Assembly (NCBI GenBank): GCA_037130375.1
Contig: JBAXTC010000002.1
Span: 1-53,906 of the forward strand
Direction: 5' to 3'
DNA length: 53,906 nucleotides
DNA from: Verrucomicrobiota bacterium
GTDB taxonomy: Bacteria > Verrucomicrobiota > Verrucomicrobiia > Limisphaerales > UBA8199
Position 1 is the first letter of the stretch, and each line of letters begins with the position of its first letter. This document shows, piece after piece, positions 1-53,906 of the stretch. Both the position numbers and the translations under genes were made by a program. The notes under the pieces are model-generated. The model made no database searches and was not told the origin of the DNA. It worked only from the letters and a program-made list of their open reading frames with translations.

Positions 1-439
1 CGGCCAGCAAACTTTGAAAACGACCAAACGCCTGGGCCGCCTCGAAGGCTTGCGCCGGGGATTGCACTGCGTCGTAGGTTTGCGCCCGCTCGATGAACAG
101 ATACACCCGCCAATAGAGACCGTTTTCATCGTGATGAAACGGCTTGCCGTCGCGCGCGGGAATCAGGGTCAGCGCCCGGCGGCTTTGGTCGCGCGCACCC
201 GCAAACTTGCCACCGAGATGCCGCGTAACCCGTGAGACATTGTCCATGAGCCCAACCGGATTCTTGAACACCAGATGATTAATGCGTTGAAAGATGTAGC
301 GGACGCGCGATCCCGCCTGATCAAAGACCACGCAGTAGGTGTCGTTGATGTGGCCGGTGCCGTAAGGCTCGGTGCTCACAAATGCGCCGTAGATTTGAAA
401 TCGTTGCGCGATGGCGCCCACGTCGTGTTTCAAGTCCAT
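1..439 (-). CDS. N-acetylhexosamine 1-kinase-like phosphotransferase (APH superfamily), N-terminal part; gene runs off the left edge
   Basis: Absent from the ORF track because there is no stop in the window. My minus-strand translation from ATG at 439..437 reads MDLKHDVGAIAQRFQIYGAFVSTEPYGTGHINDTYCVVFDQAGSRVRYIFQRINHLVFKNPVGLMDNVSRVTRHL...WRVYLFIERAQTYD...AFGRFQSLLA. The blocks EPYGxGHINxTY, LMxNV, WRVYxFIE and AFGxFQ match the NahK/LnpB kinase N-terminus from memory. Confidence 0.7.
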   Translation of the reverse strand, partial: MDLKHDVGAIAQRFQIYGAFVSTEPYGTGHINDTYCVVFDQAGSRVRYIFQRINHLVFKNPVGLMDNVSRVTRHLGGKFAGARDQSRRALTLIPARDGKPFHHDENGLYWRVYLFIERAQTYDAVQSPAQAFEAAQAFGRFQSLLA

Positions 440-482
440 GCCCCAGGCCTTTTCGGGTAATCGGCGCACACCATGATAGCTC

Positions 483-2357
483 TTAACGACTGCCCGATTT
501 ATCCCAGAGGTGATTGATCACGTAAATCAGGACCAAGCCGCTCACGATAAAAACGCCGGTGAGGATCAACGCCGTCTGGGTGCGGCCATAGAGGAAATTG
601 CCGATAGCGAAGAGCGACGACCAGATGGTCAGACAACCTGAAATCCAACCCAAGGTCGCCATGCCCATGTGATCGCCGTGGAGGGCCGCTTCGGCTTCAC
701 TCACGCCGGCTTCCTGGCGGATTTTGGTCCAGCCCGGCCCCGCAGGATGCACCTTCTTGTAAAACGCGATCAACCGTTCCCGGCTGGTGGGGGAACCAAG
801 AAAGGCGGTGACGAGCCAGCAAATCGAGGTAAAGGCCACCGAATACAGCACCGTGTTCGCGAACGGCAGGGCGTGACCGGTCTTCTTCATGATGAAAAAC
901 ACGACGGACACGGTGAAGGAACTGACCATCGCCACCACTTCGCACCATGCGTTGATGCGCCACCAGAACCAGCGCAGTAGATAGAGCAGCCCCGTGCCCG
1001 CACCGATGGAAATGAGCACCTCGAATCCGTCCTGCGAGGAATTCAACAGCAAGCTGAGGAGCGCGGCCACGGCATACAGCCCCACAGTGCAAACGCGGCC
1101 CACATTCACGTAATGTTTCTCGTTGGCATTGGGAGATATGAAACGCCGATAGAAATCGTGGACCAAATAGGACGCCCCCCAGTTCAGATGCGTCAGGATA
1201 GTGGAGGAGCTGGCCGCGATGAGGCCGCCGACCATCAACCCAACGAAACCCACCGGCAGAAATTTCAGCATGGCCGGAAATGCGCTGTCATGGCCAAGCA
1301 GGCTTGGATCCGCGCCGGGGAAGGCGGCTTGTATGTCCTTCAATTCCGGGAAGATGATGATCGAACACAACGCCGTGATGATCCACGGCCAGGGGCGCAG
1401 CACGTAATGCGCGAGGTTGAAGAACAGCGCGCCTCCCAGGGAATCCTTTTCTGATTTGGACGCCAACATACGTTGGGCGATGTAGCTGCCCCCGCCCGGT
1501 TCGGCCCCCGGATACCAGTTGGCCCACCAACCAATGGCCACGGGCACGATGAAGATCATCAGCGCCAGTTCATTCATGGAGAAGTTAGGCAATATGTCCA
1601 GGATGGGTTGCCCACGACCGTCAATCGCAGACATGACGGGTTGCGAGCCTTGCATGGTGACCTGTTGCGAGCTCAGCGTGCTGACCAGTTTTTGCAGCCC
1701 CGCCCAAGCGCTCTCGCCAACTCCGGTATGTCGGGCTACCGCTTTCAGGCTAAAAAACGCTGCCGCGACCACCGCCGTCATCTTGATGAAAAACTGCACC
1801 ATATCGATCACCAGCACACCCCACAAACCTGAGTGCGCGGCAAATACCACGTTGAGCAAGCCGCAGAAAAGGATCGTCTGCCACGGGGGCATTCCGAAGA
1901 GAATGTTGGCGATTTTGCAGCCGGCCAGCGTCACCATGCCCATGATGAAACAATTAAAGAACAGCCCGAGATAGACCGCGCGAAACCCACGCACTACCGA
2001 CGCCGCCTTGCCCGAGTAACGGATTTCGTAAAACTCCAGGTCGGTCATCACTCCTAAGCGACGCCAGAGACGGGCAAAGAAAAAGACTGTGGAGACTCCC
2101 GTTAGCACAAACGCCCACCATTGCCAGTTGCCCGCGACTCCGTACTGGCGCACCTGCTGCGTCACCCAGTTGGGCGTATCACTGCTGAACGTCGTGGCCA
2201 CCATCGAAATGCCCGCCAGCCACCACGGCACGGAGCGGCCCGAAGCAAAGAACTCGGAAGTATTCTTGCCCGCCCGCTTGCCAAAGAACAGTGCCGGGGC
2301 AAAGCAGATCAACAGGGAGGCAAGGACGATAATCCAGTCAAAGGCGTGGAGTTGCAT
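483..2357 (-). CDS. Sodium:solute symporter family (SSF/SLC5-like) transporter
   Basis: 624-aa ORF with many hydrophobic segments. The N-terminus MQLHAFDWIIVLASLLICF...GKRAGKNTSEFFASGRSVPWWLAGISMVATTFSSDTP is typical of SSF permeases. Antisense ORFs listed inside it are shadow ORFs. Confidence 0.88.
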   Translation of the reverse strand: MQLHAFDWIIVLASLLICFAPALFFGKRAGKNTSEFFASGRSVPWWLAGISMVATTFSSDTPNWVTQQVRQYGVAGNWQWWAFVLTGVSTVFFFARLWRRLGVMTDLEFYEIRYSGKAASVVRGFRAVYLGLFFNCFIMGMVTLAGCKIANILFGMPPWQTILFCGLLNVVFAAHSGLWGVLVIDMVQFFIKMTAVVAAAFFSLKAVARHTGVGESAWAGLQKLVSTLSSQQVTMQGSQPVMSAIDGRGQPILDILPNFSMNELALMIFIVPVAIGWWANWYPGAEPGGGSYIAQRMLASKSEKDSLGGALFFNLAHYVLRPWPWIITALCSIIIFPELKDIQAAFPGADPSLLGHDSAFPAMLKFLPVGFVGLMVGGLIAASSSTILTHLNWGASYLVHDFYRRFISPNANEKHYVNVGRVCTVGLYAVAALLSLLLNSSQDGFEVLISIGAGTGLLYLLRWFWWRINAWCEVVAMVSSFTVSVVFFIMKKTGHALPFANTVLYSVAFTSICWLVTAFLGSPTSRERLIAFYKKVHPAGPGWTKIRQEAGVSEAEAALHGDHMGMATLGWISGCLTIWSSLFAIGNFLYGRTQTALILTGVFIVSGLVLIYVINHLWDKSGSR

Positions 2358-2616
2358 TAATTTAGTCTTTTCAAACGTTTCGGGTGCCGGGCTATCTCCC
2401 AGGCATTGCGTGGCACTTCGGGAGCCGAGGTTCCGCGCTGCCTGGCGTGATCACGCTGAGCCCGTTCCCATGGTTTCAAATATGCCAGGGTTAGGCTTAA
2501 CGGGCCGGTTGCTGGGCTATGGCCAGTGGAGCGACTACAGCGGAGAAACCGGCTCGTCGTGCATCAGGGCGGCAGATTTCCAGGCACCATAGGCCCTTGA
2601 CGACGACCAGTTCGAA

Positions 2617-3417
2617 CTACTTATCTATCATCCAATACCAATCCTGATTGCCGTTCGGGCCTTTGATCATAAACAACCAGGCGCCCAATTGCGCGTGGCC
2701 GTCCGCCCAAGCATAGTTGATGCCTTTGCCGTGGCGGGTGTAGGTGTGCGAGTACTTGCCATCTCTGATCCACCAATGGCTCGGCGGGTCACAAAACCCA
2801 AATTGATCAATCCCCCAGCCGTTGTCCTGAGGTAGCACTGGGTCAATGCTGTCGCCGTTAGCCACCGTTTCCGAAGGCTTTTTGACCGAAGAGAGCTTCT
2901 GACGACCCCAAAACGGCGCGCCATAGGGCGGGGGCACCTTCTCCGCACCGTCGTAATAGCCCAAATAGTAAAAATTGTGCCCGTATCCACCGAAGGCGTT
3001 CGTGTTCATGTCGGAGCTGACACCAGCAATCTTATAGATCAGGTCCAGGTTCGCCGAGGGACACCTGGTCACGGTTCCGTGAACGTTCAAACCGGAGATT
3101 TTGTCCTGGCTCCTGCTAATATATGGCGAAATCTCCCTCGACCACTCGGGAGCATAGGCTGCGGCTCCGCCTTGCGATGCTGCCGCTACCGGCAGGAAGT
3201 CAGAGTTATCGCCGGCGTACATCAAATACCCCATGGCGATCTGCTTTTCGTTGCTCATGCAGCTGATGTTCTTGGCTTTTTCCTTCGCCTTGGCCAAGGC
3301 CGGCAAGAGCAACGCCGCCAGAATTGCGATGATGGCGATGACCACCAGGAGTTCGATCAAAGTGAACGCCGCCCCGTCCGTGCGACGCATGTCGAGAGCT
3401 TCCTTCTTCATAATCAT
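2617..3417 (-). CDS. Prepilin-type N-terminal cleavage/methylation domain protein with C-terminal H-X9-DG motif (pseudopilin-like, P1)
   Basis: Leader [17 protein letters not shown] is followed by [28 protein letters not shown], with Glu at +5. The C-terminus has [13 protein letters not shown]. This fits the TIGR02532 plus TIGR04294 type architecture (from memory). Confidence 0.9.
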
Positions 3418-3442
3418 CTTTCACCAATCGTCTACAGGCTCT

Positions 3443-3476
3443 GGGCCGCGGGGCGCCCCTCGCGCCACCGCGGCCC
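3443..3476 (-). other. GC-rich intergenic stem-loop between the giant repeat-protein gene and pseudopilin gene P1
   Basis: GGGCCGCGG-GGCGC-ccctc-GCGCC-a-CCGCGGCCC gives 9+5 bp of pairing. It sits 15 nt after the stop at 3491 and 26 nt before the P1 start at 3417. No U-tract follows it on the sense strand. Confidence 0.5.
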
Positions 3477-3490
3477 ATCACCCCAGCTCA

Positions 3491-5992
3491 TTACGGAAGT
3501 CGCATCCGGTAGAACACTTCCGGTAGGGTCGGATTGATTGTGATGCTCAGGCTGGTTGTGGTTTGCGAACCCGGGATATCAAACCAGGAGCTCGGGCTGG
3601 CCAAACTCACCGAGTTGGATTGCGCGTACCAACCCATGTGCGACGCCGGCCAGGTGAGCGTCAGGTTGGTCCCGCCGCTCACGCTAAATACAATGTTGGT
3701 TGGCGTTGGATTCACACTGGATACAACCTGTAAAACACCACTGCTTGGGTTGAAATTCCAGCCCAATCCCGCAGTCAGGCTCGGGAGGTTCGTGGCGGTG
3801 AAGAAGCTGCCGCTGGTCACGCTGGACGCGCTGACCAGCGAGAATGTGTCGCCACCTTGCAAGGGATCGCCCACATTCACCACGGTGAGGGTGCCACCCA
3901 AAGTCAGCGTGGTGATGCCAGCAACCTTGCTCGCGGTTTGGGCGTTGGTCCGGTTGAGAGCCATCAACGTCGTGCCGGAAAGGGTGAGGGTGTTGTTGAT
4001 GGTCAGAGTGGAAGTATCCAAACCACCCAAGCCCGGTTGCAGGGTCGCACTGGGCGGCAGGGACACCGGCACACTGATGACGCCGCTCCCGCCCAACGTG
4101 GTGCCGCTGGCGAGCGTCACCGCACCGCTGGCGAGCGAACCGTTCACTCGCAAGGTGCCTTCGCTTACGGTGGTAGCGCCGGTGTAGGTATTCGCGCCGC
4201 CGAGGCTTAATGCGCCGCTGCCAATTTTGGTCAAGCCACCGCCAGGGCTGGCGCTGTCCTGCTTCAGCGCAGCGGGAATCGTAACCGTATGAGCCCGGCT
4301 ATCAATCACCGCGCCGCCGCTCCGGATATAGGCGCTGCCGGTGCCATCAATGAAATTCCCCGCGTTGGCGGTCGCGCTCAGGACGCCCGCGTTGATATTC
4401 AGACGCGCATCGGAGGAACTCAGGTTCACTTGCAACACATTCGCTTTGGCCGCCGCCATGCCGTCGCCGATATTCATCGCGGAACTAGCCCCGCCCAGTG
4501 TCACCGTGGAGCCATTGGTGAGGGACCCACCATTGGCGATGCTCAGAACATTGCCCACCGTCGTCAAGTCAGTGGAATTGCCGATCGAAACATCACTGGA
4601 ACCAAGATCCCAAGATGAGCCCGCCCCCGTGATGGTGGCGGTGTTGTAGCTGGCTCCATTCGTCATGCCAATGTTAGCGGCAAAGCCGGTCACCACGCCT
4701 CCGCTGGCGATCGTCAGGCTGTTGGTCGAGGCGCTTTCCTGCCCCACTACTAAAAGGCCGCCGCTCTGCAACACGGAACCTGCCCCGGTTACCAGAACGC
4801 TATTCCCGTTGGCCCCGATACCAATGCGAGGAACGCCGATAGCAAAGCCGCCGCCGGAGACCGTCAGGGTGTTGGCCTTGCCCGCATTTCCCACCACGAG
4901 AAGAGCGGTGCCGCTGCCGGCATCCCAAGTCGAGCCGCTGCCGGTGACTGTTACACTATTGTTGTCAGCGCCCGCATTCCAGCCAAGGCCGCTATATCCA
5001 CTGCTGAGAACCGTGCCGCCACCGCTTATCGTCAGGCTGTTGTTCGGGCAGGCAGACCCCACCAGAAAAGTCGAGTTGTTCTGCCAGAGGGAGCCCGTCC
5101 CGGTAACGACTGCCGAGTTGTAACCAGGGTTCAGTGAGCTGTTGCCAACGATGCCGTCCGCATCGGTGATGGTTCCGCCGTCAGAGATCGTCAGGCTGTT
5201 CACCCCACCGTAGTATTGACCGCAAACGAAAGCGCCGAGGGTTTCCCACTTCGACCCGGCACCGGTCACCAACGCCGTGTTGTAACCGCCAAACCTGCCA
5301 ACATAAGCGCCGTCGCCGTTATAGATCGAGCCGCCATTGCTGACTGTTATGCTGCTTTGGACCACCCCGGCATCGAAGCCTACCCACAGGTAGGATTCAT
5401 TATGCATTACCGAGCCTGGCCCGGTCACAAGGACTTTGTTGTTGCCGTCGTAGGCTCCGATGTAGATCCAACTGCCAGCACCGCTAAGGGTCAGATTCCC
5501 GCCATTGCTGATCGTCAGGCTGTTGTTTCCCGCTCCGTAACCCATGTTGAAATCGCCAACGCCCAGCCAGGATGAGTTGGTGCCAGTGATTAGCGCGCTG
5601 TTGTGACCCGCCCAGGTGCCCAGGTAGGTGAGGCCGAGGCTGCTCATCGAGCCGCCATTGCTGACCGTCAGGCTGTTGTAACCTCCCACGTTGCCCACCC
5701 TGACGTTGGCGCTCTCCCAGGACGAACCGCTGCCGGTGACCAGCGCGCTGTTGTAGCTACCACCGGCCCCATTACCTATCCAACCGTAGTTGACGTTGAA
5801 CAGAGTGCCACCGCTGTTAATTTCCTGATAGTTGTTCGTCCCGGTGTTGCCGACTACATAATCAGCACCCGCGTTGTTAACCGCCGTGCCGCTGATGATA
5901 TTGGTGGTGTTGTCCTCGGCACGGGTGGACAACAAGCTCAGGGCGCTCAGGGCGCAGACCAGAGCGAGGGAGGATTTTCGATATATGTTCAT
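3491..5992 (-). CDS. Autotransporter-associated beta-strand repeat protein (secreted), lacking a beta-barrel translocator and ending in the shared FYR C-terminal module
   Basis: 833 aa with signal-like N-terminus MNIYRKSSLALVCALSALSLLSTRA. It has long degenerate G/S/N/T-rich repeats (NSLTISNGG, ALVTGxGS). It contains a TIGR02601-like unit LTKIGSGALSLGGANTYTGATTVSEGTLRVNG. The C-terminus is ...LTLTWPASHMGWYAQSN...EVFYRMRLP. Confidence 0.85.
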   Translation of the reverse strand: MNIYRKSSLALVCALSALSLLSTRAEDNTTNIISGTAVNNAGADYVVGNTGTNNYQEINSGGTLFNVNYGWIGNGAGGSYNSALVTGSGSSWESANVRVGNVGGYNSLTVSNGGSMSSLGLTYLGTWAGHNSALITGTNSSWLGVGDFNMGYGAGNNSLTISNGGNLTLSGAGSWIYIGAYDGNNKVLVTGPGSVMHNESYLWVGFDAGVVQSSITVSNGGSIYNGDGAYVGRFGGYNTALVTGAGSKWETLGAFVCGQYYGGVNSLTISDGGTITDADGIVGNSSLNPGYNSAVVTGTGSLWQNNSTFLVGSACPNNSLTISGGGTVLSSGYSGLGWNAGADNNSVTVTGSGSTWDAGSGTALLVVGNAGKANTLTVSGGGFAIGVPRIGIGANGNSVLVTGAGSVLQSGGLLVVGQESASTNSLTIASGGVVTGFAANIGMTNGASYNTATITGAGSSWDLGSSDVSIGNSTDLTTVGNVLSIANGGSLTNGSTVTLGGASSAMNIGDGMAAAKANVLQVNLSSSDARLNINAGVLSATANAGNFIDGTGSAYIRSGGAVIDSRAHTVTIPAALKQDSASPGGGLTKIGSGALSLGGANTYTGATTVSEGTLRVNGSLASGAVTLASGTTLGGSGVISVPVSLPPSATLQPGLGGLDTSTLTINNTLTLSGTTLMALNRTNAQTASKVAGITTLTLGGTLTVVNVGDPLQGGDTFSLVSASSVTSGSFFTATNLPSLTAGLGWNFNPSSGVLQVVSSVNPTPTNIVFSVSGGTNLTLTWPASHMGWYAQSNSVSLASPSSWFDIPGSQTTTSLSITINPTLPEVFYRMRLP

Positions 5993-6114
5993 TTGATTTT
6001 TGAGGTTATGGATGGCTATAGTTTTTTGTTCTTTTTGAGCCCGGCTCTCCGGGGTTGGTTTTATTGTGTTGTCATGCTTATGGTCGGAATAATATCAGGA
6101 CGGGTCGAAATCTG

Positions 6115-7998
6115 TTAGCCTCCTGTTGGTTTAATATTAGCACGCTGTTGCGCGGCGGCTTTTGCGCCGTCACTCCTCTCCGACCGGAACCAGAGCGCCC
6201 ACCGCGTGGAATCGGCCACCGCAGTTTGTTCGGCGATGGGCCGAAGCAAGACAGTTTGGGGCTGGATCGGATAGCCACCAGGAAGGTAGGGCAGCGTGAG
6301 GTAGGCCGCGGGCGCGGTGAACAGGACACGTTGGTCGCCCATTTCCGCGGCTGGCTTGAGCGGCAAATCACCGGCAACACTTGGTGCCGGCAAGAGGACG
6401 AGGGTCTGTTTTTCTGGCGGCTCATCGAAGAAAGTCGGCGCATTCTGCGCGTTGACACCCAGAAACCACGGGCCGCGTAGAACGGCGACGCGGCTGGCGT
6501 CCTGCGGGTGCGGCAAAAGCCGAGTGCGCATCACGTAGAGAACAGTAAGCTTGTCTCCGGACTGCCAGCGGCGACGAACCTCCACACTTCCGGCTTGGGC
6601 GACACCTTCCACCGCGTTGCCGTTGAGCGTGAATTCCAATGCGGAGGCCCAGGCGGGCTGACGGAATCCCAAAGCATGTTCGACGCCGTCCGCTTTCGTC
6701 ACCCGTAGCGTAACGCTCGCGTCCTGCGCGAGCGATGAGTCCGCCTGCACCGCGAGGCCGGGGACGGCCCCTTGGCCATCCACGGGCAGATCATAGCAAA
6801 GCCGCGCTGGCTCGGAATGGAACGTGGCGTGAAATATTTCAGGAAAAGCCCGCAGCCCGTGGAACGTGCAGCACCACCAGGCGCGCGCACTCCAACCGTC
6901 AATGCCCTCGTCGGTCAACTTGTGGTGGCCAAAATCGCCGGTGTGGAATTGGTTGAAGAAGAACTCGTTGAACAGGGTTAACTCGGCGTTCTCGACATAG
7001 CGCGGGTTCCGCGTCTCAGCCCAAAGCCCCAGGTTCAACCTAAGCCAGTCAGCCTCCGAACAGCCTTCGTCGTTAGCGATGAGCGGTTTGAAAATCTCCG
7101 GCAAAGCCCCCTGCGGCAGCAGATTCCCCGAACTAAGGATCCCCTCCCATTCGGTTTCGACCTTTCGCAGCCATTGGACGTCGTGCGTGGCGCGGTAGAG
7201 CTCGAGCACGCCACGGAGAGCCGAGACAAATCCGTGGCTATGTTGCTTCGGATGGCGGTGCGTGTTGGCCGCGATCTGCTTGGCCAGATGTAAATACTTT
7301 TCGTCATGCGTGGCGCGGTTTAACTCCACCAAGCCCTCGGTGATTTGGGTCCAGCAGATATAGCCCACGGCCACCTGGTCGCCGCTGAATTGCTGCATGA
7401 CGGCAGGGTCGTTAAAACGCGGCCCAAGGTTAACGAAACAATCGCCGAGTCGCCGGGCGCAGGCGAGCACTTCCGGCATCGGCTTCAGGCGATGGTATTC
7501 CAGCAGCCCGATCAACAGGCGGCCGTTGCCCCAAAGCAGCGCCATGTCGCTATTGGTCACATTGCCCGTGCTAAAGGGATCGCCAAAGTGTCCGTCCGCC
7601 CTTTGCAACGGCACGAGTTTGGCAGCGACTCGATCCAGTTCAGGAATCTCTTTCCCGCTGAACTGGGCCACAGCGGCCAGCGCGTCCAGATAACGGCCCG
7701 ACACGTCGCCGCTAAACTCCGTAAACCGACGCACATGTTGCGGCACGGCATCGGCCAGGACGAAATCATCCGAATACACTGGCGGCCCGCCATGCAGCAC
7801 TCGATCCAGCGACAGATCCATCCGACTCGTCAGCTCTCCGGCAAGCGCGCCTGTGGCCAGGCACAGGCCGATAAGGGCAAAGGTGATGGAGCGATTTTGT
7901 CTATTCATACGGTCATTGAGGTTAAAAGCGTCACGCTCAAGATTCATATCAGAATCCCCCCACCAAGCGTTAGCCTCCGGCTGGTTTATACTTAGCAC
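6115..7998 (-). CDS. DUF1680 / GH127-GH146-like glycoside hydrolase (beta-L-arabinofuranosidase-type)
   Basis: 627-aa ORF. The real start is probably the internal Met at 7908 (MNRQNRSITFALIGLCLATGALAG is signal-like). It has an E-x-C motif (NDEGCSEADW) and a CC motif (AWWCCTFHGLRAF), as in the Zn/Cys active site of GH127-type enzymes (from memory). Confidence 0.6.
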   Translation of the reverse strand: MLSINQPEANAWWGDSDMNLERDAFNLNDRMNRQNRSITFALIGLCLATGALAGELTSRMDLSLDRVLHGGPPVYSDDFVLADAVPQHVRRFTEFSGDVSGRYLDALAAVAQFSGKEIPELDRVAAKLVPLQRADGHFGDPFSTGNVTNSDMALLWGNGRLLIGLLEYHRLKPMPEVLACARRLGDCFVNLGPRFNDPAVMQQFSGDQVAVGYICWTQITEGLVELNRATHDEKYLHLAKQIAANTHRHPKQHSHGFVSALRGVLELYRATHDVQWLRKVETEWEGILSSGNLLPQGALPEIFKPLIANDEGCSEADWLRLNLGLWAETRNPRYVENAELTLFNEFFFNQFHTGDFGHHKLTDEGIDGWSARAWWCCTFHGLRAFPEIFHATFHSEPARLCYDLPVDGQGAVPGLAVQADSSLAQDASVTLRVTKADGVEHALGFRQPAWASALEFTLNGNAVEGVAQAGSVEVRRRWQSGDKLTVLYVMRTRLLPHPQDASRVAVLRGPWFLGVNAQNAPTFFDEPPEKQTLVLLPAPSVAGDLPLKPAAEMGDQRVLFTAPAAYLTLPYLPGGYPIQPQTVLLRPIAEQTAVADSTRWALWFRSERSDGAKAAAQQRANIKPTGG

Positions 7999-8108
7999 AC
8001 GGTTGCGTCGTTAAAGAGCAAACCATCGGTAATTCGGGTTCGATCCTGCCCTATCGGCCCAATTTACTTGCTTTTGGCGTGGTTTGAGGGTAGGGGTTGG
8101 TGTAACCT
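7999..8108. promoter_or_regulatory. Divergent intergenic region (GH127-like gene <-> AraC gene), presumed promoters/operator
   Basis: This rests on position only: it is non-coding DNA between divergently oriented genes. I could not define a motif. Confidence 0.3.
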
Positions 8109-9035
8109 ATGCTGGAATCTGCGACAAAGCACGTGGCTTGGAACCGGTACTTTCCGGATGCGCTTCGGATTGTGGCGGTTTTGGTAGAGGACCAGGAAGA
8201 TTATCCACCGCATGATCACAAATTTGTCGAAGTGGTGGTGGTGTGCGGAGGCGAGGGCTTCCAGGAAACCGCTCTAGGGAAAAGTAAGATCTCGCGGGGC
8301 GACGTCACTGTCTTTCGGCCCGGCGCTTGGCATGCCTACACCGACTGTCAAAAGCTCCGGCTCTACGATTGCTGCTTCGATCCTGGAATCCTGGGCCGGG
8401 AATTGGGCTGGATGATTGACGATCCGTGGCTGGGCCGCTTGTTATGGAGCATCCCCCTGTCCCCCGCCCAGTATGGGACGGCTTTCCTGCATCTGCACAA
8501 ATCTGAATTGAACCGTTGCCAGAACGTGCTCAAGGAACTTTGCTCCTTGAGCACGGCCGACAAGGCCAGTTATCGCGCCTACCAACTGGGACTGTTGATA
8601 TTGTTGCTTAGCACCCTGGCGCGTGAACTGCCTGCAGAAGCGACCCGCAAACCAGGGAAGCCCAACCCATCGGTAGTAGCCGCGCTGAAGCTCATTGACG
8701 ATAATCCGGAGCACCCCTGGACTTTGGACGCTCTGGCAGCCCGGGTGCATGTTTTGCCCGAGTATCTTGTTCGGGCGTTCGGAAACGTTGCCGGCCTGCC
8801 ACCCATGGCTTATTTGCGAAGGCGCCGACTCGAACTGGCAACCACCTTGCTCGTCCGCTCGGGCCAATCGGTTGGCGAAGTTGGCAATCTCGTGGGTTGG
8901 CCGGACGCAAACTACTTCACGCGGCGGTTCCGCGCGGAATTCGGCCTGACACCTTCCGCTTACCGGACACGGTTTGCGAACGTGCCTGGGATCCCGGGAA
9001 ACGGGAATTCCAAACCGCGCCACCTGGCTGGATGA
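8109..9035 (+). CDS. AraC family transcriptional regulator (cupin-like sensor plus AraC-type HTH)
   Basis: 308 aa. The C-terminal part WTLDALAARVHVLPEYLVRAFGNVAGLPPMAYLRRRRLELATTLLVRSGQSVGEVGNLVGWPDANYFTRRFRAEFGLTPSAYR is a classic AraC double HTH. The N-terminus is cupin-like (HDHKFVEVVVV...GAWHAY). Confidence 0.88.
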   Translation: MLESATKHVAWNRYFPDALRIVAVLVEDQEDYPPHDHKFVEVVVVCGGEGFQETALGKSKISRGDVTVFRPGAWHAYTDCQKLRLYDCCFDPGILGRELGWMIDDPWLGRLLWSIPLSPAQYGTAFLHLHKSELNRCQNVLKELCSLSTADKASYRAYQLGLLILLLSTLARELPAEATRKPGKPNPSVVAALKLIDDNPEHPWTLDALAARVHVLPEYLVRAFGNVAGLPPMAYLRRRRLELATTLLVRSGQSVGEVGNLVGWPDANYFTRRFRAEFGLTPSAYRTRFANVPGIPGNGNSKPRHLAG

Positions 9036-9042
9036 CCGGGTT

Positions 9043-10560
9043 TCATTTTCGGAAGCCGGTGCTACAAGGAAGCGGGTTCAGGGCGAGCGGCTGAGCGGCC
9101 CGCATTTCCTCCAAGCGGCGGCGAGTAATCGGATACTTCAGGAGGGGCATCAAAGATCCCAAGCACATGAAACCTCCGACCACAAAGGTCACGAAACCTA
9201 ACCGCCAGATCGCCTGGGGACTTTGGTTCATTGCTTCCACGTCCTCCGCTACTCTGTAGCCGATTAGATGCAGGCCGAAGCCAGAGGTAAGCATGCCGAT
9301 CGAACAGGCCAGCCGGTTGGCCAGGCTGAAGACCGACGCATAGGTGCCCTCCTTTTCCAGGCCCGTTTGCAGTCGATAAATCTCGGACAGATCGGCAATC
9401 ATCGCCGTAGCGATCGGGATCATGATGCCGACGCCAAGCCAGTAACTGGCGTGAAAGACGACGAAGGTCCATAAGGCTAACGGAAAACTGGTTCCACCCA
9501 TGTGTAAAATTGTCCCTGGCGGCACGAGCCCGGTGAGGAAGATCAGAGCCAGAGCGATGTTGGCCCCGGAGCCGATCAATCCGCCCACCAACACCGTGCC
9601 TTTCTTGTCAAATCGCCTCGTCAGTCTCACAGAGAAAAATGCGCCCACCGCCCACCCCACCATCGTAGTGGTGTGAGCGAGGGTCTTTTCATTGGCCGAG
9701 AACTTCATGAAATCGTCGTAAATGAATACTTGCAAGGCACTCACCCACATGCTGCCAATACCAATCACCAGCACAAAAGTAAAAACGCGGCGTATGTTGG
9801 GGTCAAACAGGATCTGCTTCATATTGAACATGAACTTCCTGGTCTCGCCGCCGTCGGCATTCCGGAGCGCGTGACGCGTATCCTTGCGCCCGCGAAATGT
9901 GCCAGCCACGACCAACAGGACGAAAAACAGCGTGGCCAGCGAGAATAGCATCCCCATCCGGAAATAATTCGCGGCCACAGTGGTCCCGCGGATGCCACCC
10001 CGATCCTGAAAAAAGAGCGACCACGCCATGGCTGGACCGGCGAGATTAGCCGCCATGTTAAATATTTGTCTTATGCTCTGGAGCCGGGAACGCCCCTGAT
10101 AATCGGCGCACATTTCAAAGCCCAGCGCCATATAGGGAATGCAGAACAGGGTGAGCCCCGTCCGCAAGACCAGGTTGAGCAGCACTAGATACCAGAAGAT
10201 TGACAACTGGCTGGTCCGAAACACCGCCGGCACGGCCCAAATCAGGTAAGAACAAGCGGCCATGAGCAAGCCACCGACAACCATATAGGGATGCCGCCTG
10301 CCCCAGTGGCTGCGGGTATTATCGCTGACATGCCCCATTACCGGTTCGGTAATCGCCTCCCAGACCACCGACATCGACATGGCGATGCCCGCCCAGGCAG
10401 GATCCAATCGCAGTGCCTTGGTGTAGTACAGCATCGCAAAAGCGAAAATGCTGTTCATCACCAATGAACTCGCGCACTCGCCCGACCCATAAATCAGCAT
10501 CCGGAATAACGAGCATGACGTCGGTGTGGCAGCAGCCCGCGCCGTGGATTCCTGATTCAC
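9043..10560 (-). CDS. MFS transporter, glycoside-pentoside-hexuronide (GPH):cation symporter family
   Basis: 505 aa with about 12 hydrophobic segments. It has a GPH-type loop signature PVMGHVSDNTRSHWGRRHPYMVVGG. It converges on the AraC gene with a 7-bp gap. Confidence 0.85.
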   Translation of the reverse strand: MNQESTARAAATPTSCSLFRMLIYGSGECASSLVMNSIFAFAMLYYTKALRLDPAWAGIAMSMSVVWEAITEPVMGHVSDNTRSHWGRRHPYMVVGGLLMAACSYLIWAVPAVFRTSQLSIFWYLVLLNLVLRTGLTLFCIPYMALGFEMCADYQGRSRLQSIRQIFNMAANLAGPAMAWSLFFQDRGGIRGTTVAANYFRMGMLFSLATLFFVLLVVAGTFRGRKDTRHALRNADGGETRKFMFNMKQILFDPNIRRVFTFVLVIGIGSMWVSALQVFIYDDFMKFSANEKTLAHTTTMVGWAVGAFFSVRLTRRFDKKGTVLVGGLIGSGANIALALIFLTGLVPPGTILHMGGTSFPLALWTFVVFHASYWLGVGIMIPIATAMIADLSEIYRLQTGLEKEGTYASVFSLANRLACSIGMLTSGFGLHLIGYRVAEDVEAMNQSPQAIWRLGFVTFVVGGFMCLGSLMPLLKYPITRRRLEEMRAAQPLALNPLPCSTGFRK

Positions 10561-10768
10561 GCCTTCTTAGTAAGCTGGTGCGCATCCAATAGCGAGACCA
10601 ATGAATCTGCGGATGATGACGAAGTCTGCTTGCATCGGCATCACTTTTCCTGAAGCATCGCCTCTCAGTGTTATGAACTTATCCGGTACCGCGGTCATGT
10701 TCCCGGCGAAAGCGGTCAGGATCTGGTAATGCGCCGGCAAACAAGTTAGTGAAAATTGTTTTCTAATT
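10561..10768. promoter_or_regulatory. Divergent intergenic region (GPH transporter <-> 1161-aa protein gene), presumed promoters and AraC target
   Basis: This rests on position only: 208 bp between divergent genes next to an AraC regulator. No repeat motif was identified. Confidence 0.3.
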
Positions 10769-13700
10769 ATGGACTCGTATCGGCCACATTTTCACTCTGC
10801 GATTCTTTTTTTGGGGTGTTTCAGTCTCGCTGTCCCCGCGCTCGGCGGTAAGGCATTAGACCCCGCCTGGGGTTCGGCGTGGAAAAAACAGATTCCGCAG
10901 TCCTCATCTTTCTACGACCTGGTGGGCCGGGGAGAGTCGTTTTCAACTTGCGATGGCACGCGGCAATTCAATCGGGGGATCAAACGCGATGACACCGTTC
11001 TGGTCACGGGTGATCGGGCGCGATTCGCCATGCTGCGCATCCTGCCCGAAGATACTGTAATGCCGGATTTTCAGAAATTCGGTGATGGGCGGGTTCAAAT
11101 CACCTATCAAGGGCAGAAGCATTGGCTCGATTCGATGAAGGGGTGCAAAACAACTTTCTATCCCGGCGCGACGGAGTATCGGTGGGCGGCGACAACGATT
11201 CCGGGGCTTCAGGCGAATTTGCTGGTGACGCAGGCAGAGGACTGGGGATTGGTGGCGCGCCTTTCACTGATCAACACCTCGACCCAACCCCTGAAAGTCC
11301 AAGCCGACTGGATCTGGGGGGGCGGGGCGCGCATCACCCGGACCCTTCATGCGGAATATTTTCCTCCAGAACGCGACGACACCCCCGGGGACAGGGTTTC
11401 GCTGGGCGATACGAGCGCGACGCTCCAAAAGGACCAACTTCCTTATCTTGCCACCGTGGCCACCTATCCGCTGAAGCAGCCCGTCCTTTCGATATCGAGA
11501 GTTGTTTATTCTCACAGCCTCAACCTGAAGCCGGGAAAAGCCAAGTCGGTCTATCTTGTCGCCAGTCATTCCGATCCGAAAAATGGGGCTGACCACCGGG
11601 TGGTTGACGTCAAACCTGAGAAACTGATCAGCGAAAGCCGGAGGTATTATGAGATAATGTTGACACCCTATGCCATCTCAACTCCAAACCCTGTTCTCGA
11701 TTCGGGCTTTTTCACCGGCATCGCGAATCTGGATTATGAATATACGGCCCCGGCCTGGCTGGAGGGGGTGCATTGGTGGGCCGCTTCGTTTCCCAACATT
11801 TCCCAGATAAATGCTGCGATGCTGCTGGGTCAGCAAGAGCGGGCGCGCAAAGCCCTCACCGCATTCGGGCTGGCTAAGGAGGCGGATTATGTCTTTTACA
11901 CCGCTTCCGGCAAAGCCAGCGGTAGCGGTAGCGGGATTTATGATTATGATGCCTTCCCCTACCATCTTCGCGATGTGATGCAGTATTACGATTTTACCGG
12001 AGATCGCGCCCTGCTGGAGCGGTTTTGGCCCCGGCTGATGTCGGCCACTCAAAAAATGTGGAAATTGTATGCCGGGTCCGACAATTTGCTGCTCAAGTTC
12101 CACATGGGCTGTAATTGCCTGATGTATCAGGCGGATTGCCTGGGCCTGCCGGGCCTGGGCGCATCGCCGAGCCTGATTATGGCGGGCTTGCCTGAGCGGT
12201 TGGGCGATCTGGCCACGTCCCTGGGGAAAACAAACGACGCCCGATTGCTCAGGGATCGCACCGCGGCGATGTTCGAGGCGTTACAAGCGAAGTTGTGGAA
12301 TCCGGCGATGGGTTATTTCTACAATCATGTTGATTTGCAGGGCGTGCCCCACACGACCCACTATTATTCCGATTTTGTCTGGCCGACTATCTATACCAGT
12401 CTTGATGTCAAGTATGGCTGGCAGAGCCTCTTTGCCATGAATCATGCCCTCTGGGTGAATCCCAAGGGGACGGAGCCGCCGCTCATGCGAGTTGGGGACC
12501 TGAAGCCCTCCATGTTTGGCGATGATAATGTCATGCCGTTCCAGATGGCGGAGGCCGCCCGCGCCTACTTCCGAATTGGGGATAAGGATCGCGGGACGAA
12601 ACTGCTTGAATCGGTCGCCCTGGCCAGCACGGTATTCACCGAGGCGCCCGGCAATTTTCCCGAGCGAATGACCGATGCGGGGCGCGGTGACGCCAACTAC
12701 ATTTTTGGTCCTCCGACGGGCGCTTATCTCATGGCGTTGATTGATGGCCTTTTTGGTCTCGAGCTGACGGACGGCGGCAAAGCCATCGCATGGCGGCCGG
12801 GTTTCCCCGAATCGTGGGATAGCGCTCATTTGAAAGTTACCTATGCGGAACTGACGTATCAAGGCAAGACCAGAGCGGAGGTTCGGACGGATCGTTACGC
12901 GGTGAAAAGTTCCACGCCCAAGGGACTCAAGTTTTCGATTTTCCTCAAGCCCGCCAAGGTTTTGCAAGTGCGGGATAATGGGCGGCCAGTGAATTACACG
13001 CTAACGCCGGCGCTGGACACGATGCTCCTTGAATTTACGGAACCGGCTGCGGCTTCGCACACGGTTGAAATTCGAACCGCCCCCATCGTCATCAAAGTCA
13101 CGGGGCCGTCGGTGGCGGGCGTGGGCCTTCCCGTGGCCTGGGATCTGGGCGCGAAGATAGAGAACGTCCTGGACCCCCAGCATGTTGTGAGCGGGCTGAA
13201 AGTGGACGGGAACGTTGTGAAAGGCGAAGCGGGGATGGTAACCGGTTGGCATCAGTTCTTCGTGGAGCTTGCCGATTGGCCGGTGATCAAGAACGTGGAG
13301 GTCGAGATTCGCCCGCGCTATGAGTTGGATTGCAGTCGGGCGGTGTACGATTCCGGGCAACGCACCCTTGAAATTGCGACTCGCGTCGCGTCTCCGGGGA
13401 CTATTCCTGCGGAGGCCAAGCTGAGGCTGACTTTCATGAACCAGGAGGCAAACGTAAAACTGGATTGGCCGGGCGCGGGCGAAACGACCAGGACACTGGA
13501 GTTCACGAACATTCCCCTGCTGCCAGAGGGCGTGTATGCGGTCAACTGCGCAATCATGGATGGCGCGAGCGTTGTTTTTGAGAACACGAATAACGTAACG
13601 CTGGCCGGGCTGGACGCTGCGGCCGACATCGCCATGCGAAAACTGCGCGACGAACGCACGCAGCGAGTGGACCTTTCAAAAGCCTACAACACCGACACCA

Positions 13701-14254
13701 TTCGCATCCAATCCCATTGGAACAATGGGACGAAGTATGTGGTGGATCGGGCGGCCTACGCCAAGGAAGGGGGACTGGTCAAGACCGTGGCAGGCGATTT
13801 CAACATTCCCATGACGGGACCTTACATGGCCATGGTGGAATGTGGCTCTTCCGACGCGGCGACCAGAGAGCTGCTGAAAACCGACAAGCCCGCGAGCATC
13901 ACGATCCCCATCGGAAAGAGAGCACTGGGGCTGACCCTACTCTATGCCTGCGAGCATGAAAGCCGAAACACCTTTGAAAGGTTGGGGCATTTGCTACTCA
14001 AATACAAAGACGGGCATCAGATGGAAATCGCCCTCGTCTCGACCAAAAATGTGGATACTGTCATTGGACATTTCGCCAAAGAGACGATTCCATTGAAGGT
14101 TAAAATTGTGGACCAGGACGTTTGGATATCCTCGATCGATATCTTGAGGATTCCATGCGATCCGGCCCGAGTGCTGGAGTCGTTGCGGATTGAAGCCAAT
14201 CTAGCCGACTTTGAACTCGGGCTAATTGGCGCGAACGTCATCGCGCCCGAGTGA
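10769..14254 (+). CDS. Large secreted protein of unassigned family; central region resembles an (alpha/alpha)6-barrel glycoside hydrolase / GDE_C-like fold
   Basis: 1161-aa uninterrupted ORF with signal-like N-terminus (AILFLGCFSLAVPALG). The segment YDYDAFPYHLRDVMQYYDFTGDRALLERFWPRLMSATQKMW resembles six-hairpin glycosidase helices. I cannot assign a CAZy family by eye. Confidence 0.6.
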   Translation: MDSYRPHFHSAILFLGCFSLAVPALGGKALDPAWGSAWKKQIPQSSSFYDLVGRGESFSTCDGTRQFNRGIKRDDTVLVTGDRARFAMLRILPEDTVMPDFQKFGDGRVQITYQGQKHWLDSMKGCKTTFYPGATEYRWAATTIPGLQANLLVTQAEDWGLVARLSLINTSTQPLKVQADWIWGGGARITRTLHAEYFPPERDDTPGDRVSLGDTSATLQKDQLPYLATVATYPLKQPVLSISRVVYSHSLNLKPGKAKSVYLVASHSDPKNGADHRVVDVKPEKLISESRRYYEIMLTPYAISTPNPVLDSGFFTGIANLDYEYTAPAWLEGVHWWAASFPNISQINAAMLLGQQERARKALTAFGLAKEADYVFYTASGKASGSGSGIYDYDAFPYHLRDVMQYYDFTGDRALLERFWPRLMSATQKMWKLYAGSDNLLLKFHMGCNCLMYQADCLGLPGLGASPSLIMAGLPERLGDLATSLGKTNDARLLRDRTAAMFEALQAKLWNPAMGYFYNHVDLQGVPHTTHYYSDFVWPTIYTSLDVKYGWQSLFAMNHALWVNPKGTEPPLMRVGDLKPSMFGDDNVMPFQMAEAARAYFRIGDKDRGTKLLESVALASTVFTEAPGNFPERMTDAGRGDANYIFGPPTGAYLMALIDGLFGLELTDGGKAIAWRPGFPESWDSAHLKVTYAELTYQGKTRAEVRTDRYAVKSSTPKGLKFSIFLKPAKVLQVRDNGRPVNYTLTPALDTMLLEFTEPAAASHTVEIRTAPIVIKVTGPSVAGVGLPVAWDLGAKIENVLDPQHVVSGLKVDGNVVKGEAGMVTGWHQFFVELADWPVIKNVEVEIRPRYELDCSRAVYDSGQRTLEIATRVASPGTIPAEAKLRLTFMNQEANVKLDWPGAGETTRTLEFTNIPLLPEGVYAVNCAIMDGASVVFENTNNVTLAGLDAAADIAMRKLRDERTQRVDLSKAYNTDTIRIQSHWNNGTKYVVDRAAYAKEGGLVKTVAGDFNIPMTGPYMAMVECGSSDAATRELLKTDKPASITIPIGKRALGLTLLYACEHESRNTFERLGHLLLKYKDGHQMEIALVSTKNVDTVIGHFAKETIPLKVKIVDQDVWISSIDILRIPCDPARVLESLRIEANLADFELGLIGANVIAPE

Positions 14255-14307
14255 GAAAAACGGAGTCGGGTTATTTGCCAGTTCCCCCGGGCGCGCTTCG
14301 TTGCGTT

Positions 14308-16557
14308 TCACCAGCTCAGACTGAACCAGAACGTGTCGCCCTTCTCAAAGTTGACATAAATGGTGCCGCCTTCGCGCCGTTCAATTTTGCCCGTGATGGG
14401 CTTGATCCTCACCCCCTTGGGCACAGCGATGGGCTTGAGGCCAGCCTGACCGGAGTGGATCATCAGGAAGCGACCGTCGGTGACGACCACCGAACCGTCA
14501 TCGGTCCAGAGGTTAACGCCAGCACTCTTAAAAAGCCGCCCCAGCGCCGCCGCCGACACCCCCACCTCCCCCAGGTACAGGCTGCGCATTTTGCCCACCT
14601 GCTTGCTGGCCGAGGAGACGGCGCCATCGCCATGGTAGTGGCCCAGCGGTTCGGCGGTCTTGTCCGCCACCACGAAGCGCGGTTTGAAATTCATTGAACC
14701 CAGACTTTCCCCCGCCAGCATGCCTGCGCCTTGGCTGGTCGCCGGCCCGTCATCGGCGGCGATCTTGATGCCGGTGAGCGCTTCCATCCGCAACGGGTCC
14801 GGCCCATTGGGGCCGAGGTAGCCCGCCGCGTAGTTCCAGATAGCGGTTGCCCCTTCACGCTCCAGTCGCCCGCGAATGGCCTTGATCTGCGCATCCGACA
14901 ACTGGAAGGCATTGGGGAAGAGGTGAACCTTGCACGGTGGGACGACTCCACTGATAAAATCATCGAGCAGATAATACCCGATGGCCGTGCCGGAGAGATC
15001 GCATTGGTTGCGCAACATACCCAGCGACCGCGAGAACATATCCCAATCGCTGCGAACCGAGAGCCGCGAGCGCTCATCCACGATTACAGCCACCTCTGGA
15101 CGATATGGGTTGGGCCGATCGTAAATGTTCTGGTAGATTTTCTTGCGCTCTTCGAGCATCTGCCAAAGAGCCGGATGCTGGAACGCGCCTGCGCCTGGCA
15201 GATCACACCACCAGATTCCGGCCCGGTGCGCAAACGTCATCCCCAGGTTCCGCTCCAGCATCGCTTGCGTGTCGTGGAGGTCCCTCGCCAGCTTGTCATA
15301 AGGCTGGGGCGTGATCGGCGGCTGGAACCATGCCCGGTACCACGCGGGGGCGTCTTTTAGTTCAATGAACGCCGTCCGCGTATCGTCCTCGCTGAGCCAG
15401 AGCTTGCCGCGGGCGCTGATGGAATCAACGGGCGACATGAATCCGGCCGGCTCGCCGAGTTGGCGGACCGCATACGAAACCGGACTCATGAGGACGTCAA
15501 CCTCGGGGCAGGACAAGACTTTATCCAACGCATAATGGCCGCTGAAACTGCCCCCGATTTCAAAGACATAGCCTTGGCAAAACATGTTGAGTTTCCGGCC
15601 ACCCGAAGCCTGCTTGACCGTCCGGGCCCAATCAATCACCCGACTGGCCACCAAGTCACTATAATAATCGGAATAATCAACCCAGTCCTGTTCCCCAGGA
15701 ATGTTGTAGAAGACCTTGATCGGACTGCCATCGCCTGTGCTGCGCATCGGGAAGCGTCCTTTTTCCGGCCGGGGAATTCCAGCCTGCGCCAGCGTGGCCT
15801 TGGGGTTGCCCCAGGCCTTGCCCAGCACGCCGTCCGTCTTATATTTTCCCGCCAGCCACTTGCGGAAAAGCCGCTGGCTGGCCAGGCTGTAGTCCGGTCC
15901 TTTTTCGGTGTAACCCGGGGGGAACATTTCAAATTCCGGCCCGCCCAGGTGATAACCCAGCATCCGGTTGGCGAAACGGCCGGACTCGAAATGGCTGACG
16001 ATGCGCGTCGTCTCTTCGCGGAACGAGCGCGCAAAATAGTCCGAAGCGATCGAGATGTGCGGCGCTATAGTCGTCCCGTCGTCGAAGACCATCATCTCGT
16101 CGGGGGCAATAGCTTTCCAATCCTTCCACTGAGGAGTGGGCCAGGGGAAGGCGCGCAGGAAGAAGACCGCCTGCGGATCAACTTGAATGAAGGTATCGAG
16201 ATACTTTTCTGCCGCCGTGAAGTCTATGTTGGTCCCATCGGACGCGCGCGGAAAATGGATCAGTAGGCCATAAATATGTATGCCCGCCTGGACGGCCAGC
16301 TTGACTTGAGGATCCTGGTGAAGCTTCAGGTAGTTCGTTGACGTTTCGATATTGAACCAGAAAATGATCGGCAGGACTGGCTGCTCGTTGATCAGCATCC
16401 GGGGCATGCCGCCCTGGTTGTCAATCCGCGCTTGGGAAATGCCCACGAACGGTGTGGCGGCGGCCAGGGCCACTAGCCTCAGCCCGAACGTGGCCATCAT
16501 CAAAACTGTAGCGAGCAATGAATTGCGCATCTGATCTCCATCATTTCCAGAAAGCAT
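14308..16557 (-). CDS. Putative glycoside hydrolase with GH42-type middle (trimerisation/GATase1-like) domain
   Basis: 749 aa with signal-like N-terminus (LLATVLMMATFGLRLVALAAA). The central block VAVIVDERSRLSV...AIGYYLLDDFISGVVPPCKVHLFPNAFQLSDAQIKAIRGRLEREGATAIWNYAAGYLG resembles the GH42 middle domain. The catalytic-family assignment is tentative. Confidence 0.5.
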   Translation of the reverse strand: MLSGNDGDQMRNSLLATVLMMATFGLRLVALAAATPFVGISQARIDNQGGMPRMLINEQPVLPIIFWFNIETSTNYLKLHQDPQVKLAVQAGIHIYGLLIHFPRASDGTNIDFTAAEKYLDTFIQVDPQAVFFLRAFPWPTPQWKDWKAIAPDEMMVFDDGTTIAPHISIASDYFARSFREETTRIVSHFESGRFANRMLGYHLGGPEFEMFPPGYTEKGPDYSLASQRLFRKWLAGKYKTDGVLGKAWGNPKATLAQAGIPRPEKGRFPMRSTGDGSPIKVFYNIPGEQDWVDYSDYYSDLVASRVIDWARTVKQASGGRKLNMFCQGYVFEIGGSFSGHYALDKVLSCPEVDVLMSPVSYAVRQLGEPAGFMSPVDSISARGKLWLSEDDTRTAFIELKDAPAWYRAWFQPPITPQPYDKLARDLHDTQAMLERNLGMTFAHRAGIWWCDLPGAGAFQHPALWQMLEERKKIYQNIYDRPNPYRPEVAVIVDERSRLSVRSDWDMFSRSLGMLRNQCDLSGTAIGYYLLDDFISGVVPPCKVHLFPNAFQLSDAQIKAIRGRLEREGATAIWNYAAGYLGPNGPDPLRMEALTGIKIAADDGPATSQGAGMLAGESLGSMNFKPRFVVADKTAEPLGHYHGDGAVSSASKQVGKMRSLYLGEVGVSAAALGRLFKSAGVNLWTDDGSVVVTDGRFLMIHSGQAGLKPIAVPKGVRIKPITGKIERREGGTIYVNFEKGDTFWFSLSW

Positions 16558-16761
16558 GAGTCAGTCACGTCAATACCACGCCGATGACGGTCAGACATTT
16601 TCCGAAGCTCACAGACCCAAACCTTCGTGCGGCTGGGATACCACACGGGCGCACTGGTCGGGTCGGGTTGTAGGGGAGCGGGATCAGCGCACCCGAAGGC
16701 AAGCGCTCCGCAAAGAACCAATTTATATGGCCAATCGCATACCAATGCCGAGCCGTGGGAT

Positions 16762-17619
16762 TTATTTTGCTGGGGTTTTTCCGCTGGCTGCTTGTTTGTC
16801 CTTAAATGTCTCCCCGAAGAAAGAGAGTTGGTAGCTGACGGCCACCTTCCAGTAAGGGTCGTCGTGGTGGCCTGGGCGTTCGACATACACGTGCGGAATA
16901 TCCATTGCCAGCAGCTTTTTATGCAGCGCGCGATTGACATCGACGAAAAGGTCTTTTGTCCCGACATCCATGTAGATGGTCACCTCACCGGGTTTTAGAC
17001 CGTCCAGGTTATTGAGCACGACATGCTCGTCCCAGCGCTTTGGAAATTGATCGATCGGGCCAAGTGCTTGCTTGATGTCCCAGTTCTCCGGAAACGGCCG
17101 AAAGTCCACACCACCGCTCAGACTGCCGACGGAGCCGAAGACATCTTTGTGGCGCAAACCGATGAACAGCCCGCCATGTCCACCCATGCTGCCGCCGGTG
17201 ATAGCCCTGGCCCAAGGGAACGGGATGGTCCGATAATGCTTGTCAGAAAAGTGGACAAACTCTCTGGCGATAAAGGTCTCATACTTGCGCGCTGGCTGGG
17301 CGGGGCTGTCGAAATACCAGGAATTGTAACCTCCATCGGGCAAGAAAATGATCATTTGTTGATTATCGGCAGCGGTGTGAAACACGTTGGTAAGAAGATC
17401 GAGTGTTTGGCGGGGGCTGCTCGAATAGCCGTGGAGCAAATAAACTGCCGGATAAGAAGCCCCGGTGCTAAAGTAAGACTCGGGCAAGATGACGATGCCG
17501 GGGATTTGCTTATCCATCGATGGACTGGGTATGGTTATGTCTTGTACCCGAGCCGAGTGAGCCACGTTGGTCACGATGAGGGCGAGCGCGTAAAGGAGAA
17601 TAGCTGTTCGTTGCATCAT
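16762..17619 (-). CDS. Esterase family protein (esterase D / CE1-like serine hydrolase)
   Basis: 285 aa with a signal-like N-terminus. It has a GxSxG nucleophile elbow (ITGGSMGGHGG), LLHGYSSS, and a C-terminal HHDDPYW-type His region. Confidence 0.8.
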   Translation of the reverse strand: MMQRTAILLYALALIVTNVAHSARVQDITIPSPSMDKQIPGIVILPESYFSTGASYPAVYLLHGYSSSPRQTLDLLTNVFHTAADNQQMIIFLPDGGYNSWYFDSPAQPARKYETFIAREFVHFSDKHYRTIPFPWARAITGGSMGGHGGLFIGLRHKDVFGSVGSLSGGVDFRPFPENWDIKQALGPIDQFPKRWDEHVVLNNLDGLKPGEVTIYMDVGTKDLFVDVNRALHKKLLAMDIPHVYVERPGHHDDPYWKVAVSYQLSFFGETFKDKQAASGKTPAK

Positions 17620-17666
17620 TCAGGCAGTTATCCGTATAAAGATGTGGATGAAGTCATAACAAGAGA

Positions 17667-18938
17667 TCACCAGCGCCGCAACGAGTCCTCGGTTGTTTCT
17701 TCCACGCGGGCATTGACGCGCTCGGTGAAGCCGGGGCGGAGTTTTGTGCCCAGGCCGGGCTTGGCCGGCACCGCGATGTGGCCTTCGCTCACCGGAATGC
17801 GATCGGTCACCACGTCGTTATACCAACCGTCGAGATAACCCCGGACTGTCTCCATGATGAGCGCATTGGGAATGTGCAGCATGAAATGCACGGCGGCCCA
17901 GAGCGCTACCGGCCCAATCGTGTCGTGGCAAGTCACTGGCAAGTAATACGTGTCCGCGAGGCTGGCGATCTTGCGGCCTTCCGTTAAGCCGCCGCCCCAG
18001 GACAAATCGGGCATGATAATGTCTGCCGCAGCTTGCTCGATCCAGGGACGGAAGCCAAATCGGGTAAACACGCGCTCGCTTTGGCAGAGCGGGATTTTAG
18101 TCGCCTGCTTGAGGCGCACATAGGCTTCGGGATTATCTGGCGGCATGATCTCTTCCAGCCACATAATGTCGTAAGGTTCCAGCGCCCGGGCGATGCGGGT
18201 GGCTGTCGGCAAATCCCATCGCGCGTGGCCCTCGATAGCGATACTCATCTGATCCCCAACCGCCTGGCGGATGGATTCCACCACCGCGATCCCGCGCTTC
18301 AGCTCCTCAAGGGCAATCGAATGGCTGAGCACGCCTGCCGCCGTCGTTGCGCCCCAAATGACCACCGGCTCGCGCGGCTTGTCCGGTCCCCCCAGAGACC
18401 TTCCAAACTGATCGAATGGCCAAATCTTCATCGCGCGAATGTCCTGCCGCAGCAAGTCCCTGGCGAGTTCACCGGCCTGGCCTTTCATTACCAGTTCCAT
18501 GTCGGTGTATTTCCCGAAGCTCACGCAGGTGTTATAGATAGGGATGCGGTCGCGACTGCGTCCGCCGAGCAGGTTGTAAATTGGCTGGCCGAGGTGCTGG
18601 CCTGCAAGGTCCCAAAGCGCCAAATCCAGCGCCGAGAGCGCCCGCATTTCCGCCCCGGCAAACCCGCAAAAGTTTACCAGTGAAAATAAATTGTTCCAAT
18701 GGCTTTCGAGATTAAGCGGGTCGCGCCCGATGAGCAGCGGGGCAAAAGCTCCATGAACGACGGCCGCTACCGCACGCGGCAAATAATAGGTCTCTCCCAG
18801 CCCGACCAAGCCGTCATCGGTATAGATGCGGACCCACAAATTGTTGGGCAGAACCTGGCGAGCGCTCGGATTGATTTTGCGCCACTCAGCTTCCGGCAGC
18901 GCCTCGAACCAGATGGTCTCGATTTTTGTGATTTGCAT
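17667..18938 (-). CDS. Enolase-superfamily enzyme (mandelate racemase/muconate lactonizing family; sugar-acid dehydratase-like)
   Basis: 423 aa. The N-terminal capping-domain pattern is MQITKIETIWFE...LWVRIYTDDGLVGLGETYY. The barrel region carries acidic metal-ligand positions (IAIEGHARWD, MWLEEIMPPD, LCQSERVF). Confidence 0.85.
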   Translation of the reverse strand: MQITKIETIWFEALPEAEWRKINPSARQVLPNNLWVRIYTDDGLVGLGETYYLPRAVAAVVHGAFAPLLIGRDPLNLESHWNNLFSLVNFCGFAGAEMRALSALDLALWDLAGQHLGQPIYNLLGGRSRDRIPIYNTCVSFGKYTDMELVMKGQAGELARDLLRQDIRAMKIWPFDQFGRSLGGPDKPREPVVIWGATTAAGVLSHSIALEELKRGIAVVESIRQAVGDQMSIAIEGHARWDLPTATRIARALEPYDIMWLEEIMPPDNPEAYVRLKQATKIPLCQSERVFTRFGFRPWIEQAAADIIMPDLSWGGGLTEGRKIASLADTYYLPVTCHDTIGPVALWAAVHFMLHIPNALIMETVRGYLDGWYNDVVTDRIPVSEGHIAVPAKPGLGTKLRPGFTERVNARVEETTEDSLRRW

Positions 18939-18949
18939 ATCGTAAAGAC

Positions 18950-19228
18950 TCAGACGTGACGCTTAGCGTGGTCATGGGGGATACCGGCGTTGGTCCAGGT
19001 CAGGACATGCTGAATGCGGTCTGTGTCGAGGGTGGTGTCACTTTCTACCCGCGCCCATGACGGCAATAGTGCTGATGCTGGCTGTCCGTGGTGGATAAAC
19101 GAGAATGGCGGGATGTTTGTGGCAGTCAGAAGATTGCGTTCCGCCCAATCGCGCTCTTGCGCCATTTCGCCAGTTGAAACCGTGACGGCGGCGGGTGCCG
19201 TCGCCGCTGTCAACGCTCCCAAAATCAT
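18950..19228 (-). pseudogene. N-terminal remnant (about 75 codons) of a GH36-like hydrolase gene
   Basis: GEMAQERDWAERNLL...IPPFSFIHHGQPASALLPSWARVESDTTLDTDRIQHVLTWTNAG aligns with the N-termini of the intact paralogues. Examples are VQERDRWSQQHIL...LPFSFIYGGRDSGELLSQWKLRV...TERSMTWSDPATG at 24824..26935. Homology then stops and the ORF ends. Confidence 0.7.
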
Positions 19229-19235
19229 GGCCTTC

Positions 19236-20069
19236 TCACGGACTTAGGACTACCGTGCAATGTTGTTGCAACCACGCGACATCCACGCTGTTCGGGGAGG
19301 CGAGGTACGTCAGAACCTGCGTGGTTCCGGATGGAACGGCGGTGCGCGAATCGCGCCATTTATGGATTTCAGAATGTCCATCCATAAAACAAACGCCACA
19401 GGCATTATTGTGCCGGCTTGCGGGGATATTGGCCCACATAGCCCTTGGACCGGTGTCTATCATGTCCACCCCGAACGCGCCATCGTCTATGCTATCCTCG
19501 CGCTCGTCAATAAATGTGAATATGTCCGAAGGTCTTGCGACATCAGACATCTTGCGGAAATTCTGGAACTTGACATCCGGAGCATAAATCCAACTGTCAG
19601 GGCAATTCAACTTTTGATTGGCGGCATAGCTTCGCACACGTTCAATTGTGGCGCCTCCCATTAGTGCAGTGCTACGGTCGGCGGGGCATTTGTAAACCGC
19701 GATGCTGTTCAGATAAGGATACAACTTCCCGGCGGGCCACTTGAGATTGGTGGTGTTGGTATTGTCCCTGACGTTAGCCGTGCCGAGTACCATCCACCCC
19801 TGAACCCAGCCGCCGGGTTGACTCAGCCAGGCACAGGGTATAATCTGATTATTGTTATCGTTGGCGTACATGATCCCCGCAAGGCTGAGTTGTCGGAGGT
19901 TGTTCGCACACGCAGTCCTTTGCGCCGCTATTTTCGCCTTGGTCAGCGCTGGTAAAAGCAACGCCGCAAGAATTGCGATGATGGCGATGACCACCAACAG
20001 TTCAATTAGAGTGAAAGCGCGCATCACAATGCCGTTGCCTTCGCTCGTTGATAGACTTTGATATTTCAT
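19236..20069 (-). CDS. Prepilin-type N-terminal domain / H-X9-DG pseudopilin-like protein (P2)
   Basis: [18 protein letters not shown]|[28 protein letters not shown]. The C-terminus has [13 protein letters not shown]. Confidence 0.9.
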
Positions 20070-20160
20070 ATTGCGTCAATCTGATCGCTTCTCTCTCTGT
20101 TCCTTCGTCCGCAGGCACATATCTTTCGAAGACGCCGTTTTTGGCAGAGGTCACTGACAA

Positions 20161-20997
20161 CTATCGCACCGGAGTCGCTACGGCAGCTTGCATGCGACGC
20201 AAGTCTTTGCTATTCGGGGTGGGTGTAAAATAAACGTGGAGATGTCCGGTGCTCGGTTCGAGCCAATGCCAGTACTCGGCGTGGCCATCAGCAAATGCCA
20301 GGGTGCAGCCATAGTCGTGAATCACAGTAGGCCAGTTGCCCCACGACTGACGTTCTGCGGGCGTTCCCCACATGCCGTCGTCAATGCTGGCACCGGCTTC
20401 GTGAATAAACGTCAAGGCTTGAATGGGCGATGGATGTAAAATGTCCGTGTCCTTATGGTTGACGCGATAATGGTTCGGTGAAAAATCCCATTGCGCTTGA
20501 TAATCGGGTCTGCCGTTCATCGACGCGTTCAAAGAGTAGCTGCGGACCCGCAAGTCCCTACCGCCCGTAGCCCCGCGTATCGGTTCGTTAGGAATCGTGC
20601 TGCGGTCCAAGGGACAGCGGTAGATACCCAAGGATTTGTTATAGGGAAAAAGAAAGCCGGTTTTAATGAAATTGCTATTGGTTGCCTGGTCGTTCATCAC
20701 CATGCTTCCCAGAATCCACGAGTTTTGGAGGTCGCTTCCAAGGACTTCCTGAGCGATGTCGTTGCCAACCAACCGGCCATTGTTATCGCCGTAATACATT
20801 ATCCAGCACACGTCCATTTGCTTTAGGTTGTTGAGACAACTTATCCGCAGGGCTTTCTGCTTGGCGTTGGAAAGTGCCGGCAGCAGGAGGGCGGCGAGAA
20901 TTGCGATGATGGCGATTACGACCAGCAGCTCGATTAGCGTAAAGGCGCGACTCGCAACGCCTTTGGTTTCAGATCTCGACAGCTTCCGTATTGTCAT
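20161..20997 (-). CDS. Prepilin-type N-terminal domain / H-X9-DG pseudopilin-like protein (P3)
   Basis: [18 protein letters not shown]|[28 protein letters not shown]. The C-terminus has [13 protein letters not shown]. Confidence 0.9.
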
Positions 20998-21052
20998 GCG
21001 AACTCCCGAGGGTTGGTTAACACCTTCAAAGTTATTACTCTACAAAATGTGT

Positions 21053-21089
21053 CCTGCATCGCGAAGCTCAGAGAACTCCGCGATGCAGG
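21053..21089 (-). terminator. Intrinsic-terminator-like hairpin after the 1079-aa LamG gene
   Basis: The perfect 11-bp arms are CCTGCATCGCG (21053-21063) and CGCGATGCAGG (21079-21089), with a 15-nt loop. On the sense (minus) strand the hairpin is followed by ACACAUUUUGUAG. It lies between the stop at 21118 and the P3 start at 20997. Confidence 0.55.
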
Positions 21090-21117
21090 TGTGGGCATTT
21101 CAAATAATCAACCCTGA

Positions 21118-24100
21118 TTACTCACGAATGCGATAATACTTTTGGACACCCGTCGGGGTTATGGTCCACGGACTGCTGGCCCCGACTACGTCAGCGTAGG
21201 CTCCGGCCGCATTTGTGGCAGACTGCAAAATGCCGCTGCCAGACCAAGTGAGGGTCAGGCTGCCACCTGAGTACGTCGCCGTGATCGGCAGGAGGATGGC
21301 AGCGCTTTCGGTCGGGCCAATTCCCGCCGGGGTATATGCGGGATTGCCTGACAGCACCAGCTTGTCAAAGACGAACCCGTCTTCCCGCATCCATACGTTG
21401 ATGATGTGAGCGCCGCTTGTTGGGACCGTGAACGTAGCACCCGTCGGCGTCGGGGTCGAGCCCCAAGCGTAACCAGCCGCTTGTGGCCATTGGCCATTCT
21501 CGCGGAAAGCTACAACGCCGTCCAACCCCAAATTAATGGAGTCACTTGCGCCCCCAGCATCGCTATCCCCTGAGCCGCGCACCCAGACAGTGAATGTGCC
21601 GCTTGTGGCGAAATAAACGCGGTAGTCCAGCTCCGGGATGCCGACCGGCATGTCGCCGGGATTGTAACTATAGGATGTGCCGGAGTTCGGGAGGGCAACC
21701 ATGCAGCCGGTGCCAGAGAAGTTCGTGTTGACCGACGTGGGCAACAGGAAAGGTGAGCTGGTGGTGAAGGTCCAACTTTGGCCGGCTCCCGGCGTGTTCA
21801 GGGTATAATTCTCAGCCTCAAGAACCAAAAGGTTGTTGGCGCTTGAATCCTGGAGCCGGGCCACGTCGCTAGGCACGGCAATCGTGACAGGGGTGGTCGC
21901 GGCATTACCCGCCCAATCGGTGACGCCGGTGGCGGTTAACGTATAGGTTGGCCCCCAGTTAATCGGGGAGGTGGTGAGGCGCACAGTTGTCGCATTAACC
22001 ACCGTGGCAGCACTGACTGTCACACCATGATTAATGGCATACTTCGATGCATTTGCCGCCGTACCTGGGGTGACGGCACTCGAAAACACGACCGTCACCT
22101 CTGTGTTCTGATTAATGCTGACCGTGGCAGAAACCAGCCCGGGTCCGCTTGCCGCCGGCGTGAAATACTTGCTGATCAAGTAATTTTGAACCGCAGTATC
22201 TTGAGCAGGTGACACACTGGTATAAACCAGGATTTCCGAGATGTCGCCAACAAGGTTTTGGGTGCCGCCTGGGAAGAGCGCCCCAATCATAAAGCCGCGA
22301 GCGGTAGTATAATCAATAGCCTTCGTGTTCGGAAGAATCCCGACTTGAACGGTATTAAGAGCCAGAGTCTGGTCTCCAGGATTCGCAAACGCGGCCACGA
22401 TCAAAGTTGGCACCCGGTTGCCCAGGACGGGACTCGGGTCGATGGGGTAATACGAATTTCCGACGCCGCCTGCCCCTCCCCCCCACGTGGCCCATTTTAA
22501 TGCTCCTGCGCGGGAGTCGCTGCCTCCCAAGACATAGCCTTCCCAGTTACCGATAAAGTCATCTGATTGTTTCGCGGCGTCCAAGTCACCGACGAGATAA
22601 ATGGTAATATTTTGCAGATTAAAGGCAGCCGTGCCAGCAACTAGCAGACCGCATGTGCCATCGAAACTAAGCACCGAGTGCATGGCGTTCGGACAAGCCA
22701 CTTGCCCGACTTTCACGTTTCCAAAAGACGGAAAGGCGGAGTGGGTCATGCTCGGGTCGGATTGGTCATCCCATTGATAAACGCCAATGCTGTCGGACAT
22801 AACGTTCGTATCGGCTGCCAGCCACAAAAGCCGATTCGCTGAAGGAGGCGTACTCACTATGCCAGGGATCGGTATGGTGGCTTTTGCGTCTGTCGCAACA
22901 TTCCCATACCTGTCTTGAACGCCGTTCACGGTGAGAGTGCTCGGCGCGGTGGTTATCGGAGTGGTGCTCAAAACAACCGAGGTAACGAAATTCGTGCCCT
23001 CTGCCGCTGTTGCGCCATTGACGGTGACGCCATTATTGATGCTGTAGTTGGCAATAGTGGTGGCGGTGGACGCGCTCACCAGCCCAGAAAAGACTACGGT
23101 CAACTTCGTCGAATCAGCATAATCCCGCAAGGCTGACAGCACCGTGGGTTTATTGGTTGGGACAATCACCGTTAAAACGGCACCGAGGCTGTTCGTGAAG
23201 CCAACACTGTTGCTCACTTTAACGCTATAAACGCCCGAATCACCCCCTGTCGCGCTCGCTATGGTATAAGTCGGAGAATCAGGCGCGCCAACAATCGGTG
23301 TGCCCGGTGTGCCTTTCAGCCACTGATACGAAAACGGAGGTGTTCCGTCGGCAAGCACCGAGAAACTGACGGGCGAAAAGACCGGCACGCTCGTGCCCTG
23401 CGGCTGGGTCGTGATCACCGGAGGTCCGGCGTTGAGGAAATATTTGGTCAGCAGGTAAGCTTCGGTGGCCGCCAGTTCACTACCGGAGAGCGTACGGTTG
23501 TACATTACCACTTCCGCAAGGTCGCCGGCGAATCGCTCAGACGCGCCACCGAGGCCCAACACGTTATCGGGAGGAGTGGCTCCCTGCGTATGGCAACAAA
23601 TTGTGAACGGTTCACCTACCAAACCACCGCCGCGACCCACTCCTGTCATGGAATAGTTTGCCCAGCCGCCCGTGGAACGGAAATATTCCCGGAAGGACAA
23701 GGTGCCCCCGGCAGTGACATTCATTTCAATAATTGACCATTCGGGAGCTGTCGGTATGGGATTTCCGAGGTTGAACACCACCGGCGAGACGTACGTAACA
23801 AACATATAGCTCGGGACAGCTTCCCATTCGCCCAATTCATAGGGACATGCAGCCCCGCGTTTGGCAACAATACACGGAGCTCCCCCCACACCGTGAACGG
23901 CGTTGTTCTGGAAAACGACGATAATGGTGATGTCGTGTGTCGGATCAATCAGTGTGGGGTCGTTTGCATCCAGATTGTTCGTCTGCCAAAGGCGATCGGC
24001 CAAATGGCCATTTGGGGGAGGGATCGAGGGATCGTTGGCCTGGCGGAAATGAACGGCATTGAACGTGAGACCGTTATTGTTCGCGACAATCAACTGTGGC

Positions 24101-24357
24101 GTATGGTTCTCCGGGTCATTGGCGGTATCGACCGTGGGCAGCGGGGGAACGGTCAAAACTGTTCCATTCGTGGAGCTGTCCGCCCAAACGGGGACGGTCG
24201 AGCCGGACAAGGTGTCGCCCTTAAGCCATAGCTTCAGCGTAGGATCATTTGTATTGATCTGCGCATAAGCCGCGCAGCTAATCAGAATAAACAGGGCTTG
24301 GAGGCCAAGCCATTTCATGGCCCGGCCATTGAAATACAGAAGTGGTGATGTTATCAT
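21118..24357 (-). CDS. Giant secreted LamG/Ig-like multidomain protein (2 LamG-type modules, I-set Ig, 2 SbsA/Big-like Ig, CBM-like domain, shared FYR C-terminal module)
   Basis: 1079 aa. The signal peptide fits best from the internal Met (MKWLGLQALFILISCAAYAQ, start 24318). The LamG modules end ...FAGDLAEVVMYNRTLS...YLLTKYF and ...LVGDISEILVYTSVS...YLISKYF. The Ig domain is PPFSYQWLKG...GVYSVKVSNSVG. The CBM-like part is LVLEAENYTL...FVFDKLVLS. The C-terminus is ...SLTLTWSGSGILQSA...KYYRIRE. Confidence 0.85.
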   Translation of the reverse strand: MITSPLLYFNGRAMKWLGLQALFILISCAAYAQINTNDPTLKLWLKGDTLSGSTVPVWADSSTNGTVLTVPPLPTVDTANDPENHTPQLIVANNNGLTFNAVHFRQANDPSIPPPNGHLADRLWQTNNLDANDPTLIDPTHDITIIVVFQNNAVHGVGGAPCIVAKRGAACPYELGEWEAVPSYMFVTYVSPVVFNLGNPIPTAPEWSIIEMNVTAGGTLSFREYFRSTGGWANYSMTGVGRGGGLVGEPFTICCHTQGATPPDNVLGLGGASERFAGDLAEVVMYNRTLSGSELAATEAYLLTKYFLNAGPPVITTQPQGTSVPVFSPVSFSVLADGTPPFSYQWLKGTPGTPIVGAPDSPTYTIASATGGDSGVYSVKVSNSVGFTNSLGAVLTVIVPTNKPTVLSALRDYADSTKLTVVFSGLVSASTATTIANYSINNGVTVNGATAAEGTNFVTSVVLSTTPITTAPSTLTVNGVQDRYGNVATDAKATIPIPGIVSTPPSANRLLWLAADTNVMSDSIGVYQWDDQSDPSMTHSAFPSFGNVKVGQVACPNAMHSVLSFDGTCGLLVAGTAAFNLQNITIYLVGDLDAAKQSDDFIGNWEGYVLGGSDSRAGALKWATWGGGAGGVGNSYYPIDPSPVLGNRVPTLIVAAFANPGDQTLALNTVQVGILPNTKAIDYTTARGFMIGALFPGGTQNLVGDISEILVYTSVSPAQDTAVQNYLISKYFTPAASGPGLVSATVSINQNTEVTVVFSSAVTPGTAANASKYAINHGVTVSAATVVNATTVRLTTSPINWGPTYTLTATGVTDWAGNAATTPVTIAVPSDVARLQDSSANNLLVLEAENYTLNTPGAGQSWTFTTSSPFLLPTSVNTNFSGTGCMVALPNSGTSYSYNPGDMPVGIPELDYRVYFATSGTFTVWVRGSGDSDAGGASDSINLGLDGVVAFRENGQWPQAAGYAWGSTPTPTGATFTVPTSGAHIINVWMREDGFVFDKLVLSGNPAYTPAGIGPTESAAILLPITATYSGGSLTLTWSGSGILQSATNAAGAYADVVGASSPWTITPTGVQKYYRIRE

Positions 24358-24673
24358 GATATTTGTTTTTGTGTTATTCGTTTTGGATTTAGTTTGCTAC
24401 TCACAGGTTCAGCCGGCGGCGAAGCTGGCTTTCGGTACAAATACAATGCTTGCCTTTCGGTAATCATAAGTATTGCTTTCAATCATAAATATAGCACTGT
24501 TCACGAATCGTCACCTCCTTTTTTCGACGTAAAGAATCCTCTTTTTAGATCATCTGGAAAGTTTGCGCATGGAGGGGCGGGGCGGGGAAATGAAGAATGA
24601 GGAACGGTGGTTGGCAAGGGCAGGGGACAGCAGGGGAGATTTAGGGGGAAAAGCAACACAACGCGAGCCGATG
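24358..24673 (-). promoter_or_regulatory. Conserved non-coding 5' leader/promoter block, copy A (paralogous to 33479..33776)
   Basis: It aligns end to end with copy B. I counted 57/58 identical nt at 24616-24673 vs 33719-33776, and 44/45 at 24513-24557 vs 33615-33659. Similarity ends abruptly after ...acgcgagccgatg. No ORF is conserved between the copies. Confidence 0.6.
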
Positions 24674-24823
24674 AATGGTCGGGTGGAGCGGAGGCGCGAC
24701 ATGATTAGGCCAATGGCTTCCAATGGTTCTGCCCTTTCGAGGATCGTGGCAAACCGTCATAGCCATGGTTTCAAGGCAGGAATTGGTCATGCGAGGTGTA
24801 ACCGAAAGTAAGCCGTGCAAAAC

Positions 24824-26935
24824 TCATCTCAACGACCGGTAGGCAATCACCGCGGCCGAAGGTTTTTCTTTGAGCGTCACCGTTAAGCCTTGCTGCATCA
24901 ACTCCCGGCCTGTGCGGACTTCCTTGCCGCCGTCAAAGTTCTCCACCTCGAATCGCGCCTTTGATTCCAAGCCGCGCAGCTTGAAGTTCATGCTCTGCTC
25001 GCCGCTGTCCGGACGGCGGAATACCTGCACCACGCCCTCGCCCAAATCCGGCCGATCGAACTGCCACGCCAGCCACACGTCATCCTTAAGGCTGTATGGC
25101 GTGAGCGGGTAGAAATCTCCGAGCATGAGGTGCGCGACCCGGCTGCATTCGTCGTAGGCCTGCTGTGCGCCGGAAACGGTGGGACCGTCCCACGGGGTCA
25201 TGGAGGGAGCGTAATAACTGCGGGTCATAAAGGGCTCGGCGAAAAAGCCGGCGTTGCCGTAGTAGGGCAGCCAAGCCGCCAGAGCAAGCGTCTGGCTTTG
25301 GGTCGCCAGCGCGTTGGTTCGCGTCTTCGAGACGAAGTCCGTCCGGCAAAGCGGCACCGCTCGGCGCATGGACTCAAGGTCGTTGCGCCGTCCGCCTGAC
25401 GCGCAGGAATCGATGAATAGGCCCGGATGACGCAGGCGCAACTGGTCCCAAAACGCAAGATGCCCCTGGACGTAAAGGTTCTCGGTCATGCCTTGGCGGT
25501 CAGAGACGTCGTGCTTGCGGCAGGCCGGCAGTGGTCCGCCCCCATTCATGTCCTCGCGATACCAGTCGATTCCTTCGGACCGAATCATCCCACTGACATG
25601 GTTGATGAGCCACTGCAGCGCTTCGGGGTTGCCCAGGTTCAGCAACGCACCGTGCGAGGTGCCGGGCAGCAGCCAGTCCGGGCGGTCCCGCGCGAGCCAG
25701 GAGTTGGTGTCCCCGACGCGTTCAGGTTCAAACCACAGAATGAATTGTTTGCCATTGGCATGGAGCTTTTCGGTAAACTCACTGAATCCGTTCGGCAGAC
25801 GGACCGGATCAGGGATCCAAGTCCCGGTGTTCAGCCAGCGGTCGCTCCCGGCGTAGGTTCCGTTGTCGCAAGGGTACCAACCGGCATCGACCCACAAGGC
25901 GGTGAGTTTGGATCCGGGCGCGGCGATGATTTCCGTCACGGCCCGGCAGTTGACCTCTGACTGCTCCGCCAGCGGGGAGGGGCAAGTGGAAATCATCGGC
26001 GGCGGCAATTTCCCCCTTGCACGCGGCATGTTGTGCGCCACGAACCAACGCCGCCAGAGATTCTGTGCCTGCACCAAGTCGTCTCCTGAATAAAACACCA
26101 TCGCGATCAACGGCGTGCGGATCTCTTCCCCGGGCTTGAGCGAAAGATGCGTGGTCTGCTGGCCGGCGACGATTCTCAAACTGTTCGCGTCCCCGCGCTT
26201 AAATGAACTGGCCCATTGACCCGGCCAGCCAATCGCCAGGATCAAACCCCCTCCCGGCATCTGGAGATTGTAATAAGGCCAACCCCGCGGCCCGTCGCAG
26301 GATTTTCCCGATGCATCCGGGGGGCCAAACTTCTGCTCCAAACCTGGAGTCAAAGACACCTGGTAGGGTTCGTAGCTGTCCATGGCGCAGAAATCGCCTT
26401 TGTTGCAGTGCAACAGAAACTCGCCATTGCCGGACTTTTCAAAACGCGTGTCCAAACCCTGAATCTCTTTCAGGATCAGGGTGTCCTTAATTCCGGTGTT
26501 CCGAAAGTAAACGATCCACTCCACAGCCGGATAGTCCGTGTACTCTACCGATTCGCAGCGCACCACCATGCCTGTCGCGGGATCGCTCCAAGTCATGCTG
26601 CGCTCGGTACGGCCAGCCCCCGGGTTTCTGCTGCGAACTCTCAATTTCCACTGGCTCAGCAGTTCCCCGGAATCCCGACCGCCGTAGATGAACGAAAAGG
26701 GAAGGACAGGTTTTTCTCCAAGAATATGTTGTTGCGACCATCGATCCCGCTCCTGGACGGCCGCCGGCGTTACGAGTTCGGAATCGGCAGTAAGCGTCTC
26801 GCGAAACAAAAAAAACGCCACGACCGAGGACCACACCACGCCCGTGAGTCGCAGTTTTCGGCGCATACAAGGGCCGCCCATGCTGGCAACCCCCATAAAA
26901 TCACTCAGACGAGTTTTGCATTTGGCAGCTTTCAT
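24824..26935 (-). CDS. GH36-like (clan GH-D, alpha-galactosidase-type) glycoside hydrolase, paralogue 1
   Basis: 703-aa ORF. The likely start is Met24 at 26866 (MRRKLRLTGVVWSSVVAFFLF is signal-like). The nucleophile-type motif is GIDWYREDMNGG and the acid/base-type motif is IDSCASGGRRNDLESMRR. Compare GH36 KWDMN and CSGGGGRxD (from memory). Confidence 0.75.
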   Translation of the reverse strand: MKAAKCKTRLSDFMGVASMGGPCMRRKLRLTGVVWSSVVAFFLFRETLTADSELVTPAAVQERDRWSQQHILGEKPVLPFSFIYGGRDSGELLSQWKLRVRSRNPGAGRTERSMTWSDPATGMVVRCESVEYTDYPAVEWIVYFRNTGIKDTLILKEIQGLDTRFEKSGNGEFLLHCNKGDFCAMDSYEPYQVSLTPGLEQKFGPPDASGKSCDGPRGWPYYNLQMPGGGLILAIGWPGQWASSFKRGDANSLRIVAGQQTTHLSLKPGEEIRTPLIAMVFYSGDDLVQAQNLWRRWFVAHNMPRARGKLPPPMISTCPSPLAEQSEVNCRAVTEIIAAPGSKLTALWVDAGWYPCDNGTYAGSDRWLNTGTWIPDPVRLPNGFSEFTEKLHANGKQFILWFEPERVGDTNSWLARDRPDWLLPGTSHGALLNLGNPEALQWLINHVSGMIRSEGIDWYREDMNGGGPLPACRKHDVSDRQGMTENLYVQGHLAFWDQLRLRHPGLFIDSCASGGRRNDLESMRRAVPLCRTDFVSKTRTNALATQSQTLALAAWLPYYGNAGFFAEPFMTRSYYAPSMTPWDGPTVSGAQQAYDECSRVAHLMLGDFYPLTPYSLKDDVWLAWQFDRPDLGEGVVQVFRRPDSGEQSMNFKLRGLESKARFEVENFDGGKEVRTGRELMQQGLTVTLKEKPSAAVIAYRSLR

Positions 26936-26987
26936 ATCTTCATGGGTTGAAGGAATGGCGCTTGAGATTACTCGCAGGCTTAAAATC

Positions 26988-29585
26988 TCACTTCAGTTTC
27001 CGGTACATTATAAGTGTGGCTTCGGGTTGAGACTTCAGAGACACGGCCAGGCCTTCTGTGCTCAAAGCCTTTCCGGTCATTTCCATCGGTTTGGATGTAT
27101 CAACATTCGTGAGCTCATAACGGGCGGTTTCATCCAGACCCCGCAGCGCGAATCTCATTTCGGTTACACCGCACTTGGGCCGGCGGAAAACTTGAATCAT
27201 GCCCAGACCCGCTTCCGGTCGATCGAATTGCCAAGCCATCCACACGTCATTGTCCGTGCGATAAGTGGTCAGGGGATAGAAGTCCCCGTAGTAATTGTCC
27301 GCAGCCTGGCGCCACTGGGCGGTAAGCCGGCGCAGAAGGTCGTAATCGAGGTCCTTGCGGCGCACATCCCACACACAAGAGATGGCTGGAGCCATTTGAC
27401 TGCGGAAGTTGTAGTGGTCGAGCGCATTCACACCCGTGCCAAAAAACGGTATCCAATAGGACATGCCATAGGTCATGTTTTGCATGCCGCTTGCCTCGTA
27501 GGCGTAATCGCTGCGCCAGAGCGGCACCGCGCGCCGCAACAACTCAAGTTCGTTCCGCCCTCCGCCCCCGCAGCAGATATCGATGCGCAGGCCTGGATGC
27601 CGATGGCGCAATTCATCCAGGAATTCCAACAGACCTTGTATGTGCCGGATTTCGAGCATCCCTACCCGATCCGGGGTGTCGTTGCTGCGCCACACCGGGT
27701 AGGGCGGATCGCCGTCCATGCGGAACAGGTCCACTCCCTGCTCAGTGATCACCTTATCGTAGAACTCGAGCGCCCAGGCGCGGGCCTTTGGATCCGCGAA
27801 ATTAAACATCGGTTTCCGCCCCTCGGGCTGCATGTGTTGCGCAGCCCAGTCCTCCAGTGATCGAGCCCCGCGTTCGAGGAAAAACTCGGGGTGCTGTTCG
27901 TAAGTCCAGGATTCCGGGACCGCCCATTCCGGGGCGAACCAAAGAATTGCTTTGCCGCCTTTCGACCGCGCATAGTCGGTCACCGGCCGCAATCCGCGCG
28001 GGAACTTTTTCGGGTCGGGCTTCCAACTGCCCAGCGCGCCCCAAAAGCCGTTGAACTTTTCCGCCACTTCGTACCAGCCGGCATCCATCCACCAGTAGTC
28101 GAACCGGATGTTTTCCTGGACATAGCGGTCGATGAACTCGATTTGATTCCGCTCGTTGGCTTCTCCCATTTCGATGTGCTGGGAGGCGCTGCTGGCGGCT
28201 AATTGCGGCGGTGGCAGTTTGCCTTCCGCCCTTGGCAAGTTGTGCGCAATCATCCAACGCCGCCACAGGTTCTGGCTGCGGGTCGTATCGCCCTTCGCGA
28301 ACATCATCGCGATGAGCGGAGTGCGGATTTCCTCTCCGCGCAACAACCGGAGATGAACAAATTCCTGCCCAGCCTCGATCGACAAGCCGTTGCCCTGGTC
28401 GCGTCTAAGCCATGCTTTCCATTGCCCGGGCCATCCGATCGCCAGCATCACGCCGCCGCCGGGCGCGTCCATGTGAAAGAACGGAAGGTCGCCCCCGGCC
28501 GGCAAGCCGTCTACCGCCGCCAGGATCTTTTGGGTTCCGGGGCCAAGCCGTGTTTCCAACGGCCCATACTGTGTCGGGGCCATCATCACCAGGCCCGAGT
28601 GACCTGCGCCATTGGCATGGCGCAGGTTGAACTCGCCGTCGCCATTGCGCTCCCACCGGATGTCCAGAGGGCGCACCAATTCCAGGATCGGCAGGCTCTT
28701 GTCGCTCGTGTTTTTCAAGTAGAGCACCCATTCCACGACGGGGAAATCGGCATATTCAATTCCAACGCAACGAGCGTCGAGTCCGCTCGCTGGATCTCGA
28801 AAGCTGCGCGTGTGTTCGGTGCGGTTTTCGTCCAGCTTTCGGCTGACGCATTTCTGCTCCCAGGATTTGAGTAGGTCAGTAGAAGGCCGCCCGCCGTAAA
28901 CGAAAGAAAAAGGCACTTCCGCGGAGAAAGGAGAACGGAGTGGCCCGACCGGCAGTTCGTCGAGCCAGATCACTTTTTCGTCCGCCATCATGACCCGGGC
29001 TTCAGCCCAGTCGGCTTGGTTGAAGTTGATCCGCTGGACCATGCCTCCGCCGGCATCGATCAGCCGAAGGGTGAACTCGCTCGCACCTTTGAGGTCAACT
29101 TTCACGGGGATCGCCGCCATGCCTTCCAGCAAGGTTTCCGAGCGGTAAACTTCCTCTCCCGCAACTTCCAGAATCCCGACTGCGCGCCCACGCCCAGCGT
29201 TTGAGGGATAGGCCATCACTCGATTGCTATCGACGCCAAGCTTGGCTTCGAAGGAACGGGCGGGACGGCCAAGGCGCACGACCACCCTGACTTCCGAAGG
29301 ACAGTGCAGGCCGCGCTCGTAACGCTTGTCCGCGATGAGCAACTCGCAAGTGGTTAGCGGGTAAAGTCCGTAGCCCTGGATCGTTACCTTGTTTTTCTCC
29401 AATGGCCCGGCACTCAAGTAAACCATCAGGCAGGGTTCGGAGGCGGGCGGCTCACCTTGCCCTTGGAATTTTGCGGCCACCCACCGGCGTGCCTCGGACA
29501 TTTCGCCCGCGCTGGCAAAGGGAGCGGAGTGCGCCCGCAGCCAGAGCAGCAAAACCGTGAGAACGAAGGAAGCTCTAACCTGCAT
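26988..29585 (-). CDS. GH36-like glycoside hydrolase, paralogue 2, with N-terminal NPCBM-like carbohydrate-binding module
   Basis: 865 aa with signal peptide MQVRASFVLTVLLLWLRAHSAPFASA. The NPCBM-like block is YERGLHCPSEVRVVVRLGRPARSFEAKLGVDSN...NFNQADWAEARV. The catalytic motifs are GVDLFRMDGDPP and IDICCGGGGRNELELLRR. It lies 52 bp upstream of paralogue 1. Confidence 0.78.
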   Translation of the reverse strand: MQVRASFVLTVLLLWLRAHSAPFASAGEMSEARRWVAAKFQGQGEPPASEPCLMVYLSAGPLEKNKVTIQGYGLYPLTTCELLIADKRYERGLHCPSEVRVVVRLGRPARSFEAKLGVDSNRVMAYPSNAGRGRAVGILEVAGEEVYRSETLLEGMAAIPVKVDLKGASEFTLRLIDAGGGMVQRINFNQADWAEARVMMADEKVIWLDELPVGPLRSPFSAEVPFSFVYGGRPSTDLLKSWEQKCVSRKLDENRTEHTRSFRDPASGLDARCVGIEYADFPVVEWVLYLKNTSDKSLPILELVRPLDIRWERNGDGEFNLRHANGAGHSGLVMMAPTQYGPLETRLGPGTQKILAAVDGLPAGGDLPFFHMDAPGGGVMLAIGWPGQWKAWLRRDQGNGLSIEAGQEFVHLRLLRGEEIRTPLIAMMFAKGDTTRSQNLWRRWMIAHNLPRAEGKLPPPQLAASSASQHIEMGEANERNQIEFIDRYVQENIRFDYWWMDAGWYEVAEKFNGFWGALGSWKPDPKKFPRGLRPVTDYARSKGGKAILWFAPEWAVPESWTYEQHPEFFLERGARSLEDWAAQHMQPEGRKPMFNFADPKARAWALEFYDKVITEQGVDLFRMDGDPPYPVWRSNDTPDRVGMLEIRHIQGLLEFLDELRHRHPGLRIDICCGGGGRNELELLRRAVPLWRSDYAYEASGMQNMTYGMSYWIPFFGTGVNALDHYNFRSQMAPAISCVWDVRRKDLDYDLLRRLTAQWRQAADNYYGDFYPLTTYRTDNDVWMAWQFDRPEAGLGMIQVFRRPKCGVTEMRFALRGLDETARYELTNVDTSKPMEMTGKALSTEGLAVSLKSQPEATLIMYRKLK

Positions 29586-29764
29586 ATTTCATACTGTTTC
29601 TAGCCGGCCCCCCACGAACACCAATAGCGGCGGGGCTCCGAGGCGGTTTTTCGACATCCGTTTATTTCAACACACTGTCGGAAGCCACTTTTTGGTTTGT
29701 GCATGAAACACCTGTAAACATTGAGTTTAATCGGTTTTGGCACCAAGTGTGAAATATCCGGGCT

Positions 29765-29863
29765 AAGGAGGGCATTGGCGTACAGCGAGGGATGCACCCC
29801 GTCGTAAGCCAGCGCGGTGGAACCCTGCGCGACGCGGAATTGCGCTTCCAAGGGTGCAAGATC
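29765..29863 (-). pseudogene. 33-codon C-terminal remnant of an SGNH/GDSL hydrolase gene
   Basis: My translation DLAPLEAQFRVAQGSTALAYDGVHPSLYANALL matches DLAPLESGFRVGQGATAFAYDGVHPSVYGNALL of the 40843..41685 gene (26/33 identical, counted). This includes the block V D-x-x-H. It starts 9 nt after the P4 stop codon, and nothing upstream of it is SGNH-like. Confidence 0.7.
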
Positions 29864-29872
29864 AGTGTCTGG

Positions 29873-30673
29873 CTACCAGTAGAAACCGAAGGCACCCCCA
29901 AAGAACTGCTTGGCCTTGTCCAACCCTGTCACGGCGTTGGTGTATTGTCTCCAACTCATTCCCTCAGAATGTCCGTCCATGAAGGCGAGATTGCCAACGT
30001 CGCCGTGGTACTTTGTTCCGAGATGATCCGTACCTTCTGGATTCTCGGCCAGGAAGAGGGTCATCCCATTGTCGTACTGCGAGTTGTCCGGTTCGAAGAC
30101 CAGTAAAGTTCGCGATGGCGAACTGCGGAGCGAGCTCAACTTTAGGTCGAGAAGCGTCTGGTTTCCAGGCGCCGGAGGGTAAATAGACATCGCGGCCTGG
30201 CCATTGATCGTGTAACTCCAAGAAGGATACGTTAGGGGAGGTGCCGTGATATTGAAGCCCCAGAATCTGAGATTAGGTTGTCCGTCGGGAAGCAATGGCT
30301 TGCGCATAGCGTAAGTGGGGCAACGAAATACGCCAACGGACTTCCCCACATAGCTCCACAGCAGACCGGTGGCAAGGTCCCCTTGTTTTTCCGCGCCCTG
30401 GAGACGCCGGTCGGCTGGCCAGGCATAATCGGGATCGTGAAACTCCCAACCCCAGCCGGGGATATAGTCCTTGTAATCATTGGCATACATCATGAACCCA
30501 AGGCCAATTTGCTTCAAGTTGCTACGGCAGCCTATGGATTGTGCTTTCGCCTTGGCCTTGCTCAAGGCGGGCAAAAGCAGCGCCGCCAGAATCGCGATGA
30601 TCGCGATTACCACCAGCAGTTCAATGAGAGTGAAGGCTCTTTTTCCCTGTTTCCAGAATGCTGTTTCGATCAT
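29873..30673 (-). CDS. Prepilin-type N-terminal domain / H-X9-DG pseudopilin-like protein (P4)
   Basis: The ORF is open to 30784, but that extension would cover a conserved hairpin. The likely start is ATG at 30673, giving a 13-aa leader [13 protein letters not shown]|[28 protein letters not shown]. The C-terminus has [13 protein letters not shown]. It is a close paralogue of P5 and P6. Confidence 0.88.
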
Positions 30674-30761
30674 GAGGGAACAATCTTCGAAGTGGGACAT
30701 TTCCACGACTCTTGTCTTACATTGAATAGGCGATTCGACCTGCCAACCGATTAGTTGCGGT

Positions 30762-30797
30762 CTGCATCGCAGGGGTGTTGCCACCCCCGCGTGCAGG
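30762..30797 (-). other. Intergenic stem-loop between the 887-aa LamG gene and P4 (related to the hairpins at 21053 and 39480)
   Basis: The sense strand reads CCTGCA-c-GCGGGGGUG-gcaa-CACCCCUGC-ga-UGCAG. That gives 9 bp (including one G.U) plus 5 bp of outer pairing. It sits 18 nt after the stop at 30815. No U-tract follows. Confidence 0.5.
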
Positions 30798-30814
30798 CGT
30801 CAAGGCTGCTTCAA

Positions 30815-33478
30815 TTATTGCATCAGGCGATAGTATTTGCTGAGTCCAAGCGCAGTAACGGGGCGCGGACTCGTTGCGCCAACCACTTCTGTCCACGAAC
30901 CGGCGAGGCTATCAGCCGACATAAGCTTCCAACCGGGAGCATCCCAAGTCAGCGAAACCGCACCTCCTGGATTCTGGATGTAGAGGAGCACCGGGATGCC
31001 AGTGATGTAGGCCTGTGAACTGGGGGCAATCGAAGTGCCCGCCCAGTTCTTCACTCCATTCACCGTCAGTATGTAAACCGGGCCATCGGTCAGCGGTGAT
31101 GTGGTCAACTGGACCGTTCGATAATCCACGATTGACACTGCACTGACGGTGCGTCCATGGTCAACCGCGTAGTTGGCAGCGTTGGTTGCGGAGGTGACGT
31201 CGAGCGCATCCGAGAATACGACCGTCACGGTGGTGTTGTTCGCGGCACTGCTACTCGGTGCTGCCAGAGTCGGAGGTGTAGCCGAAGGGCTGAAGTATTT
31301 GCTGCCGATGTAACGCTGTATCGCTGCATCCTGAGATGCCGACACGGACGAGTAAATCAGAACTTCGGCGATGTTCCCGACCAGAGCTTGAACAACACTG
31401 TTATCGAAGAGCGACCCCAAGGCGAGTCCGCGCGCCGCAGAATAATCAATCGGGGCAGTCCCGACGTAGGTGTTCCTCAACCGACCGTTGACCGACAAGG
31501 TCTTGTTTCCGGGGTTGGCAAACGTGCCCACGATGTAGGCGGGCACCATGCTCTGCAGTGCGGACCCGGATTCGAGAGGACGATAAATGCCGCCCGCTTC
31601 CATATTCGACCATTTGATGGCGGTGGGGTCGCCGTCGGCAGTGCCGAGCACCCAGCCCTCCCAGTTGCCCAACCAATCACGCGCCGGGTTTGACGTATTC
31701 ACCGCGCCAACCAGATAGACCGTGAAATTCTGGATATCGAAATCAGGCTGGTTCTGCAAGACGAGCAGGCAACTGCCATCAAAGTTCACCACAGGGTGGA
31801 TACCATTGGGAAAAGCAGCCAGTCCCGGCTTTGCGTTTCCAGTGCCAGGCTGTCCGTTGTGAGTGTTCGCGGCTCCCGCCATATCCTGCCAGTCATACAC
31901 GCCGACGGAGTCCGCCATCACGTTTGTATCTCCCGCCAGCCAAAGGAGCCGGTTGGCCGAAGGGGGCGCTTCGGCAACAACGGGCACGAAGATAGTCGCC
32001 TGAGCAGCACTCGGGTTACCGCCACGATCTTGCACTCCGGTCACCGTCAGTGTCTTTTGGGAAGTAATCGGGCTGGTGGTAAGGACGACGCTGAACACGT
32101 AATTCGACCAGATCGCGTTGCTGGTCTGCGGAATGGCCACGACTGAGATCACTGTAGCCCCGCCGCTAATGCTGTAATTGGCAGCATTCGTTGCGCTGGC
32201 CGGGTTTACAAGCTCCGAGAATGTGACAGTCACTTCGGTGTTCATGACGACATTCAGCAACGCCGATACGACCGTCGGGCCATTGGTGTCCGGAATTACG
32301 GTCAAGAAAGCCGCCTGACTGTTCGTAAACCCTGCTACGTTGGTAATTGCAACACTGTAAAAACCTTGGTGGCCCAATCCGACGTTGGGAATGGTGTATG
32401 AATTTGCGTTGGCTCCCGGGATGGGTGAGCCGCCCTGATACCACTGGTAAGTGAACGGCGGAGTTCCATCCACCACCACGTTGAAACTGGCAGAATTAAA
32501 TTGATTCACTTGCTGGGATTGGGGTTGAGTTGTGACGTTTGGAGCCCCCGGCTTCAGGAAGTATTTGACCAGCAAATCGGTTTGGAGGCTGCCGAGTTCC
32601 GCGCTGCTCAGGCTGCGATTGTAAAGCGCAAGTTCGGCAACAGCCCCGGCAAACCGTTCGTAGGTGCCGTTGCCCCAGGGATTGTTGGCGTCACCGCCGG
32701 CTCCTTGGGTGTGAAATCCGATGGTAAAAGGAGTGCCGGCCGCCGAGCCGCCACGGGCAACGCCGGTTTGAGTGTTGGCGCTCCACCCGCCTTGGGATGC
32801 GTAGTACTCGGTCCACGTCATCGATCCATCGGATGTGAGGTTCATGATGACGATTGCCCATTCTGGCGTCTGCGGGATGGCAAGGCCCGACGGATAAAGC
32901 ACAGATCCCGCGTACGTGATAAACTCGTGCTCGGGAGTGGCCCCCTTCAAGCCAAACGAGTAAGGACAGGCACTCGGCCCACGCTTGGTAAAGATAGCCT
33001 GGTCAGGTCCAAGCCACATGGCCGGTGCATTGTTCAAGTAAACCGCGATCAGCGTGATGTCGGAAGCAGGCTCAATGAGCGTTGGATCCGTGGCATCCAG
33101 CTTGTTGGTTTGCCAAAGCCGGTCGGCATAATGCCCCACCGCATTCAACGGGTCATTGGCTTGCCGAAAGTTTACCGCGTTGAAGGTCACCCCATTGTTA
33201 TTGGCTGTAACCAGTAATGGCGTGTGACTATCGGGGTCGTTTTGCAAATCACCAGGAGGCAGAGCGGGAGCCGCCAAGACGATACCATTCGTGCTGCTGT
33301 CCAACCAGACTGGCACATTCGTTCCGGTCAGCGTGCTGGCCTTGAGCCAGAGCCGGAGTGAGGGATCATTCGGGTTGATCTGCGCATAAGCGGCGCAGGT
33401 AATCAGAATCAACAGGGCTTGGATGCCAATCCATTTCATGGCCCGGCCATTGAAATACAGAGTCGGTGATGTTATCAT
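30815..33478 (-). CDS. Giant secreted LamG/Ig-like multidomain protein, paralogue of 21118..24357 (lacks the CBM-like domain)
   Basis: 887 aa. The first 35 residues are 30/35 identical to the 1079-aa paralogue (MITSPTLYFNGRAMKWIGIQALLILITCAAYAQIN). The likely signal-peptide start is Met14 (33439). The LamG module ends are FAGAVAELALYNRSLS...LLVKYF and LVGNIAEVLIYSSVS...YIGSKYF. The C-terminus is ...VSLTWDAPGWKLMSAD...KYYRLMQ. Confidence 0.85.
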   Translation of the reverse strand: MITSPTLYFNGRAMKWIGIQALLILITCAAYAQINPNDPSLRLWLKASTLTGTNVPVWLDSSTNGIVLAAPALPPGDLQNDPDSHTPLLVTANNNGVTFNAVNFRQANDPLNAVGHYADRLWQTNKLDATDPTLIEPASDITLIAVYLNNAPAMWLGPDQAIFTKRGPSACPYSFGLKGATPEHEFITYAGSVLYPSGLAIPQTPEWAIVIMNLTSDGSMTWTEYYASQGGWSANTQTGVARGGSAAGTPFTIGFHTQGAGGDANNPWGNGTYERFAGAVAELALYNRSLSSAELGSLQTDLLVKYFLKPGAPNVTTQPQSQQVNQFNSASFNVVVDGTPPFTYQWYQGGSPIPGANANSYTIPNVGLGHQGFYSVAITNVAGFTNSQAAFLTVIPDTNGPTVVSALLNVVMNTEVTVTFSELVNPASATNAANYSISGGATVISVVAIPQTSNAIWSNYVFSVVLTTSPITSQKTLTVTGVQDRGGNPSAAQATIFVPVVAEAPPSANRLLWLAGDTNVMADSVGVYDWQDMAGAANTHNGQPGTGNAKPGLAAFPNGIHPVVNFDGSCLLVLQNQPDFDIQNFTVYLVGAVNTSNPARDWLGNWEGWVLGTADGDPTAIKWSNMEAGGIYRPLESGSALQSMVPAYIVGTFANPGNKTLSVNGRLRNTYVGTAPIDYSAARGLALGSLFDNSVVQALVGNIAEVLIYSSVSASQDAAIQRYIGSKYFSPSATPPTLAAPSSSAANNTTVTVVFSDALDVTSATNAANYAVDHGRTVSAVSIVDYRTVQLTTSPLTDGPVYILTVNGVKNWAGTSIAPSSQAYITGIPVLLYIQNPGGAVSLTWDAPGWKLMSADSLAGSWTEVVGATSPRPVTALGLSKYYRLMQ

Positions 33479-33776
33479 GTTGTTATGTTATTTGTTTTTA
33501 TTTAGTTTGCTACTCACGGGTTTAGCCGGCGACGAAGCTGGCTTTCAGTACAAGTACAATTACAATGCTTACCTTTCGGTAATCATAATTACATAGACCT
33601 GTTCGCGAATCGTTACCTCCTTTTTTCGACGTAAAGAATCCTCTTTTTGGATCATCTGGCGAGTTTGCGCCTGGGAGGGGCAGGGCGGAGGAATGAAGAA
33701 TGAGGAACGGTGTCTGGGAAGGGCAGGGGACAGCAGGGGAGATTTAGGGGGGAAAGCAACACAACGCGAGCCGATG
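33479..33776 (-). promoter_or_regulatory. Conserved non-coding 5' leader/promoter block, copy B (paralogous to 24358..24673)
   Basis: The alignment is the same as described for copy A. It contains the same G-tract motif (33721-33752) and a small conserved hairpin AGCCGGC-n6-GCTGGCT. Confidence 0.6.
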
Positions 33777-33844
33777 CAGTTTGCCGGTTTCCAGCCCACT
33801 CGTTAGATTTCCGGCTGGTGGGAAAATCGAGCTGAGGGATCACG

Positions 33845-34057
33845 TCATGATGCGCACTTCAACACGAGGTGTTGGCTTTTGACCCGGAGCGATTGCGCGG
33901 CGAACTCCAGGCAGGCCAGCACATCCTCAATGGCGTCCCCACCAGCGAGGTATTGCAGCAGGGTCTCCACCGGATACCGCAGGTTACGGATGGCCGGCTT
34001 GCCATGGCAAATGTCCGGATTGATCGTGATGCGCGACAGCAACGAGTTCATGCGCAA
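33845..34057 (-). CDS. DUF433-family small protein (antitoxin-like), unusually short; possibly a relic
   Basis: [55 protein letters not shown] carries the DUF433 core (I-x-I-D/N-P-x-I-C-H-G-K-P-x-I-R). It appears to lack about 10 residues before the final helix, compared with the family as I remember it. Confidence 0.5.
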
Positions 34058-34074
34058 TCAACGTAGCGTCGAGC

Positions 34075-34367
34075 GTCAGCACTGCAAAGGAGATTGTGGT
34101 CAGAGCTTCATCGACCTTGCGCCGACGTTCATCGAAGTGGCCGGATTGAAATGGTCTGAAACCTGGATGGCCGAATCGTCGGGGTGCAGCCTCGCCGACA
34201 TTTTCCGATCGGACAAATCCGACCTGGTGAACCCGGCGCGCGATCACGTGCTCATCGGCAAGGAACGCACCGACGTCGGACTCCCGCACGACTGGGGCTA
34301 TCCGACCCGCGGCATCGAGAACCGCAACCGAGAGGTTCGATCTGAACTCGTGGAGTTGGCGCGGTAG
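34075..34367 (+). pseudogene. C-terminal fragment of a sulfatase (arylsulfatase/N-sulfoglucosamine sulfohydrolase-like) gene
   Basis: ...[71 protein letters not shown] matches the C-terminal third of PVC-type sulfatases (S-x-IDLAPT..AG; RDHVxIGKERHDVGRP..GYPxRxI). There is no N-terminal catalytic domain or start upstream. Confidence 0.65.
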
Positions 34368-34581
34368 AAAGTCGTCATAAATGCACGTTTTTTGACCGAA
34401 AAACGGAGGCAGCCTCGTTCGCACATCATTAATTTTCGACAAAGGCAAAATGAAAATTGCTAGATCATGTTTCGCTAGTTTCCGCCGCCTCCCGTCGGCT
34501 GGCTGCCGACAATGGGCTGGCACGCGCCAGGAATCGATCATGCCTGGCTTGATCTGGAACGTACTTATACCATAAATCAGC

Positions 34582-35379
34582 ATGAAATGGGGCAATGACT
34601 CGAAAACCGGACAAAACGGCAGGGGAATCCTTGCGTTTACCTTGATTGAACTGTTGGTGGTCATAGCCATCATTGCGATTCTTGCAGCCTTGCTCCTGCC
34701 CGCGTTGAGCCGGGCTAAAGGGAAGGCGCAAGCGATGGGCTGCCTCAGCAATCTGCGGCAGATCGGCATTGGTTTCACGATGTACGCGAATGATTTCAAG
34801 GATACGATTCCCTGCTGGGGATGGCAGTTTCACGATCCTGCCTATGCCGGTCCGCCCGATCGGCAGATTCAGGGGACGGAGAAACAGGCGGATTTCAGCA
34901 CGGGCCTCCTGTGGAACTATGTGGCACGTTCTGCCGCGGTCTTTCGCTGCCCGACTTACACTATTCGTCAGCCAACCTCGCCGAGGTTTTGGGGGTTCAA
35001 TTCCACCACCCCTCCGTTGCCATATCCCCTGTGGGACTATTCTATCAATGGCCAGGCAGGCTACTCGTGCATCTCACCGGCACTCGTCAACAGCACCCTC
35101 GATCTCAAACTGAGCAGCCTCCATACGCCGCCAGCCAAAACACTCCTGGTAATGGAGCCGGATAATATGGCGTACGATAACGGCGTCACCCTTTTTGACG
35201 GCACGCTGGATCCCCTGAACCAGGATCATCTTGGAACTCGCTTCCATGCCGATGTTGGTTCCCTTACGTTTATGGATGGACACGCAAACAGCATGAAATG
35301 GAGAACCTACACCAACTCCACCTCGGGGCTGGAAAACGCCAAGCAGTTCTTTGGCGGCAGCTTCAATTTCTTCTGGTAA
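34582..35379 (+). CDS. Prepilin-type N-terminal domain / H-X9-DG pseudopilin-like protein (P5)
   Basis: MKWGNDSKTGQNGRGILA|[28 protein letters not shown]. The C-terminus has H-ADVGSLTFM-DG-H. It shares WGWQFHDP, FRCPTY and the C-terminal KQFFGGSFNFFW with P4 and P6. Confidence 0.9.
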   Translation: MKWGNDSKTGQNGRGILAFTLIELLVVIAIIAILAALLLPALSRAKGKAQAMGCLSNLRQIGIGFTMYANDFKDTIPCWGWQFHDPAYAGPPDRQIQGTEKQADFSTGLLWNYVARSAAVFRCPTYTIRQPTSPRFWGFNSTTPPLPYPLWDYSINGQAGYSCISPALVNSTLDLKLSSLHTPPAKTLLVMEPDNMAYDNGVTLFDGTLDPLNQDHLGTRFHADVGSLTFMDGHANSMKWRTYTNSTSGLENAKQFFGGSFNFFW

Positions 35380-35672
35380 TCCACTCGGGCAGGTGTTTTC
35401 CACGGTTTGACTTCTGAAAATTTGTCTGGTGGGGGCGCAGGGAAGCGGATCAGGGACCATTCAAGTGCGAAGCGGGCGTTGGCAGCCACTGAGCGTCATC
35501 ATGAAAACGAATACCTGTGGGCAATTGGTTTTGGGCACCAACAAGCGCACTCCGTGTTTGGAGTTGTACCAGAAACTGTCCGGGGAGACGTTGCGGCCCT
35601 TGAAATGACGACTATTCTCCAAGCTGAGTTTTGATTGTGCTCCGAGGTTTCCGGTCAAAGCGTGTTTCTTTG

Positions 35673-37865
35673 CTATTGCTGGATTTTGACCCGCAACAAT
35701 TCAGTCGGGTGATTCATCTGCCCGGTCCAGCTTGTGACCCCGCTCAAGCCGGGGAGGTTGGTAGCCACGGATGCCCAGGAAACCTCCTGCAGCAGGTTCG
35801 TGCAGCCCTCGATCGCATAGACTCTGCCGTTGGCACTTTGCCAGGTGAGCGCAAACCGGTTGCCCGGCAAGAGCGCCATTTGCGTCACCTGGAATGGCGG
35901 CGCGGGAATGGCCAATACCGGACCATAGCTGGTGAACGCCGCGCTGGAAGCCGCGCTCACCCACTCGGCCCACACCCAGTTGGCGGACCGGGCAACATTC
36001 GAAATCCGCACTTCATTCAGGCTCCCGTCAAAGTCATACGTGCGGTTGGTCGTGTGGTAGGTCGGGAGGGCGGCTAAACTCAGTTCATCCAGCGCGGTGT
36101 TGATCTGGCTTTGGCCCGTGGCGGCATTGTTCAGGCTGCCATCATAGTAAAGCTGCACCCCGCTCAAGTCACTCTGTCCGCTGGGCAAGACTGCCGCCAA
36201 CTGGTGCCACTGCCCATCCGAAGTCCAGGGAAAGGTCCGGCTTGCGCCGCAGTTCTCCACCCCCAACGCGTTGGCCGCACCATTGCCCCCGATCCATAGC
36301 CCAAAACGCTGGCCGGTCGTGTTGTTGCCATACCCAATAATCTCTTTGCCGGGAGACGCCGTCGCCGCCGCATTCTTCTTGAACCACGCCGAAACCGTGC
36401 GCGGGTTCGACCCGCCGGGCAGCGTCGCGCCGCTGCAACTGACGTAGCCGCCACTAAAACCGCAAGCGTTGGCAATCTCCCCGGCCACACCCCGCGTGCA
36501 AGCCCCGTAGGTGGTGTAAACCACTCCCACCGTGAGATTTGGGCTGGAATCGCGCGCAAATCCCCGCGCTTCGCTCAAATGCCATACGCTCACGTACCCG
36601 TTGGCCCACGTCGCGCCGTTGGTCAGGCAGGGAGCCGGCACGCTCGCCCGGTTGGAGTCGCCCCAGCAAGCCCCGATGGTCCTGATGGTCGCCAGTTGCG
36701 GCACCTGCACCCAAATATACGAATTGCCATACGGATTCCAGCTCTCGATTTCGTAGTTCAATTCCTGCGTGAACGTGGCATCGAGGAACAACAGGTCCCA
36801 GCCGTTGGTCGAGGCAAACTGGTTGTAACCAAACCCATTGCCCAATAGATTGGGACCAAACACCACCAGGGTCGGAAAGTTGGTTAAGGTCTCAACCCGG
36901 TTGTAGCCGGGGAAGGTGAGCTGCATTTTCTGCAGGGGAGCGTAGGCGCTGATGGCGATTCGGGCCGTGGCGGTGTTGCTGCTAATATCCTGCACCGTGA
37001 TCTGGGCAGTGTAGCGGCCACTGGCGGTGTAGGTGTGGGTTGGATTCTGGTTGGTGGAAGAGCCGCCGTCGCCAAAGGTCCAGGCATACCGGAGCGAACC
37101 ACCGTTGGTGGAAGTGCCCGTAGCCGAGAATTGCACGGCCAGCGGCGCAAGCCCCCTTGGAGGACTGGCGCTGGCCCAGACGGCTACTGGCGGAGTGGTG
37201 TAGTAAAGAATGGCTGATTGCTGAGGAGCCAACTGCACGAGCAAACCGGTGGTCATTAACTGGCTTCCGGTGTAGAGGCCCAGGGCACCACGATCAAAAT
37301 CCTGCACGTCATAAAGCTGGGCCGAGTTCAAGCCCTGCAACGGGAACTGCATCGAAGCAACGGGGCTATTGGTCCGCCGAAAAATCTGCACCACGCCCTG
37401 GCCGGTATCCGGCCGGTCGAATTGCCAAGCCATCCAAACCGTGTTCGTCAGGCTGTATGGCGTCAACGGATAATAATCGCCCAAAAGCATGCACGGCGCG
37501 ACCTTCTGGCACTCGCCATAGGCCTGCTGCTGTGCGGCGGTGTTGCCTGGCGAGAGCCCAAATGCCATCGCGAACGACGGCAGGTAGAAGCTGCGGAAAG
37601 AATACACGTCAAGAAAGTACGAACCGGAGCCATTAAAGGGCAGCCACGAGGAGAGGCCATAGGTTTGACACTGGTTCCCATCGACCACATTCGCCATCGA
37701 GGGCGATTGAAAATCACTGCGCGTGAGCGGCACGGCGCGGCGCATCGTCTCGAGGTCGTTGCGCCGGCCGCCCGAGGCGCAGGAGTCGATGCGCAAGCCG
37801 GGATTCATGGCCCGCAGCGCATCCCAATAGGCGAGGTGGTTTTGCACATAGTAGAAATAAAACAT
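35673..37865 (-). CDS. 5'-truncated GH36-like C-terminal region fused to PKD - DUF2341-like - LamG - shared C-terminal module (probably non-functional as a hydrolase)
   Basis: 730-aa ORF. Homology to the intact paralogues begins only at YVQNHLAYWDALRAMNPGLRIDSCASGGRRNDLETMRR, which is about residue 480 of the 703-aa paralogue. It has no signal peptide and no nucleophile motif. Next come PKD (LAVQFSATGTS...YAWTFGDGGSS...HTYTASGRYTAQITVQD), DUF2341-like (NYEIESWNPYGNSYIWVQVP) and LamG (FDGSLNEVRISNVARSANW). Confidence 0.7.
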   Translation of the reverse strand: MFYFYYVQNHLAYWDALRAMNPGLRIDSCASGGRRNDLETMRRAVPLTRSDFQSPSMANVVDGNQCQTYGLSSWLPFNGSGSYFLDVYSFRSFYLPSFAMAFGLSPGNTAAQQQAYGECQKVAPCMLLGDYYPLTPYSLTNTVWMAWQFDRPDTGQGVVQIFRRTNSPVASMQFPLQGLNSAQLYDVQDFDRGALGLYTGSQLMTTGLLVQLAPQQSAILYYTTPPVAVWASASPPRGLAPLAVQFSATGTSTNGGSLRYAWTFGDGGSSTNQNPTHTYTASGRYTAQITVQDISSNTATARIAISAYAPLQKMQLTFPGYNRVETLTNFPTLVVFGPNLLGNGFGYNQFASTNGWDLLFLDATFTQELNYEIESWNPYGNSYIWVQVPQLATIRTIGACWGDSNRASVPAPCLTNGATWANGYVSVWHLSEARGFARDSSPNLTVGVVYTTYGACTRGVAGEIANACGFSGGYVSCSGATLPGGSNPRTVSAWFKKNAAATASPGKEIIGYGNNTTGQRFGLWIGGNGAANALGVENCGASRTFPWTSDGQWHQLAAVLPSGQSDLSGVQLYYDGSLNNAATGQSQINTALDELSLAALPTYHTTNRTYDFDGSLNEVRISNVARSANWVWAEWVSAASSAAFTSYGPVLAIPAPPFQVTQMALLPGNRFALTWQSANGRVYAIEGCTNLLQEVSWASVATNLPGLSGVTSWTGQMNHPTELLRVKIQQ

Positions 37866-37975
37866 TCCGGAATAGGTTATGTTGCTCTAATCGTGTCGGG
37901 CGGCGTCGGCTTGCTCCTGCGGGCAAGGACGGTGTGCGACACAACCCACCAAACATAAAACTGAAATAAGAATAG

Positions 37976-39462
37976 ATGAAAACCAATCCGTGCCTCTCAA
38001 CATTCGTGGTAAAACTGTGTCTGGCGACCGCCGTAGCGGCCGTGGCCATCGGCACAGCTTCCGCCCAAATCAACGGCTCCGATCCTTCCCTTAGGATCTG
38101 GCTGAAATCCGACACGCTTTCCGGCACCGTTGTGTCCAATTGGCTGGACAGCAGCAGTTGGGGGACCCTGATGCAGCCCCCACCGCTGCCCGCCGCCGAT
38201 ACCTGGAATGACGCCTCGAACCATATACCTCAGGTTGTCGAAGTTAACAATAACGGTCTGACATCTTTGTGCCGGTCGTAACCGCTATACCCCCGAAGGG
38301 TAATCTGCTGCTCTGGCTGGCTGCGGATACAAACGCGCTGACTTTTGGCAGCGGCGACTTGGCGAATTCGGTTTATGAATGGGACGACATGTCCGGCACG
38401 GCCCACAACGCGATGCCACCCAACAATGGCGCCGAAGCGTTGCCCATTCTGGGAGCGGCACCGTTCCCCAATGCGGTTCACCCGGTGCTCCACTTCTACG
38501 GCAACAACGCCCTCCAGCCGGTGAATTCCCCGGACTTTTATGTGCAGAATTTCACCGTCTATCTGGTAGGCAGTGTGGATAACACCAAGGCGTCCCGGGA
38601 TTGGATTGGCAGTTGGGAAGGCTGGTGCCTCGGAACGAGCGACGGCAGCGCCGGCGTCATTAAATGGGTAACCCACACCACCGCGGGGGATTTCAGCATG
38701 GAACCGGCGGCAAGCTTCATGCCCTTTATGGTGCCTGCTTTTATCGCTGGGACGTTCTCCAATCCTGGCAATAAGACCTTGGCCGTTAACGGTGCGGTGC
38801 TCGGTGTCCAATCGAACACAGCGCCGATTAATTACAGCACGGATCGAGGGGTGGCCATAGGGTCGCTCTTTTTTGACTCTTTGACCCAGCCCTTGGTTGG
38901 AGACATCGCCGAGATTCTGATCTACACCAACGTCTCGGCGGCCCAGGATGCGGGGGTGCAAGCGTATATCGCCAGCAAGTATTTCACGCCGTCAACGGTC
39001 GCTCCCAAGCTGTCGTCTGCGTCCAGCAGCGCTGCTCAGAATACCACCGTCAGGGTCGTATTCTCGGGGAATGTCAGCGCAACCACGGCCGGCAACCCGG
39101 CGAACTATGCAATTGACCACGGCGTGAGCGTGAGTGCCGCCACGGTGGTTAATGGAACCACGGTGAATCTCACCACATCCGTCCTGAATTCGGGTCCGGT
39201 CTATAATCTGACGGTGAACGGCGTCGCGGATTGGGCAGGCAACGCCCTGGCGGCCAACTCCAAGATCGCGGTCAGCGGTATTCCGGTGCTGCTCGACATC
39301 CAAAAACAGGGGACAGCAATCTCGATTAAGTGGGATGCACCGGGCTGGAAGCTCCAGTCAAGCGGCCCCCTCGGGGGATCGTGGTCCAATGTGACGGGGG
39401 CATCGAGTCCTTATCCGGTCACGCCGACGGGGACGCCTACGTTCTATCGACTCAGTGAGTAG
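37976..39462 (+). pseudogene. LamG/Ig-like giant-protein paralogue with a large internal deletion and frameshift (ORFs 37976..38281 and 38269..39462)
   Basis: ORF1 is the signal peptide plus the start of LamG-1 (AQINGSDPSLRIWLKSDTLSG...VEVNNNGLT), matching residues ~30-96 of the paralogues. At 38262/38263 the sequence jumps to IFVPVVTAIPPKGNLLLWLAAD, which corresponds to ATIFVPVVAEAPPSANRLLWLAGD at about residue 505 of the 887-aa paralogue. The jump is in a different frame (2-nt offset). The C-terminal half is otherwise intact and ends ...ISIKWDAPGWKLQSS...TFYRLSE. Confidence 0.75.
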
Positions 39463-39479
39463 AATCTGAGCTGTGCAAA

Positions 39480-39524
39480 CCTGCATCGTGGCGGGAACTC
39501 GCCGCGATGCAGGAATAGTTTTTT
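39480..39524 (+). terminator. Rho-independent terminator after the deleted LamG paralogue
   Basis: The 14-bp stem is CCTGCATCGTGGCG / CGCCGCGATGCAGG (one G.U), with a 6-nt loop ggaact. It is followed by AATAGTTTTTTGACC, with the T6 tract at 39519-39524. Its arm sequence is related to the hairpin at 21053-21089. Confidence 0.75.
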
Positions 39525-39600
39525 GACCATCTTGCGGCATGCAAGCACTTAAGAAAAGGAAAGTAGCACCGCAAGGTGGTATGTGGAAGGGTACATTAGT

Positions 39601-40383
39601 ATGAGAGGCCAAAAGAAAACGGGCAGGGTCGCACTTGCCTTTACGCTAATTGAATTGCTGGTGGTCATCGCTATCATCGCCATCCTCGCGGCCTTGCTCC
39701 TCCCGGCCTTGAGCAAGGCCAAAGGCAAAGCGCAATCGGTGGCGTGCCGCAGCAATATGCGCCAAATCGGCATCGGCTTCATGATGTACGCGCAGGACTT
39801 CAAAGATTATATCCCGGGCTGGGGATGGCAGTTCCACGAACCGAGCTATGCTGATCCGCCCGATCGGCGGATTCAAGGCGCGGAACATCAGGCCGACCTT
39901 ACGACGGGTGTCTTATGGAATTACGTAGGGAAGTCCGCTGGCGTATTTCGCTGCCCCGCTTACGCATTGCGCAAGCCCAGCACGCAGCGTTTTTGGGGGT
40001 TCAATTCCACGACCCCTCCTCTAGCATACCCACAGTGGAGCTATGTGGAAAACGGGCAGGCGGGCCTGTCGTGCCGCGGACTGAATCCACCCAACAACAG
40101 TATTGACGTGAAAATGTCTGGCCTTCATACCCCACCAGCCACAACCTGCCTGGTCATCGAGTGCGAGGATGGCCAGATGGACAATGGCATCGTCCTCTTC
40201 GATGGCAATGCAAGTCCCATGGACCAGGACCATCTTGGAACCAAATATCACAGTGAGAATGGCAGTATCGCATTCATGGATGGGCACGCCGTCGGCATGA
40301 AATGGAGACAATATACCAATGCCGTGATGGGGTTGGAGAATTGCAAGCAGTTCTTTGGCGGGAGTTACGGCTTTTATTGGTAA
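39601..40383 (+). CDS. Prepilin-type N-terminal domain / H-X9-DG pseudopilin-like protein (P6)
   Basis: The ORF track starts at GTG 39583. ATG at 39601 gives a 13-aa leader MRGQKKTGRVALA|[28 protein letters not shown], with GGAAGG 10 nt upstream. The C-terminus has H-SENGSIAFM-DG-H. Confidence 0.88.
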   Translation: MRGQKKTGRVALAFTLIELLVVIAIIAILAALLLPALSKAKGKAQSVACRSNMRQIGIGFMMYAQDFKDYIPGWGWQFHEPSYADPPDRRIQGAEHQADLTTGVLWNYVGKSAGVFRCPAYALRKPSTQRFWGFNSTTPPLAYPQWSYVENGQAGLSCRGLNPPNNSIDVKMSGLHTPPATTCLVIECEDGQMDNGIVLFDGNASPMDQDHLGTKYHSENGSIAFMDGHAVGMKWRQYTNAVMGLENCKQFFGGSYGFYW

Positions 40384-40406
40384 TTGTGGATTGGGGTTGA
40401 AGTTGT

Positions 40407-40434
40407 CACGGGGCTCCGGCTCCGTGGCTTTTCT
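40407..40434 (+). terminator. Rho-independent terminator-like hairpin after P6
   Basis: CACGGGGC-tccg-GCTCCGTG forms an 8-bp stem (one G.U) with a tetraloop. It is followed by GCTTTTCT and lies 24 nt after the P6 stop. Confidence 0.5.
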
Positions 40435-40481
40435 ATTGGCTAGCGAAGAGAAGCACAGCCGGGATGGGGACGCGGGGGGGC

Positions 40482-40643
40482 TTACTGCGCCCCAGGAAGT
40501 TCGAGCAATCTTCGGGGCAAGTCACGCTCAACCGCATCGAGGTAACGATCAGCCACTTCCCAGCCCGCCTTGGTCAGATACCAATCGAACTGGCGCTCAA
40601 CATCGGCAATGAAATCGTCCGCCTTCTCCACAACCGCAAGGCG
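40482..40643 (-). pseudogene. Possible ParE/RelE-type toxin gene remnant (N-terminal half only)
   Basis: My translation is RLAVVEKADDFIADVERQFDWYLTKAGWEVADRYLDAVERDLPRRLLELPGAQ*. It resembles the first ~50 residues of ParE-like toxins (A-x-x-D...Y...A-x-R...P-x-x-G), but the C-terminal half is missing. An upstream in-frame 21-codon ORF (40647..40709) ends in TGA immediately before it. Confidence 0.3.
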
Positions 40644-40842
40644 TCAGACGGCAGATTGGTCCGGCCTACCCTGCGAGGCGCGCTTCTGGGATTCAATTAT
40701 TCCATGCATTCTAACCGATCTCCGTGGAGGCGCAAATGCTAAATGGCGCTGTAGTGCTTGGTATTTCTGGGCTTTTTTGCATGCCCGGTTTCCAGCCAAA
40801 AAGATGTGGGTAAAGATCAGAGGTGGTTTGGGGGGAAACCGC

Positions 40843-41685
40843 TTAATTCGAAAGTCTCTTCTGAGTTTCTGCGGTGATCAACGCGCCGAGCAATGCATTG
40901 CCATACACCGAAGGGTGTACTCCGTCATAGGCGAACGCGGTAGCTCCTTGGCCGACGCGAAATCCGCTTTCGAGCGGGGCTAGATCGATCAGATATACTC
41001 GTTGGTCTCCGGCCTGGTTGCGGGCCGAGACGGCTGAGCGCACTTCGGCCATGTGCCAGCCCAAAGGCGGTACCACACAGAAAACGGCAGCCCGGCCACA
41101 GGCCTTGCGCAGCGCTATCAACCAGCGGATGTAATCAGCCGTGATATCGATTCCCGGGTCATTGGTCCCCAGCGCGCAAAATACGTAATCCGGTTCGGGC
41201 GAAAGCAAGCCATTGACTAATCTCGAGGTGGTGGCATCGTAAAGATCCCAGATCTGGTGCATGGGCGGCAGTTCCAGTTTGGCATTGCTCATCCCCCAGC
41301 CGCCCGAGCCAAGTTGGCCGTATTCGCAATCGAGGGCTGCGCAGACCAGCGGGAACCAGGTCGCGCGAGCATTGTTAACGTCAATGATGCTTCACGAAGT
41401 GCCTTGGACCGCCGCCTTGAGGTAGGCCCCGGGCATGGTCGCCTCGACCTGGACGGTTGACTTGGTCTGCAAGCGCTTCCAGACGTAGGGTGCAAGAAAG
41501 AGGTTCGGGTGGGCGCAGTCGATGATTTTGCAGGCCTTTGCGTCCGTACTGGCCGCGGCCGCGGACGAAGAAAGCATTGAAGCCATTGGAAGCAGGACAA
41601 TCATTTTCACAGCATGTTGGCAGACTCGCATTGAGCGTGACCACACGCCCCTCAGATTCCCTGAACTAATATTATCGGTTTTCAT
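40843..41685 (-). pseudogene. SGNH/GDSL-type hydrolase gene interrupted by a single in-frame TGA (41392..41394)
   Basis: ORFs 41392..41685 and 40843..41292 are in the same frame, and the 96 nt between them are also open. Read-through gives ...AYLKAAVQGTS*SIIDVNNARATWFPLVCAALDCEYGQLGSGGWGMSNAK... Block III (ALGTNDPG) and block V (YDGVHPS) are present. I cannot find a canonical block I GDS. Confidence 0.65.
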
Positions 41686-41737
41686 TACTCGTGTTTCGGT
41701 CAGCCGTTATTTTTCTACCAATCGCAGCTTCTCCTGC

Positions 41738-42908
41738 TCACTTCGGTTCATAAAACAGCAGCCGGGAGCCGGGCGCGGTCGCTACTTTCACGAACAAGGT
41801 CTGCAGCTCTTTACCCTGGATATCTCGGGTCTCCCCGGTCTCCTGGTCCGTCAGGCGATACGTCTTTGCCAAATGAATGGCAGGTCGGCGTCGGAGGAAC
41901 GTCCGCCGTGGCCGCCAAAGGTGTGGCGGGAGTTGGGTGTCAGCAGGGTGTCGATGGAAGTAAAATCGTCGCTCCAGGCGCGGCTGCCGCGCGAATGGCG
42001 CAGGATGAACTCGCGTTTTTCAGATTCGGGCTTGAGAAAACGGTCATCCAATACCTGCAGATCCTCCAGCAGAGGAGACTCCTTCCCGCTGCGATTCGTC
42101 ACTCGCACCACCCAATCCACGGCGGGAGAACGCTCAAACAAAGTGGCTTCGCAGGTCAGCTCCAGCCCGGTCTTTGGGTCGGTGGCGGTGATGGTCCGCT
42201 TGCGTGTACCCTCACCGACAATCGTTTCCGTGTGGGTAAACTTCCACTTCCGCAGCAGCCGGGACGAGGGCTGGTCATCGAGTGTGAAGGAAACGGGCAT
42301 CGTCTGGTTCTGGAAGTGATGGGCAAGCCATCCTTCGACATCGCTCATCTCATCGGGCGCGCCCTTTTCAGTCGGGGCGAAGCCGGCCAAATCGCGCACG
42401 GACGCGGGGTCCTCGCGCACGACTCTGAAGCCATTGAAACTGAAGCAACCTTTGGTGTCCGAGGTGCCGTAGCGTCGTGAGCAAGTGTGAAATGACAGTG
42501 GGTGATAGGCACATACCGGCCCGTTTGTTGCTCGATCGGCGCAAATGCCAGGTTCACCAGCGTGCCCCAGGAAGTGTCGTCTGCATGCGACGCGTCCTTT
42601 GGTACAATGAAGGTCCCGTCCAATTTGACCCCGCCGCAGTCATTGAGGAACTCGCAATACTCCTGGGCCGTGACCATGTGGGGCGACAGCCAGTAACGGC
42701 TCAGGGTGACCGGATGGGCCGGTTGCTCATCTTGGCGTCCGCCCCCGGTGCCGTCGCCCATGAGGAAAACCTGAGCGGGAATCCAGCCGGGGGCGTCGCA
42801 CTTGGTCTCAACCGCCTCAGCCGATGAGCCAGCCCCAAGCAGCAGAGTTGCCATGAGCCATATACAGAATCCAGAATCTGAAGCTCGAAACATCTTCACT
42901 GAGGTCAT
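41738..42908 (-). pseudogene. Decayed gene: FGE-sulfatase-like domain + GH36-like N-terminal domain + last ~45 codons of a GH36-like gene, with frameshifts and a large internal deletion
   Basis: 42345..42908 has a signal peptide plus VFLMGDGTGGGRQDEQPAHPVTLSRYWLSPHMVTAQEYCEFL, an FGE/SUMF1-type motif. 41851..42420 (other frame) has ...MPVSFTLDDQPSSRLLRKWKF...SPAVDWVVRVTNRS..., the GH36-like N-domain. My translation of 41738..41866 in a third frame gives AKTYRLTDQETGETRDIQGKELQTLFVKVATAPGSRLLFYEPK*, matching the paralogues' C-terminal ends. The catalytic barrel is absent. Confidence 0.7.
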
Positions 42909-42936
42909 ACGAATGCGCGCCGCTCGGAGAGCAATA

Positions 42937-44115
42937 TCACGTTTTGGAAACCTTCTCCGGCCGTTTGGTGCCTAAACGCTTTTCCCAGCCTTTCTGCGTA
43001 GTGTCAAAAAATGCGGCTGGGTCATAAGGATGTTCTTTCACCAGGGTCAGGTTCAGGTCAATCCCCAAACCAGGAGCGGTGGGGAATGAGAGATGGCCAT
43101 TTTTCGGATCCAGTTTGGGGGACCAGGTAACCAAATCGCTCGTCCAGGGTTCATTGAAGGCATCAAAATGTTCCTGGATCAGGAAATTTGGGATGCACGC
43201 CGCCAATTGCAGACACACCGCCGTTGCCACCGGTCCGCCACTCTGGTGGGGGGCAATCCAGGCGCCATTGGCTTCGGCGAGATGCGCCACCGCCATGGTA
43301 TTCATGATGCCACCCATGGACATCGGTTCTGGTTGCCAAATGCTGACGCCGCCACCTTGTGCCAAGGTAAAAAACCTGCCGAGCTTATCGAATTGCTCGC
43401 CGGTGGCGACACGGATGGGGCTCTGGCGCGCGACTTCATTGGTCAGGCACTCCTGTTCCGCCGTGGTAGGTTCCTCCCACCAAAAGATGTCGAGATCCTG
43501 CATTCGTCGGGCAATGCGGACGGCTTCGGCCGGGACGAAGCGACAATGCACATCGATCATGATCTTCAGCTCCGGGCCGAACCGCTGCCGGATTGCTTTG
43601 AGGATGTTGCAAGCCTCCTGCAGTTCGGCTTCGCTCAGAAAATCTCGCGACACGCCGAACGGGTCGAGTTTCAGCGCGTGAAAGCCTTTGTTGACAACGT
43701 TCTCGGCGGCTTTGACGAACGCTTCCGGCGTGCGCTCGGCGCGATACCAGCCGTTGGCATACGCCAGGACACTGTCGCGCACCTTGCCGCCAAGGAGTTG
43801 GTAGATCGGCACGTTCAGGGTCTTGCCCAGAATGTCCCAACAGGCAACTTCAACCGCCGCCATTGTCAGGCGGTGGATGTGGCCCGCATCCTGGATAGTG
43901 CTGATGATTTTGCGCGCAATGGCGGTGACTTGGCGGGGGTCTCTGCCGATGGCAAAATGCTTCAGCTCATGGACCGCGGCCTCGGTCGTTTTAATAAAGC
44001 CATTAATTGTTGCTTCACCGATGCCGTAAAACTCGCTATCGGTGCAAACCTTGACGAAGAGCCAGTTTTTCCATCCGGCGCTTACGGTATAAGTGAGAAT
44101 GTCGGTTATTTTCAT
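42937..44115 (-). CDS. Enolase-superfamily enzyme (D-galactonate dehydratase-like)
   Basis: The ORF is open to 44166, but homology begins at Met18 (ATG 44115): MKITDILTYTVSAGWKNWLFVKVCTDSEFYGIGEATINGF... This is typical of the galactonate-dehydratase-like subgroup. Barrel acidic ligands are present (MIDVHCRF, FWWEEP, ATGEQF). Confidence 0.85.
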   Translation of the reverse strand: MKITDILTYTVSAGWKNWLFVKVCTDSEFYGIGEATINGFIKTTEAAVHELKHFAIGRDPRQVTAIARKIISTIQDAGHIHRLTMAAVEVACWDILGKTLNVPIYQLLGGKVRDSVLAYANGWYRAERTPEAFVKAAENVVNKGFHALKLDPFGVSRDFLSEAELQEACNILKAIRQRFGPELKIMIDVHCRFVPAEAVRIARRMQDLDIFWWEEPTTAEQECLTNEVARQSPIRVATGEQFDKLGRFFTLAQGGGVSIWQPEPMSMGGIMNTMAVAHLAEANGAWIAPHQSGGPVATAVCLQLAACIPNFLIQEHFDAFNEPWTSDLVTWSPKLDPKNGHLSFPTAPGLGIDLNLTLVKEHPYDPAAFFDTTQKGWEKRLGTKRPEKVSKT

Positions 44116-44146
44116 GGTTGGAGTAGCTCGCGTTTGTTGTGTTGGT

Positions 44147-46369
44147 CTATTTGTCGTCTTTCGCATACGAGATGATCGCGGAGCCCGGCGCCGATGGCAG
44201 GTTGATCACCAGGCCCTTTTCCATCAACTCACTGCCAGAGGCGGTGGTGTTGCCGGAAACATCAAAGTTGGTGAGGATGTATGTTGCTTTCGGCTCCAAA
44301 CCGCGCAATTTGAAGGTCATGCTCGGAATATTGTTCGACGCGCGGCGGAACGCTTGCACCAGGCCCTTGGCCAAATCCGGCGCATCCCATTGCCAGGCCA
44401 TCCATCGGTCCGACTTCGTGCTGTGCTCGGTCAGCGGATAATAATCTTTGAGGAAGAAGGGTTGAACCTTGCGGAACTCCTCGATCCGTTGCGCCAGGGG
44501 CGCCCAGAACGGCGCATCCTGCTTGTAAAAATCGAAAGCATAGACGACGCAAGTCTCCATGCCGCTGCGAAAGTCGTAGGGATCGAGCGAGACGCCGCCG
44601 TGACCGCTGATCGGCACCCACAAGGAGAGCGCCCATGTGAAGCACTGGGCGCCAACCGGATCCCAGAGGTAATCCGAGCGCAGCAGCGGCACGCTGCGGC
44701 GCATCATCTCGAAATCAATCCGGCGTCCGCCGCTGGCGCAATCGTCCAGCAGCAGCCCGGGGTTTTCGCGCTGGAAAAAGTCGAGATAATCATAGAGGCC
44801 CGTAATGTGGCCGATCTCGTTCATGCCCTGACGGTCTTCGGCTTCGCCGGAACGCCAGTAATAAAGCGGGTGCATATTGAAATCGAGGCGGTAAACCCCG
44901 AGGCCCAATTCGCGAATATAGTCGCCGAATGTGCGCTTCAGCCAGGCCAACGCTTCGGGGTTGCCCTGGTTCAATAGCCGCCAATCGTGCTGATAGGCCA
45001 TCGGCGCCGGCAGATTGGTTGGCGTCAACAACCAATCCGGATGTGTCGTGCGCAGCCATGTCTTCGGCATGACCCGCTCCGGCTCGAACCAGACGAGGAA
45101 TTTCAGTCCCGCCTCATGGACCTTGTCCGCCACGGGCTTCAATCCGCGTGGAAATCGCGTTGGCTCCGGATCCCAGTTGCCCATGCCTTCAGCGAAACCG
45201 CCGCGCGACCAACCGGCGTCGATCCAGTAATAATTCACCGGCAGCTTATGGGCGGCGATGTTGGCGACCGCCTGAATCTGATTCGTCTCGCTGACGTTGT
45301 TGAAACCGAGCGCCGCACCCGACGCCGCAACCACCGGCTCCAACTCTTTGCCATTCGGATGCGGGGTGTAATACTTCAACATCAGCCGCCGAAACTGGTT
45401 GTGCCCCGAGATCGTGTCTCCGCTATAGCCCATCACCAGAATTGCCGGCGTGCGAATTCGCTCACCCGGGTGCAGGCGCAAATGCGTCTGCTCCATCCCG
45501 GCACGCACCATCAACCGGCCATCTTCCACCCGCGCAAACGATGCCGCCCATTGACCCGACCATCCGACGGCGAAGAACAGCCCGCCGCCCTCGGGTGAAG
45601 CCAGGTTGAAGAAAGGCATCACGCCGTCCGACGAACGCCCGCCGATCGGCCCGAGTTTCAGGGTAATGCCGGAACTGAGTTCCATCTCGCGCGGTTGAAA
45701 ATCGGTGATCTTCTCGCTGCTGCCGTCCGCAAAATGCAAGGTGTAATCGCCCTTCTTCGGCGCCGGCAAAACCAATGCTCCCGCCTGAACATCCTCCAGA
45801 ATCGGCGTGTCCTGCGCACTCCGGTTTTCGAAAAACAGCACCCATTCCAAAGCATCAAAACCCTCGAGGGTCCGAATCTCCGCGGTCAGCCGCAATTTGG
45901 TAGCCGGATCATCCAAATGCAAACGCCTCAGACCGCGCTCCGTTGGGGCGGTCGGTTCCTGGGAGACCTGGCAGCGACGCAGGAAATCTGCCGAGTCGCT
46001 GCCGCCGTAGCGGAATTGGACGGGCAGGGAAGGGGGCGTCCACTGTATCGCCGGAAGCCAGGTTGACAGCGAAGGCTTTGGAGCGGACTCGGCCCCAAGA
46101 CGACCTGCGAATAACAAGCACAGACTTAGGGCCAAGACCGTCTTGGTTATTGCTCTCTGGTTGAGGGCAGAGCGCGGGTGGGGAGCAGAACCGGCAGGTG
46201 AACCAGCGGGTAAAACCGAAAACCGAAAACCGAAATCCGAAGGAAATCCAAAATGGAAAGTGGAAATGCCCGAGGCCTCGCGAGGTATGATGCTAAATAG
46301 TTCGTTCCTTAGGTTTTGGGGGAGTGTTCGGAGTTCGCAGCAGCGCTTGGAATTGTTCGACGGATTCAT
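44147..46369 (-). CDS. GH36-like glycoside hydrolase, paralogue 3 (start codon uncertain)
   Basis: 740-aa ORF with motifs GLGVYRLDFNMHP and LDDCASGGRRIDFEMMRR. The signal-like segment KTVLALSLCLLFAGRLGA lies about 95 codons after the ATG at 46369. There is no in-frame ATG or GTG just before it (a TTG is possible). The N-terminal extension contains a heptamer repeat. Confidence 0.75.
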   Translation of the reverse strand: MNPSNNSKRCCELRTLPQNLRNELFSIIPREASGISTFHFGFPSDFGFRFSVLPAGSPAGSAPHPRSALNQRAITKTVLALSLCLLFAGRLGAESAPKPSLSTWLPAIQWTPPSLPVQFRYGGSDSADFLRRCQVSQEPTAPTERGLRRLHLDDPATKLRLTAEIRTLEGFDALEWVLFFENRSAQDTPILEDVQAGALVLPAPKKGDYTLHFADGSSEKITDFQPREMELSSGITLKLGPIGGRSSDGVMPFFNLASPEGGGLFFAVGWSGQWAASFARVEDGRLMVRAGMEQTHLRLHPGERIRTPAILVMGYSGDTISGHNQFRRLMLKYYTPHPNGKELEPVVAASGAALGFNNVSETNQIQAVANIAAHKLPVNYYWIDAGWSRGGFAEGMGNWDPEPTRFPRGLKPVADKVHEAGLKFLVWFEPERVMPKTWLRTTHPDWLLTPTNLPAPMAYQHDWRLLNQGNPEALAWLKRTFGDYIRELGLGVYRLDFNMHPLYYWRSGEAEDRQGMNEIGHITGLYDYLDFFQRENPGLLLDDCASGGRRIDFEMMRRSVPLLRSDYLWDPVGAQCFTWALSLWVPISGHGGVSLDPYDFRSGMETCVVYAFDFYKQDAPFWAPLAQRIEEFRKVQPFFLKDYYPLTEHSTKSDRWMAWQWDAPDLAKGLVQAFRRASNNIPSMTFKLRGLEPKATYILTNFDVSGNTTASGSELMEKGLVINLPSAPGSAIISYAKDDK
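46212..46239. repeat. Tandem heptanucleotide repeat (AAAACCG x3 + AAATCCG)
   Basis: Read directly from the sequence: 46212-18, 46219-25 and 46226-32 are AAAACCG, and 46233-39 is AAATCCG. It lies in the 5' region or putative N-terminal extension of GH36-like paralogue 3. Confidence 0.85.
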
Positions 46370-46413
46370 TGTCTTTTATTCTATTCTATTATTTTATTAA
46401 ATTCCATTCTATT
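46370..46413 (-). promoter_or_regulatory. AT-rich 44-bp intergenic spacer with a 12-nt direct repeat; candidate promoter for GH36-like paralogue 3
   Basis: ATTCTATTCTAT occurs at 46378-46389 and 46406-46417. On the sense strand it reads ATAGAATAGAAT, which contains TAGAAT -10-like hexamers. The spacer is strikingly AT-rich against GC-rich flanks. Confidence 0.35.
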
Positions 46414-49400
46414 CTATGGTGTGGCGATGCGGTAGAACCGCCGGCTGACGTTGGTCGTTGAGAGGGTCAGGCTGTAGATGCCGTTGCTGATCGGGGTGAT
46501 ATTGGTCAGCGGCTGCCAAAAGACAGGAGGAGCAAGGTTGGTCGCGAAGCAGAGTGTATAGGAGCGGCTGGCAGCGACGCCGAAACTGAGAACCAAGCGG
46601 TCGGACTCCGACAGAACCGGTTCGATCCGGAAAACGCTCGAGGGGTTGGTCGGGCTGGTGCCGGCCAGATATTCCTGCCAATTCGTCATGCCGTCGCCAT
46701 CCGGGTCCGCGTCTGCGTCCGGGGTGAACGGGTTAGTCCCATTGGCGATCTCCCAGGCGTCGGGCAATCCGTCCCTGTCCGTGTCGGCCGTAGCGAACAG
46801 GCGTCCGGGAGTGGGGATGGCGGCGGTCCAGTTGATCGGATCATCGCCATACGCGGCGGCGTTAAGGCGTTGGAGCGAGAGGCCGCTGCCATCGGCGGCC
46901 GGTGGCCAGGGCGCTTTGTTATCATAACCGACATCGTCCACGGTAATATACGGCAAGCCATTGCTGTCAGGAACGTCGGGTCGCTGGAGCAACAGTCGCT
47001 CCCCCGCCTTTTGTAAAACGCCTGGGTAGGGGCCAAGCACCGGCACATTGGTTGGCACATTGTAGCGAGCACGGAACACCGCCGGGTTAGTCGCCACCAG
47101 CAACAGCAGCCCCCTGGCTTCCAAAACAAGATTTGTGGGAAAACTGTAGCCAACGCCTTTGAGCTGCCATCTGTTGCTCGGATACGTGAGATCGAATAAC
47201 GGCACGGCAGCATCGGTAATGTTTTGCAGCTCGAGAAATTCATCACCCTCAACGGCAGGGTGGAAATGAATTTCGCTCAGCACCACCGGCCCGACGCGCG
47301 GCCCGGCATTGCTGGCATTAAGCGTGATGGAGAGTTGCGCCGGAAACTGTTCTTCGCCAACACTGTTGACATAACGCCCGAAGGGCACGCCCGCAGCCGC
47401 GGCTCCAAAGGCAAAGCCATGCGAGTAGCCGGTCAGATTGGTGTTGGCATCGCCTGAAAACAAATAAACCTGCTCGCCATGGGAATCGAGTGTGAAACTG
47501 GTTCCGACTTCTGATGCAGGATTGAGCTGATTCTCATTGAAAGTGAGGAAGCCAAGGCTCGGAAGGCTGACGCCGTCCGGGATTCGATACTTCTGCGGGA
47601 CATGGGGATCATCCGACAGAAACCACCCTCCAACAGGCGCCGGTATCGGTGCCGGGTTAAACAACTCGATGAAATCGACTTGAGGTGGATGGGTGTGGGT
47701 TAAAACCTCGTTAATGACCACTTGTGGCAAAGCCGGCTCTGGATCGTCCGTCCCAGGCGAACCGCCGGGGGAGGCGCTGGCTCGCCACTTGGCTCCAGAA
47801 TCTGGAGCCTGCGAATTACCCGGGTATCTCGGCACGAGGGAAAAGCCAAAGCCGTCGGGAGTCACCGGCCACGGCGCCCTGGTGCCATAGGTGATGGAGA
47901 AGACCGTTGTGCCGAGCGGATGCGAGAGGGTGAGTGTTTCGCCGGCGTTATCAAGTTTGCCGGTATAGATGCCGTTCAGGGCTGCACCGGGATACTTGGC
48001 GGCGAAGGCATCGGCGTTGCGAGCGAGCACCAAGAACCGCCCAGGCGACAATTGGGTGCCGTTGCTGAAGGTGAAGTTAACACCGGCAGTAAATGTCAGG
48101 CCGGAAATATCCAGAGCGTTTGTGCCGTAATTCTTTAGTTCGATGAACTCGAATTCGTCACCGTTGGTCGAGCCCATAGTGGGCGGGTGGTACATCAGTT
48201 CGGTCAGGCATAACCCGGACAGATCCTGCGGCGGGTAGAACATGGCTTCCGCAAGCGCGCTCCACTGGCCCGTGTTTAACACCCGCGCACAGGCCCAGGT
48301 TGGTGCATTGAGGGGAACGGGAAGGCTGTAAGCTTGAGCGGCGGGTGAGAGACTGCCCCCCACGCGGCGCGGGTCAGTACCGTCAATCGTGAAATAAATG
48401 GTGCCGGAGGGATTCGGGTTGGTGATGGCCAGAGCGACACCGGCAGGCACCGCGCCACCGGGTTGGCTGAACCCGGGAGCGGCGAGCGTCGGAAAAACGC
48501 CGGTGGCAGTCAATTGGCTCAGCACCACGGCTGGCCGCTGGTCAAAGTAGCAGCCCGGATTGACAGCCAGTTGATTGACCAGGCTAAGCCATTCCACATT
48601 CCGCGTATAAGGTGTGGCTCGCCGCGTATCACCCCAGCGCGCAGACTCAGCGATTATGGCCAGATCGATTTCTGACTTGCGCGCGAGGAATCGGGCCTTG
48701 GCAGCGGCGGGCGTGAAAACGCCTCCGTTGAAGAAGTGTTTCTGGATGCGGTCGCCAGCCCGCACCCGGAAGCTGGTGTTGCCCAGCAGCCGATGCCACA
48801 TCCACTCCGGGCTGCTATCGAGCACCGAGTTATCCCCGGCATTCGATGTCGCGGCGGTGCGATTGACGTTGACATCCAGCATCATGAATTCCGCGTCGTG
48901 GGCGATGAAGCAGAACCCGGCGCTTCCGTCGCGCGGGCGGATCGCATACCAGTTGTTAGGCCGCCCCGAGAAAGTCGAAATCGGCGAGTCTAAATTGCCG
49001 CCATACAACATGAGCAGCATGAAGTCGATGAGGTTGTCGGAACTGATGTAGATGGGATAGGCCGGGTTGCGCGAGCCGTCGGGGTTGTTGCCGAGCAGAC
49101 GCTGATAGGCGGCCTCAGTGCTGACCCCACTCAGAATGAGGTTATAGAGTTGCGTCCAGGCTGCCATGTCACCATCCGTCGCATAGAGGGTGAAAGTGCC
49201 CCAGTTCACTTTAATAACGTCATAGTCGGCCGCGTTGCCGCCAAAGTAAGAGGCGGCAAAATCAGCCTCGGGGCGTTCCTGTGTGGCCCCCAGGCCCCAA
49301 TACTGGCCGTTGATGTAAATGTGGCAGTAATCGCTGTGGGTGCCGGGTTGGCCCATCGCCAACTGCGTGTCTCGGCTGACCATGTCGCGCATGTAAATAG

Positions 49401-51990
49401 CCAGCTTCGAGTCGCTACAGCAGTCGCCTAAAAAGCTCCACGAATCGTTCTGGTCCATCCGCAAGTCAAACATTTGAAACTGATCCACGGGCGAGTGGGT
49501 AAAGAGTGAGTACTTGAGCGTGCTGGCGCCGTACTCGCCTCGAAAAAAAAGCCGGAACCCATGTTTGGGATTGGATGCCATTCGGCTTTGCCCGCCACGT
49601 ATGCGGATACCGGAGTCAATTTGGAATCCTGTTCGCCCATTAGAATAAATGAGTTCGACCGACCCCGCCCTCTCCCATTCACGTCCGTCGAACCCGGCAT
49701 TTGCATAAATGCCGAATGGCCCGAACAAATCCGCCAGGTCCATGACCAGCGAGAAGGACGGAAGGGACTTCAGCGCGCCACTCATCAGACTGCTGTACGC
49801 TGGGTTGGTGACCACTCGAGGATCCATTCCATAGAGCAACACCTGACCCGTAGGCAATGGCGAAGCTGGCCAACCGAGGGGTGGTTGTCCATTCCGAGAC
49901 TGGACAGCGATGTCGCCGGCGAAAAAGTAAGTGTGCGTGGCCGCGTTGCTGGGCAACCATCCGGTCTTGAACGCTCCAGCTCGCAGGATCGTGGTGGTGC
50001 TCACGAGCAGCGGGGCGGAGTAAACGACTCCATGATTGGTGGTCGGCAGGGTGCCGTCGAGAGTGTAACGGATTTCAACGCCTGGAGTTGCCGAAGTGAT
50101 ACTCACGGAGATTGATCCATCGTAGAATCCGCGCCCCGGGCTAAACCCGGGGTCGGTTGCCATGCCGAGATAGGCATCGGTATTGTTGGCCCCGCCAGGC
50201 GTGGCTAATTGCAGGAAGCCGCTGGGAACCCGGGGAGCCAGTGCGGTTTGGCCGTCCAAAGCAGGGCTGACAAGAAAGTCCGGGGTGTTCGTGCCAACGC
50301 TCAACCCCTGGACCGCCAGGACATGTCCCCCGGCCGTCAGGGAGCCAGCCCAAGGCGTTATGTCAATGGACTCGGCTACGCGGGCCGAGGTCAGCGGACG
50401 ATTGGTGAGCGCGGACGCGTTGAACGGCAACGGCTCGCCCACCGCTCCCGGTGCATTGCGCCGCGTTACCTCCCGGCCATCGAGATACGCCACGAAACCG
50501 TCTTTGTATTGCATCTTAAGAGTCACCTGCGTGAAGGTCGAGGGCCCCGCCAATTGGAACGGTGTGCGCGTGTAAATGGAGGCATTGACGCCGCGCATCG
50601 AAGAGCCGACATCCGTGCCGACGAGTTTGCTGGGCGCGCCGGGTTGCGCTGTAAAATACTTGTCCAGGAGGTAAGCCTCAACAGCACTGCGCTGGGTGGC
50701 TGAGACGGAGCCATAAACCAGCATTTCGGCAATGTCTCCATTGAGGAACTGGCGGCCAATGTCGAGGTTGCCCACTGTCAATTGCGTGTCAGGGGCGTAG
50801 CTGGTCTGATTTTGGAAGGTCCCGCTGGCACTGTGCTCATTAGTCGTGCTCTCGTTGAGGACGCGCAGGATCTTTTGGCTGGAACCGGGATCAAACGTGG
50901 CCGTTATGAGATAATTCGTCCCCGCGGTCAGATTGCCGCCCGGAAATGACGCTACGCCGTCATCGAACGCATCGCCGGGTGGTGCGGTGAACCACTTCAC
51001 GCGCTGGCTCACGGCATCACTGATGCCCAATGCCCAACCATTGATGTCACGATAATTGGCAATGAAAATGCCCGACTGCACGCCAGCCACTATGCTGCCC
51101 ACAACATAGACACTCAGGGGATTGACTCGCAGGTTCGCTGCACCGATAAGGAGCAGCCCGTCAATAGTGCTATCGAATCGGACTACGTCGCGCGGGGCGC
51201 GTGGGAAGATGGCCGTGGCGCGGTGCGGCGTGCCCCGAACGGTGTCAACCCAGTTGCCAGGAATGCCCCCCGCATCAGCCCAGGCGGTGACGTTGCGATT
51301 GAGATCGGTCTTCAGGCCCGTATCGGCAGCCAGCCAGAGCAGCCGTCCGACGGCAGGCGGCTGTGGAGGGTCAGTAATGCCGTAACCCACTCCATTTGTG
51401 CCCGAGATCCACCCGGTCGGGACGAAAGCGGGCAAAGTCCAGTTGGTGCTCAGCGCATCATTGGTGGGAATCAACGCGCTGACCGGCGCGCCCGACGCAA
51501 TGAGTGTCGTGGAGGTCACCGGCGTGGCCAGGCCATAAGCGACATCCACACGCTGAGGTGGGTAATTATACTGGCTGGAGAACGTCACACTGTCCGGCTG
51601 AACCAGGGCCAGAAATCCGCCGTCTGCGCTGAGTTTGAAATTCGTATGGAGCTCTTGCCCTGCAACGCTGCGGTTCTTGCCGGAAGCGAACACGACCAGG
51701 AAACCTTGCCCTGCTAGTGAGACGTTCGGCAGACGCCACTTGGCAGGCATCTCAGCGTCATCCGTTAGAAACCAGCCGTCCAGGGATACTACCGAGCCGC
51801 TGGTGTTGTGCAGCTCAATCCAATCGGAGAAGTCGCCGTCCGAGTCCGCAAGCGTCCGAGCATTGGAAGCCATAAACTCGCTGATGACGACCTCGGCGTG
51901 GATGGCCGCCGCGCACAACCAGAGCACAAGCATCCTGACTGCACAGCGGCGGGCAGACGCAATGGCTGACGAAAGTTCAATCAAATTCAC
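46414..51990 (-). CDS. Giant secreted CotH-kinase-family protein with four lamin-tail domains, a LamG module, two Fn3-associated/CHB_HEX_C-like domains, TSP3-like Ca-binding repeats and the shared C-terminal module
   Basis: 1858 aa. The four LTDs are VVISEFMASN...WIELHNTS, LCLTELMYHP...FIELKNYG, VVINEVLTHT...FIELFNPA and VVLSEIHFHP...FLELQNIT. The CotH block is IRIRGGQSRMASNPKHGFRLFF...YINGQYWGLGATQERPEADF. The LamG module is GRLLWLAADTGL...NGDIAEMLVYGSVS...YLLDKYF. The TSP3-like repeat is DTDRDGLPDAWE...DPDGDGMTNWQEY. The protein ends ...RRFYRIATP. Confidence 0.85.
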   Translation of the reverse strand: MNLIELSSAIASARRCAVRMLVLWLCAAAIHAEVVISEFMASNARTLADSDGDFSDWIELHNTSGSVVSLDGWFLTDDAEMPAKWRLPNVSLAGQGFLVVFASGKNRSVAGQELHTNFKLSADGGFLALVQPDSVTFSSQYNYPPQRVDVAYGLATPVTSTTLIASGAPVSALIPTNDALSTNWTLPAFVPTGWISGTNGVGYGITDPPQPPAVGRLLWLAADTGLKTDLNRNVTAWADAGGIPGNWVDTVRGTPHRATAIFPRAPRDVVRFDSTIDGLLLIGAANLRVNPLSVYVVGSIVAGVQSGIFIANYRDINGWALGISDAVSQRVKWFTAPPGDAFDDGVASFPGGNLTAGTNYLITATFDPGSSQKILRVLNESTTNEHSASGTFQNQTSYAPDTQLTVGNLDIGRQFLNGDIAEMLVYGSVSATQRSAVEAYLLDKYFTAQPGAPSKLVGTDVGSSMRGVNASIYTRTPFQLAGPSTFTQVTLKMQYKDGFVAYLDGREVTRRNAPGAVGEPLPFNASALTNRPLTSARVAESIDITPWAGSLTAGGHVLAVQGLSVGTNTPDFLVSPALDGQTALAPRVPSGFLQLATPGGANNTDAYLGMATDPGFSPGRGFYDGSISVSITSATPGVEIRYTLDGTLPTTNHGVVYSAPLLVSTTTILRAGAFKTGWLPSNAATHTYFFAGDIAVQSRNGQPPLGWPASPLPTGQVLLYGMDPRVVTNPAYSSLMSGALKSLPSFSLVMDLADLFGPFGIYANAGFDGREWERAGSVELIYSNGRTGFQIDSGIRIRGGQSRMASNPKHGFRLFFRGEYGASTLKYSLFTHSPVDQFQMFDLRMDQNDSWSFLGDCCSDSKLAIYMRDMVSRDTQLAMGQPGTHSDYCHIYINGQYWGLGATQERPEADFAASYFGGNAADYDVIKVNWGTFTLYATDGDMAAWTQLYNLILSGVSTEAAYQRLLGNNPDGSRNPAYPIYISSDNLIDFMLLMLYGGNLDSPISTFSGRPNNWYAIRPRDGSAGFCFIAHDAEFMMLDVNVNRTAATSNAGDNSVLDSSPEWMWHRLLGNTSFRVRAGDRIQKHFFNGGVFTPAAAKARFLARKSEIDLAIIAESARWGDTRRATPYTRNVEWLSLVNQLAVNPGCYFDQRPAVVLSQLTATGVFPTLAAPGFSQPGGAVPAGVALAITNPNPSGTIYFTIDGTDPRRVGGSLSPAAQAYSLPVPLNAPTWACARVLNTGQWSALAEAMFYPPQDLSGLCLTELMYHPPTMGSTNGDEFEFIELKNYGTNALDISGLTFTAGVNFTFSNGTQLSPGRFLVLARNADAFAAKYPGAALNGIYTGKLDNAGETLTLSHPLGTTVFSITYGTRAPWPVTPDGFGFSLVPRYPGNSQAPDSGAKWRASASPGGSPGTDDPEPALPQVVINEVLTHTHPPQVDFIELFNPAPIPAPVGGWFLSDDPHVPQKYRIPDGVSLPSLGFLTFNENQLNPASEVGTSFTLDSHGEQVYLFSGDANTNLTGYSHGFAFGAAAAGVPFGRYVNSVGEEQFPAQLSITLNASNAGPRVGPVVLSEIHFHPAVEGDEFLELQNITDAAVPLFDLTYPSNRWQLKGVGYSFPTNLVLEARGLLLLVATNPAVFRARYNVPTNVPVLGPYPGVLQKAGERLLLQRPDVPDSNGLPYITVDDVGYDNKAPWPPAADGSGLSLQRLNAAAYGDDPINWTAAIPTPGRLFATADTDRDGLPDAWEIANGTNPFTPDADADPDGDGMTNWQEYLAGTSPTNPSSVFRIEPVLSESDRLVLSFGVAASRSYTLCFATNLAPPVFWQPLTNITPISNGIYSLTLSTTNVSRRFYRIATP

Positions 51991-52104
51991 GCAAGCAAAC
52001 CCGCCAAAAACACCACCGATTTCACCCGGCGGAAACCAGCCTTCCCTCCGGTCAGGTTTCCACCCGGGACGCTCCGCTCCAGCAGAGTGCTGATGATGTG
52101 ACCC

Positions 52105-53906
52105 TTACTGTTTCAAGCGATAGTAACGGCTACCGCTTTCAATCGGAATGGTCACGGTGTTTTGGTTGCCGACAATGACTATCGGTTGGCTTACGGTCGT
52201 CCATGCGCCCGCAGCCCCAAGACTATCGGTCACCCACAAACTGAACCCGGTGGAGGCAGTAAGCCAGGAAAGTACGATCGAGTTCCCCTGCTTGACCACA
52301 CTTAGCATCGGGGGCGCGGGAAATGCCGGGATGAAGTATTTCTGATTGAGATAGTTCTCTGCTGCCAAACGCTGAGCGTCCGAGACGGCGGAGTAAACCA
52401 GAATCTCGGCAATGTCGCCGTGCAGATACTGGGCCCCGCTGGGGAAAAGCATGCCCACGGTCACCCCCGCGGCGGAAAAGGCAATCCCGCCATTGGCCAC
52501 GCTGCCCACCAGGTTGCCGTTGACATAGAGCTGCTTGAGGCCGTTGGCCACAAACGTCCCGGTCAGGATATACGGAACGTTATTTGATAAATCCGCACCA
52601 GCGGGCTCCAGGCTGCCAAAGGGACTGTCGCTGACCAACTTGACGCGTCCGGGAGTGCTGTCGCTGATTCCAAAGGCCCAACCACTCCAGTGGGCGATAA
52701 ACTCCTCGGATGCGAAACTGTTCAGAGTGCTGGCCACAATCGAGATGCTGAACTGTTGCATGTCGAAGTCACTCGAGTTGTCCAACATAAACCCGGACGC
52801 GCCGTCAAAGCGAATCACCGGATAGACACCGCTGGCGAAATTGACGAGCGCCAACTGCGGTTTGCCTCTGGTGAGGTGGGAATCGTGTTCGTTAGGCGAC
52901 CCGGCGCGATCGACCCAATCAGTCACGGTTCGTCCGTCCACATCGGTGGTAATTCCAGAGTCGGCCGCCAACCAGAGCAGGAGGTTATTGGTCGCAGGCA
53001 GAACCGAGGAAGCCGGGATGGCCAAAAGAACTCGCGAGTTCGTAGCAATCGTGTTGCCCACCAAGTCCTTAATACCGTTGACTGTCAGGGTATGCTTCGA
53101 ACCGGAAGCGATACTTGAGGTGGTCAGGAACACCGTCTTCTCATCCGGCCCACGGACGGCCTGGTTGACCGTCACGCCATTGTCGATTGCGTAATTGCCG
53201 GCATTCGTGCCGGTGGCCGTGGTGACACTTTTCGAGAAGAGCACGGTCACTTTGCTGCTATTCAAGTAATCCCGCGTGCCCGACAGCAGGACGGGCGCAT
53301 TGGTGTCCAAGACGACCGTGAGGAACGCGTTGGAACTTGTGACGCTGTTGAAGGAGTTGCTTAAGACGACGTTGTATCGCGCGTTTTGATCCAGGCGGGT
53401 CACGCTCGGCAGGGCATAAACGGGATTCGTCCCGCCGTCGATCGGCTGACCGTTGCGAAACCATTGAATGCTGACCGGCGCTGCTCCTTTAAAGCCGACC
53501 TCGAACGAGGCCGGTTGCAGCTCGGCGACCGTTACGCTCTTAGGTTGCGAGCTGATACTGATCGGGCCCGATCCCAAACCAAAGTACTTGTCGTTTAAAT
53601 AAGCCCAGACCAAGGCTTGTTGAGATGAGGAAACCTCAGAATAAGCGATGATTTCGGCGATGTCTCCGGATGTCCACTGAGCACCGCCAGCGAGATAACC
53701 GACCGTTAGTTGCACATCAGATGCATAGACCAACGGCACTCCGGTCGCTGAACCCACCAGGTTGGTGCCGAGATAGAGCCTTTTGATGCCGCCAGCGCTC
53801 GTGTACGTCGCTGTCAGCAGATAGGGGGTGCCGGGCGTTAGCGTGGCATCGGCCGGTTCCAAGCTGTTGGGCGGCGCGGTAAACCATTTCACGCGATCGA
53901 ACGTGC
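52105..53906 (-). CDS. Giant LamG/Ig-like secreted protein, C-terminal part (5' end beyond the right edge)
   Basis: The frame stays open to the window edge (my translation TFDRVKWFTAPP...). The ORF-track start at 53892 is only an internal GTG. There are two LamG-type module ends (TSGDIAEIIAYSEVS...YLNDKYF and LHGDIAEILVYSAVS...YLNQKYF). It also has I-set Ig, SbsA-like Ig and the C-terminus ...SIVLSWLTASTGFSLWVTD...RYYRLKQ. Confidence 0.85.
   Translation of the reverse strand, partial: TFDRVKWFTAPPNSLEPADATLTPGTPYLLTATYTSAGGIKRLYLGTNLVGSATGVPLVYASDVQLTVGYLAGGAQWTSGDIAEIIAYSEVSSSQQALVWAYLNDKYFGLGSGPISISSQPKSVTVAELQPASFEVGFKGAAPVSIQWFRNGQPIDGGTNPVYALPSVTRLDQNARYNVVLSNSFNSVTSSNAFLTVVLDTNAPVLLSGTRDYLNSSKVTVLFSKSVTTATGTNAGNYAIDNGVTVNQAVRGPDEKTVFLTTSSIASGSKHTLTVNGIKDLVGNTIATNSRVLLAIPASSVLPATNNLLLWLAADSGITTDVDGRTVTDWVDRAGSPNEHDSHLTRGKPQLALVNFASGVYPVIRFDGASGFMLDNSSDFDMQQFSISIVASTLNSFASEEFIAHWSGWAFGISDSTPGRVKLVSDSPFGSLEPAGADLSNNVPYILTGTFVANGLKQLYVNGNLVGSVANGGIAFSAAGVTVGMLFPSGAQYLHGDIAEILVYSAVSDAQRLAAENYLNQKYFIPAFPAPPMLSVVKQGNSIVLSWLTASTGFSLWVTDSLGAAGAWTTVSQPIVIVGNQNTVTIPIESGSRYYRLKQ

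Follow-up and report, generated by a model that had tools for sequence, protein, structure and literature searches.

The seven module proteins of the window

The window, meaning here the whole stretch of DNA analysed, comprises 53,906 nt of a Verrucomicrobiota bacterium (UBA8199; assembly GCA_037130375.1, contig JBAXTC010000002.1, positions 1 to 53,906) and encodes seven proteins which are all closed by one homologous module of 65-80 aa, the last 80 aa of their ORF translations being alignable. The seven copies are listed below with their passengers and with the E-values obtained using a profile built from external sequences only.

3494..3739, minus strand: module of g3491, an 833 aa protein with PATR and T5SS/PEP-CTERM-associated repeats, ending ...EVFYRMRLP; E 9.6e-11, envelope 786-867 of the ORF piece
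21121..21318, minus strand: module of g21118 (1079 aa; Ig_3, LamG, Big_5 and GH115_C-like domains), a short six-strand variant ending ...KYYRIRE; E 2.7e-8, leave-one-out E 1.3e-6
30818..31021, minus strand: module of g30815 (887 aa), a paralogue of g21118, ending ...KYYRLMQ; E 7e-9, leave-one-out E 8.7e-14
35676..35927, minus strand: divergent module of g35673 (730 aa; 5'-truncated C-terminal part of GH36 plus PKD, DUF2341 and LamG), ending ...ELLRVKIQQ; E 5e-8
39256..39459, plus strand: module of the g38269 ORF, ending ...TFYRLSE; E 8.5e-12
46417..46668, minus strand: module of g46414 (1858 aa; CotH, three LTD domains, CHB_HEX_C_1 and TSP3), ending ...RFYRIATP; E 2e-9
52108..52341, minus strand: module of g52105 (Ig_3 and LamG), the most canonical copy, ending ...RYYRLKQ; E 3.5e-24

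The external-only profile was made from 62 sequences from outside the window and searched against 748 six-frame ORF pieces, resulting in exactly seven window matches with E-values from 3.5e-24 (g52105) to 5e-8 (g35673), the next best standing at 0.11; these pieces contain neither an eighth copy nor an internal one, and in 7/7 cases the match ends on the final residue of the ORF. The C-termini and the homology of the seven copies given in a preliminary description of this DNA are borne out by the translations and by this profile, and its module coordinates are right to about 30 nt. When HMMs were built from six window copies each, five of the seven left-out proteins were recovered at E <= 2e-5. 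The divergent g35673, whose ending is shared by its close relatives P0002, P0003 and P0101, reached E 0.012 and ranked over all non-members, and g46414 was missed by the six-sequence HMM and found by the external-only profile.

The preliminary description also spoke of seven different giant proteins. Seven module proteins are indeed present, but paralogy covers the greater part of g21118, g30815, g38269 and g52105, the g38269 ORF is what deletion and frameshift have left of a g30815-type paralogue, and the start of g35673 falls in the middle of a GH36 domain. For g38269, tblastn places paralogue residues 493-887 at 38254-39459 and, in a different frame, residues 30-98 at 38057-38263. The N-terminus of g52105 lies outside the window because its ORF crosses the window end, and signal-peptide-like N-termini are seen in g3491, g21118, g30815 and g46414. 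Paralogous module genes crowd within single loci: this 54-kb window has seven, and some genome loci of 12 kb have several.

Family size, C-terminal position and tail

Exhaustive HMM searching places the module in 7,150 protein clusters at E <= 1e-3, and it is through such searching that the family becomes visible, word-indexed homology searches having given few short fragments. No model in Pfam-A or NCBIfam covers the module, its canonical subtype is almost confined to Verrucomicrobiota, and a tblastn search against plasmids gave no match.

Strict C-terminal position, as proposed in the preliminary description, holds as a bias of whole proteins. Overall, >90% of carriers stop 0-6 residues past the module. 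The last copy lies within 6 aa of the C-terminus in 146/166 and 154/167 carriers among the top hits of the exhaustive search, where the score bias of the top-150 list favours multi-copy proteins, as well as in 106 of 114 ORFs from Verrucomicrobiota genome loci and 86 of 88 from metagenome loci, these two sets each covering one subtype (subtype alignments A3 and A5). Strictness in the narrow sense does not hold, as tandem arrays of 2-8 modules, with a period of ~72 aa and Pro-rich linkers of about 6-8 aa, make internal copies a common occurrence. An FGE-sulfatase domain is also found C-terminal to the module in 8/114 genome-locus ORFs (~7% of one subtype), and a free C-terminus is therefore not obligatory; taken together, the arrays and the occasional FGE-sulfatase domain indicate that this is not a strict one-copy signal. 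P0019 is a module array nearly throughout, and P0170 consists of nearly nothing but modules and has a signal peptide. Two further candidates for short module-only proteins, P0171 and P0175, are actually fragments of larger, apparently frameshifted genes.

The terminal module is followed by a short, basic tail with the consensus FYRL-[RK]-[KQR]-P. Among 139 terminal copies, the tail is 2-3 residues long in 110, position +1 is R or K in 76, and 55 copies end in P and 31 in Q. The net charge of terminal tails is +0.86 vs +0.16 for the linkers that follow internal copies; the signature is specific to terminal copies, and internal copies do not have it.

Relationship to the Fn3 superfamily

By profile comparison the module belongs to the Fn3 superfamily, as a member cut short after strand F. 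It represents an uncatalogued family rather than a new fold, and it is not unrelated to known domains. Aligning the module alignment A2 with a 38-sequence Fn3 profile in hhalign gave 96.2% probability and an E-value of 2.2e-9 over 69 columns spanning strands A to F, with the FYRL motif falling on Fn3 strand F and the alignment stopping at template column 89/113, leaving the FG loop and strand G unmatched. The module HMM also cross-matches genuine Fn3 arrays (P0037, P0041, P0046, P0142 and P0155), and its profile matches in the PDB are Fn3 proteins. Pfam fn3 (PF00041) gives no match on the module in the window proteins, and the best canonical relative does not reach its gathering threshold (E 0.49, 11 bits vs a cutoff of 25).

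The AF2 model of the g52105 module (pLDDT 91.6, pTM 0.75) is a six- to seven-strand beta-sandwich whose best Foldseek matches in the PDB are cytokine-receptor Fn3 domains, and the model of the last 100 aa of g3491 (pLDDT 87.9) displays strands A, B, C, E and F and likewise has Fn3 domains as its top matches. Nearly all of the top PDB matches are Fn3 or cytokine-receptor domains, at a best E of only 0.02 and TM of 0.4-0.6, none reaching E <= 0.001. From the sequence alignment and the DSSP strings, rather than from coordinates, the module is read as retaining strands A, B, C, C', E and F and as being without the FG loop and strand G, and strand F would therefore form an open edge.

The strand-B Trp and the aromatic-x-R-aliphatic pattern of strand F are common to Fn3 and the module. 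Unlike Fn3, the module stops after strand F at the protein end and between tandem copies alike, is strongly C-terminal, and carries a basic tail. Cytokine-receptor Fn3 domains have a Trp/Arg ladder, and by analogy the conserved Trp, Trp and Arg of the module could be purely structural. Chaperone-usher pilins are incomplete Ig-fold subunits completed by donor strands, and the alignment and AF2 models suggest a likeness in that an Ig-like sandwich is missing its final G strand; unlike in those pilins, there is no sign of a donor strand, chaperone or usher, and AF2 models the module alone with confidence.

Two findings that the preliminary description expected to count against a sorting signal, internal copies and a known Fn3-type repeat, are thus each present in part: internal copies exist and the module is Fn3-like, but the positional bias of whole proteins survives.

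Passengers, anchor position and known sorting signals

The passengers are diverse, as had been described from the window. Domain scans (full-length carrier alignment, 35 proteins) identify Ig, Big, LamG, lipase, beta-helix, PKD, Calx-beta and CotH domains, which are typically extracellular. In three passenger families, which in NCBIfam are defined by C-terminal anchors that vary, the module holds the slot of the usual anchor, namely the GloVer 'choice-of-anchor' repeats TIGR03803, the choice-of-anchor Q proteins NF041518, and proteins with the T5SS/PEP-CTERM-associated repeat TIGR04393 plus PATR, and none of the module carriers in these families matches an autotransporter barrel or PEP-CTERM. 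The module takes on these passengers the place equivalent to that of PEP-CTERM/exosortase, LPXTG/sortase and choice-of-anchor elements, although it differs from PEP-CTERM and LPXTG in that it folds as a domain instead of forming a tripartite peptide signal, with no signature motif, transmembrane helix or basic cytoplasmic tail. The papers that use the term 'choice-of-anchor' give no definition of it, and no described verrucomicrobial C-terminal sorting domain was found in the literature.

The absence of T9SS, PEP-CTERM, LPXTG and autotransporter signatures is confirmed by model scans. Neither the T9SS CTD models TIGR04183, TIGR04131 and PF18962 nor the PEP-CTERM models TIGR02595 and PF07589 match the window proteins or canonical relatives, and TIGR04183 was detected in P0037, P0046 and P0080, where it is truly present. 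The LPXTG signature gave no match, and no autotransporter barrel (PF03797 / TIGR01414) is found in g3491 or its relatives despite their PATR/TIGR04393 repeats. A C-terminal hydrophobic helix, defined as an 18-residue stretch of mean Kyte-Doolittle hydropathy >= 1.8 in the last 45 aa, occurs in 0/167 carriers. In hhalign the module scores 0.1% probability against T9SS CTDs, which are absent from the top 50 Foldseek matches of both models, and no PorK/L/M/N/Sov/PorU genes are present in the window. Dockerin was considered and rejected, as Pfam PF00404 gives no match and the predicted structure is all-beta.

The type A T9SS CTDs of Bacteroidota are a parallel in manner of working, which is an analogy and not evidence of membership. 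They are small C-terminal beta-sandwiches with a conserved last strand bearing a basic residue (PMC11285876), and their tail matters (PMC11285876, PMC4804311). The module similarly is a beta-sandwich, ~70-80 aa in size, that closes the C-terminal end of many diverse Sec-exported cargos, with a basic residue in its conserved last strand and with many paralogous carriers per genome region. The T9SS CTD is however a single-copy, 3+4 seven-strand sandwich, whereas the module has six or seven strands in Fn3 topology and can occur in tandem, and sequence similarity between the two is nil. The host phylum is not known for any T9SS.

A proposed role in attachment or sorting

Taken together, these data are best described by a lineage-expanded, truncated Fn3 domain with which Verrucomicrobiota close Sec-exported proteins of the surface or extracellular space at their very C-terminus, its most likely role being that of an attachment or sorting element (a rough probability of 0.4 is given to this reading). 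It is plausible that the module anchors proteins to the surface or sorts them, and this putative role would be equal to that played by PEP-CTERM, T9SS CTDs and autotransporter barrels on related passenger families elsewhere. In such a mechanism, the N-terminal signal peptide, which is seen in the sequences, would carry the protein over the inner membrane, and the folded protein would then get to the cell surface by some route. There, the last module may dock, with no covalent bond, on a partner in the envelope, for instance an outer-membrane protein or anionic LPS/glycan, using a surface formed by the exposed strand-F edge, the invariant Arg and the basic tail ...FYRL-[RK]-[KQR]-P-COOH. Additional tandem copies could serve as a stalk pushing the N-terminal passenger outward from the cell.

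Several observations count against this proposal: arrays of 2-8 copies are unlike one-copy secretion tags, P0019 is nearly all module, no correlated machinery appears in 79 genome loci, and 8/114 ORFs place FGE-sulfatase after the module. With regard to machinery, the preliminary description had suggested looking for a co-occurring export or processing gene, and no universal partner was found in the 79 genome loci or for the GloVer-subtype ORFs; the recurrent neighbours in these loci are only more GloVer proteins and genes presumed, from recognised sequence motifs, to encode a Ser/Thr kinase and an ECF-type sigma factor.

Alternative explanations

These same observations are accommodated by an ordinary structural or adhesive Fn3-like block, acting as a stalk, spacer or protein-binding unit with no part in sorting or anchoring. 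The C-terminal bias would then result from 3'-end fusion and tandem duplication, and the stop after strand F would be a domain boundary. This is possible though somewhat unlikely. It agrees with the clear Fn3 homology, the ~72 aa period and Pro-rich linkers of the arrays, the nearly module-only P0019 and P0170, the FGE-sulfatase domain that may come after the module, and the lack of any machinery found. It leaves unexplained why >90% of carriers in the locus sets, with very different passengers, end 0-2 residues past the profile, why a basic tail ending in Pro or Gln sets terminal copies apart, and why the module fills the anchor slot of choice-of-anchor and T5SS/PEP-CTERM-associated families.

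The module may instead be the cargo tag of an undescribed verrucomicrobial pathway for outer-membrane translocation or surface attachment, functionally analogous to the T9SS CTD, in which the open strand-F edge and the basic ...FYRL-[RK]-x-P end would be read by a dedicated envelope receptor or by pseudopilus components, perhaps via beta-strand augmentation. This is regarded as unlikely.

Gene neighbourhoods bear on a related and quite improbable reading, in which the module would be an export tag for a type-II-secretion/pseudopilus-like system and the H-X9-DG prepilin-type gene directly downstream would be its dedicated partner, with the function of recruiting, pushing or displaying the adjacent cargo. 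A same-strand N_methyl/DUF1559 gene with the H-X9-DG motif lies downstream of 4/7 window module genes, and at a fifth it is convergent. The downstream H-X9-DG pseudopilins are located at 2617-3417, 20161-20997, 29873-30784 and 39583-40383. Among metagenome relatives of g3491, a pseudopilin gene is found <=500 bp downstream in 24/83, against a background of ~37 per 428 genes (binomial p ~9e-8). A precedent exists in the pectate lyases Pel3/PelI, whose T2SS secretion signal is composite and made up of loops of the Fn3 and catalytic domains (PMC7949064). The module resembles that case as an Fn3-type domain on a secreted protein, with pseudopilin genes adjoining some module genes, but differs in being C-terminal, truncated and present on thousands of unrelated cargoes. 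Against a dedicated partner, g46414 and g52105 have no N_methyl/DUF1559 gene downstream, the window cassettes are paralogous duplicates rather than independent events, some metagenome loci are near-identical, and the association may track passenger type (PATR or LamG) rather than the module. As a general rule the link is ruled out by the GloVer subtype, where 0/106 module ORFs have a pilin-like gene downstream, the enrichment being found only in the g3491 subtype.

A carbohydrate- or substrate-binding domain tethering enzymes and lectin-like proteins to polysaccharide would suit the window, a region for glycan utilisation that contains three GH36 genes and one GH127 gene together with sugar transporters and an AraC regulator, and would suit the two near-invariant Trp residues of the module. 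This is nevertheless very improbable: the sequence and fold matches to glucanase/chitosanase (4zy9), CBM21 and limit dextrinase are weak (E >= 0.004) and of a kind common to beta-sandwiches, the strand-B Trp is the Fn3 core Trp, most carriers are not glycoside hydrolases but GloVer repeats, PATR proteins, lipases and CotH proteins, and CBMs do not have a comparably strict flush C-terminal ending. Finally, a divergent member of a described sorting signal (T9SS CTD, PEP-CTERM, LPXTG-type or autotransporter), which only the analogy of a small C-terminal beta-sandwich to T9SS CTDs favours (PMC11285876), is effectively refuted at the sequence level by the scans with TIGR04183, PF18962, TIGR02595 and PF03797, the TIGR04183 control, the hhalign result, the helix count and the Foldseek matches given above.

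Significance for verrucomicrobial surface proteins

The routes by which the very many giant surface proteins and polysaccharide-degrading enzymes of Verrucomicrobiota, and of PVC bacteria in general, are exported, and the ways in which they are retained, are poorly understood. Should it prove to anchor or sort proteins, the module would allow the surface proteome of a phylum abundant in soil, freshwater and gut to be defined bioinformatically in one line, and would offer a handle on the cognate machinery through phylogenetic profiling and a portable tag for surface display. As at least 7,150 clusters carry the module and Pfam-A and NCBIfam have no model for it, a curated model is deserved even if the module is only structural. 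A natural Fn3 domain predicted to fold with strand G missing is, in addition, of interest to protein design.

Seven window proteins share one C-terminal module

The C-termini quoted in the preliminary description for the seven ORFs (named by coordinate, g3491 to g52105) agree with the translations, and the last 70–80 residues can be aligned as it had claimed. Two controls against circularity were applied: HMMs built from six window copies each, with the seventh left out, and a profile made from outside sequences only. Of the seven proteins left out in turn, the leave-one-out HMMs found five (E 8.7e-14 to 2e-5) and, at E 0.012, also g35673, with all non-members ranked lower; g46414 was not picked up by its leave-one-out HMM. 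The external-only profile (62 sequences outside the window) matched 7/7 window copies at E 3.5e-24 to 5e-8, every match reaching the final ORF residue, and its best non-member among 748 six-frame pieces of the window scored E 0.11. By this profile the shared module is real in all seven proteins, including the 'divergent' copy of g35673 and the CotH giant g46414, and profile searching within the window gave no eighth copy and no internal one. The carriers had been presented as seven different giants; all seven do hold the module, but four of them (g21118, g30815, g38269 and g52105) are paralogous to one another along much of the protein. Signal-peptide-like starts are present in 4/4 window proteins with intact N-termini. 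Three carriers are set out by position:

37976–39462, + strand: ORF g38269, remnant of a g30815/g21118-type paralogue
35673–37865, − strand: g35673, whose start falls part-way through a GH36 domain
46414–51990, − strand: g46414, 1858 aa, with a CotH kinase domain and the module at its end

In the g38269 region, paralogue residues 30–98 lie at 38057–38263, in another frame than residues 493–887 at 38254–39459; ~395 aa are thus deleted and the frame is shifted, which may reflect either a pseudogene or a misassembly. Residues 1–220 of g35673, which has no signal peptide, match residues 515–735 of the intact GH36 gene at 44147–46369. Between its truncated 5′ end and the point where the g38269 remnant region begins on the other strand (37976/38057) there are ~110–190 bp, an arrangement which suggests that one rearrangement or deletion took away both 5′ parts. 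g46414 also contains three lamin-tail domains, CHB_HEX_C_1/Fn3_assoc and bacterial TSP3 repeats, and its LamG-like segment is paralogous to g30815.

Predicted structure and relation to Fn3

AlphaFold2, given a 69-sequence alignment, models the g52105 module as a six- to seven-strand beta-sandwich (pLDDT 91.6, pTM 0.75); the last 100 residues of g3491 were modeled at pLDDT 87.9, with module strands at residues 35–39, 43–47, 56–60, 81–85 and 94–98 of that segment. The short variants of g21118, g30815 and g38269 have six strands, and longer variants contain one more, located between C′ and E. The AlphaFold/Foldseek check proposed earlier thus returned a confident beta-sandwich and a leaning towards Fn3, the best E against the PDB being 0.02, i.e., no strong match. 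Top Foldseek hits were consistently Fn3 (cytokine receptors, TENCON, monobodies, FN3con and integrin beta4 FNIII), with no T9SS CTD among the top PDB hits, and a PDB sequence-profile search of the module likewise gave weak Fn3 matches. Profile-profile comparison with 38 genuine Fn3 domains was decisive, at 96.2% probability (E 2.2e-9); there the terminal FYRL pairs with the Fn3 strand-F motif (H/Y)YRV, and nothing in the module matches template columns 90–113, which comprise the FG loop and strand G, because the protein ends. With FYRL placed on strand F and nothing corresponding to the FG loop or strand G, the module is, on the basis of alignments and DSSP strings, a member of the Fn3 superfamily that stops short after strand F.

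In behaviour the T9SS CTD is closest, as it is likewise a small, strictly C-terminal beta-sandwich found on numerous and varied cargoes, and its final strand is conserved and bears a basic residue (PMC11285876). The two nevertheless share no sequence similarity and differ in strand count; the module is repeatable, and its ancestry is Fn3. Membership of the T9SS CTD, PEP-CTERM/LPXTG, autotransporter and dockerin classes was tested for each and not found, and a C-terminal hydrophobic helix occurs in 0/167 proteins, which bears out the earlier statement that the T9SS CTD, PEP-CTERM and LPXTG signatures are all lacking. A description of such a domain was not found in the searchable literature, Pfam-A or NCBIfam, and the module is an uncatalogued Fn3 family, truncated and constrained in position.

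Distribution and C-terminal position

Neither Pfam-A nor NCBIfam has a model that matches the module, be it in the window proteins or in ten canonical relatives scanned at E <= 1. When 1.84 billion representative proteins were searched exhaustively by HMM, 7,150 clusters contained it at E <= 1e-3. Among the best 150 of these 7,150 and earlier hits, the last copy lies <=6 residues from the C-terminus in 146/166 with profile A1 and in 154/167 with profile A2, two profiles of the module. Most exceptions among these best hits are classical Fn3 arrays cross-matched by the profile, and three of them (P0037, P0046 and P0080) have a genuine T9SS type A sorting domain as their last domain. Two independent sets of loci give a consistent picture. 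In 79 genome loci, labeled almost entirely Verrucomicrobiota, Limisphaerales or Pedosphaera, the stop falls 0–4 residues past the profile in 106/114 module ORFs, and at 0 residues in 89; for the g3491 subtype, sampled at 80 metagenome loci, the former count is 86/88. All eight genome-set exceptions carry a 276-aa FGE-sulfatase domain after the module (PF03781, E 1e-49 to 5e-55), at loci L003, L014, L045, L051 (5701–7035), L054, L055, L072 and L080. The position had been described as always the very C-terminus; this holds as a strong bias, but not for internal tandem copies or the FGE-sulfatase fusions. The latter, small and recurrent in architecture, are the only consistent non-C-terminal setting, and their FGE part gives a weak, below-cutoff score on the PorK/GldK model of the same fold family.

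Many top hits hold 2–8 module copies with a period of ~72 aa and, between copies, short linkers rich in Pro (TQTP or LPPP, for example); internal copies are numerous because the module forms tandem arrays, which extend to the C-terminus. Terminal and internal copies differ in the sequence following the (F/Y)(Y/F)R(L/V) strand. The tail is exactly 2–3 residues long in 110 of 139 terminal copies, with R or K at +1 in 76, K, Q or R at +2 and P at +3; the tail closes with P in 55 and with Q in 31. Terminal tails carry a net charge of +0.86, internal linkers one of +0.16. The window tails, read from the aliphatic residue after Arg, are MRLP, IRE, LMQ, LSE, IATP, LKQ and VKIQQ, and 7/7 conform to the terminal pattern.

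The small secreted proteins P0019 (511 aa) and P0170 (146 aa) consist of a signal peptide, a ~55-aa motif without library match (..GGG.S....Y.v.GtiGQPDA....GGFW..) and one to six modules, the array being nearly the entire protein. Two 'module-only' proteins from long-contig assemblies, P0171 and P0175, are 3′ pieces of larger genes, apparently split by frameshift (L161:5721–8399 and L162:1816–8390 hold the larger genes), and fragments of this kind make small carriers look more numerous in protein databases than they are.

Passengers and the proposed role of the module

As first noted, the passengers differ: the domains upstream are diverse and typically extracellular, including Ig_3/I-set, Big_7/9, LamG, lipase, alpha/beta-hydrolase, LVIVD, Calx-beta, DUF11, beta-helix, PKD, PATR, CotH, LTD and the C-terminal part of GH36. 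In the NCBIfam naming convention, 'choice-of-anchor' denotes interchangeable C-terminal anchors, and the NCBIfam names of three passenger families refer to an association with such anchors:

TIGR03803: GloVer 'choice-of-anchor' repeat, dominant in Limisphaerales loci
NF041518: choice-of-anchor Q
TIGR04393: T5SS/PEP-CTERM-associated repeat, with PATR, in g3491 and relatives

One BLAST cluster holds 60/82 passengers of the Limisphaerales loci, and three of its ORFs were confirmed as TIGR03803. Carriers of the three families gave no autotransporter barrel or PEP-CTERM hit, and the usual anchor position is filled by the module.

The module is a credible candidate for a putative verrucomicrobial surface-anchoring or sorting module. 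The best-supported reading, given a probability of about 0.4, is that in Verrucomicrobiota the truncated Fn3 is the element by which surface proteins exported through Sec are attached or sorted at their C-terminus; additional copies in tandem would form a stalk, and the last copy would touch a putative envelope partner through its basic tail and exposed strand-F edge, with export route and docking likewise putative. The main rival, that the module is simply an Fn3-like building block with a structural or adhesive function and owes its C-terminal bias to history, is a serious though somewhat doubtful possibility: tandem arrays, module-only proteins and FGE-sulfatase fusions favour it, whereas the flush ending of carriers, the tail signature of terminal copies and the substitution at the anchor position argue against it.

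Genomic neighbourhood

Within its 54 kb the window contains six genes of the prepilin-type N_methyl/DUF1559 kind, all with an H-X9-DG motif. Five of these, with products of ~265–300 aa, come directly downstream of four module genes on the same strand, in repeated 'giant protein then pseudopilin' cassettes:

2617–3417, − strand: prepilin-type gene after g3491
20161–20997 and 19236–20069, − strand: two prepilin-type genes after g21118
29873–30784, − strand: prepilin-type gene after g30815
39583–40383, + strand: prepilin-type gene after g38269
34582–35379, + strand: prepilin-type gene convergent with g35673

Metagenome relatives of g3491 have a pilin-like gene <=500 bp downstream in 24/83 cases, which are 24/37 of the pilin-like ORFs in 470 kb (binomial p ~9e-8), whereas the GloVer subtype has none in 106; the association is thus genuine in certain passenger types or lineages, and does not belong to the module itself. 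That the module is a T2SS or pseudopilus-coupled export tag is improbable, even with the window cassettes and the T2SS precedent of Pel3/PelI, where an Fn3 domain acts as secretion determinant (PMC7949064), in its favour. A carbohydrate-binding role (CBM), with weak and generic support, is very improbable.

The correlated processing or export gene envisaged in the preliminary description did not emerge, as clustering of all non-module ORFs in the 79 genome loci gave no recurrent envelope/export gene near module genes. Recurrent neighbours there were a Ser/Thr kinase and an ECF-type sigma factor, both recognized by sequence motifs, and more GloVer proteins. In Limisphaerales MAGs, the kinase (~1,240 aa) adjoins GloVer-plus-module genes at L078:907–4638(−) and nine other loci, and the sigma factor at L036:2808–3557(+) and five others.

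The region around the window's module genes looks like a glycan-utilisation island (6115–7998, 24824–26935, 26988–29585, 44147–46369, 9043–10560, 483–2357, 8109–9035, 17667–18938 and 42937–44166), with three GH36 alpha-galactosidase paralogues, one with NPCBM, a GH127-like gene, MFS and SSF transporters, an AraC regulator and two enolase-superfamily dehydratases.

Follow-up and report, generated by a model that had tools for sequence, protein, structure and literature searches.

Recurrent pairing of FYR-ended secreted proteins with H-X9-DG pseudopilins in a Verrucomicrobiota region resembling a glycan-utilisation locus

Four of the six prepilin-type H-X9-DG/DUF1559 genes (P1–P6) present in the window, the whole stretch of 53,906 nt analysed here, lie directly 3′ of, and co-oriented with, genes for large secreted proteins (giants) that end in an FYR module, and this arrangement recurs on other contigs. 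We tentatively propose, as a reading that is possible and somewhat short of probable, that it represents a recurrent bicistronic unit in a glycan region lacking SusC/D, the pilus or type II secretion system (T2SS) machine for it being encoded elsewhere. As predicted from the sequence, the unit would comprise a Sec-exported FYR-ended surface protein, a very stable stem-loop and an H-X9-DG/DUF1559 protein whose signal is of the prepilin type (class III).

All six pseudopilins carry a prepilin N-terminal methylation motif above the Pfam and TIGR02532 cut-offs, a Glu at position +5, a predicted prepilin cleavage site with Ala at −1 versus the canonical Gly, and an H-x9-DG-H motif 25–45 residues from the C-terminus, which bears out the count of six such genes in the earlier note on this DNA. 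Matches to the N_methyl domain were found for P1 (2617–3417, reverse strand, 266 aa; 26.2 bits, with 24.4 bits for TIGR02532), P2 (19236–20069, reverse strand, 277 aa), P3 (20161–20997, reverse strand, 278 aa; 27.8 bits), P4 (29873–30784 as the longest ORF, reverse strand; 33.2 bits), P5 (34582–35379, forward strand; 24.3 bits) and P6 (39583–40383, forward strand, 266 aa; 23.7 bits). The probable start of P4 is at 30700, as in the identical database protein P0001 (275 aa). Only P2 (28.8 bits, above cut-off) and P4 (at cut-off) reached the DUF1559 (PF07596) threshold, and TIGR04294 matched P1 alone, below its cut-off (16.3 versus 19 bits); homologues of the six are named 'prepilin-type processing-associated H-X9-DG protein' by JGI. 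P6 is 65% identical to P4, and P5 belongs to the same subfamily. The head of these proteins has an invariant His/Asp/His and two Cys, and an AF2 model of P4 (pLDDT 89.5) consists of an N-terminal helix of 51 residues and a head, for which there was no significant PDB match and no periplasmic-binding-protein fold. Since the head has no recognisable fold relative, the structure gives no reading of function. The Glu at +5 and the extreme conservation of helix α1 suggest filament-type packing, and this Glu, together with the 51-residue α1 helix in the confident model, was counted for P1–P6 being competent for assembly. In the literature searched, no function is assigned to the H-X9-DG/DUF1559 family, in agreement with the earlier note.

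The FYR module is an all-β, Fn3-like tail domain of ~70 aa common to these large secreted proteins, and forms the extreme C-terminus of all six giants, G1–G6 (HMM E-values 1e-16 to 1e-28), as expected from the shared C-terminal module described earlier. G1 (3491–5992, reverse strand, 833 aa) has a Sec signal and β-helix repeats of the T5SS/PEP-CTERM-associated (TIGR04393, 100.5 bits, 7 stretches) and PATR types, and its homologues have FYR, PEP-CTERM or an autotransporter barrel in the same C-terminal position. G2 (21118–24357, reverse strand, 1079 aa) and G3 (30815–33478, reverse strand, 887 aa) are 52% identical and share a LamG-Ig-Big_5-LamG-Big_5 architecture, which continues in G2 with a GH115_C-like domain before the FYR end. 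The 'lectin-like' label previously given to the giants has as its only basis the predicted LamG/GH115_C-type folds. G4 (37976–39462, forward strand), which had been listed as one of four giant–pilin cassettes, is a broken G3-like copy with an FYR end, made up of two ORFs in different frames (37976–38281, N-terminal, 101 aa; 38269–39462, 397 aa); a tblastn search with G3 matched residues 30–98 in frame +2 and 493–887 in frame +1, the equivalent of residues ~99–492 being deleted, and G4 is probably a pseudogene. G5 (35673–37865, reverse strand) is an N-terminally truncated GH36 remnant-PKD-DUF2341-LamG protein with an ORF starting inside the GH36 catalytic region, and has no pilin downstream, while G6 (52105–53906, reverse strand), a LamG/Ig giant cut by the end of the window (1175 aa in its full-length copy in locus L088), is followed by a CotH/LTD giant and not by a pilin. 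The region from 33.5 to 40.4 kb is rearranged and decaying.

The gaps from giant to pseudopilin are 73 bp (G1 to P1), 120 bp (G2 to P3, with P2 in tandem a further 91 bp on), 114 bp (G3 to the P4 start used by P0001; 30 bp to the longest ORF) and 120 bp (G4 to P6). They are exceeded by the gaps from a pilin to the next gene (259–297 bp versus 73–120 bp), and no further co-oriented gene follows P6 or the pilin of locus L168, where a convergent gene comes next; the pilin therefore looks like the end of a giant–pilin unit and not the start of the next one. When the order of 28 window genes was shuffled, a mean of 0.79 co-oriented giant–pilin pairs was obtained versus the 4 observed, and at least four were reached in 0.11% of shuffles (p = 0.001). 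The adjacency and co-orientation of the four cassettes claimed earlier thus stand, and their number needs a correction: G2, G3 and G4 are old paralogues (45–55% identity), so the four amount to about three independent cases.

A stable hairpin had been noted in each gap, and folding of the 3′ regions of 25 window genes (best 40–60-nt window per region) placed the stem-loops after G1–G4 as the four strongest, at −32 to −44 kcal/mol versus −5 to −27 kcal/mol for the others. The G1–P1 stem-loop (3418–3490, reverse strand; GGGCCGCGG...CCGCGGCCC) is the strongest at −44.4 kcal/mol and lacks a T-run, and hairpins with a similar CCGCGG core follow the G1 homologues in loci L168 and L169. The stem of the G2–P3 hairpin (20998–21117, reverse strand; CCTGCATCGCGG...CCGCGATGCAGG) recurs in the G4–P6 gap and partly in the G3–P4 gap (30701–30814, reverse strand; −35.5 kcal/mol), where the orthologous loci L001 and L085 have a hairpin of different sequence at the same position. 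The G4–P6 hairpin (39463–39582, forward strand) is followed by T6 and has the shape of a canonical intrinsic terminator, a T-run being found also in locus L067. A hairpin follows the giant in every pair examined, its base pairing kept despite differing sequences, and in appearance these hairpins resemble terminators or attenuators; as full terminators they could make giant and pilin separate transcription units.

Outside the window, LamG/Ig giants are paired with a pilin in L001–L003, L085, L012, L063, L089 and L135, and β-helix giants of the G1 type in L167, L168 and L169 with differing flanking genes. All of these outside pairs have a GC-rich hairpin between the genes, with different flanks. 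The FYR tail is the sole common part of the two giant architectures, which are otherwise unrelated. The giant–pilin–GH36 order of the G3–P4 region is orthologous in L001–L003 (68% and 72% identity of G3 and P4 with their L001 counterparts), a G1 homologue in L168 (45%) is directly followed by a P1 ortholog (77%), and pairs persist at 37–49% giant identity in unrelated neighbourhoods. In metagenome loci centred on Ig giants, a selection blind to pilins, a pilin lies downstream of 3/13 FYR-ended genes versus 3/273 other genes (p = 0.0014), and versus none of the 62 other genes of at least 600 aa (p = 0.004). With look-ups of the G1 family added and a same-loci baseline, the figures are 6/18 versus 2/71 (p = 7e-4), so that the adjacency noted earlier exceeds expectation on other contigs as well as under permuted gene order; the samples are small, and the strictest baseline alone gives p = 0.08. 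Homologous β-helix giants with a PEP-CTERM end had a pilin downstream in 0/2 cases.

The pairing is nevertheless loose. In sampling blind to pilins, 12–13 of 19 FYR-ended genes have no pilin downstream, as is the case for G5 and G6 and for P0283, a homologue from the G1 clade outside the window. Conversely, an upstream FYR giant is missing from more than 90% of the pilin-centred loci sampled. The same holds for P2, whose L001 ortholog (74% identical) follows a GH36 gene and not a giant, and for P5, which has no giant upstream and no giant-like similarity within 33479–34581. In PVC as a whole, the gene found most often upstream of these pilins codes for a LacI/GntR-type sugar regulator, and the pilins mostly precede large secreted proteins or hydrolases. 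FYR modules and pilin heads did not co-vary (rho 0.08, p 0.57; 55 pair comparisons): in the G1 clade the modules are 58–80% identical, and the downstream pilin heads are at the background level of ~28% in 2/3 loci, near-identical tails adjoining unrelated H-X9-DG subfamilies in L167 and L169. Judged by these comparisons, the relation is modular, with several H-X9-DG subfamilies fitting the slot, as opposed to a lock-and-key pair evolving in step. Internal tandem repeats of other proteins, up to 25 per protein, are matched by the FYR profile too, and FYR may therefore be a generic structural domain and not a signal.

The window has the look of a region for glycan utilisation without SusC/D, from a Pedosphaera/Limisphaerales-like Verrucomicrobiota genome. 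It holds three GH36-like genes, among them a 703 aa hydrolase (24824–26935, reverse strand; Melibiase 78.7 bits, Glyco_hydro_36C) and the only one with NPCBM (26988–29585, reverse strand, 865 aa; Melibiase 72.8 bits, NPCBM 51.8 bits), and codes for GH127, a CE1-type esterase, two enolase-superfamily dehydratases, SSF and MFS transporters and an AraC regulator, an enzyme set that would suggest substrates with galactosides and arabinosides. This context had been described before and is largely retained, with the exception of SGNH, for which only a sub-threshold match to a 149-aa fragment was found. No ABC transporter is encoded in the window, and domains of a T2SS or type IV pilus ATPase, platform, secretin or prepilin peptidase are absent from its large ORFs, as noted earlier. 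An analogue of a polysaccharide-utilisation locus (PUL) is plausible, and the Akkermansia MUL loci and the Verruconatronum alginate operon (PMC13174399, PMC13274419) foreshadow part of this concept. Verrucomicrobiota already provide reports of pseudopilins within induced operons for polysaccharides and of glycan uptake that depends on pili: one isolate has a pulG-like pseudopilin, with 67 paralogues, that is located in an alginate operon and induced with it (PMC13274419), and Akkermansia requires pili-type genes to take up glycans (PMC13174399).

The earlier note had cast each pseudopilin as a dedicated partner responsible for display, export or tethering of the giant next to it, the pair taking the SusC/D-type role in substrate capture; in the strong form of this idea, the pilin head would bind the FYR tail of that giant. 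Enriched and conserved adjacency agrees with this, as do the co-inheritance of orthologous pairs (G3/P4 with L001, G1/P1 with L168), pairing that follows the FYR tail across both architectures and is lacking in PEP-CTERM-ended homologues, and the position of FYR where known C-terminal sorting or anchoring devices (PEP-CTERM, autotransporter barrel) sit. The lack of co-variation, the unrelated pilins beside near-identical tails, the two thirds of FYR-ended genes without a pilin, the giant-less P2 and P5 and the putative status of carbohydrate binding by the giants all speak against such specificity, which we consider unlikely. It is decidedly unlikely that the giant is monocistronic and closed by its hairpin, the pilin being expressed alone or with downstream genes from its own sugar-regulated promoter to serve hydrolases and transporters, and adjacency reflecting shared clusters and joint duplication. 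The T-runs at G4–P6 and L067, the usual position of PVC pilins between regulator and hydrolase or secreted-protein genes, the giant–pilin–GH36 order kept between the window and L001 and the P2 ortholog after GH36 would fit; the longer gaps beyond the pilin, its terminal position in L168 and for P6, the absence of pilins after other large genes of the same loci (0/62) and the recurrence of the pair with wholly different downstream genes would not.

Very unlikely, in our view, is that no filaments are formed and that the class III signal only anchors or positions a binding or chaperone domain in the periplasm or at the surface, the H-X9-DG head binding oligosaccharides or metal. Pfam lists DUF1559 as 'SBP_bac_10', older literature treats it as a solute-binding family (PMC2754498), and the Sulfolobus bindosome, with its sugar-binding proteins bearing pilin-type signals, is a precedent (PMC3047682); a site for metal or ligand could be formed by the invariant His/Asp/His and the two Cys, and SSF and MFS transporter genes are nearby. 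This is countered by the confident model without a binding-protein fold or PDB match, by Glu+5 and α1 conservation, and by the lack of an ABC transporter in the window. That there is no functional link, the layout following incidentally from segmental duplications that copied a single ancestral pair and from the dense local gene families, is highly improbable: G2/G3/G4 and P4/P5/P6 are paralogous, the 33.5–40.4 kb region is decaying and the strictest external baseline gives p = 0.08, but the unrelated G1–P1 type has the same layout, pairs hold at 37–49% giant identity in unrelated neighbourhoods, and the combined test gave p = 7e-4.

In the bicistronic unit that we tentatively propose, the pseudopilins would be cleaved by a prepilin peptidase, and handled by a T2SS or type IV filament machine, both encoded elsewhere, with possible incorporation into a filament. 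They would act as interchangeable, locally co-regulated envelope subunits, each giant being deployed together with 'a' pseudopilin. The stem-loop may serve as terminator or attenuator of the giant and set a high giant-to-pilin ratio, and with help from the pseudopilin the giant, probably along with further cluster products, may cross the outer membrane or be placed on it, for export or display. The pairing gives a way of testing a protein family that is among the largest uncharacterised ones in this bacterial group.

Four of the six H-X9-DG/DUF1559 pseudopilin-like genes in the window lie directly downstream of a co-oriented gene for a large secreted protein, or giant, which ends in a common C-terminal tail of approximately 70 residues (the FYR module). 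On the minus strand G1 (3491–5992) precedes P1 (2617–3417), G2 (21118–24357) precedes P3 (20161–20997) and then P2 (19236–20069), and G3 (30815–33478) precedes P4 (29873–30700, or to 30784 in the longest ORF), with G4 (37976–39462) preceding P6 (39583–40383) on the plus strand; the gaps are 73, 120, 114 (30 to the longest ORF) and 120 bp, respectively. Shuffling of the gene order gave at least four co-oriented giant–pseudopilin pairs in 0.11% of trials, a figure which overstates independence because the cassettes are paralogous; with G2, G3 and G4 at 45–55% identity, the duplications are old. The four pairs proposed in the earlier note stand with respect to adjacency and co-orientation (4/4), but G4 proved to be a frameshifted, internally deleted copy: its coding sequence is split between two ORFs that do not share a frame, the central ~400 residues of a G3-like protein are absent from it, and decay of the copy is the best description. 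The giant gene G5 (35673–37865, minus strand) begins midway through a GH36 catalytic domain and directly faces the start of G4, and P5 (34582–35379, plus strand) has no giant upstream, being preceded by ~1.1 kb of apparently non-coding DNA. With G4 decayed, G5 truncated at its N-terminus and P5 an orphan, the region between 33.5 and 40.4 kb (33479–40383) looks rearranged and decaying.

The best local RNA structures 3′ of G1, G2, G3 and G4 (−44, −32, −35.5 and −32 kcal/mol) were the top four among 25 gene 3′ regions, which bears out the claim that each gap contains a stable hairpin. The outer stem CCTGCATCGCGG is present in the G2–P3 and G4–P6 gaps and degenerate in the G3–P4 gap, with no other paired occurrence in the window, and is part of the duplicated cassette; an origin as a REP-like dispersed repeat was rejected, since the sequence is confined to these three gaps and is no more frequent overall than expected by chance. 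A T6 stretch follows the G4–P6 hairpin, and the hairpins of the G1–P1, G2–P3 and G3–P4 gaps have no T-run. No tRNAs or Rfam families were detected in the window, gaps included. GC-rich hairpins were also found 3′ of giants in loci from other genomes and metagenomes (L001, L012, L063, L067, L085, L167, L168 and L169), where the sequence differs and the pairing is kept. The hairpins may function as terminators or attenuators, or as structures stabilising the 3′ end of the giant's message.

The six pseudopilin-like genes reported in the earlier note were all recognised by prepilin models, with PF07963 scoring 23.7–33.2 bits (cut-off 21.2) for all six and TIGR02532 scoring 22.9–30.3 bits (cut-off 16.3) for P1–P4 and P6, P5 having been scanned with Pfam only. 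Direct reading of the proteins gave FTLIE with Glu+5 and an H-x9-DG-H motif close to the C-terminus in 6/6, and Ala instead of the canonical Gly at position −1 of the predicted prepilin cleavage site, directly before FTLIE, also in 6/6. Among the family models, the short TIGR04294 HMM reached 16.3 bits against a cut-off of 19 (match reported for P1 only), and PF07596 (cut-off 23.3) was reached by P2 (28.8 bits) and P4 (23.3 bits), with P1 and P6 (21.3 bits) and P5 (18.8 bits) under it and no match for P3, the matches covering just the first ~40–100 of 268 model positions. Homologues of these proteins carry the H-X9-DG name in the JGI annotation. The 24-residue N-terminal sequence of helix alpha-1 is identical in all six proteins (encoded, for example, at 3340–3417 and 30590–30700). 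We considered whether gene conversion at the 5′ ends of the pilin genes had driven the rearrangements and rejected this, as the corresponding 84-nt coding stretches are 67–82% identical with synonymous differences, which points to selection on the protein and not to recent conversion.

P4, P5 and P6 form a subfamily with 65% identity, for which more than 50 database cluster representatives were found at 44–85%, and P1, P2 and P3 are ~32–39% identical to P4, mostly within alpha-1. An alignment of 83 sequences showed two Cys, His224, Asp234 and His236 as invariant or near-invariant residues of the head. The AlphaFold2 model of P4 (pLDDT 89.5, pTM 0.85) combines an alpha-1 helix of 51 residues with a head that is rich in loops and includes a small sheet; Foldseek comparison of this model with the PDB gave nothing significant, the best hit being a pilin alpha-1 match with E 0.07, and a PDB sequence search with the pilin likewise matched the N-terminal helix only. 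A solute-binding fold of the head, as implied by the Pfam name SBP_bac_10, is not supported by this confident model, which has no significant PDB relative, and the label is not borne out by the fold since both searches yield alpha-1 only.

Among the giants, G1 is a beta-helix repeat protein with a Sec signal and T5SS/PEP-CTERM-associated repeats (PATR), and G2 and G3 have the order LamG-Ig-Big_5-LamG-Big_5, with an additional GH115_C-like domain in G2. G6 (52105–53906, minus strand) is of the same kind as G2 and G3 and is interrupted by the window end, and in G5 a remnant of GH36 is joined to PKD-DUF2341-LamG. All six giants end in the FYR module, with the pattern L.L.W ... W..V ... (F/Y)YR(L/M/I/V). 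A profile of the six copies matched 4,614 cluster representatives (E≤1e-3) among 1.84 billion proteins, very often at the C-terminus, and in some of the matches listed (P0121–P0270) the module is repeated internally in tandem, up to 25 times. Neither isolated modules nor multi-repeat proteins had a Pfam or NCBIfam match for the module even at E≤1, and the last 75–95 residues of the giants matched no Pfam or NCBIfam model, including the PEP-CTERM, autotransporter and T9SS signal models. The AlphaFold2 model of the module is an all-beta sandwich, with weak and non-significant Fn3-like resemblances. In 120 homologues of G1 (among them P0271–P0387), the C-terminal slot is occupied by FYR, PEP-CTERM or an autotransporter barrel (PF03797), and this swapping suggests that FYR may be a C-terminal sorting or anchoring device. 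The FYR-type ends of these homologues vary (for example ...VFYRMRLP, ...RFYRVRLGP and ...QRYFRIRTP).

At the other end of the giants, G2 (24316–24357), G3 (33437–33478) and the giant of locus L001 (6710–6750) share a near-identical 13-residue extension, MITSPxLYFNGRA, ahead of the signal-peptide Met (MKW...), which may not be translated and instead represent a conserved 5′ leader; the σ70-like matches at these extensions are on the opposite strand. Two-component regulators with a HisKA_3 kinase and a GerE-type response regulator were seen 5′ of giants of both types (L001, 3933–6321, and around the G1 homologue P0283), one of them with Reg_prop/Y_Y_Y sensor repeats, as in hybrid two-component sensors of Bacteroidota polysaccharide utilisation loci (PULs).

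ORF listing and Pfam/NCBIfam scans show that the pairs are located in a carbohydrate-utilisation region (contig GC 55–60%). The scans recognised an SSF symporter (483–2357, minus strand), a GH127-like gene (6115–7998, minus), an AraC regulator (8109–9035, plus), an MFS_2 sugar transporter (9043–10560, minus), a CE1-type esterase (16762–17619, minus), two enolase-superfamily dehydratases (17667–18938 and 42937–44166, both minus) and three GH36-like hydrolases (24824–26935, 26988–29585 and 44147–46369, all minus), the second of which has an NPCBM domain. Two large proteins of unclear family (10769–14254, plus, and 14308–16557, minus) come from the ORF listing. Between G6 and a GH36 gene, the scans also found a gene for a 1858-aa CotH/LTD protein (46414–51990, minus) with a CotH kinase-like domain, three lamin-tail domains, CHB_HEX_C/Fn3-associated domains and a TSP3 repeat; CotH/LTD proteins are also encoded 3′ of pilins in other loci. 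The stretch 40384–42936 has fragmentary ORFs only, some of low complexity, including an SGNH/GDSL fragment under the Pfam cut-off (149 aa, 40843–41292) and an FGE-sulfatase-like fragment (187 aa, 42345–42908), and these are possibly pseudogenes. No Pfam domain of a T2SS or type IV pilus (T4P) ATPase, platform, secretin or prepilin peptidase was found among the large ORFs of the window (54 kb), in agreement with the earlier statement that such machinery is lacking there, and the TonB_dep_Rec, Plug and SusD families of Pfam had no match within the window.

The frequency of pairing in other genomes was scored over all ORFs, by pilin-motif position, in two samples. In the pilin-centred sample (80 loci from GTDB genomes of Verrucomicrobiota, Lentisphaerota and Planctomycetota), an FYR giant was found directly 5′ of the pilin in L012 and L063 only, with L001–L003 added by look-up, and more than 90% of the pilins had other neighbours. 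The most common co-oriented 5′ neighbour was a LacI/GntR regulator with a periplasmic-binding-protein-like sensor (Peripla_BP_3 11/53, GntR 8/53), and the 3′ neighbours were varied large secreted proteins and hydrolases. These counts connect the H-X9-DG family as a whole with sugar-regulated clusters and not with FYR giants. In L005–L084 such a regulator of ~340–390 aa with Peripla_BP was very often directly 5′ of the pilin, especially in Lentisphaerota/Victivallales. Upstream of the P4-clade pilin P0024, L004 has a run of short co-oriented ORFs (5395–9671), one with a Malectin domain; the run resembles one large gene broken up by the frameshifts of a long-read assembly, and its end showed no FYR module.

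The giant-centred sample consisted of 80 metagenome loci found via Ig/Big_5 motifs and chosen regardless of pilins; as the search patterns (a 4-sequence alignment) came from the Ig and Big_5 domains, many of these loci are unrelated Ig proteins. A pilin was located directly 3′ of 3/13 evaluable FYR-ended genes, versus 3/273 other genes (Fisher p 0.0014) and 0/62 other genes with products of 600 aa or more (Fisher p 0.004), and with the baseline restricted to FYR-containing loci the comparison was 3/13 versus 2/41 (p 0.08). Within the G1 family, the FYR-ended giants of L167, L168 and L169 (49%, 45% and 37% identical to G1) are directly followed by a pilin, and the genes around these pairs are quite dissimilar: L167 has a WbsX-type glycosyltransferase, L168 has DUF4838 and ROK, and L169 has GH20, sulfatase and alginate lyase. 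There is no pilin directly 3′ of the FYR-ended P0283 (43% to G1), which has a rhamnosidase-like gene instead, of the more distant P0310 and P0358 with FYR variants, or of the PEP-CTERM homologues P0290 and P0300. Pooling the giant-centred and G1-family loci gave 6/18 versus 2/71 (p 7e-4), or 6/19 with P0283, which was outside the test, and by clade pairing was seen in 4/5 of the G1 clade and 4/4 of the G3-type orthologues. The pooled counts indicate that the enrichment is real, clade-dependent and facultative, so that adjacency and co-orientation exceed chance in the sampled loci, with p 0.08 under the strictest baseline. The names given to homologues (Verrucomicrobiota, Pedosphaera and Limisphaerales) assign the source of the window to Verrucomicrobiota. 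Two JGI contigs seem to represent this organism or a very close relative, as L086 (Ga0194040_1017407, 2 kb) is 100% identical to G3 over the residues covered and the C-terminal tail of the giant in L088 (Ga0194052_1000661) is identical to that of G6.

Orthologous pairs are inherited together, with G3/P4 at 68%/72% identity to their L001 counterparts and G1/P1 at 45%/77% to those of L168. In L167 and L169, the G1-type FYR tail is 68% identical to that of G1, and the pilin head is at the background level of ~29%. Over 55 comparisons of 11 pairs the identities of FYR module and pilin head were uncorrelated (Spearman 0.08, p 0.57), and the slot 3′ of the giant is taken by different H-X9-DG subfamilies. 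Both results make a specific, co-evolving interface less likely and favour a modular relation, and the earlier proposal that each pseudopilin is a dedicated cognate partner of its putatively lectin-like giant, with a SusC/D-like capture role, loses its dedicated component here. Partner swapping in L001 was considered and rejected, since its GH115_C-bearing giant, the supposed G2 ortholog next to a P4-like pilin, is closer to G3 (67–68%) and thus belongs to an ordinary ortholog pair.

The pilin could alternatively be the leading gene of the hydrolase operon that follows it, a possibility we keep alive as the order giant–pilin–GH36 is conserved between L001 and the window, and other loci have a regulator–pilin arrangement. 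However, the giant-to-pilin gaps are shorter than those from pilin to next gene (259–297 bp in the window), no further co-oriented gene follows P6 or the L168 pilin in its unit, and the pair recurs beside unrelated 3′ genes in different loci, and these observations favour a giant–pseudopilin unit. These gene-order and sequence comparisons show a conserved, enriched and oriented two-gene unit within a glycan-utilisation cluster, although it is facultative and modular, and they support the interpretation of the earlier note in part.

The pseudopilins themselves do not differ at the family level from H-X9-DG/DUF1559 (TIGR04294, PF07596), which has the same prepilin N-terminus and near-C-terminal H-x9-DG; new here is their recurrent position directly 3′ of FYR-ended giants. 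In T4P systems a large adhesin gene adjoins the minor-pilin genes, the products of which present the adhesin, and T2SS pseudopili push folded periplasmic cargo through the secretin. With GspG-K and T4P minor pilins, P1–P6 share the class III signal, Glu+5 and the long hydrophobic alpha-1, but their matches to GspG (30–34.5 bits versus 88.85), GspH (~24 versus 80), GspI (~18–19 versus 44, P1 and P2 only), ComGC and PilA cover the N-terminal helix only and are far under the equivalog cut-offs. The head is roughly twice as large as GspG and lacks a PDB relative, and unlike T2SS/T4P loci there are no machinery genes nearby and position −1 is Ala. Compared with the T4P tip-adhesin module, the giants lack a PilY1/PilC domain and carry only LamG, Ig, Big_5, GH115_C or beta-helix repeats, with one pilin gene per giant (two after G2). 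The Verru_Chthon cassette (TIGR02596–TIGR02600), a repeated Verrucomicrobia unit of one very large protein and prepilin-type proteins, matches P1–P6 in the N-terminal helix only for proteins C and D (TIGR02596 21–27 bits versus 70, TIGR02599 ~16 versus 256.5), and the giants had no NCBIfam match to its protein A. Like PEP-CTERM/exosortase signals, the autotransporter barrel and the T9SS CTD, FYR is located at the extreme C-terminus, and its predicted small beta-sandwich resembles the T9SS CTD; it differs in having no Pfam/NCBIfam or significant structural match, in profile matches as internal tandem repeats, and in having no known cognate sorting machinery.

PVC bacteria, which have a major part in the breakdown of recalcitrant glycans, to our knowledge lack SusC/D. 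The window resembles a Bacteroidota PUL in its clustered, presumably co-regulated hydrolases, esterases, transporters, regulator and putative surface binders, but has no TonB-dependent transporter or SusD-like lipoprotein, and the analogy is one of role only. In Verruconatronum alginivorum, a 2026 study described a pulG-like pseudopilin with 67 paralogues inside an operon induced on alginate, a second pseudopilin among the few other induced proteins, and a T2SS encoded elsewhere (PMC13274419). As in the window, the pseudopilin is part of a polysaccharide cluster, although it adjoins polysaccharide lyases and an SSF transporter, and no FYR-ended giant or hairpin was reported there (PMC13274419). 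Glycan uptake by Akkermansia has been summarised as relying on the mucin-utilisation (MUL) loci, which include pilus-type proteins; MUL1/MUL2 likewise acquire glycans without SusC/D and need a type IV pilin-like protein and PilM, and MUL2, unlike the window, is one conserved locus that includes assembly genes (PMC13174399). The pilin-like protein of MUL2, Amuc_1102, is not H-X9-DG as far as tested here. 'Selfish' laminarin uptake has been described for Pedosphaeraceae (PMC13174399), and the archaeal bindosome, with sugar-binding proteins carrying class III signals, is a functional analogue of a non-filament role (PMC3047682). The unit is a variant within known kinds, namely pilin-type proteins tied to secretion or adhesion, and PVC glycan clusters.

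H-X9-DG/DUF1559 is repeatedly described as the largest paralogue family of Planctomycetes, holds this rank in many Planctomycetes and Verrucomicrobia, is restricted to PVC-type organisms with 68 copies in Planctopirus and 74 in Rhodopirellula, and has no assigned function, as the earlier note also held (PMC10632474, PMC2754498). Two of the Planctopirus copies are essential. In the literature searched, we found no description of the giant–pseudopilin pair, the FYR tail or the Verru_Chthon cassette. A wider reading, which we consider unlikely, is that the FYR tail would be an uncatalogued C-terminal export or anchoring domain, that H-X9-DG pseudopilins would be the envelope receivers of FYR-tagged and perhaps other cargo, and that the expansion of H-X9-DG/DUF1559 in Planctomycetes, Verrucomicrobia and Lentisphaerae would amount to a set of interchangeable pseudopilus subunits, each induced along with a single glycan-utilisation cluster, which jointly form a pilin-based display and capture system replacing SusC/D. 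The compact, conserved giant–hairpin–pseudopilin unit offers a concrete and tractable experimental entry to this long-standing family. If the link is not real, the pairs still mark the boundaries of sugar-regulated operons and are useful in annotating PVC glycan clusters; if it is real, it would provide a first role for H-X9-DG/DUF1559, together with a new C-terminal domain, FYR.
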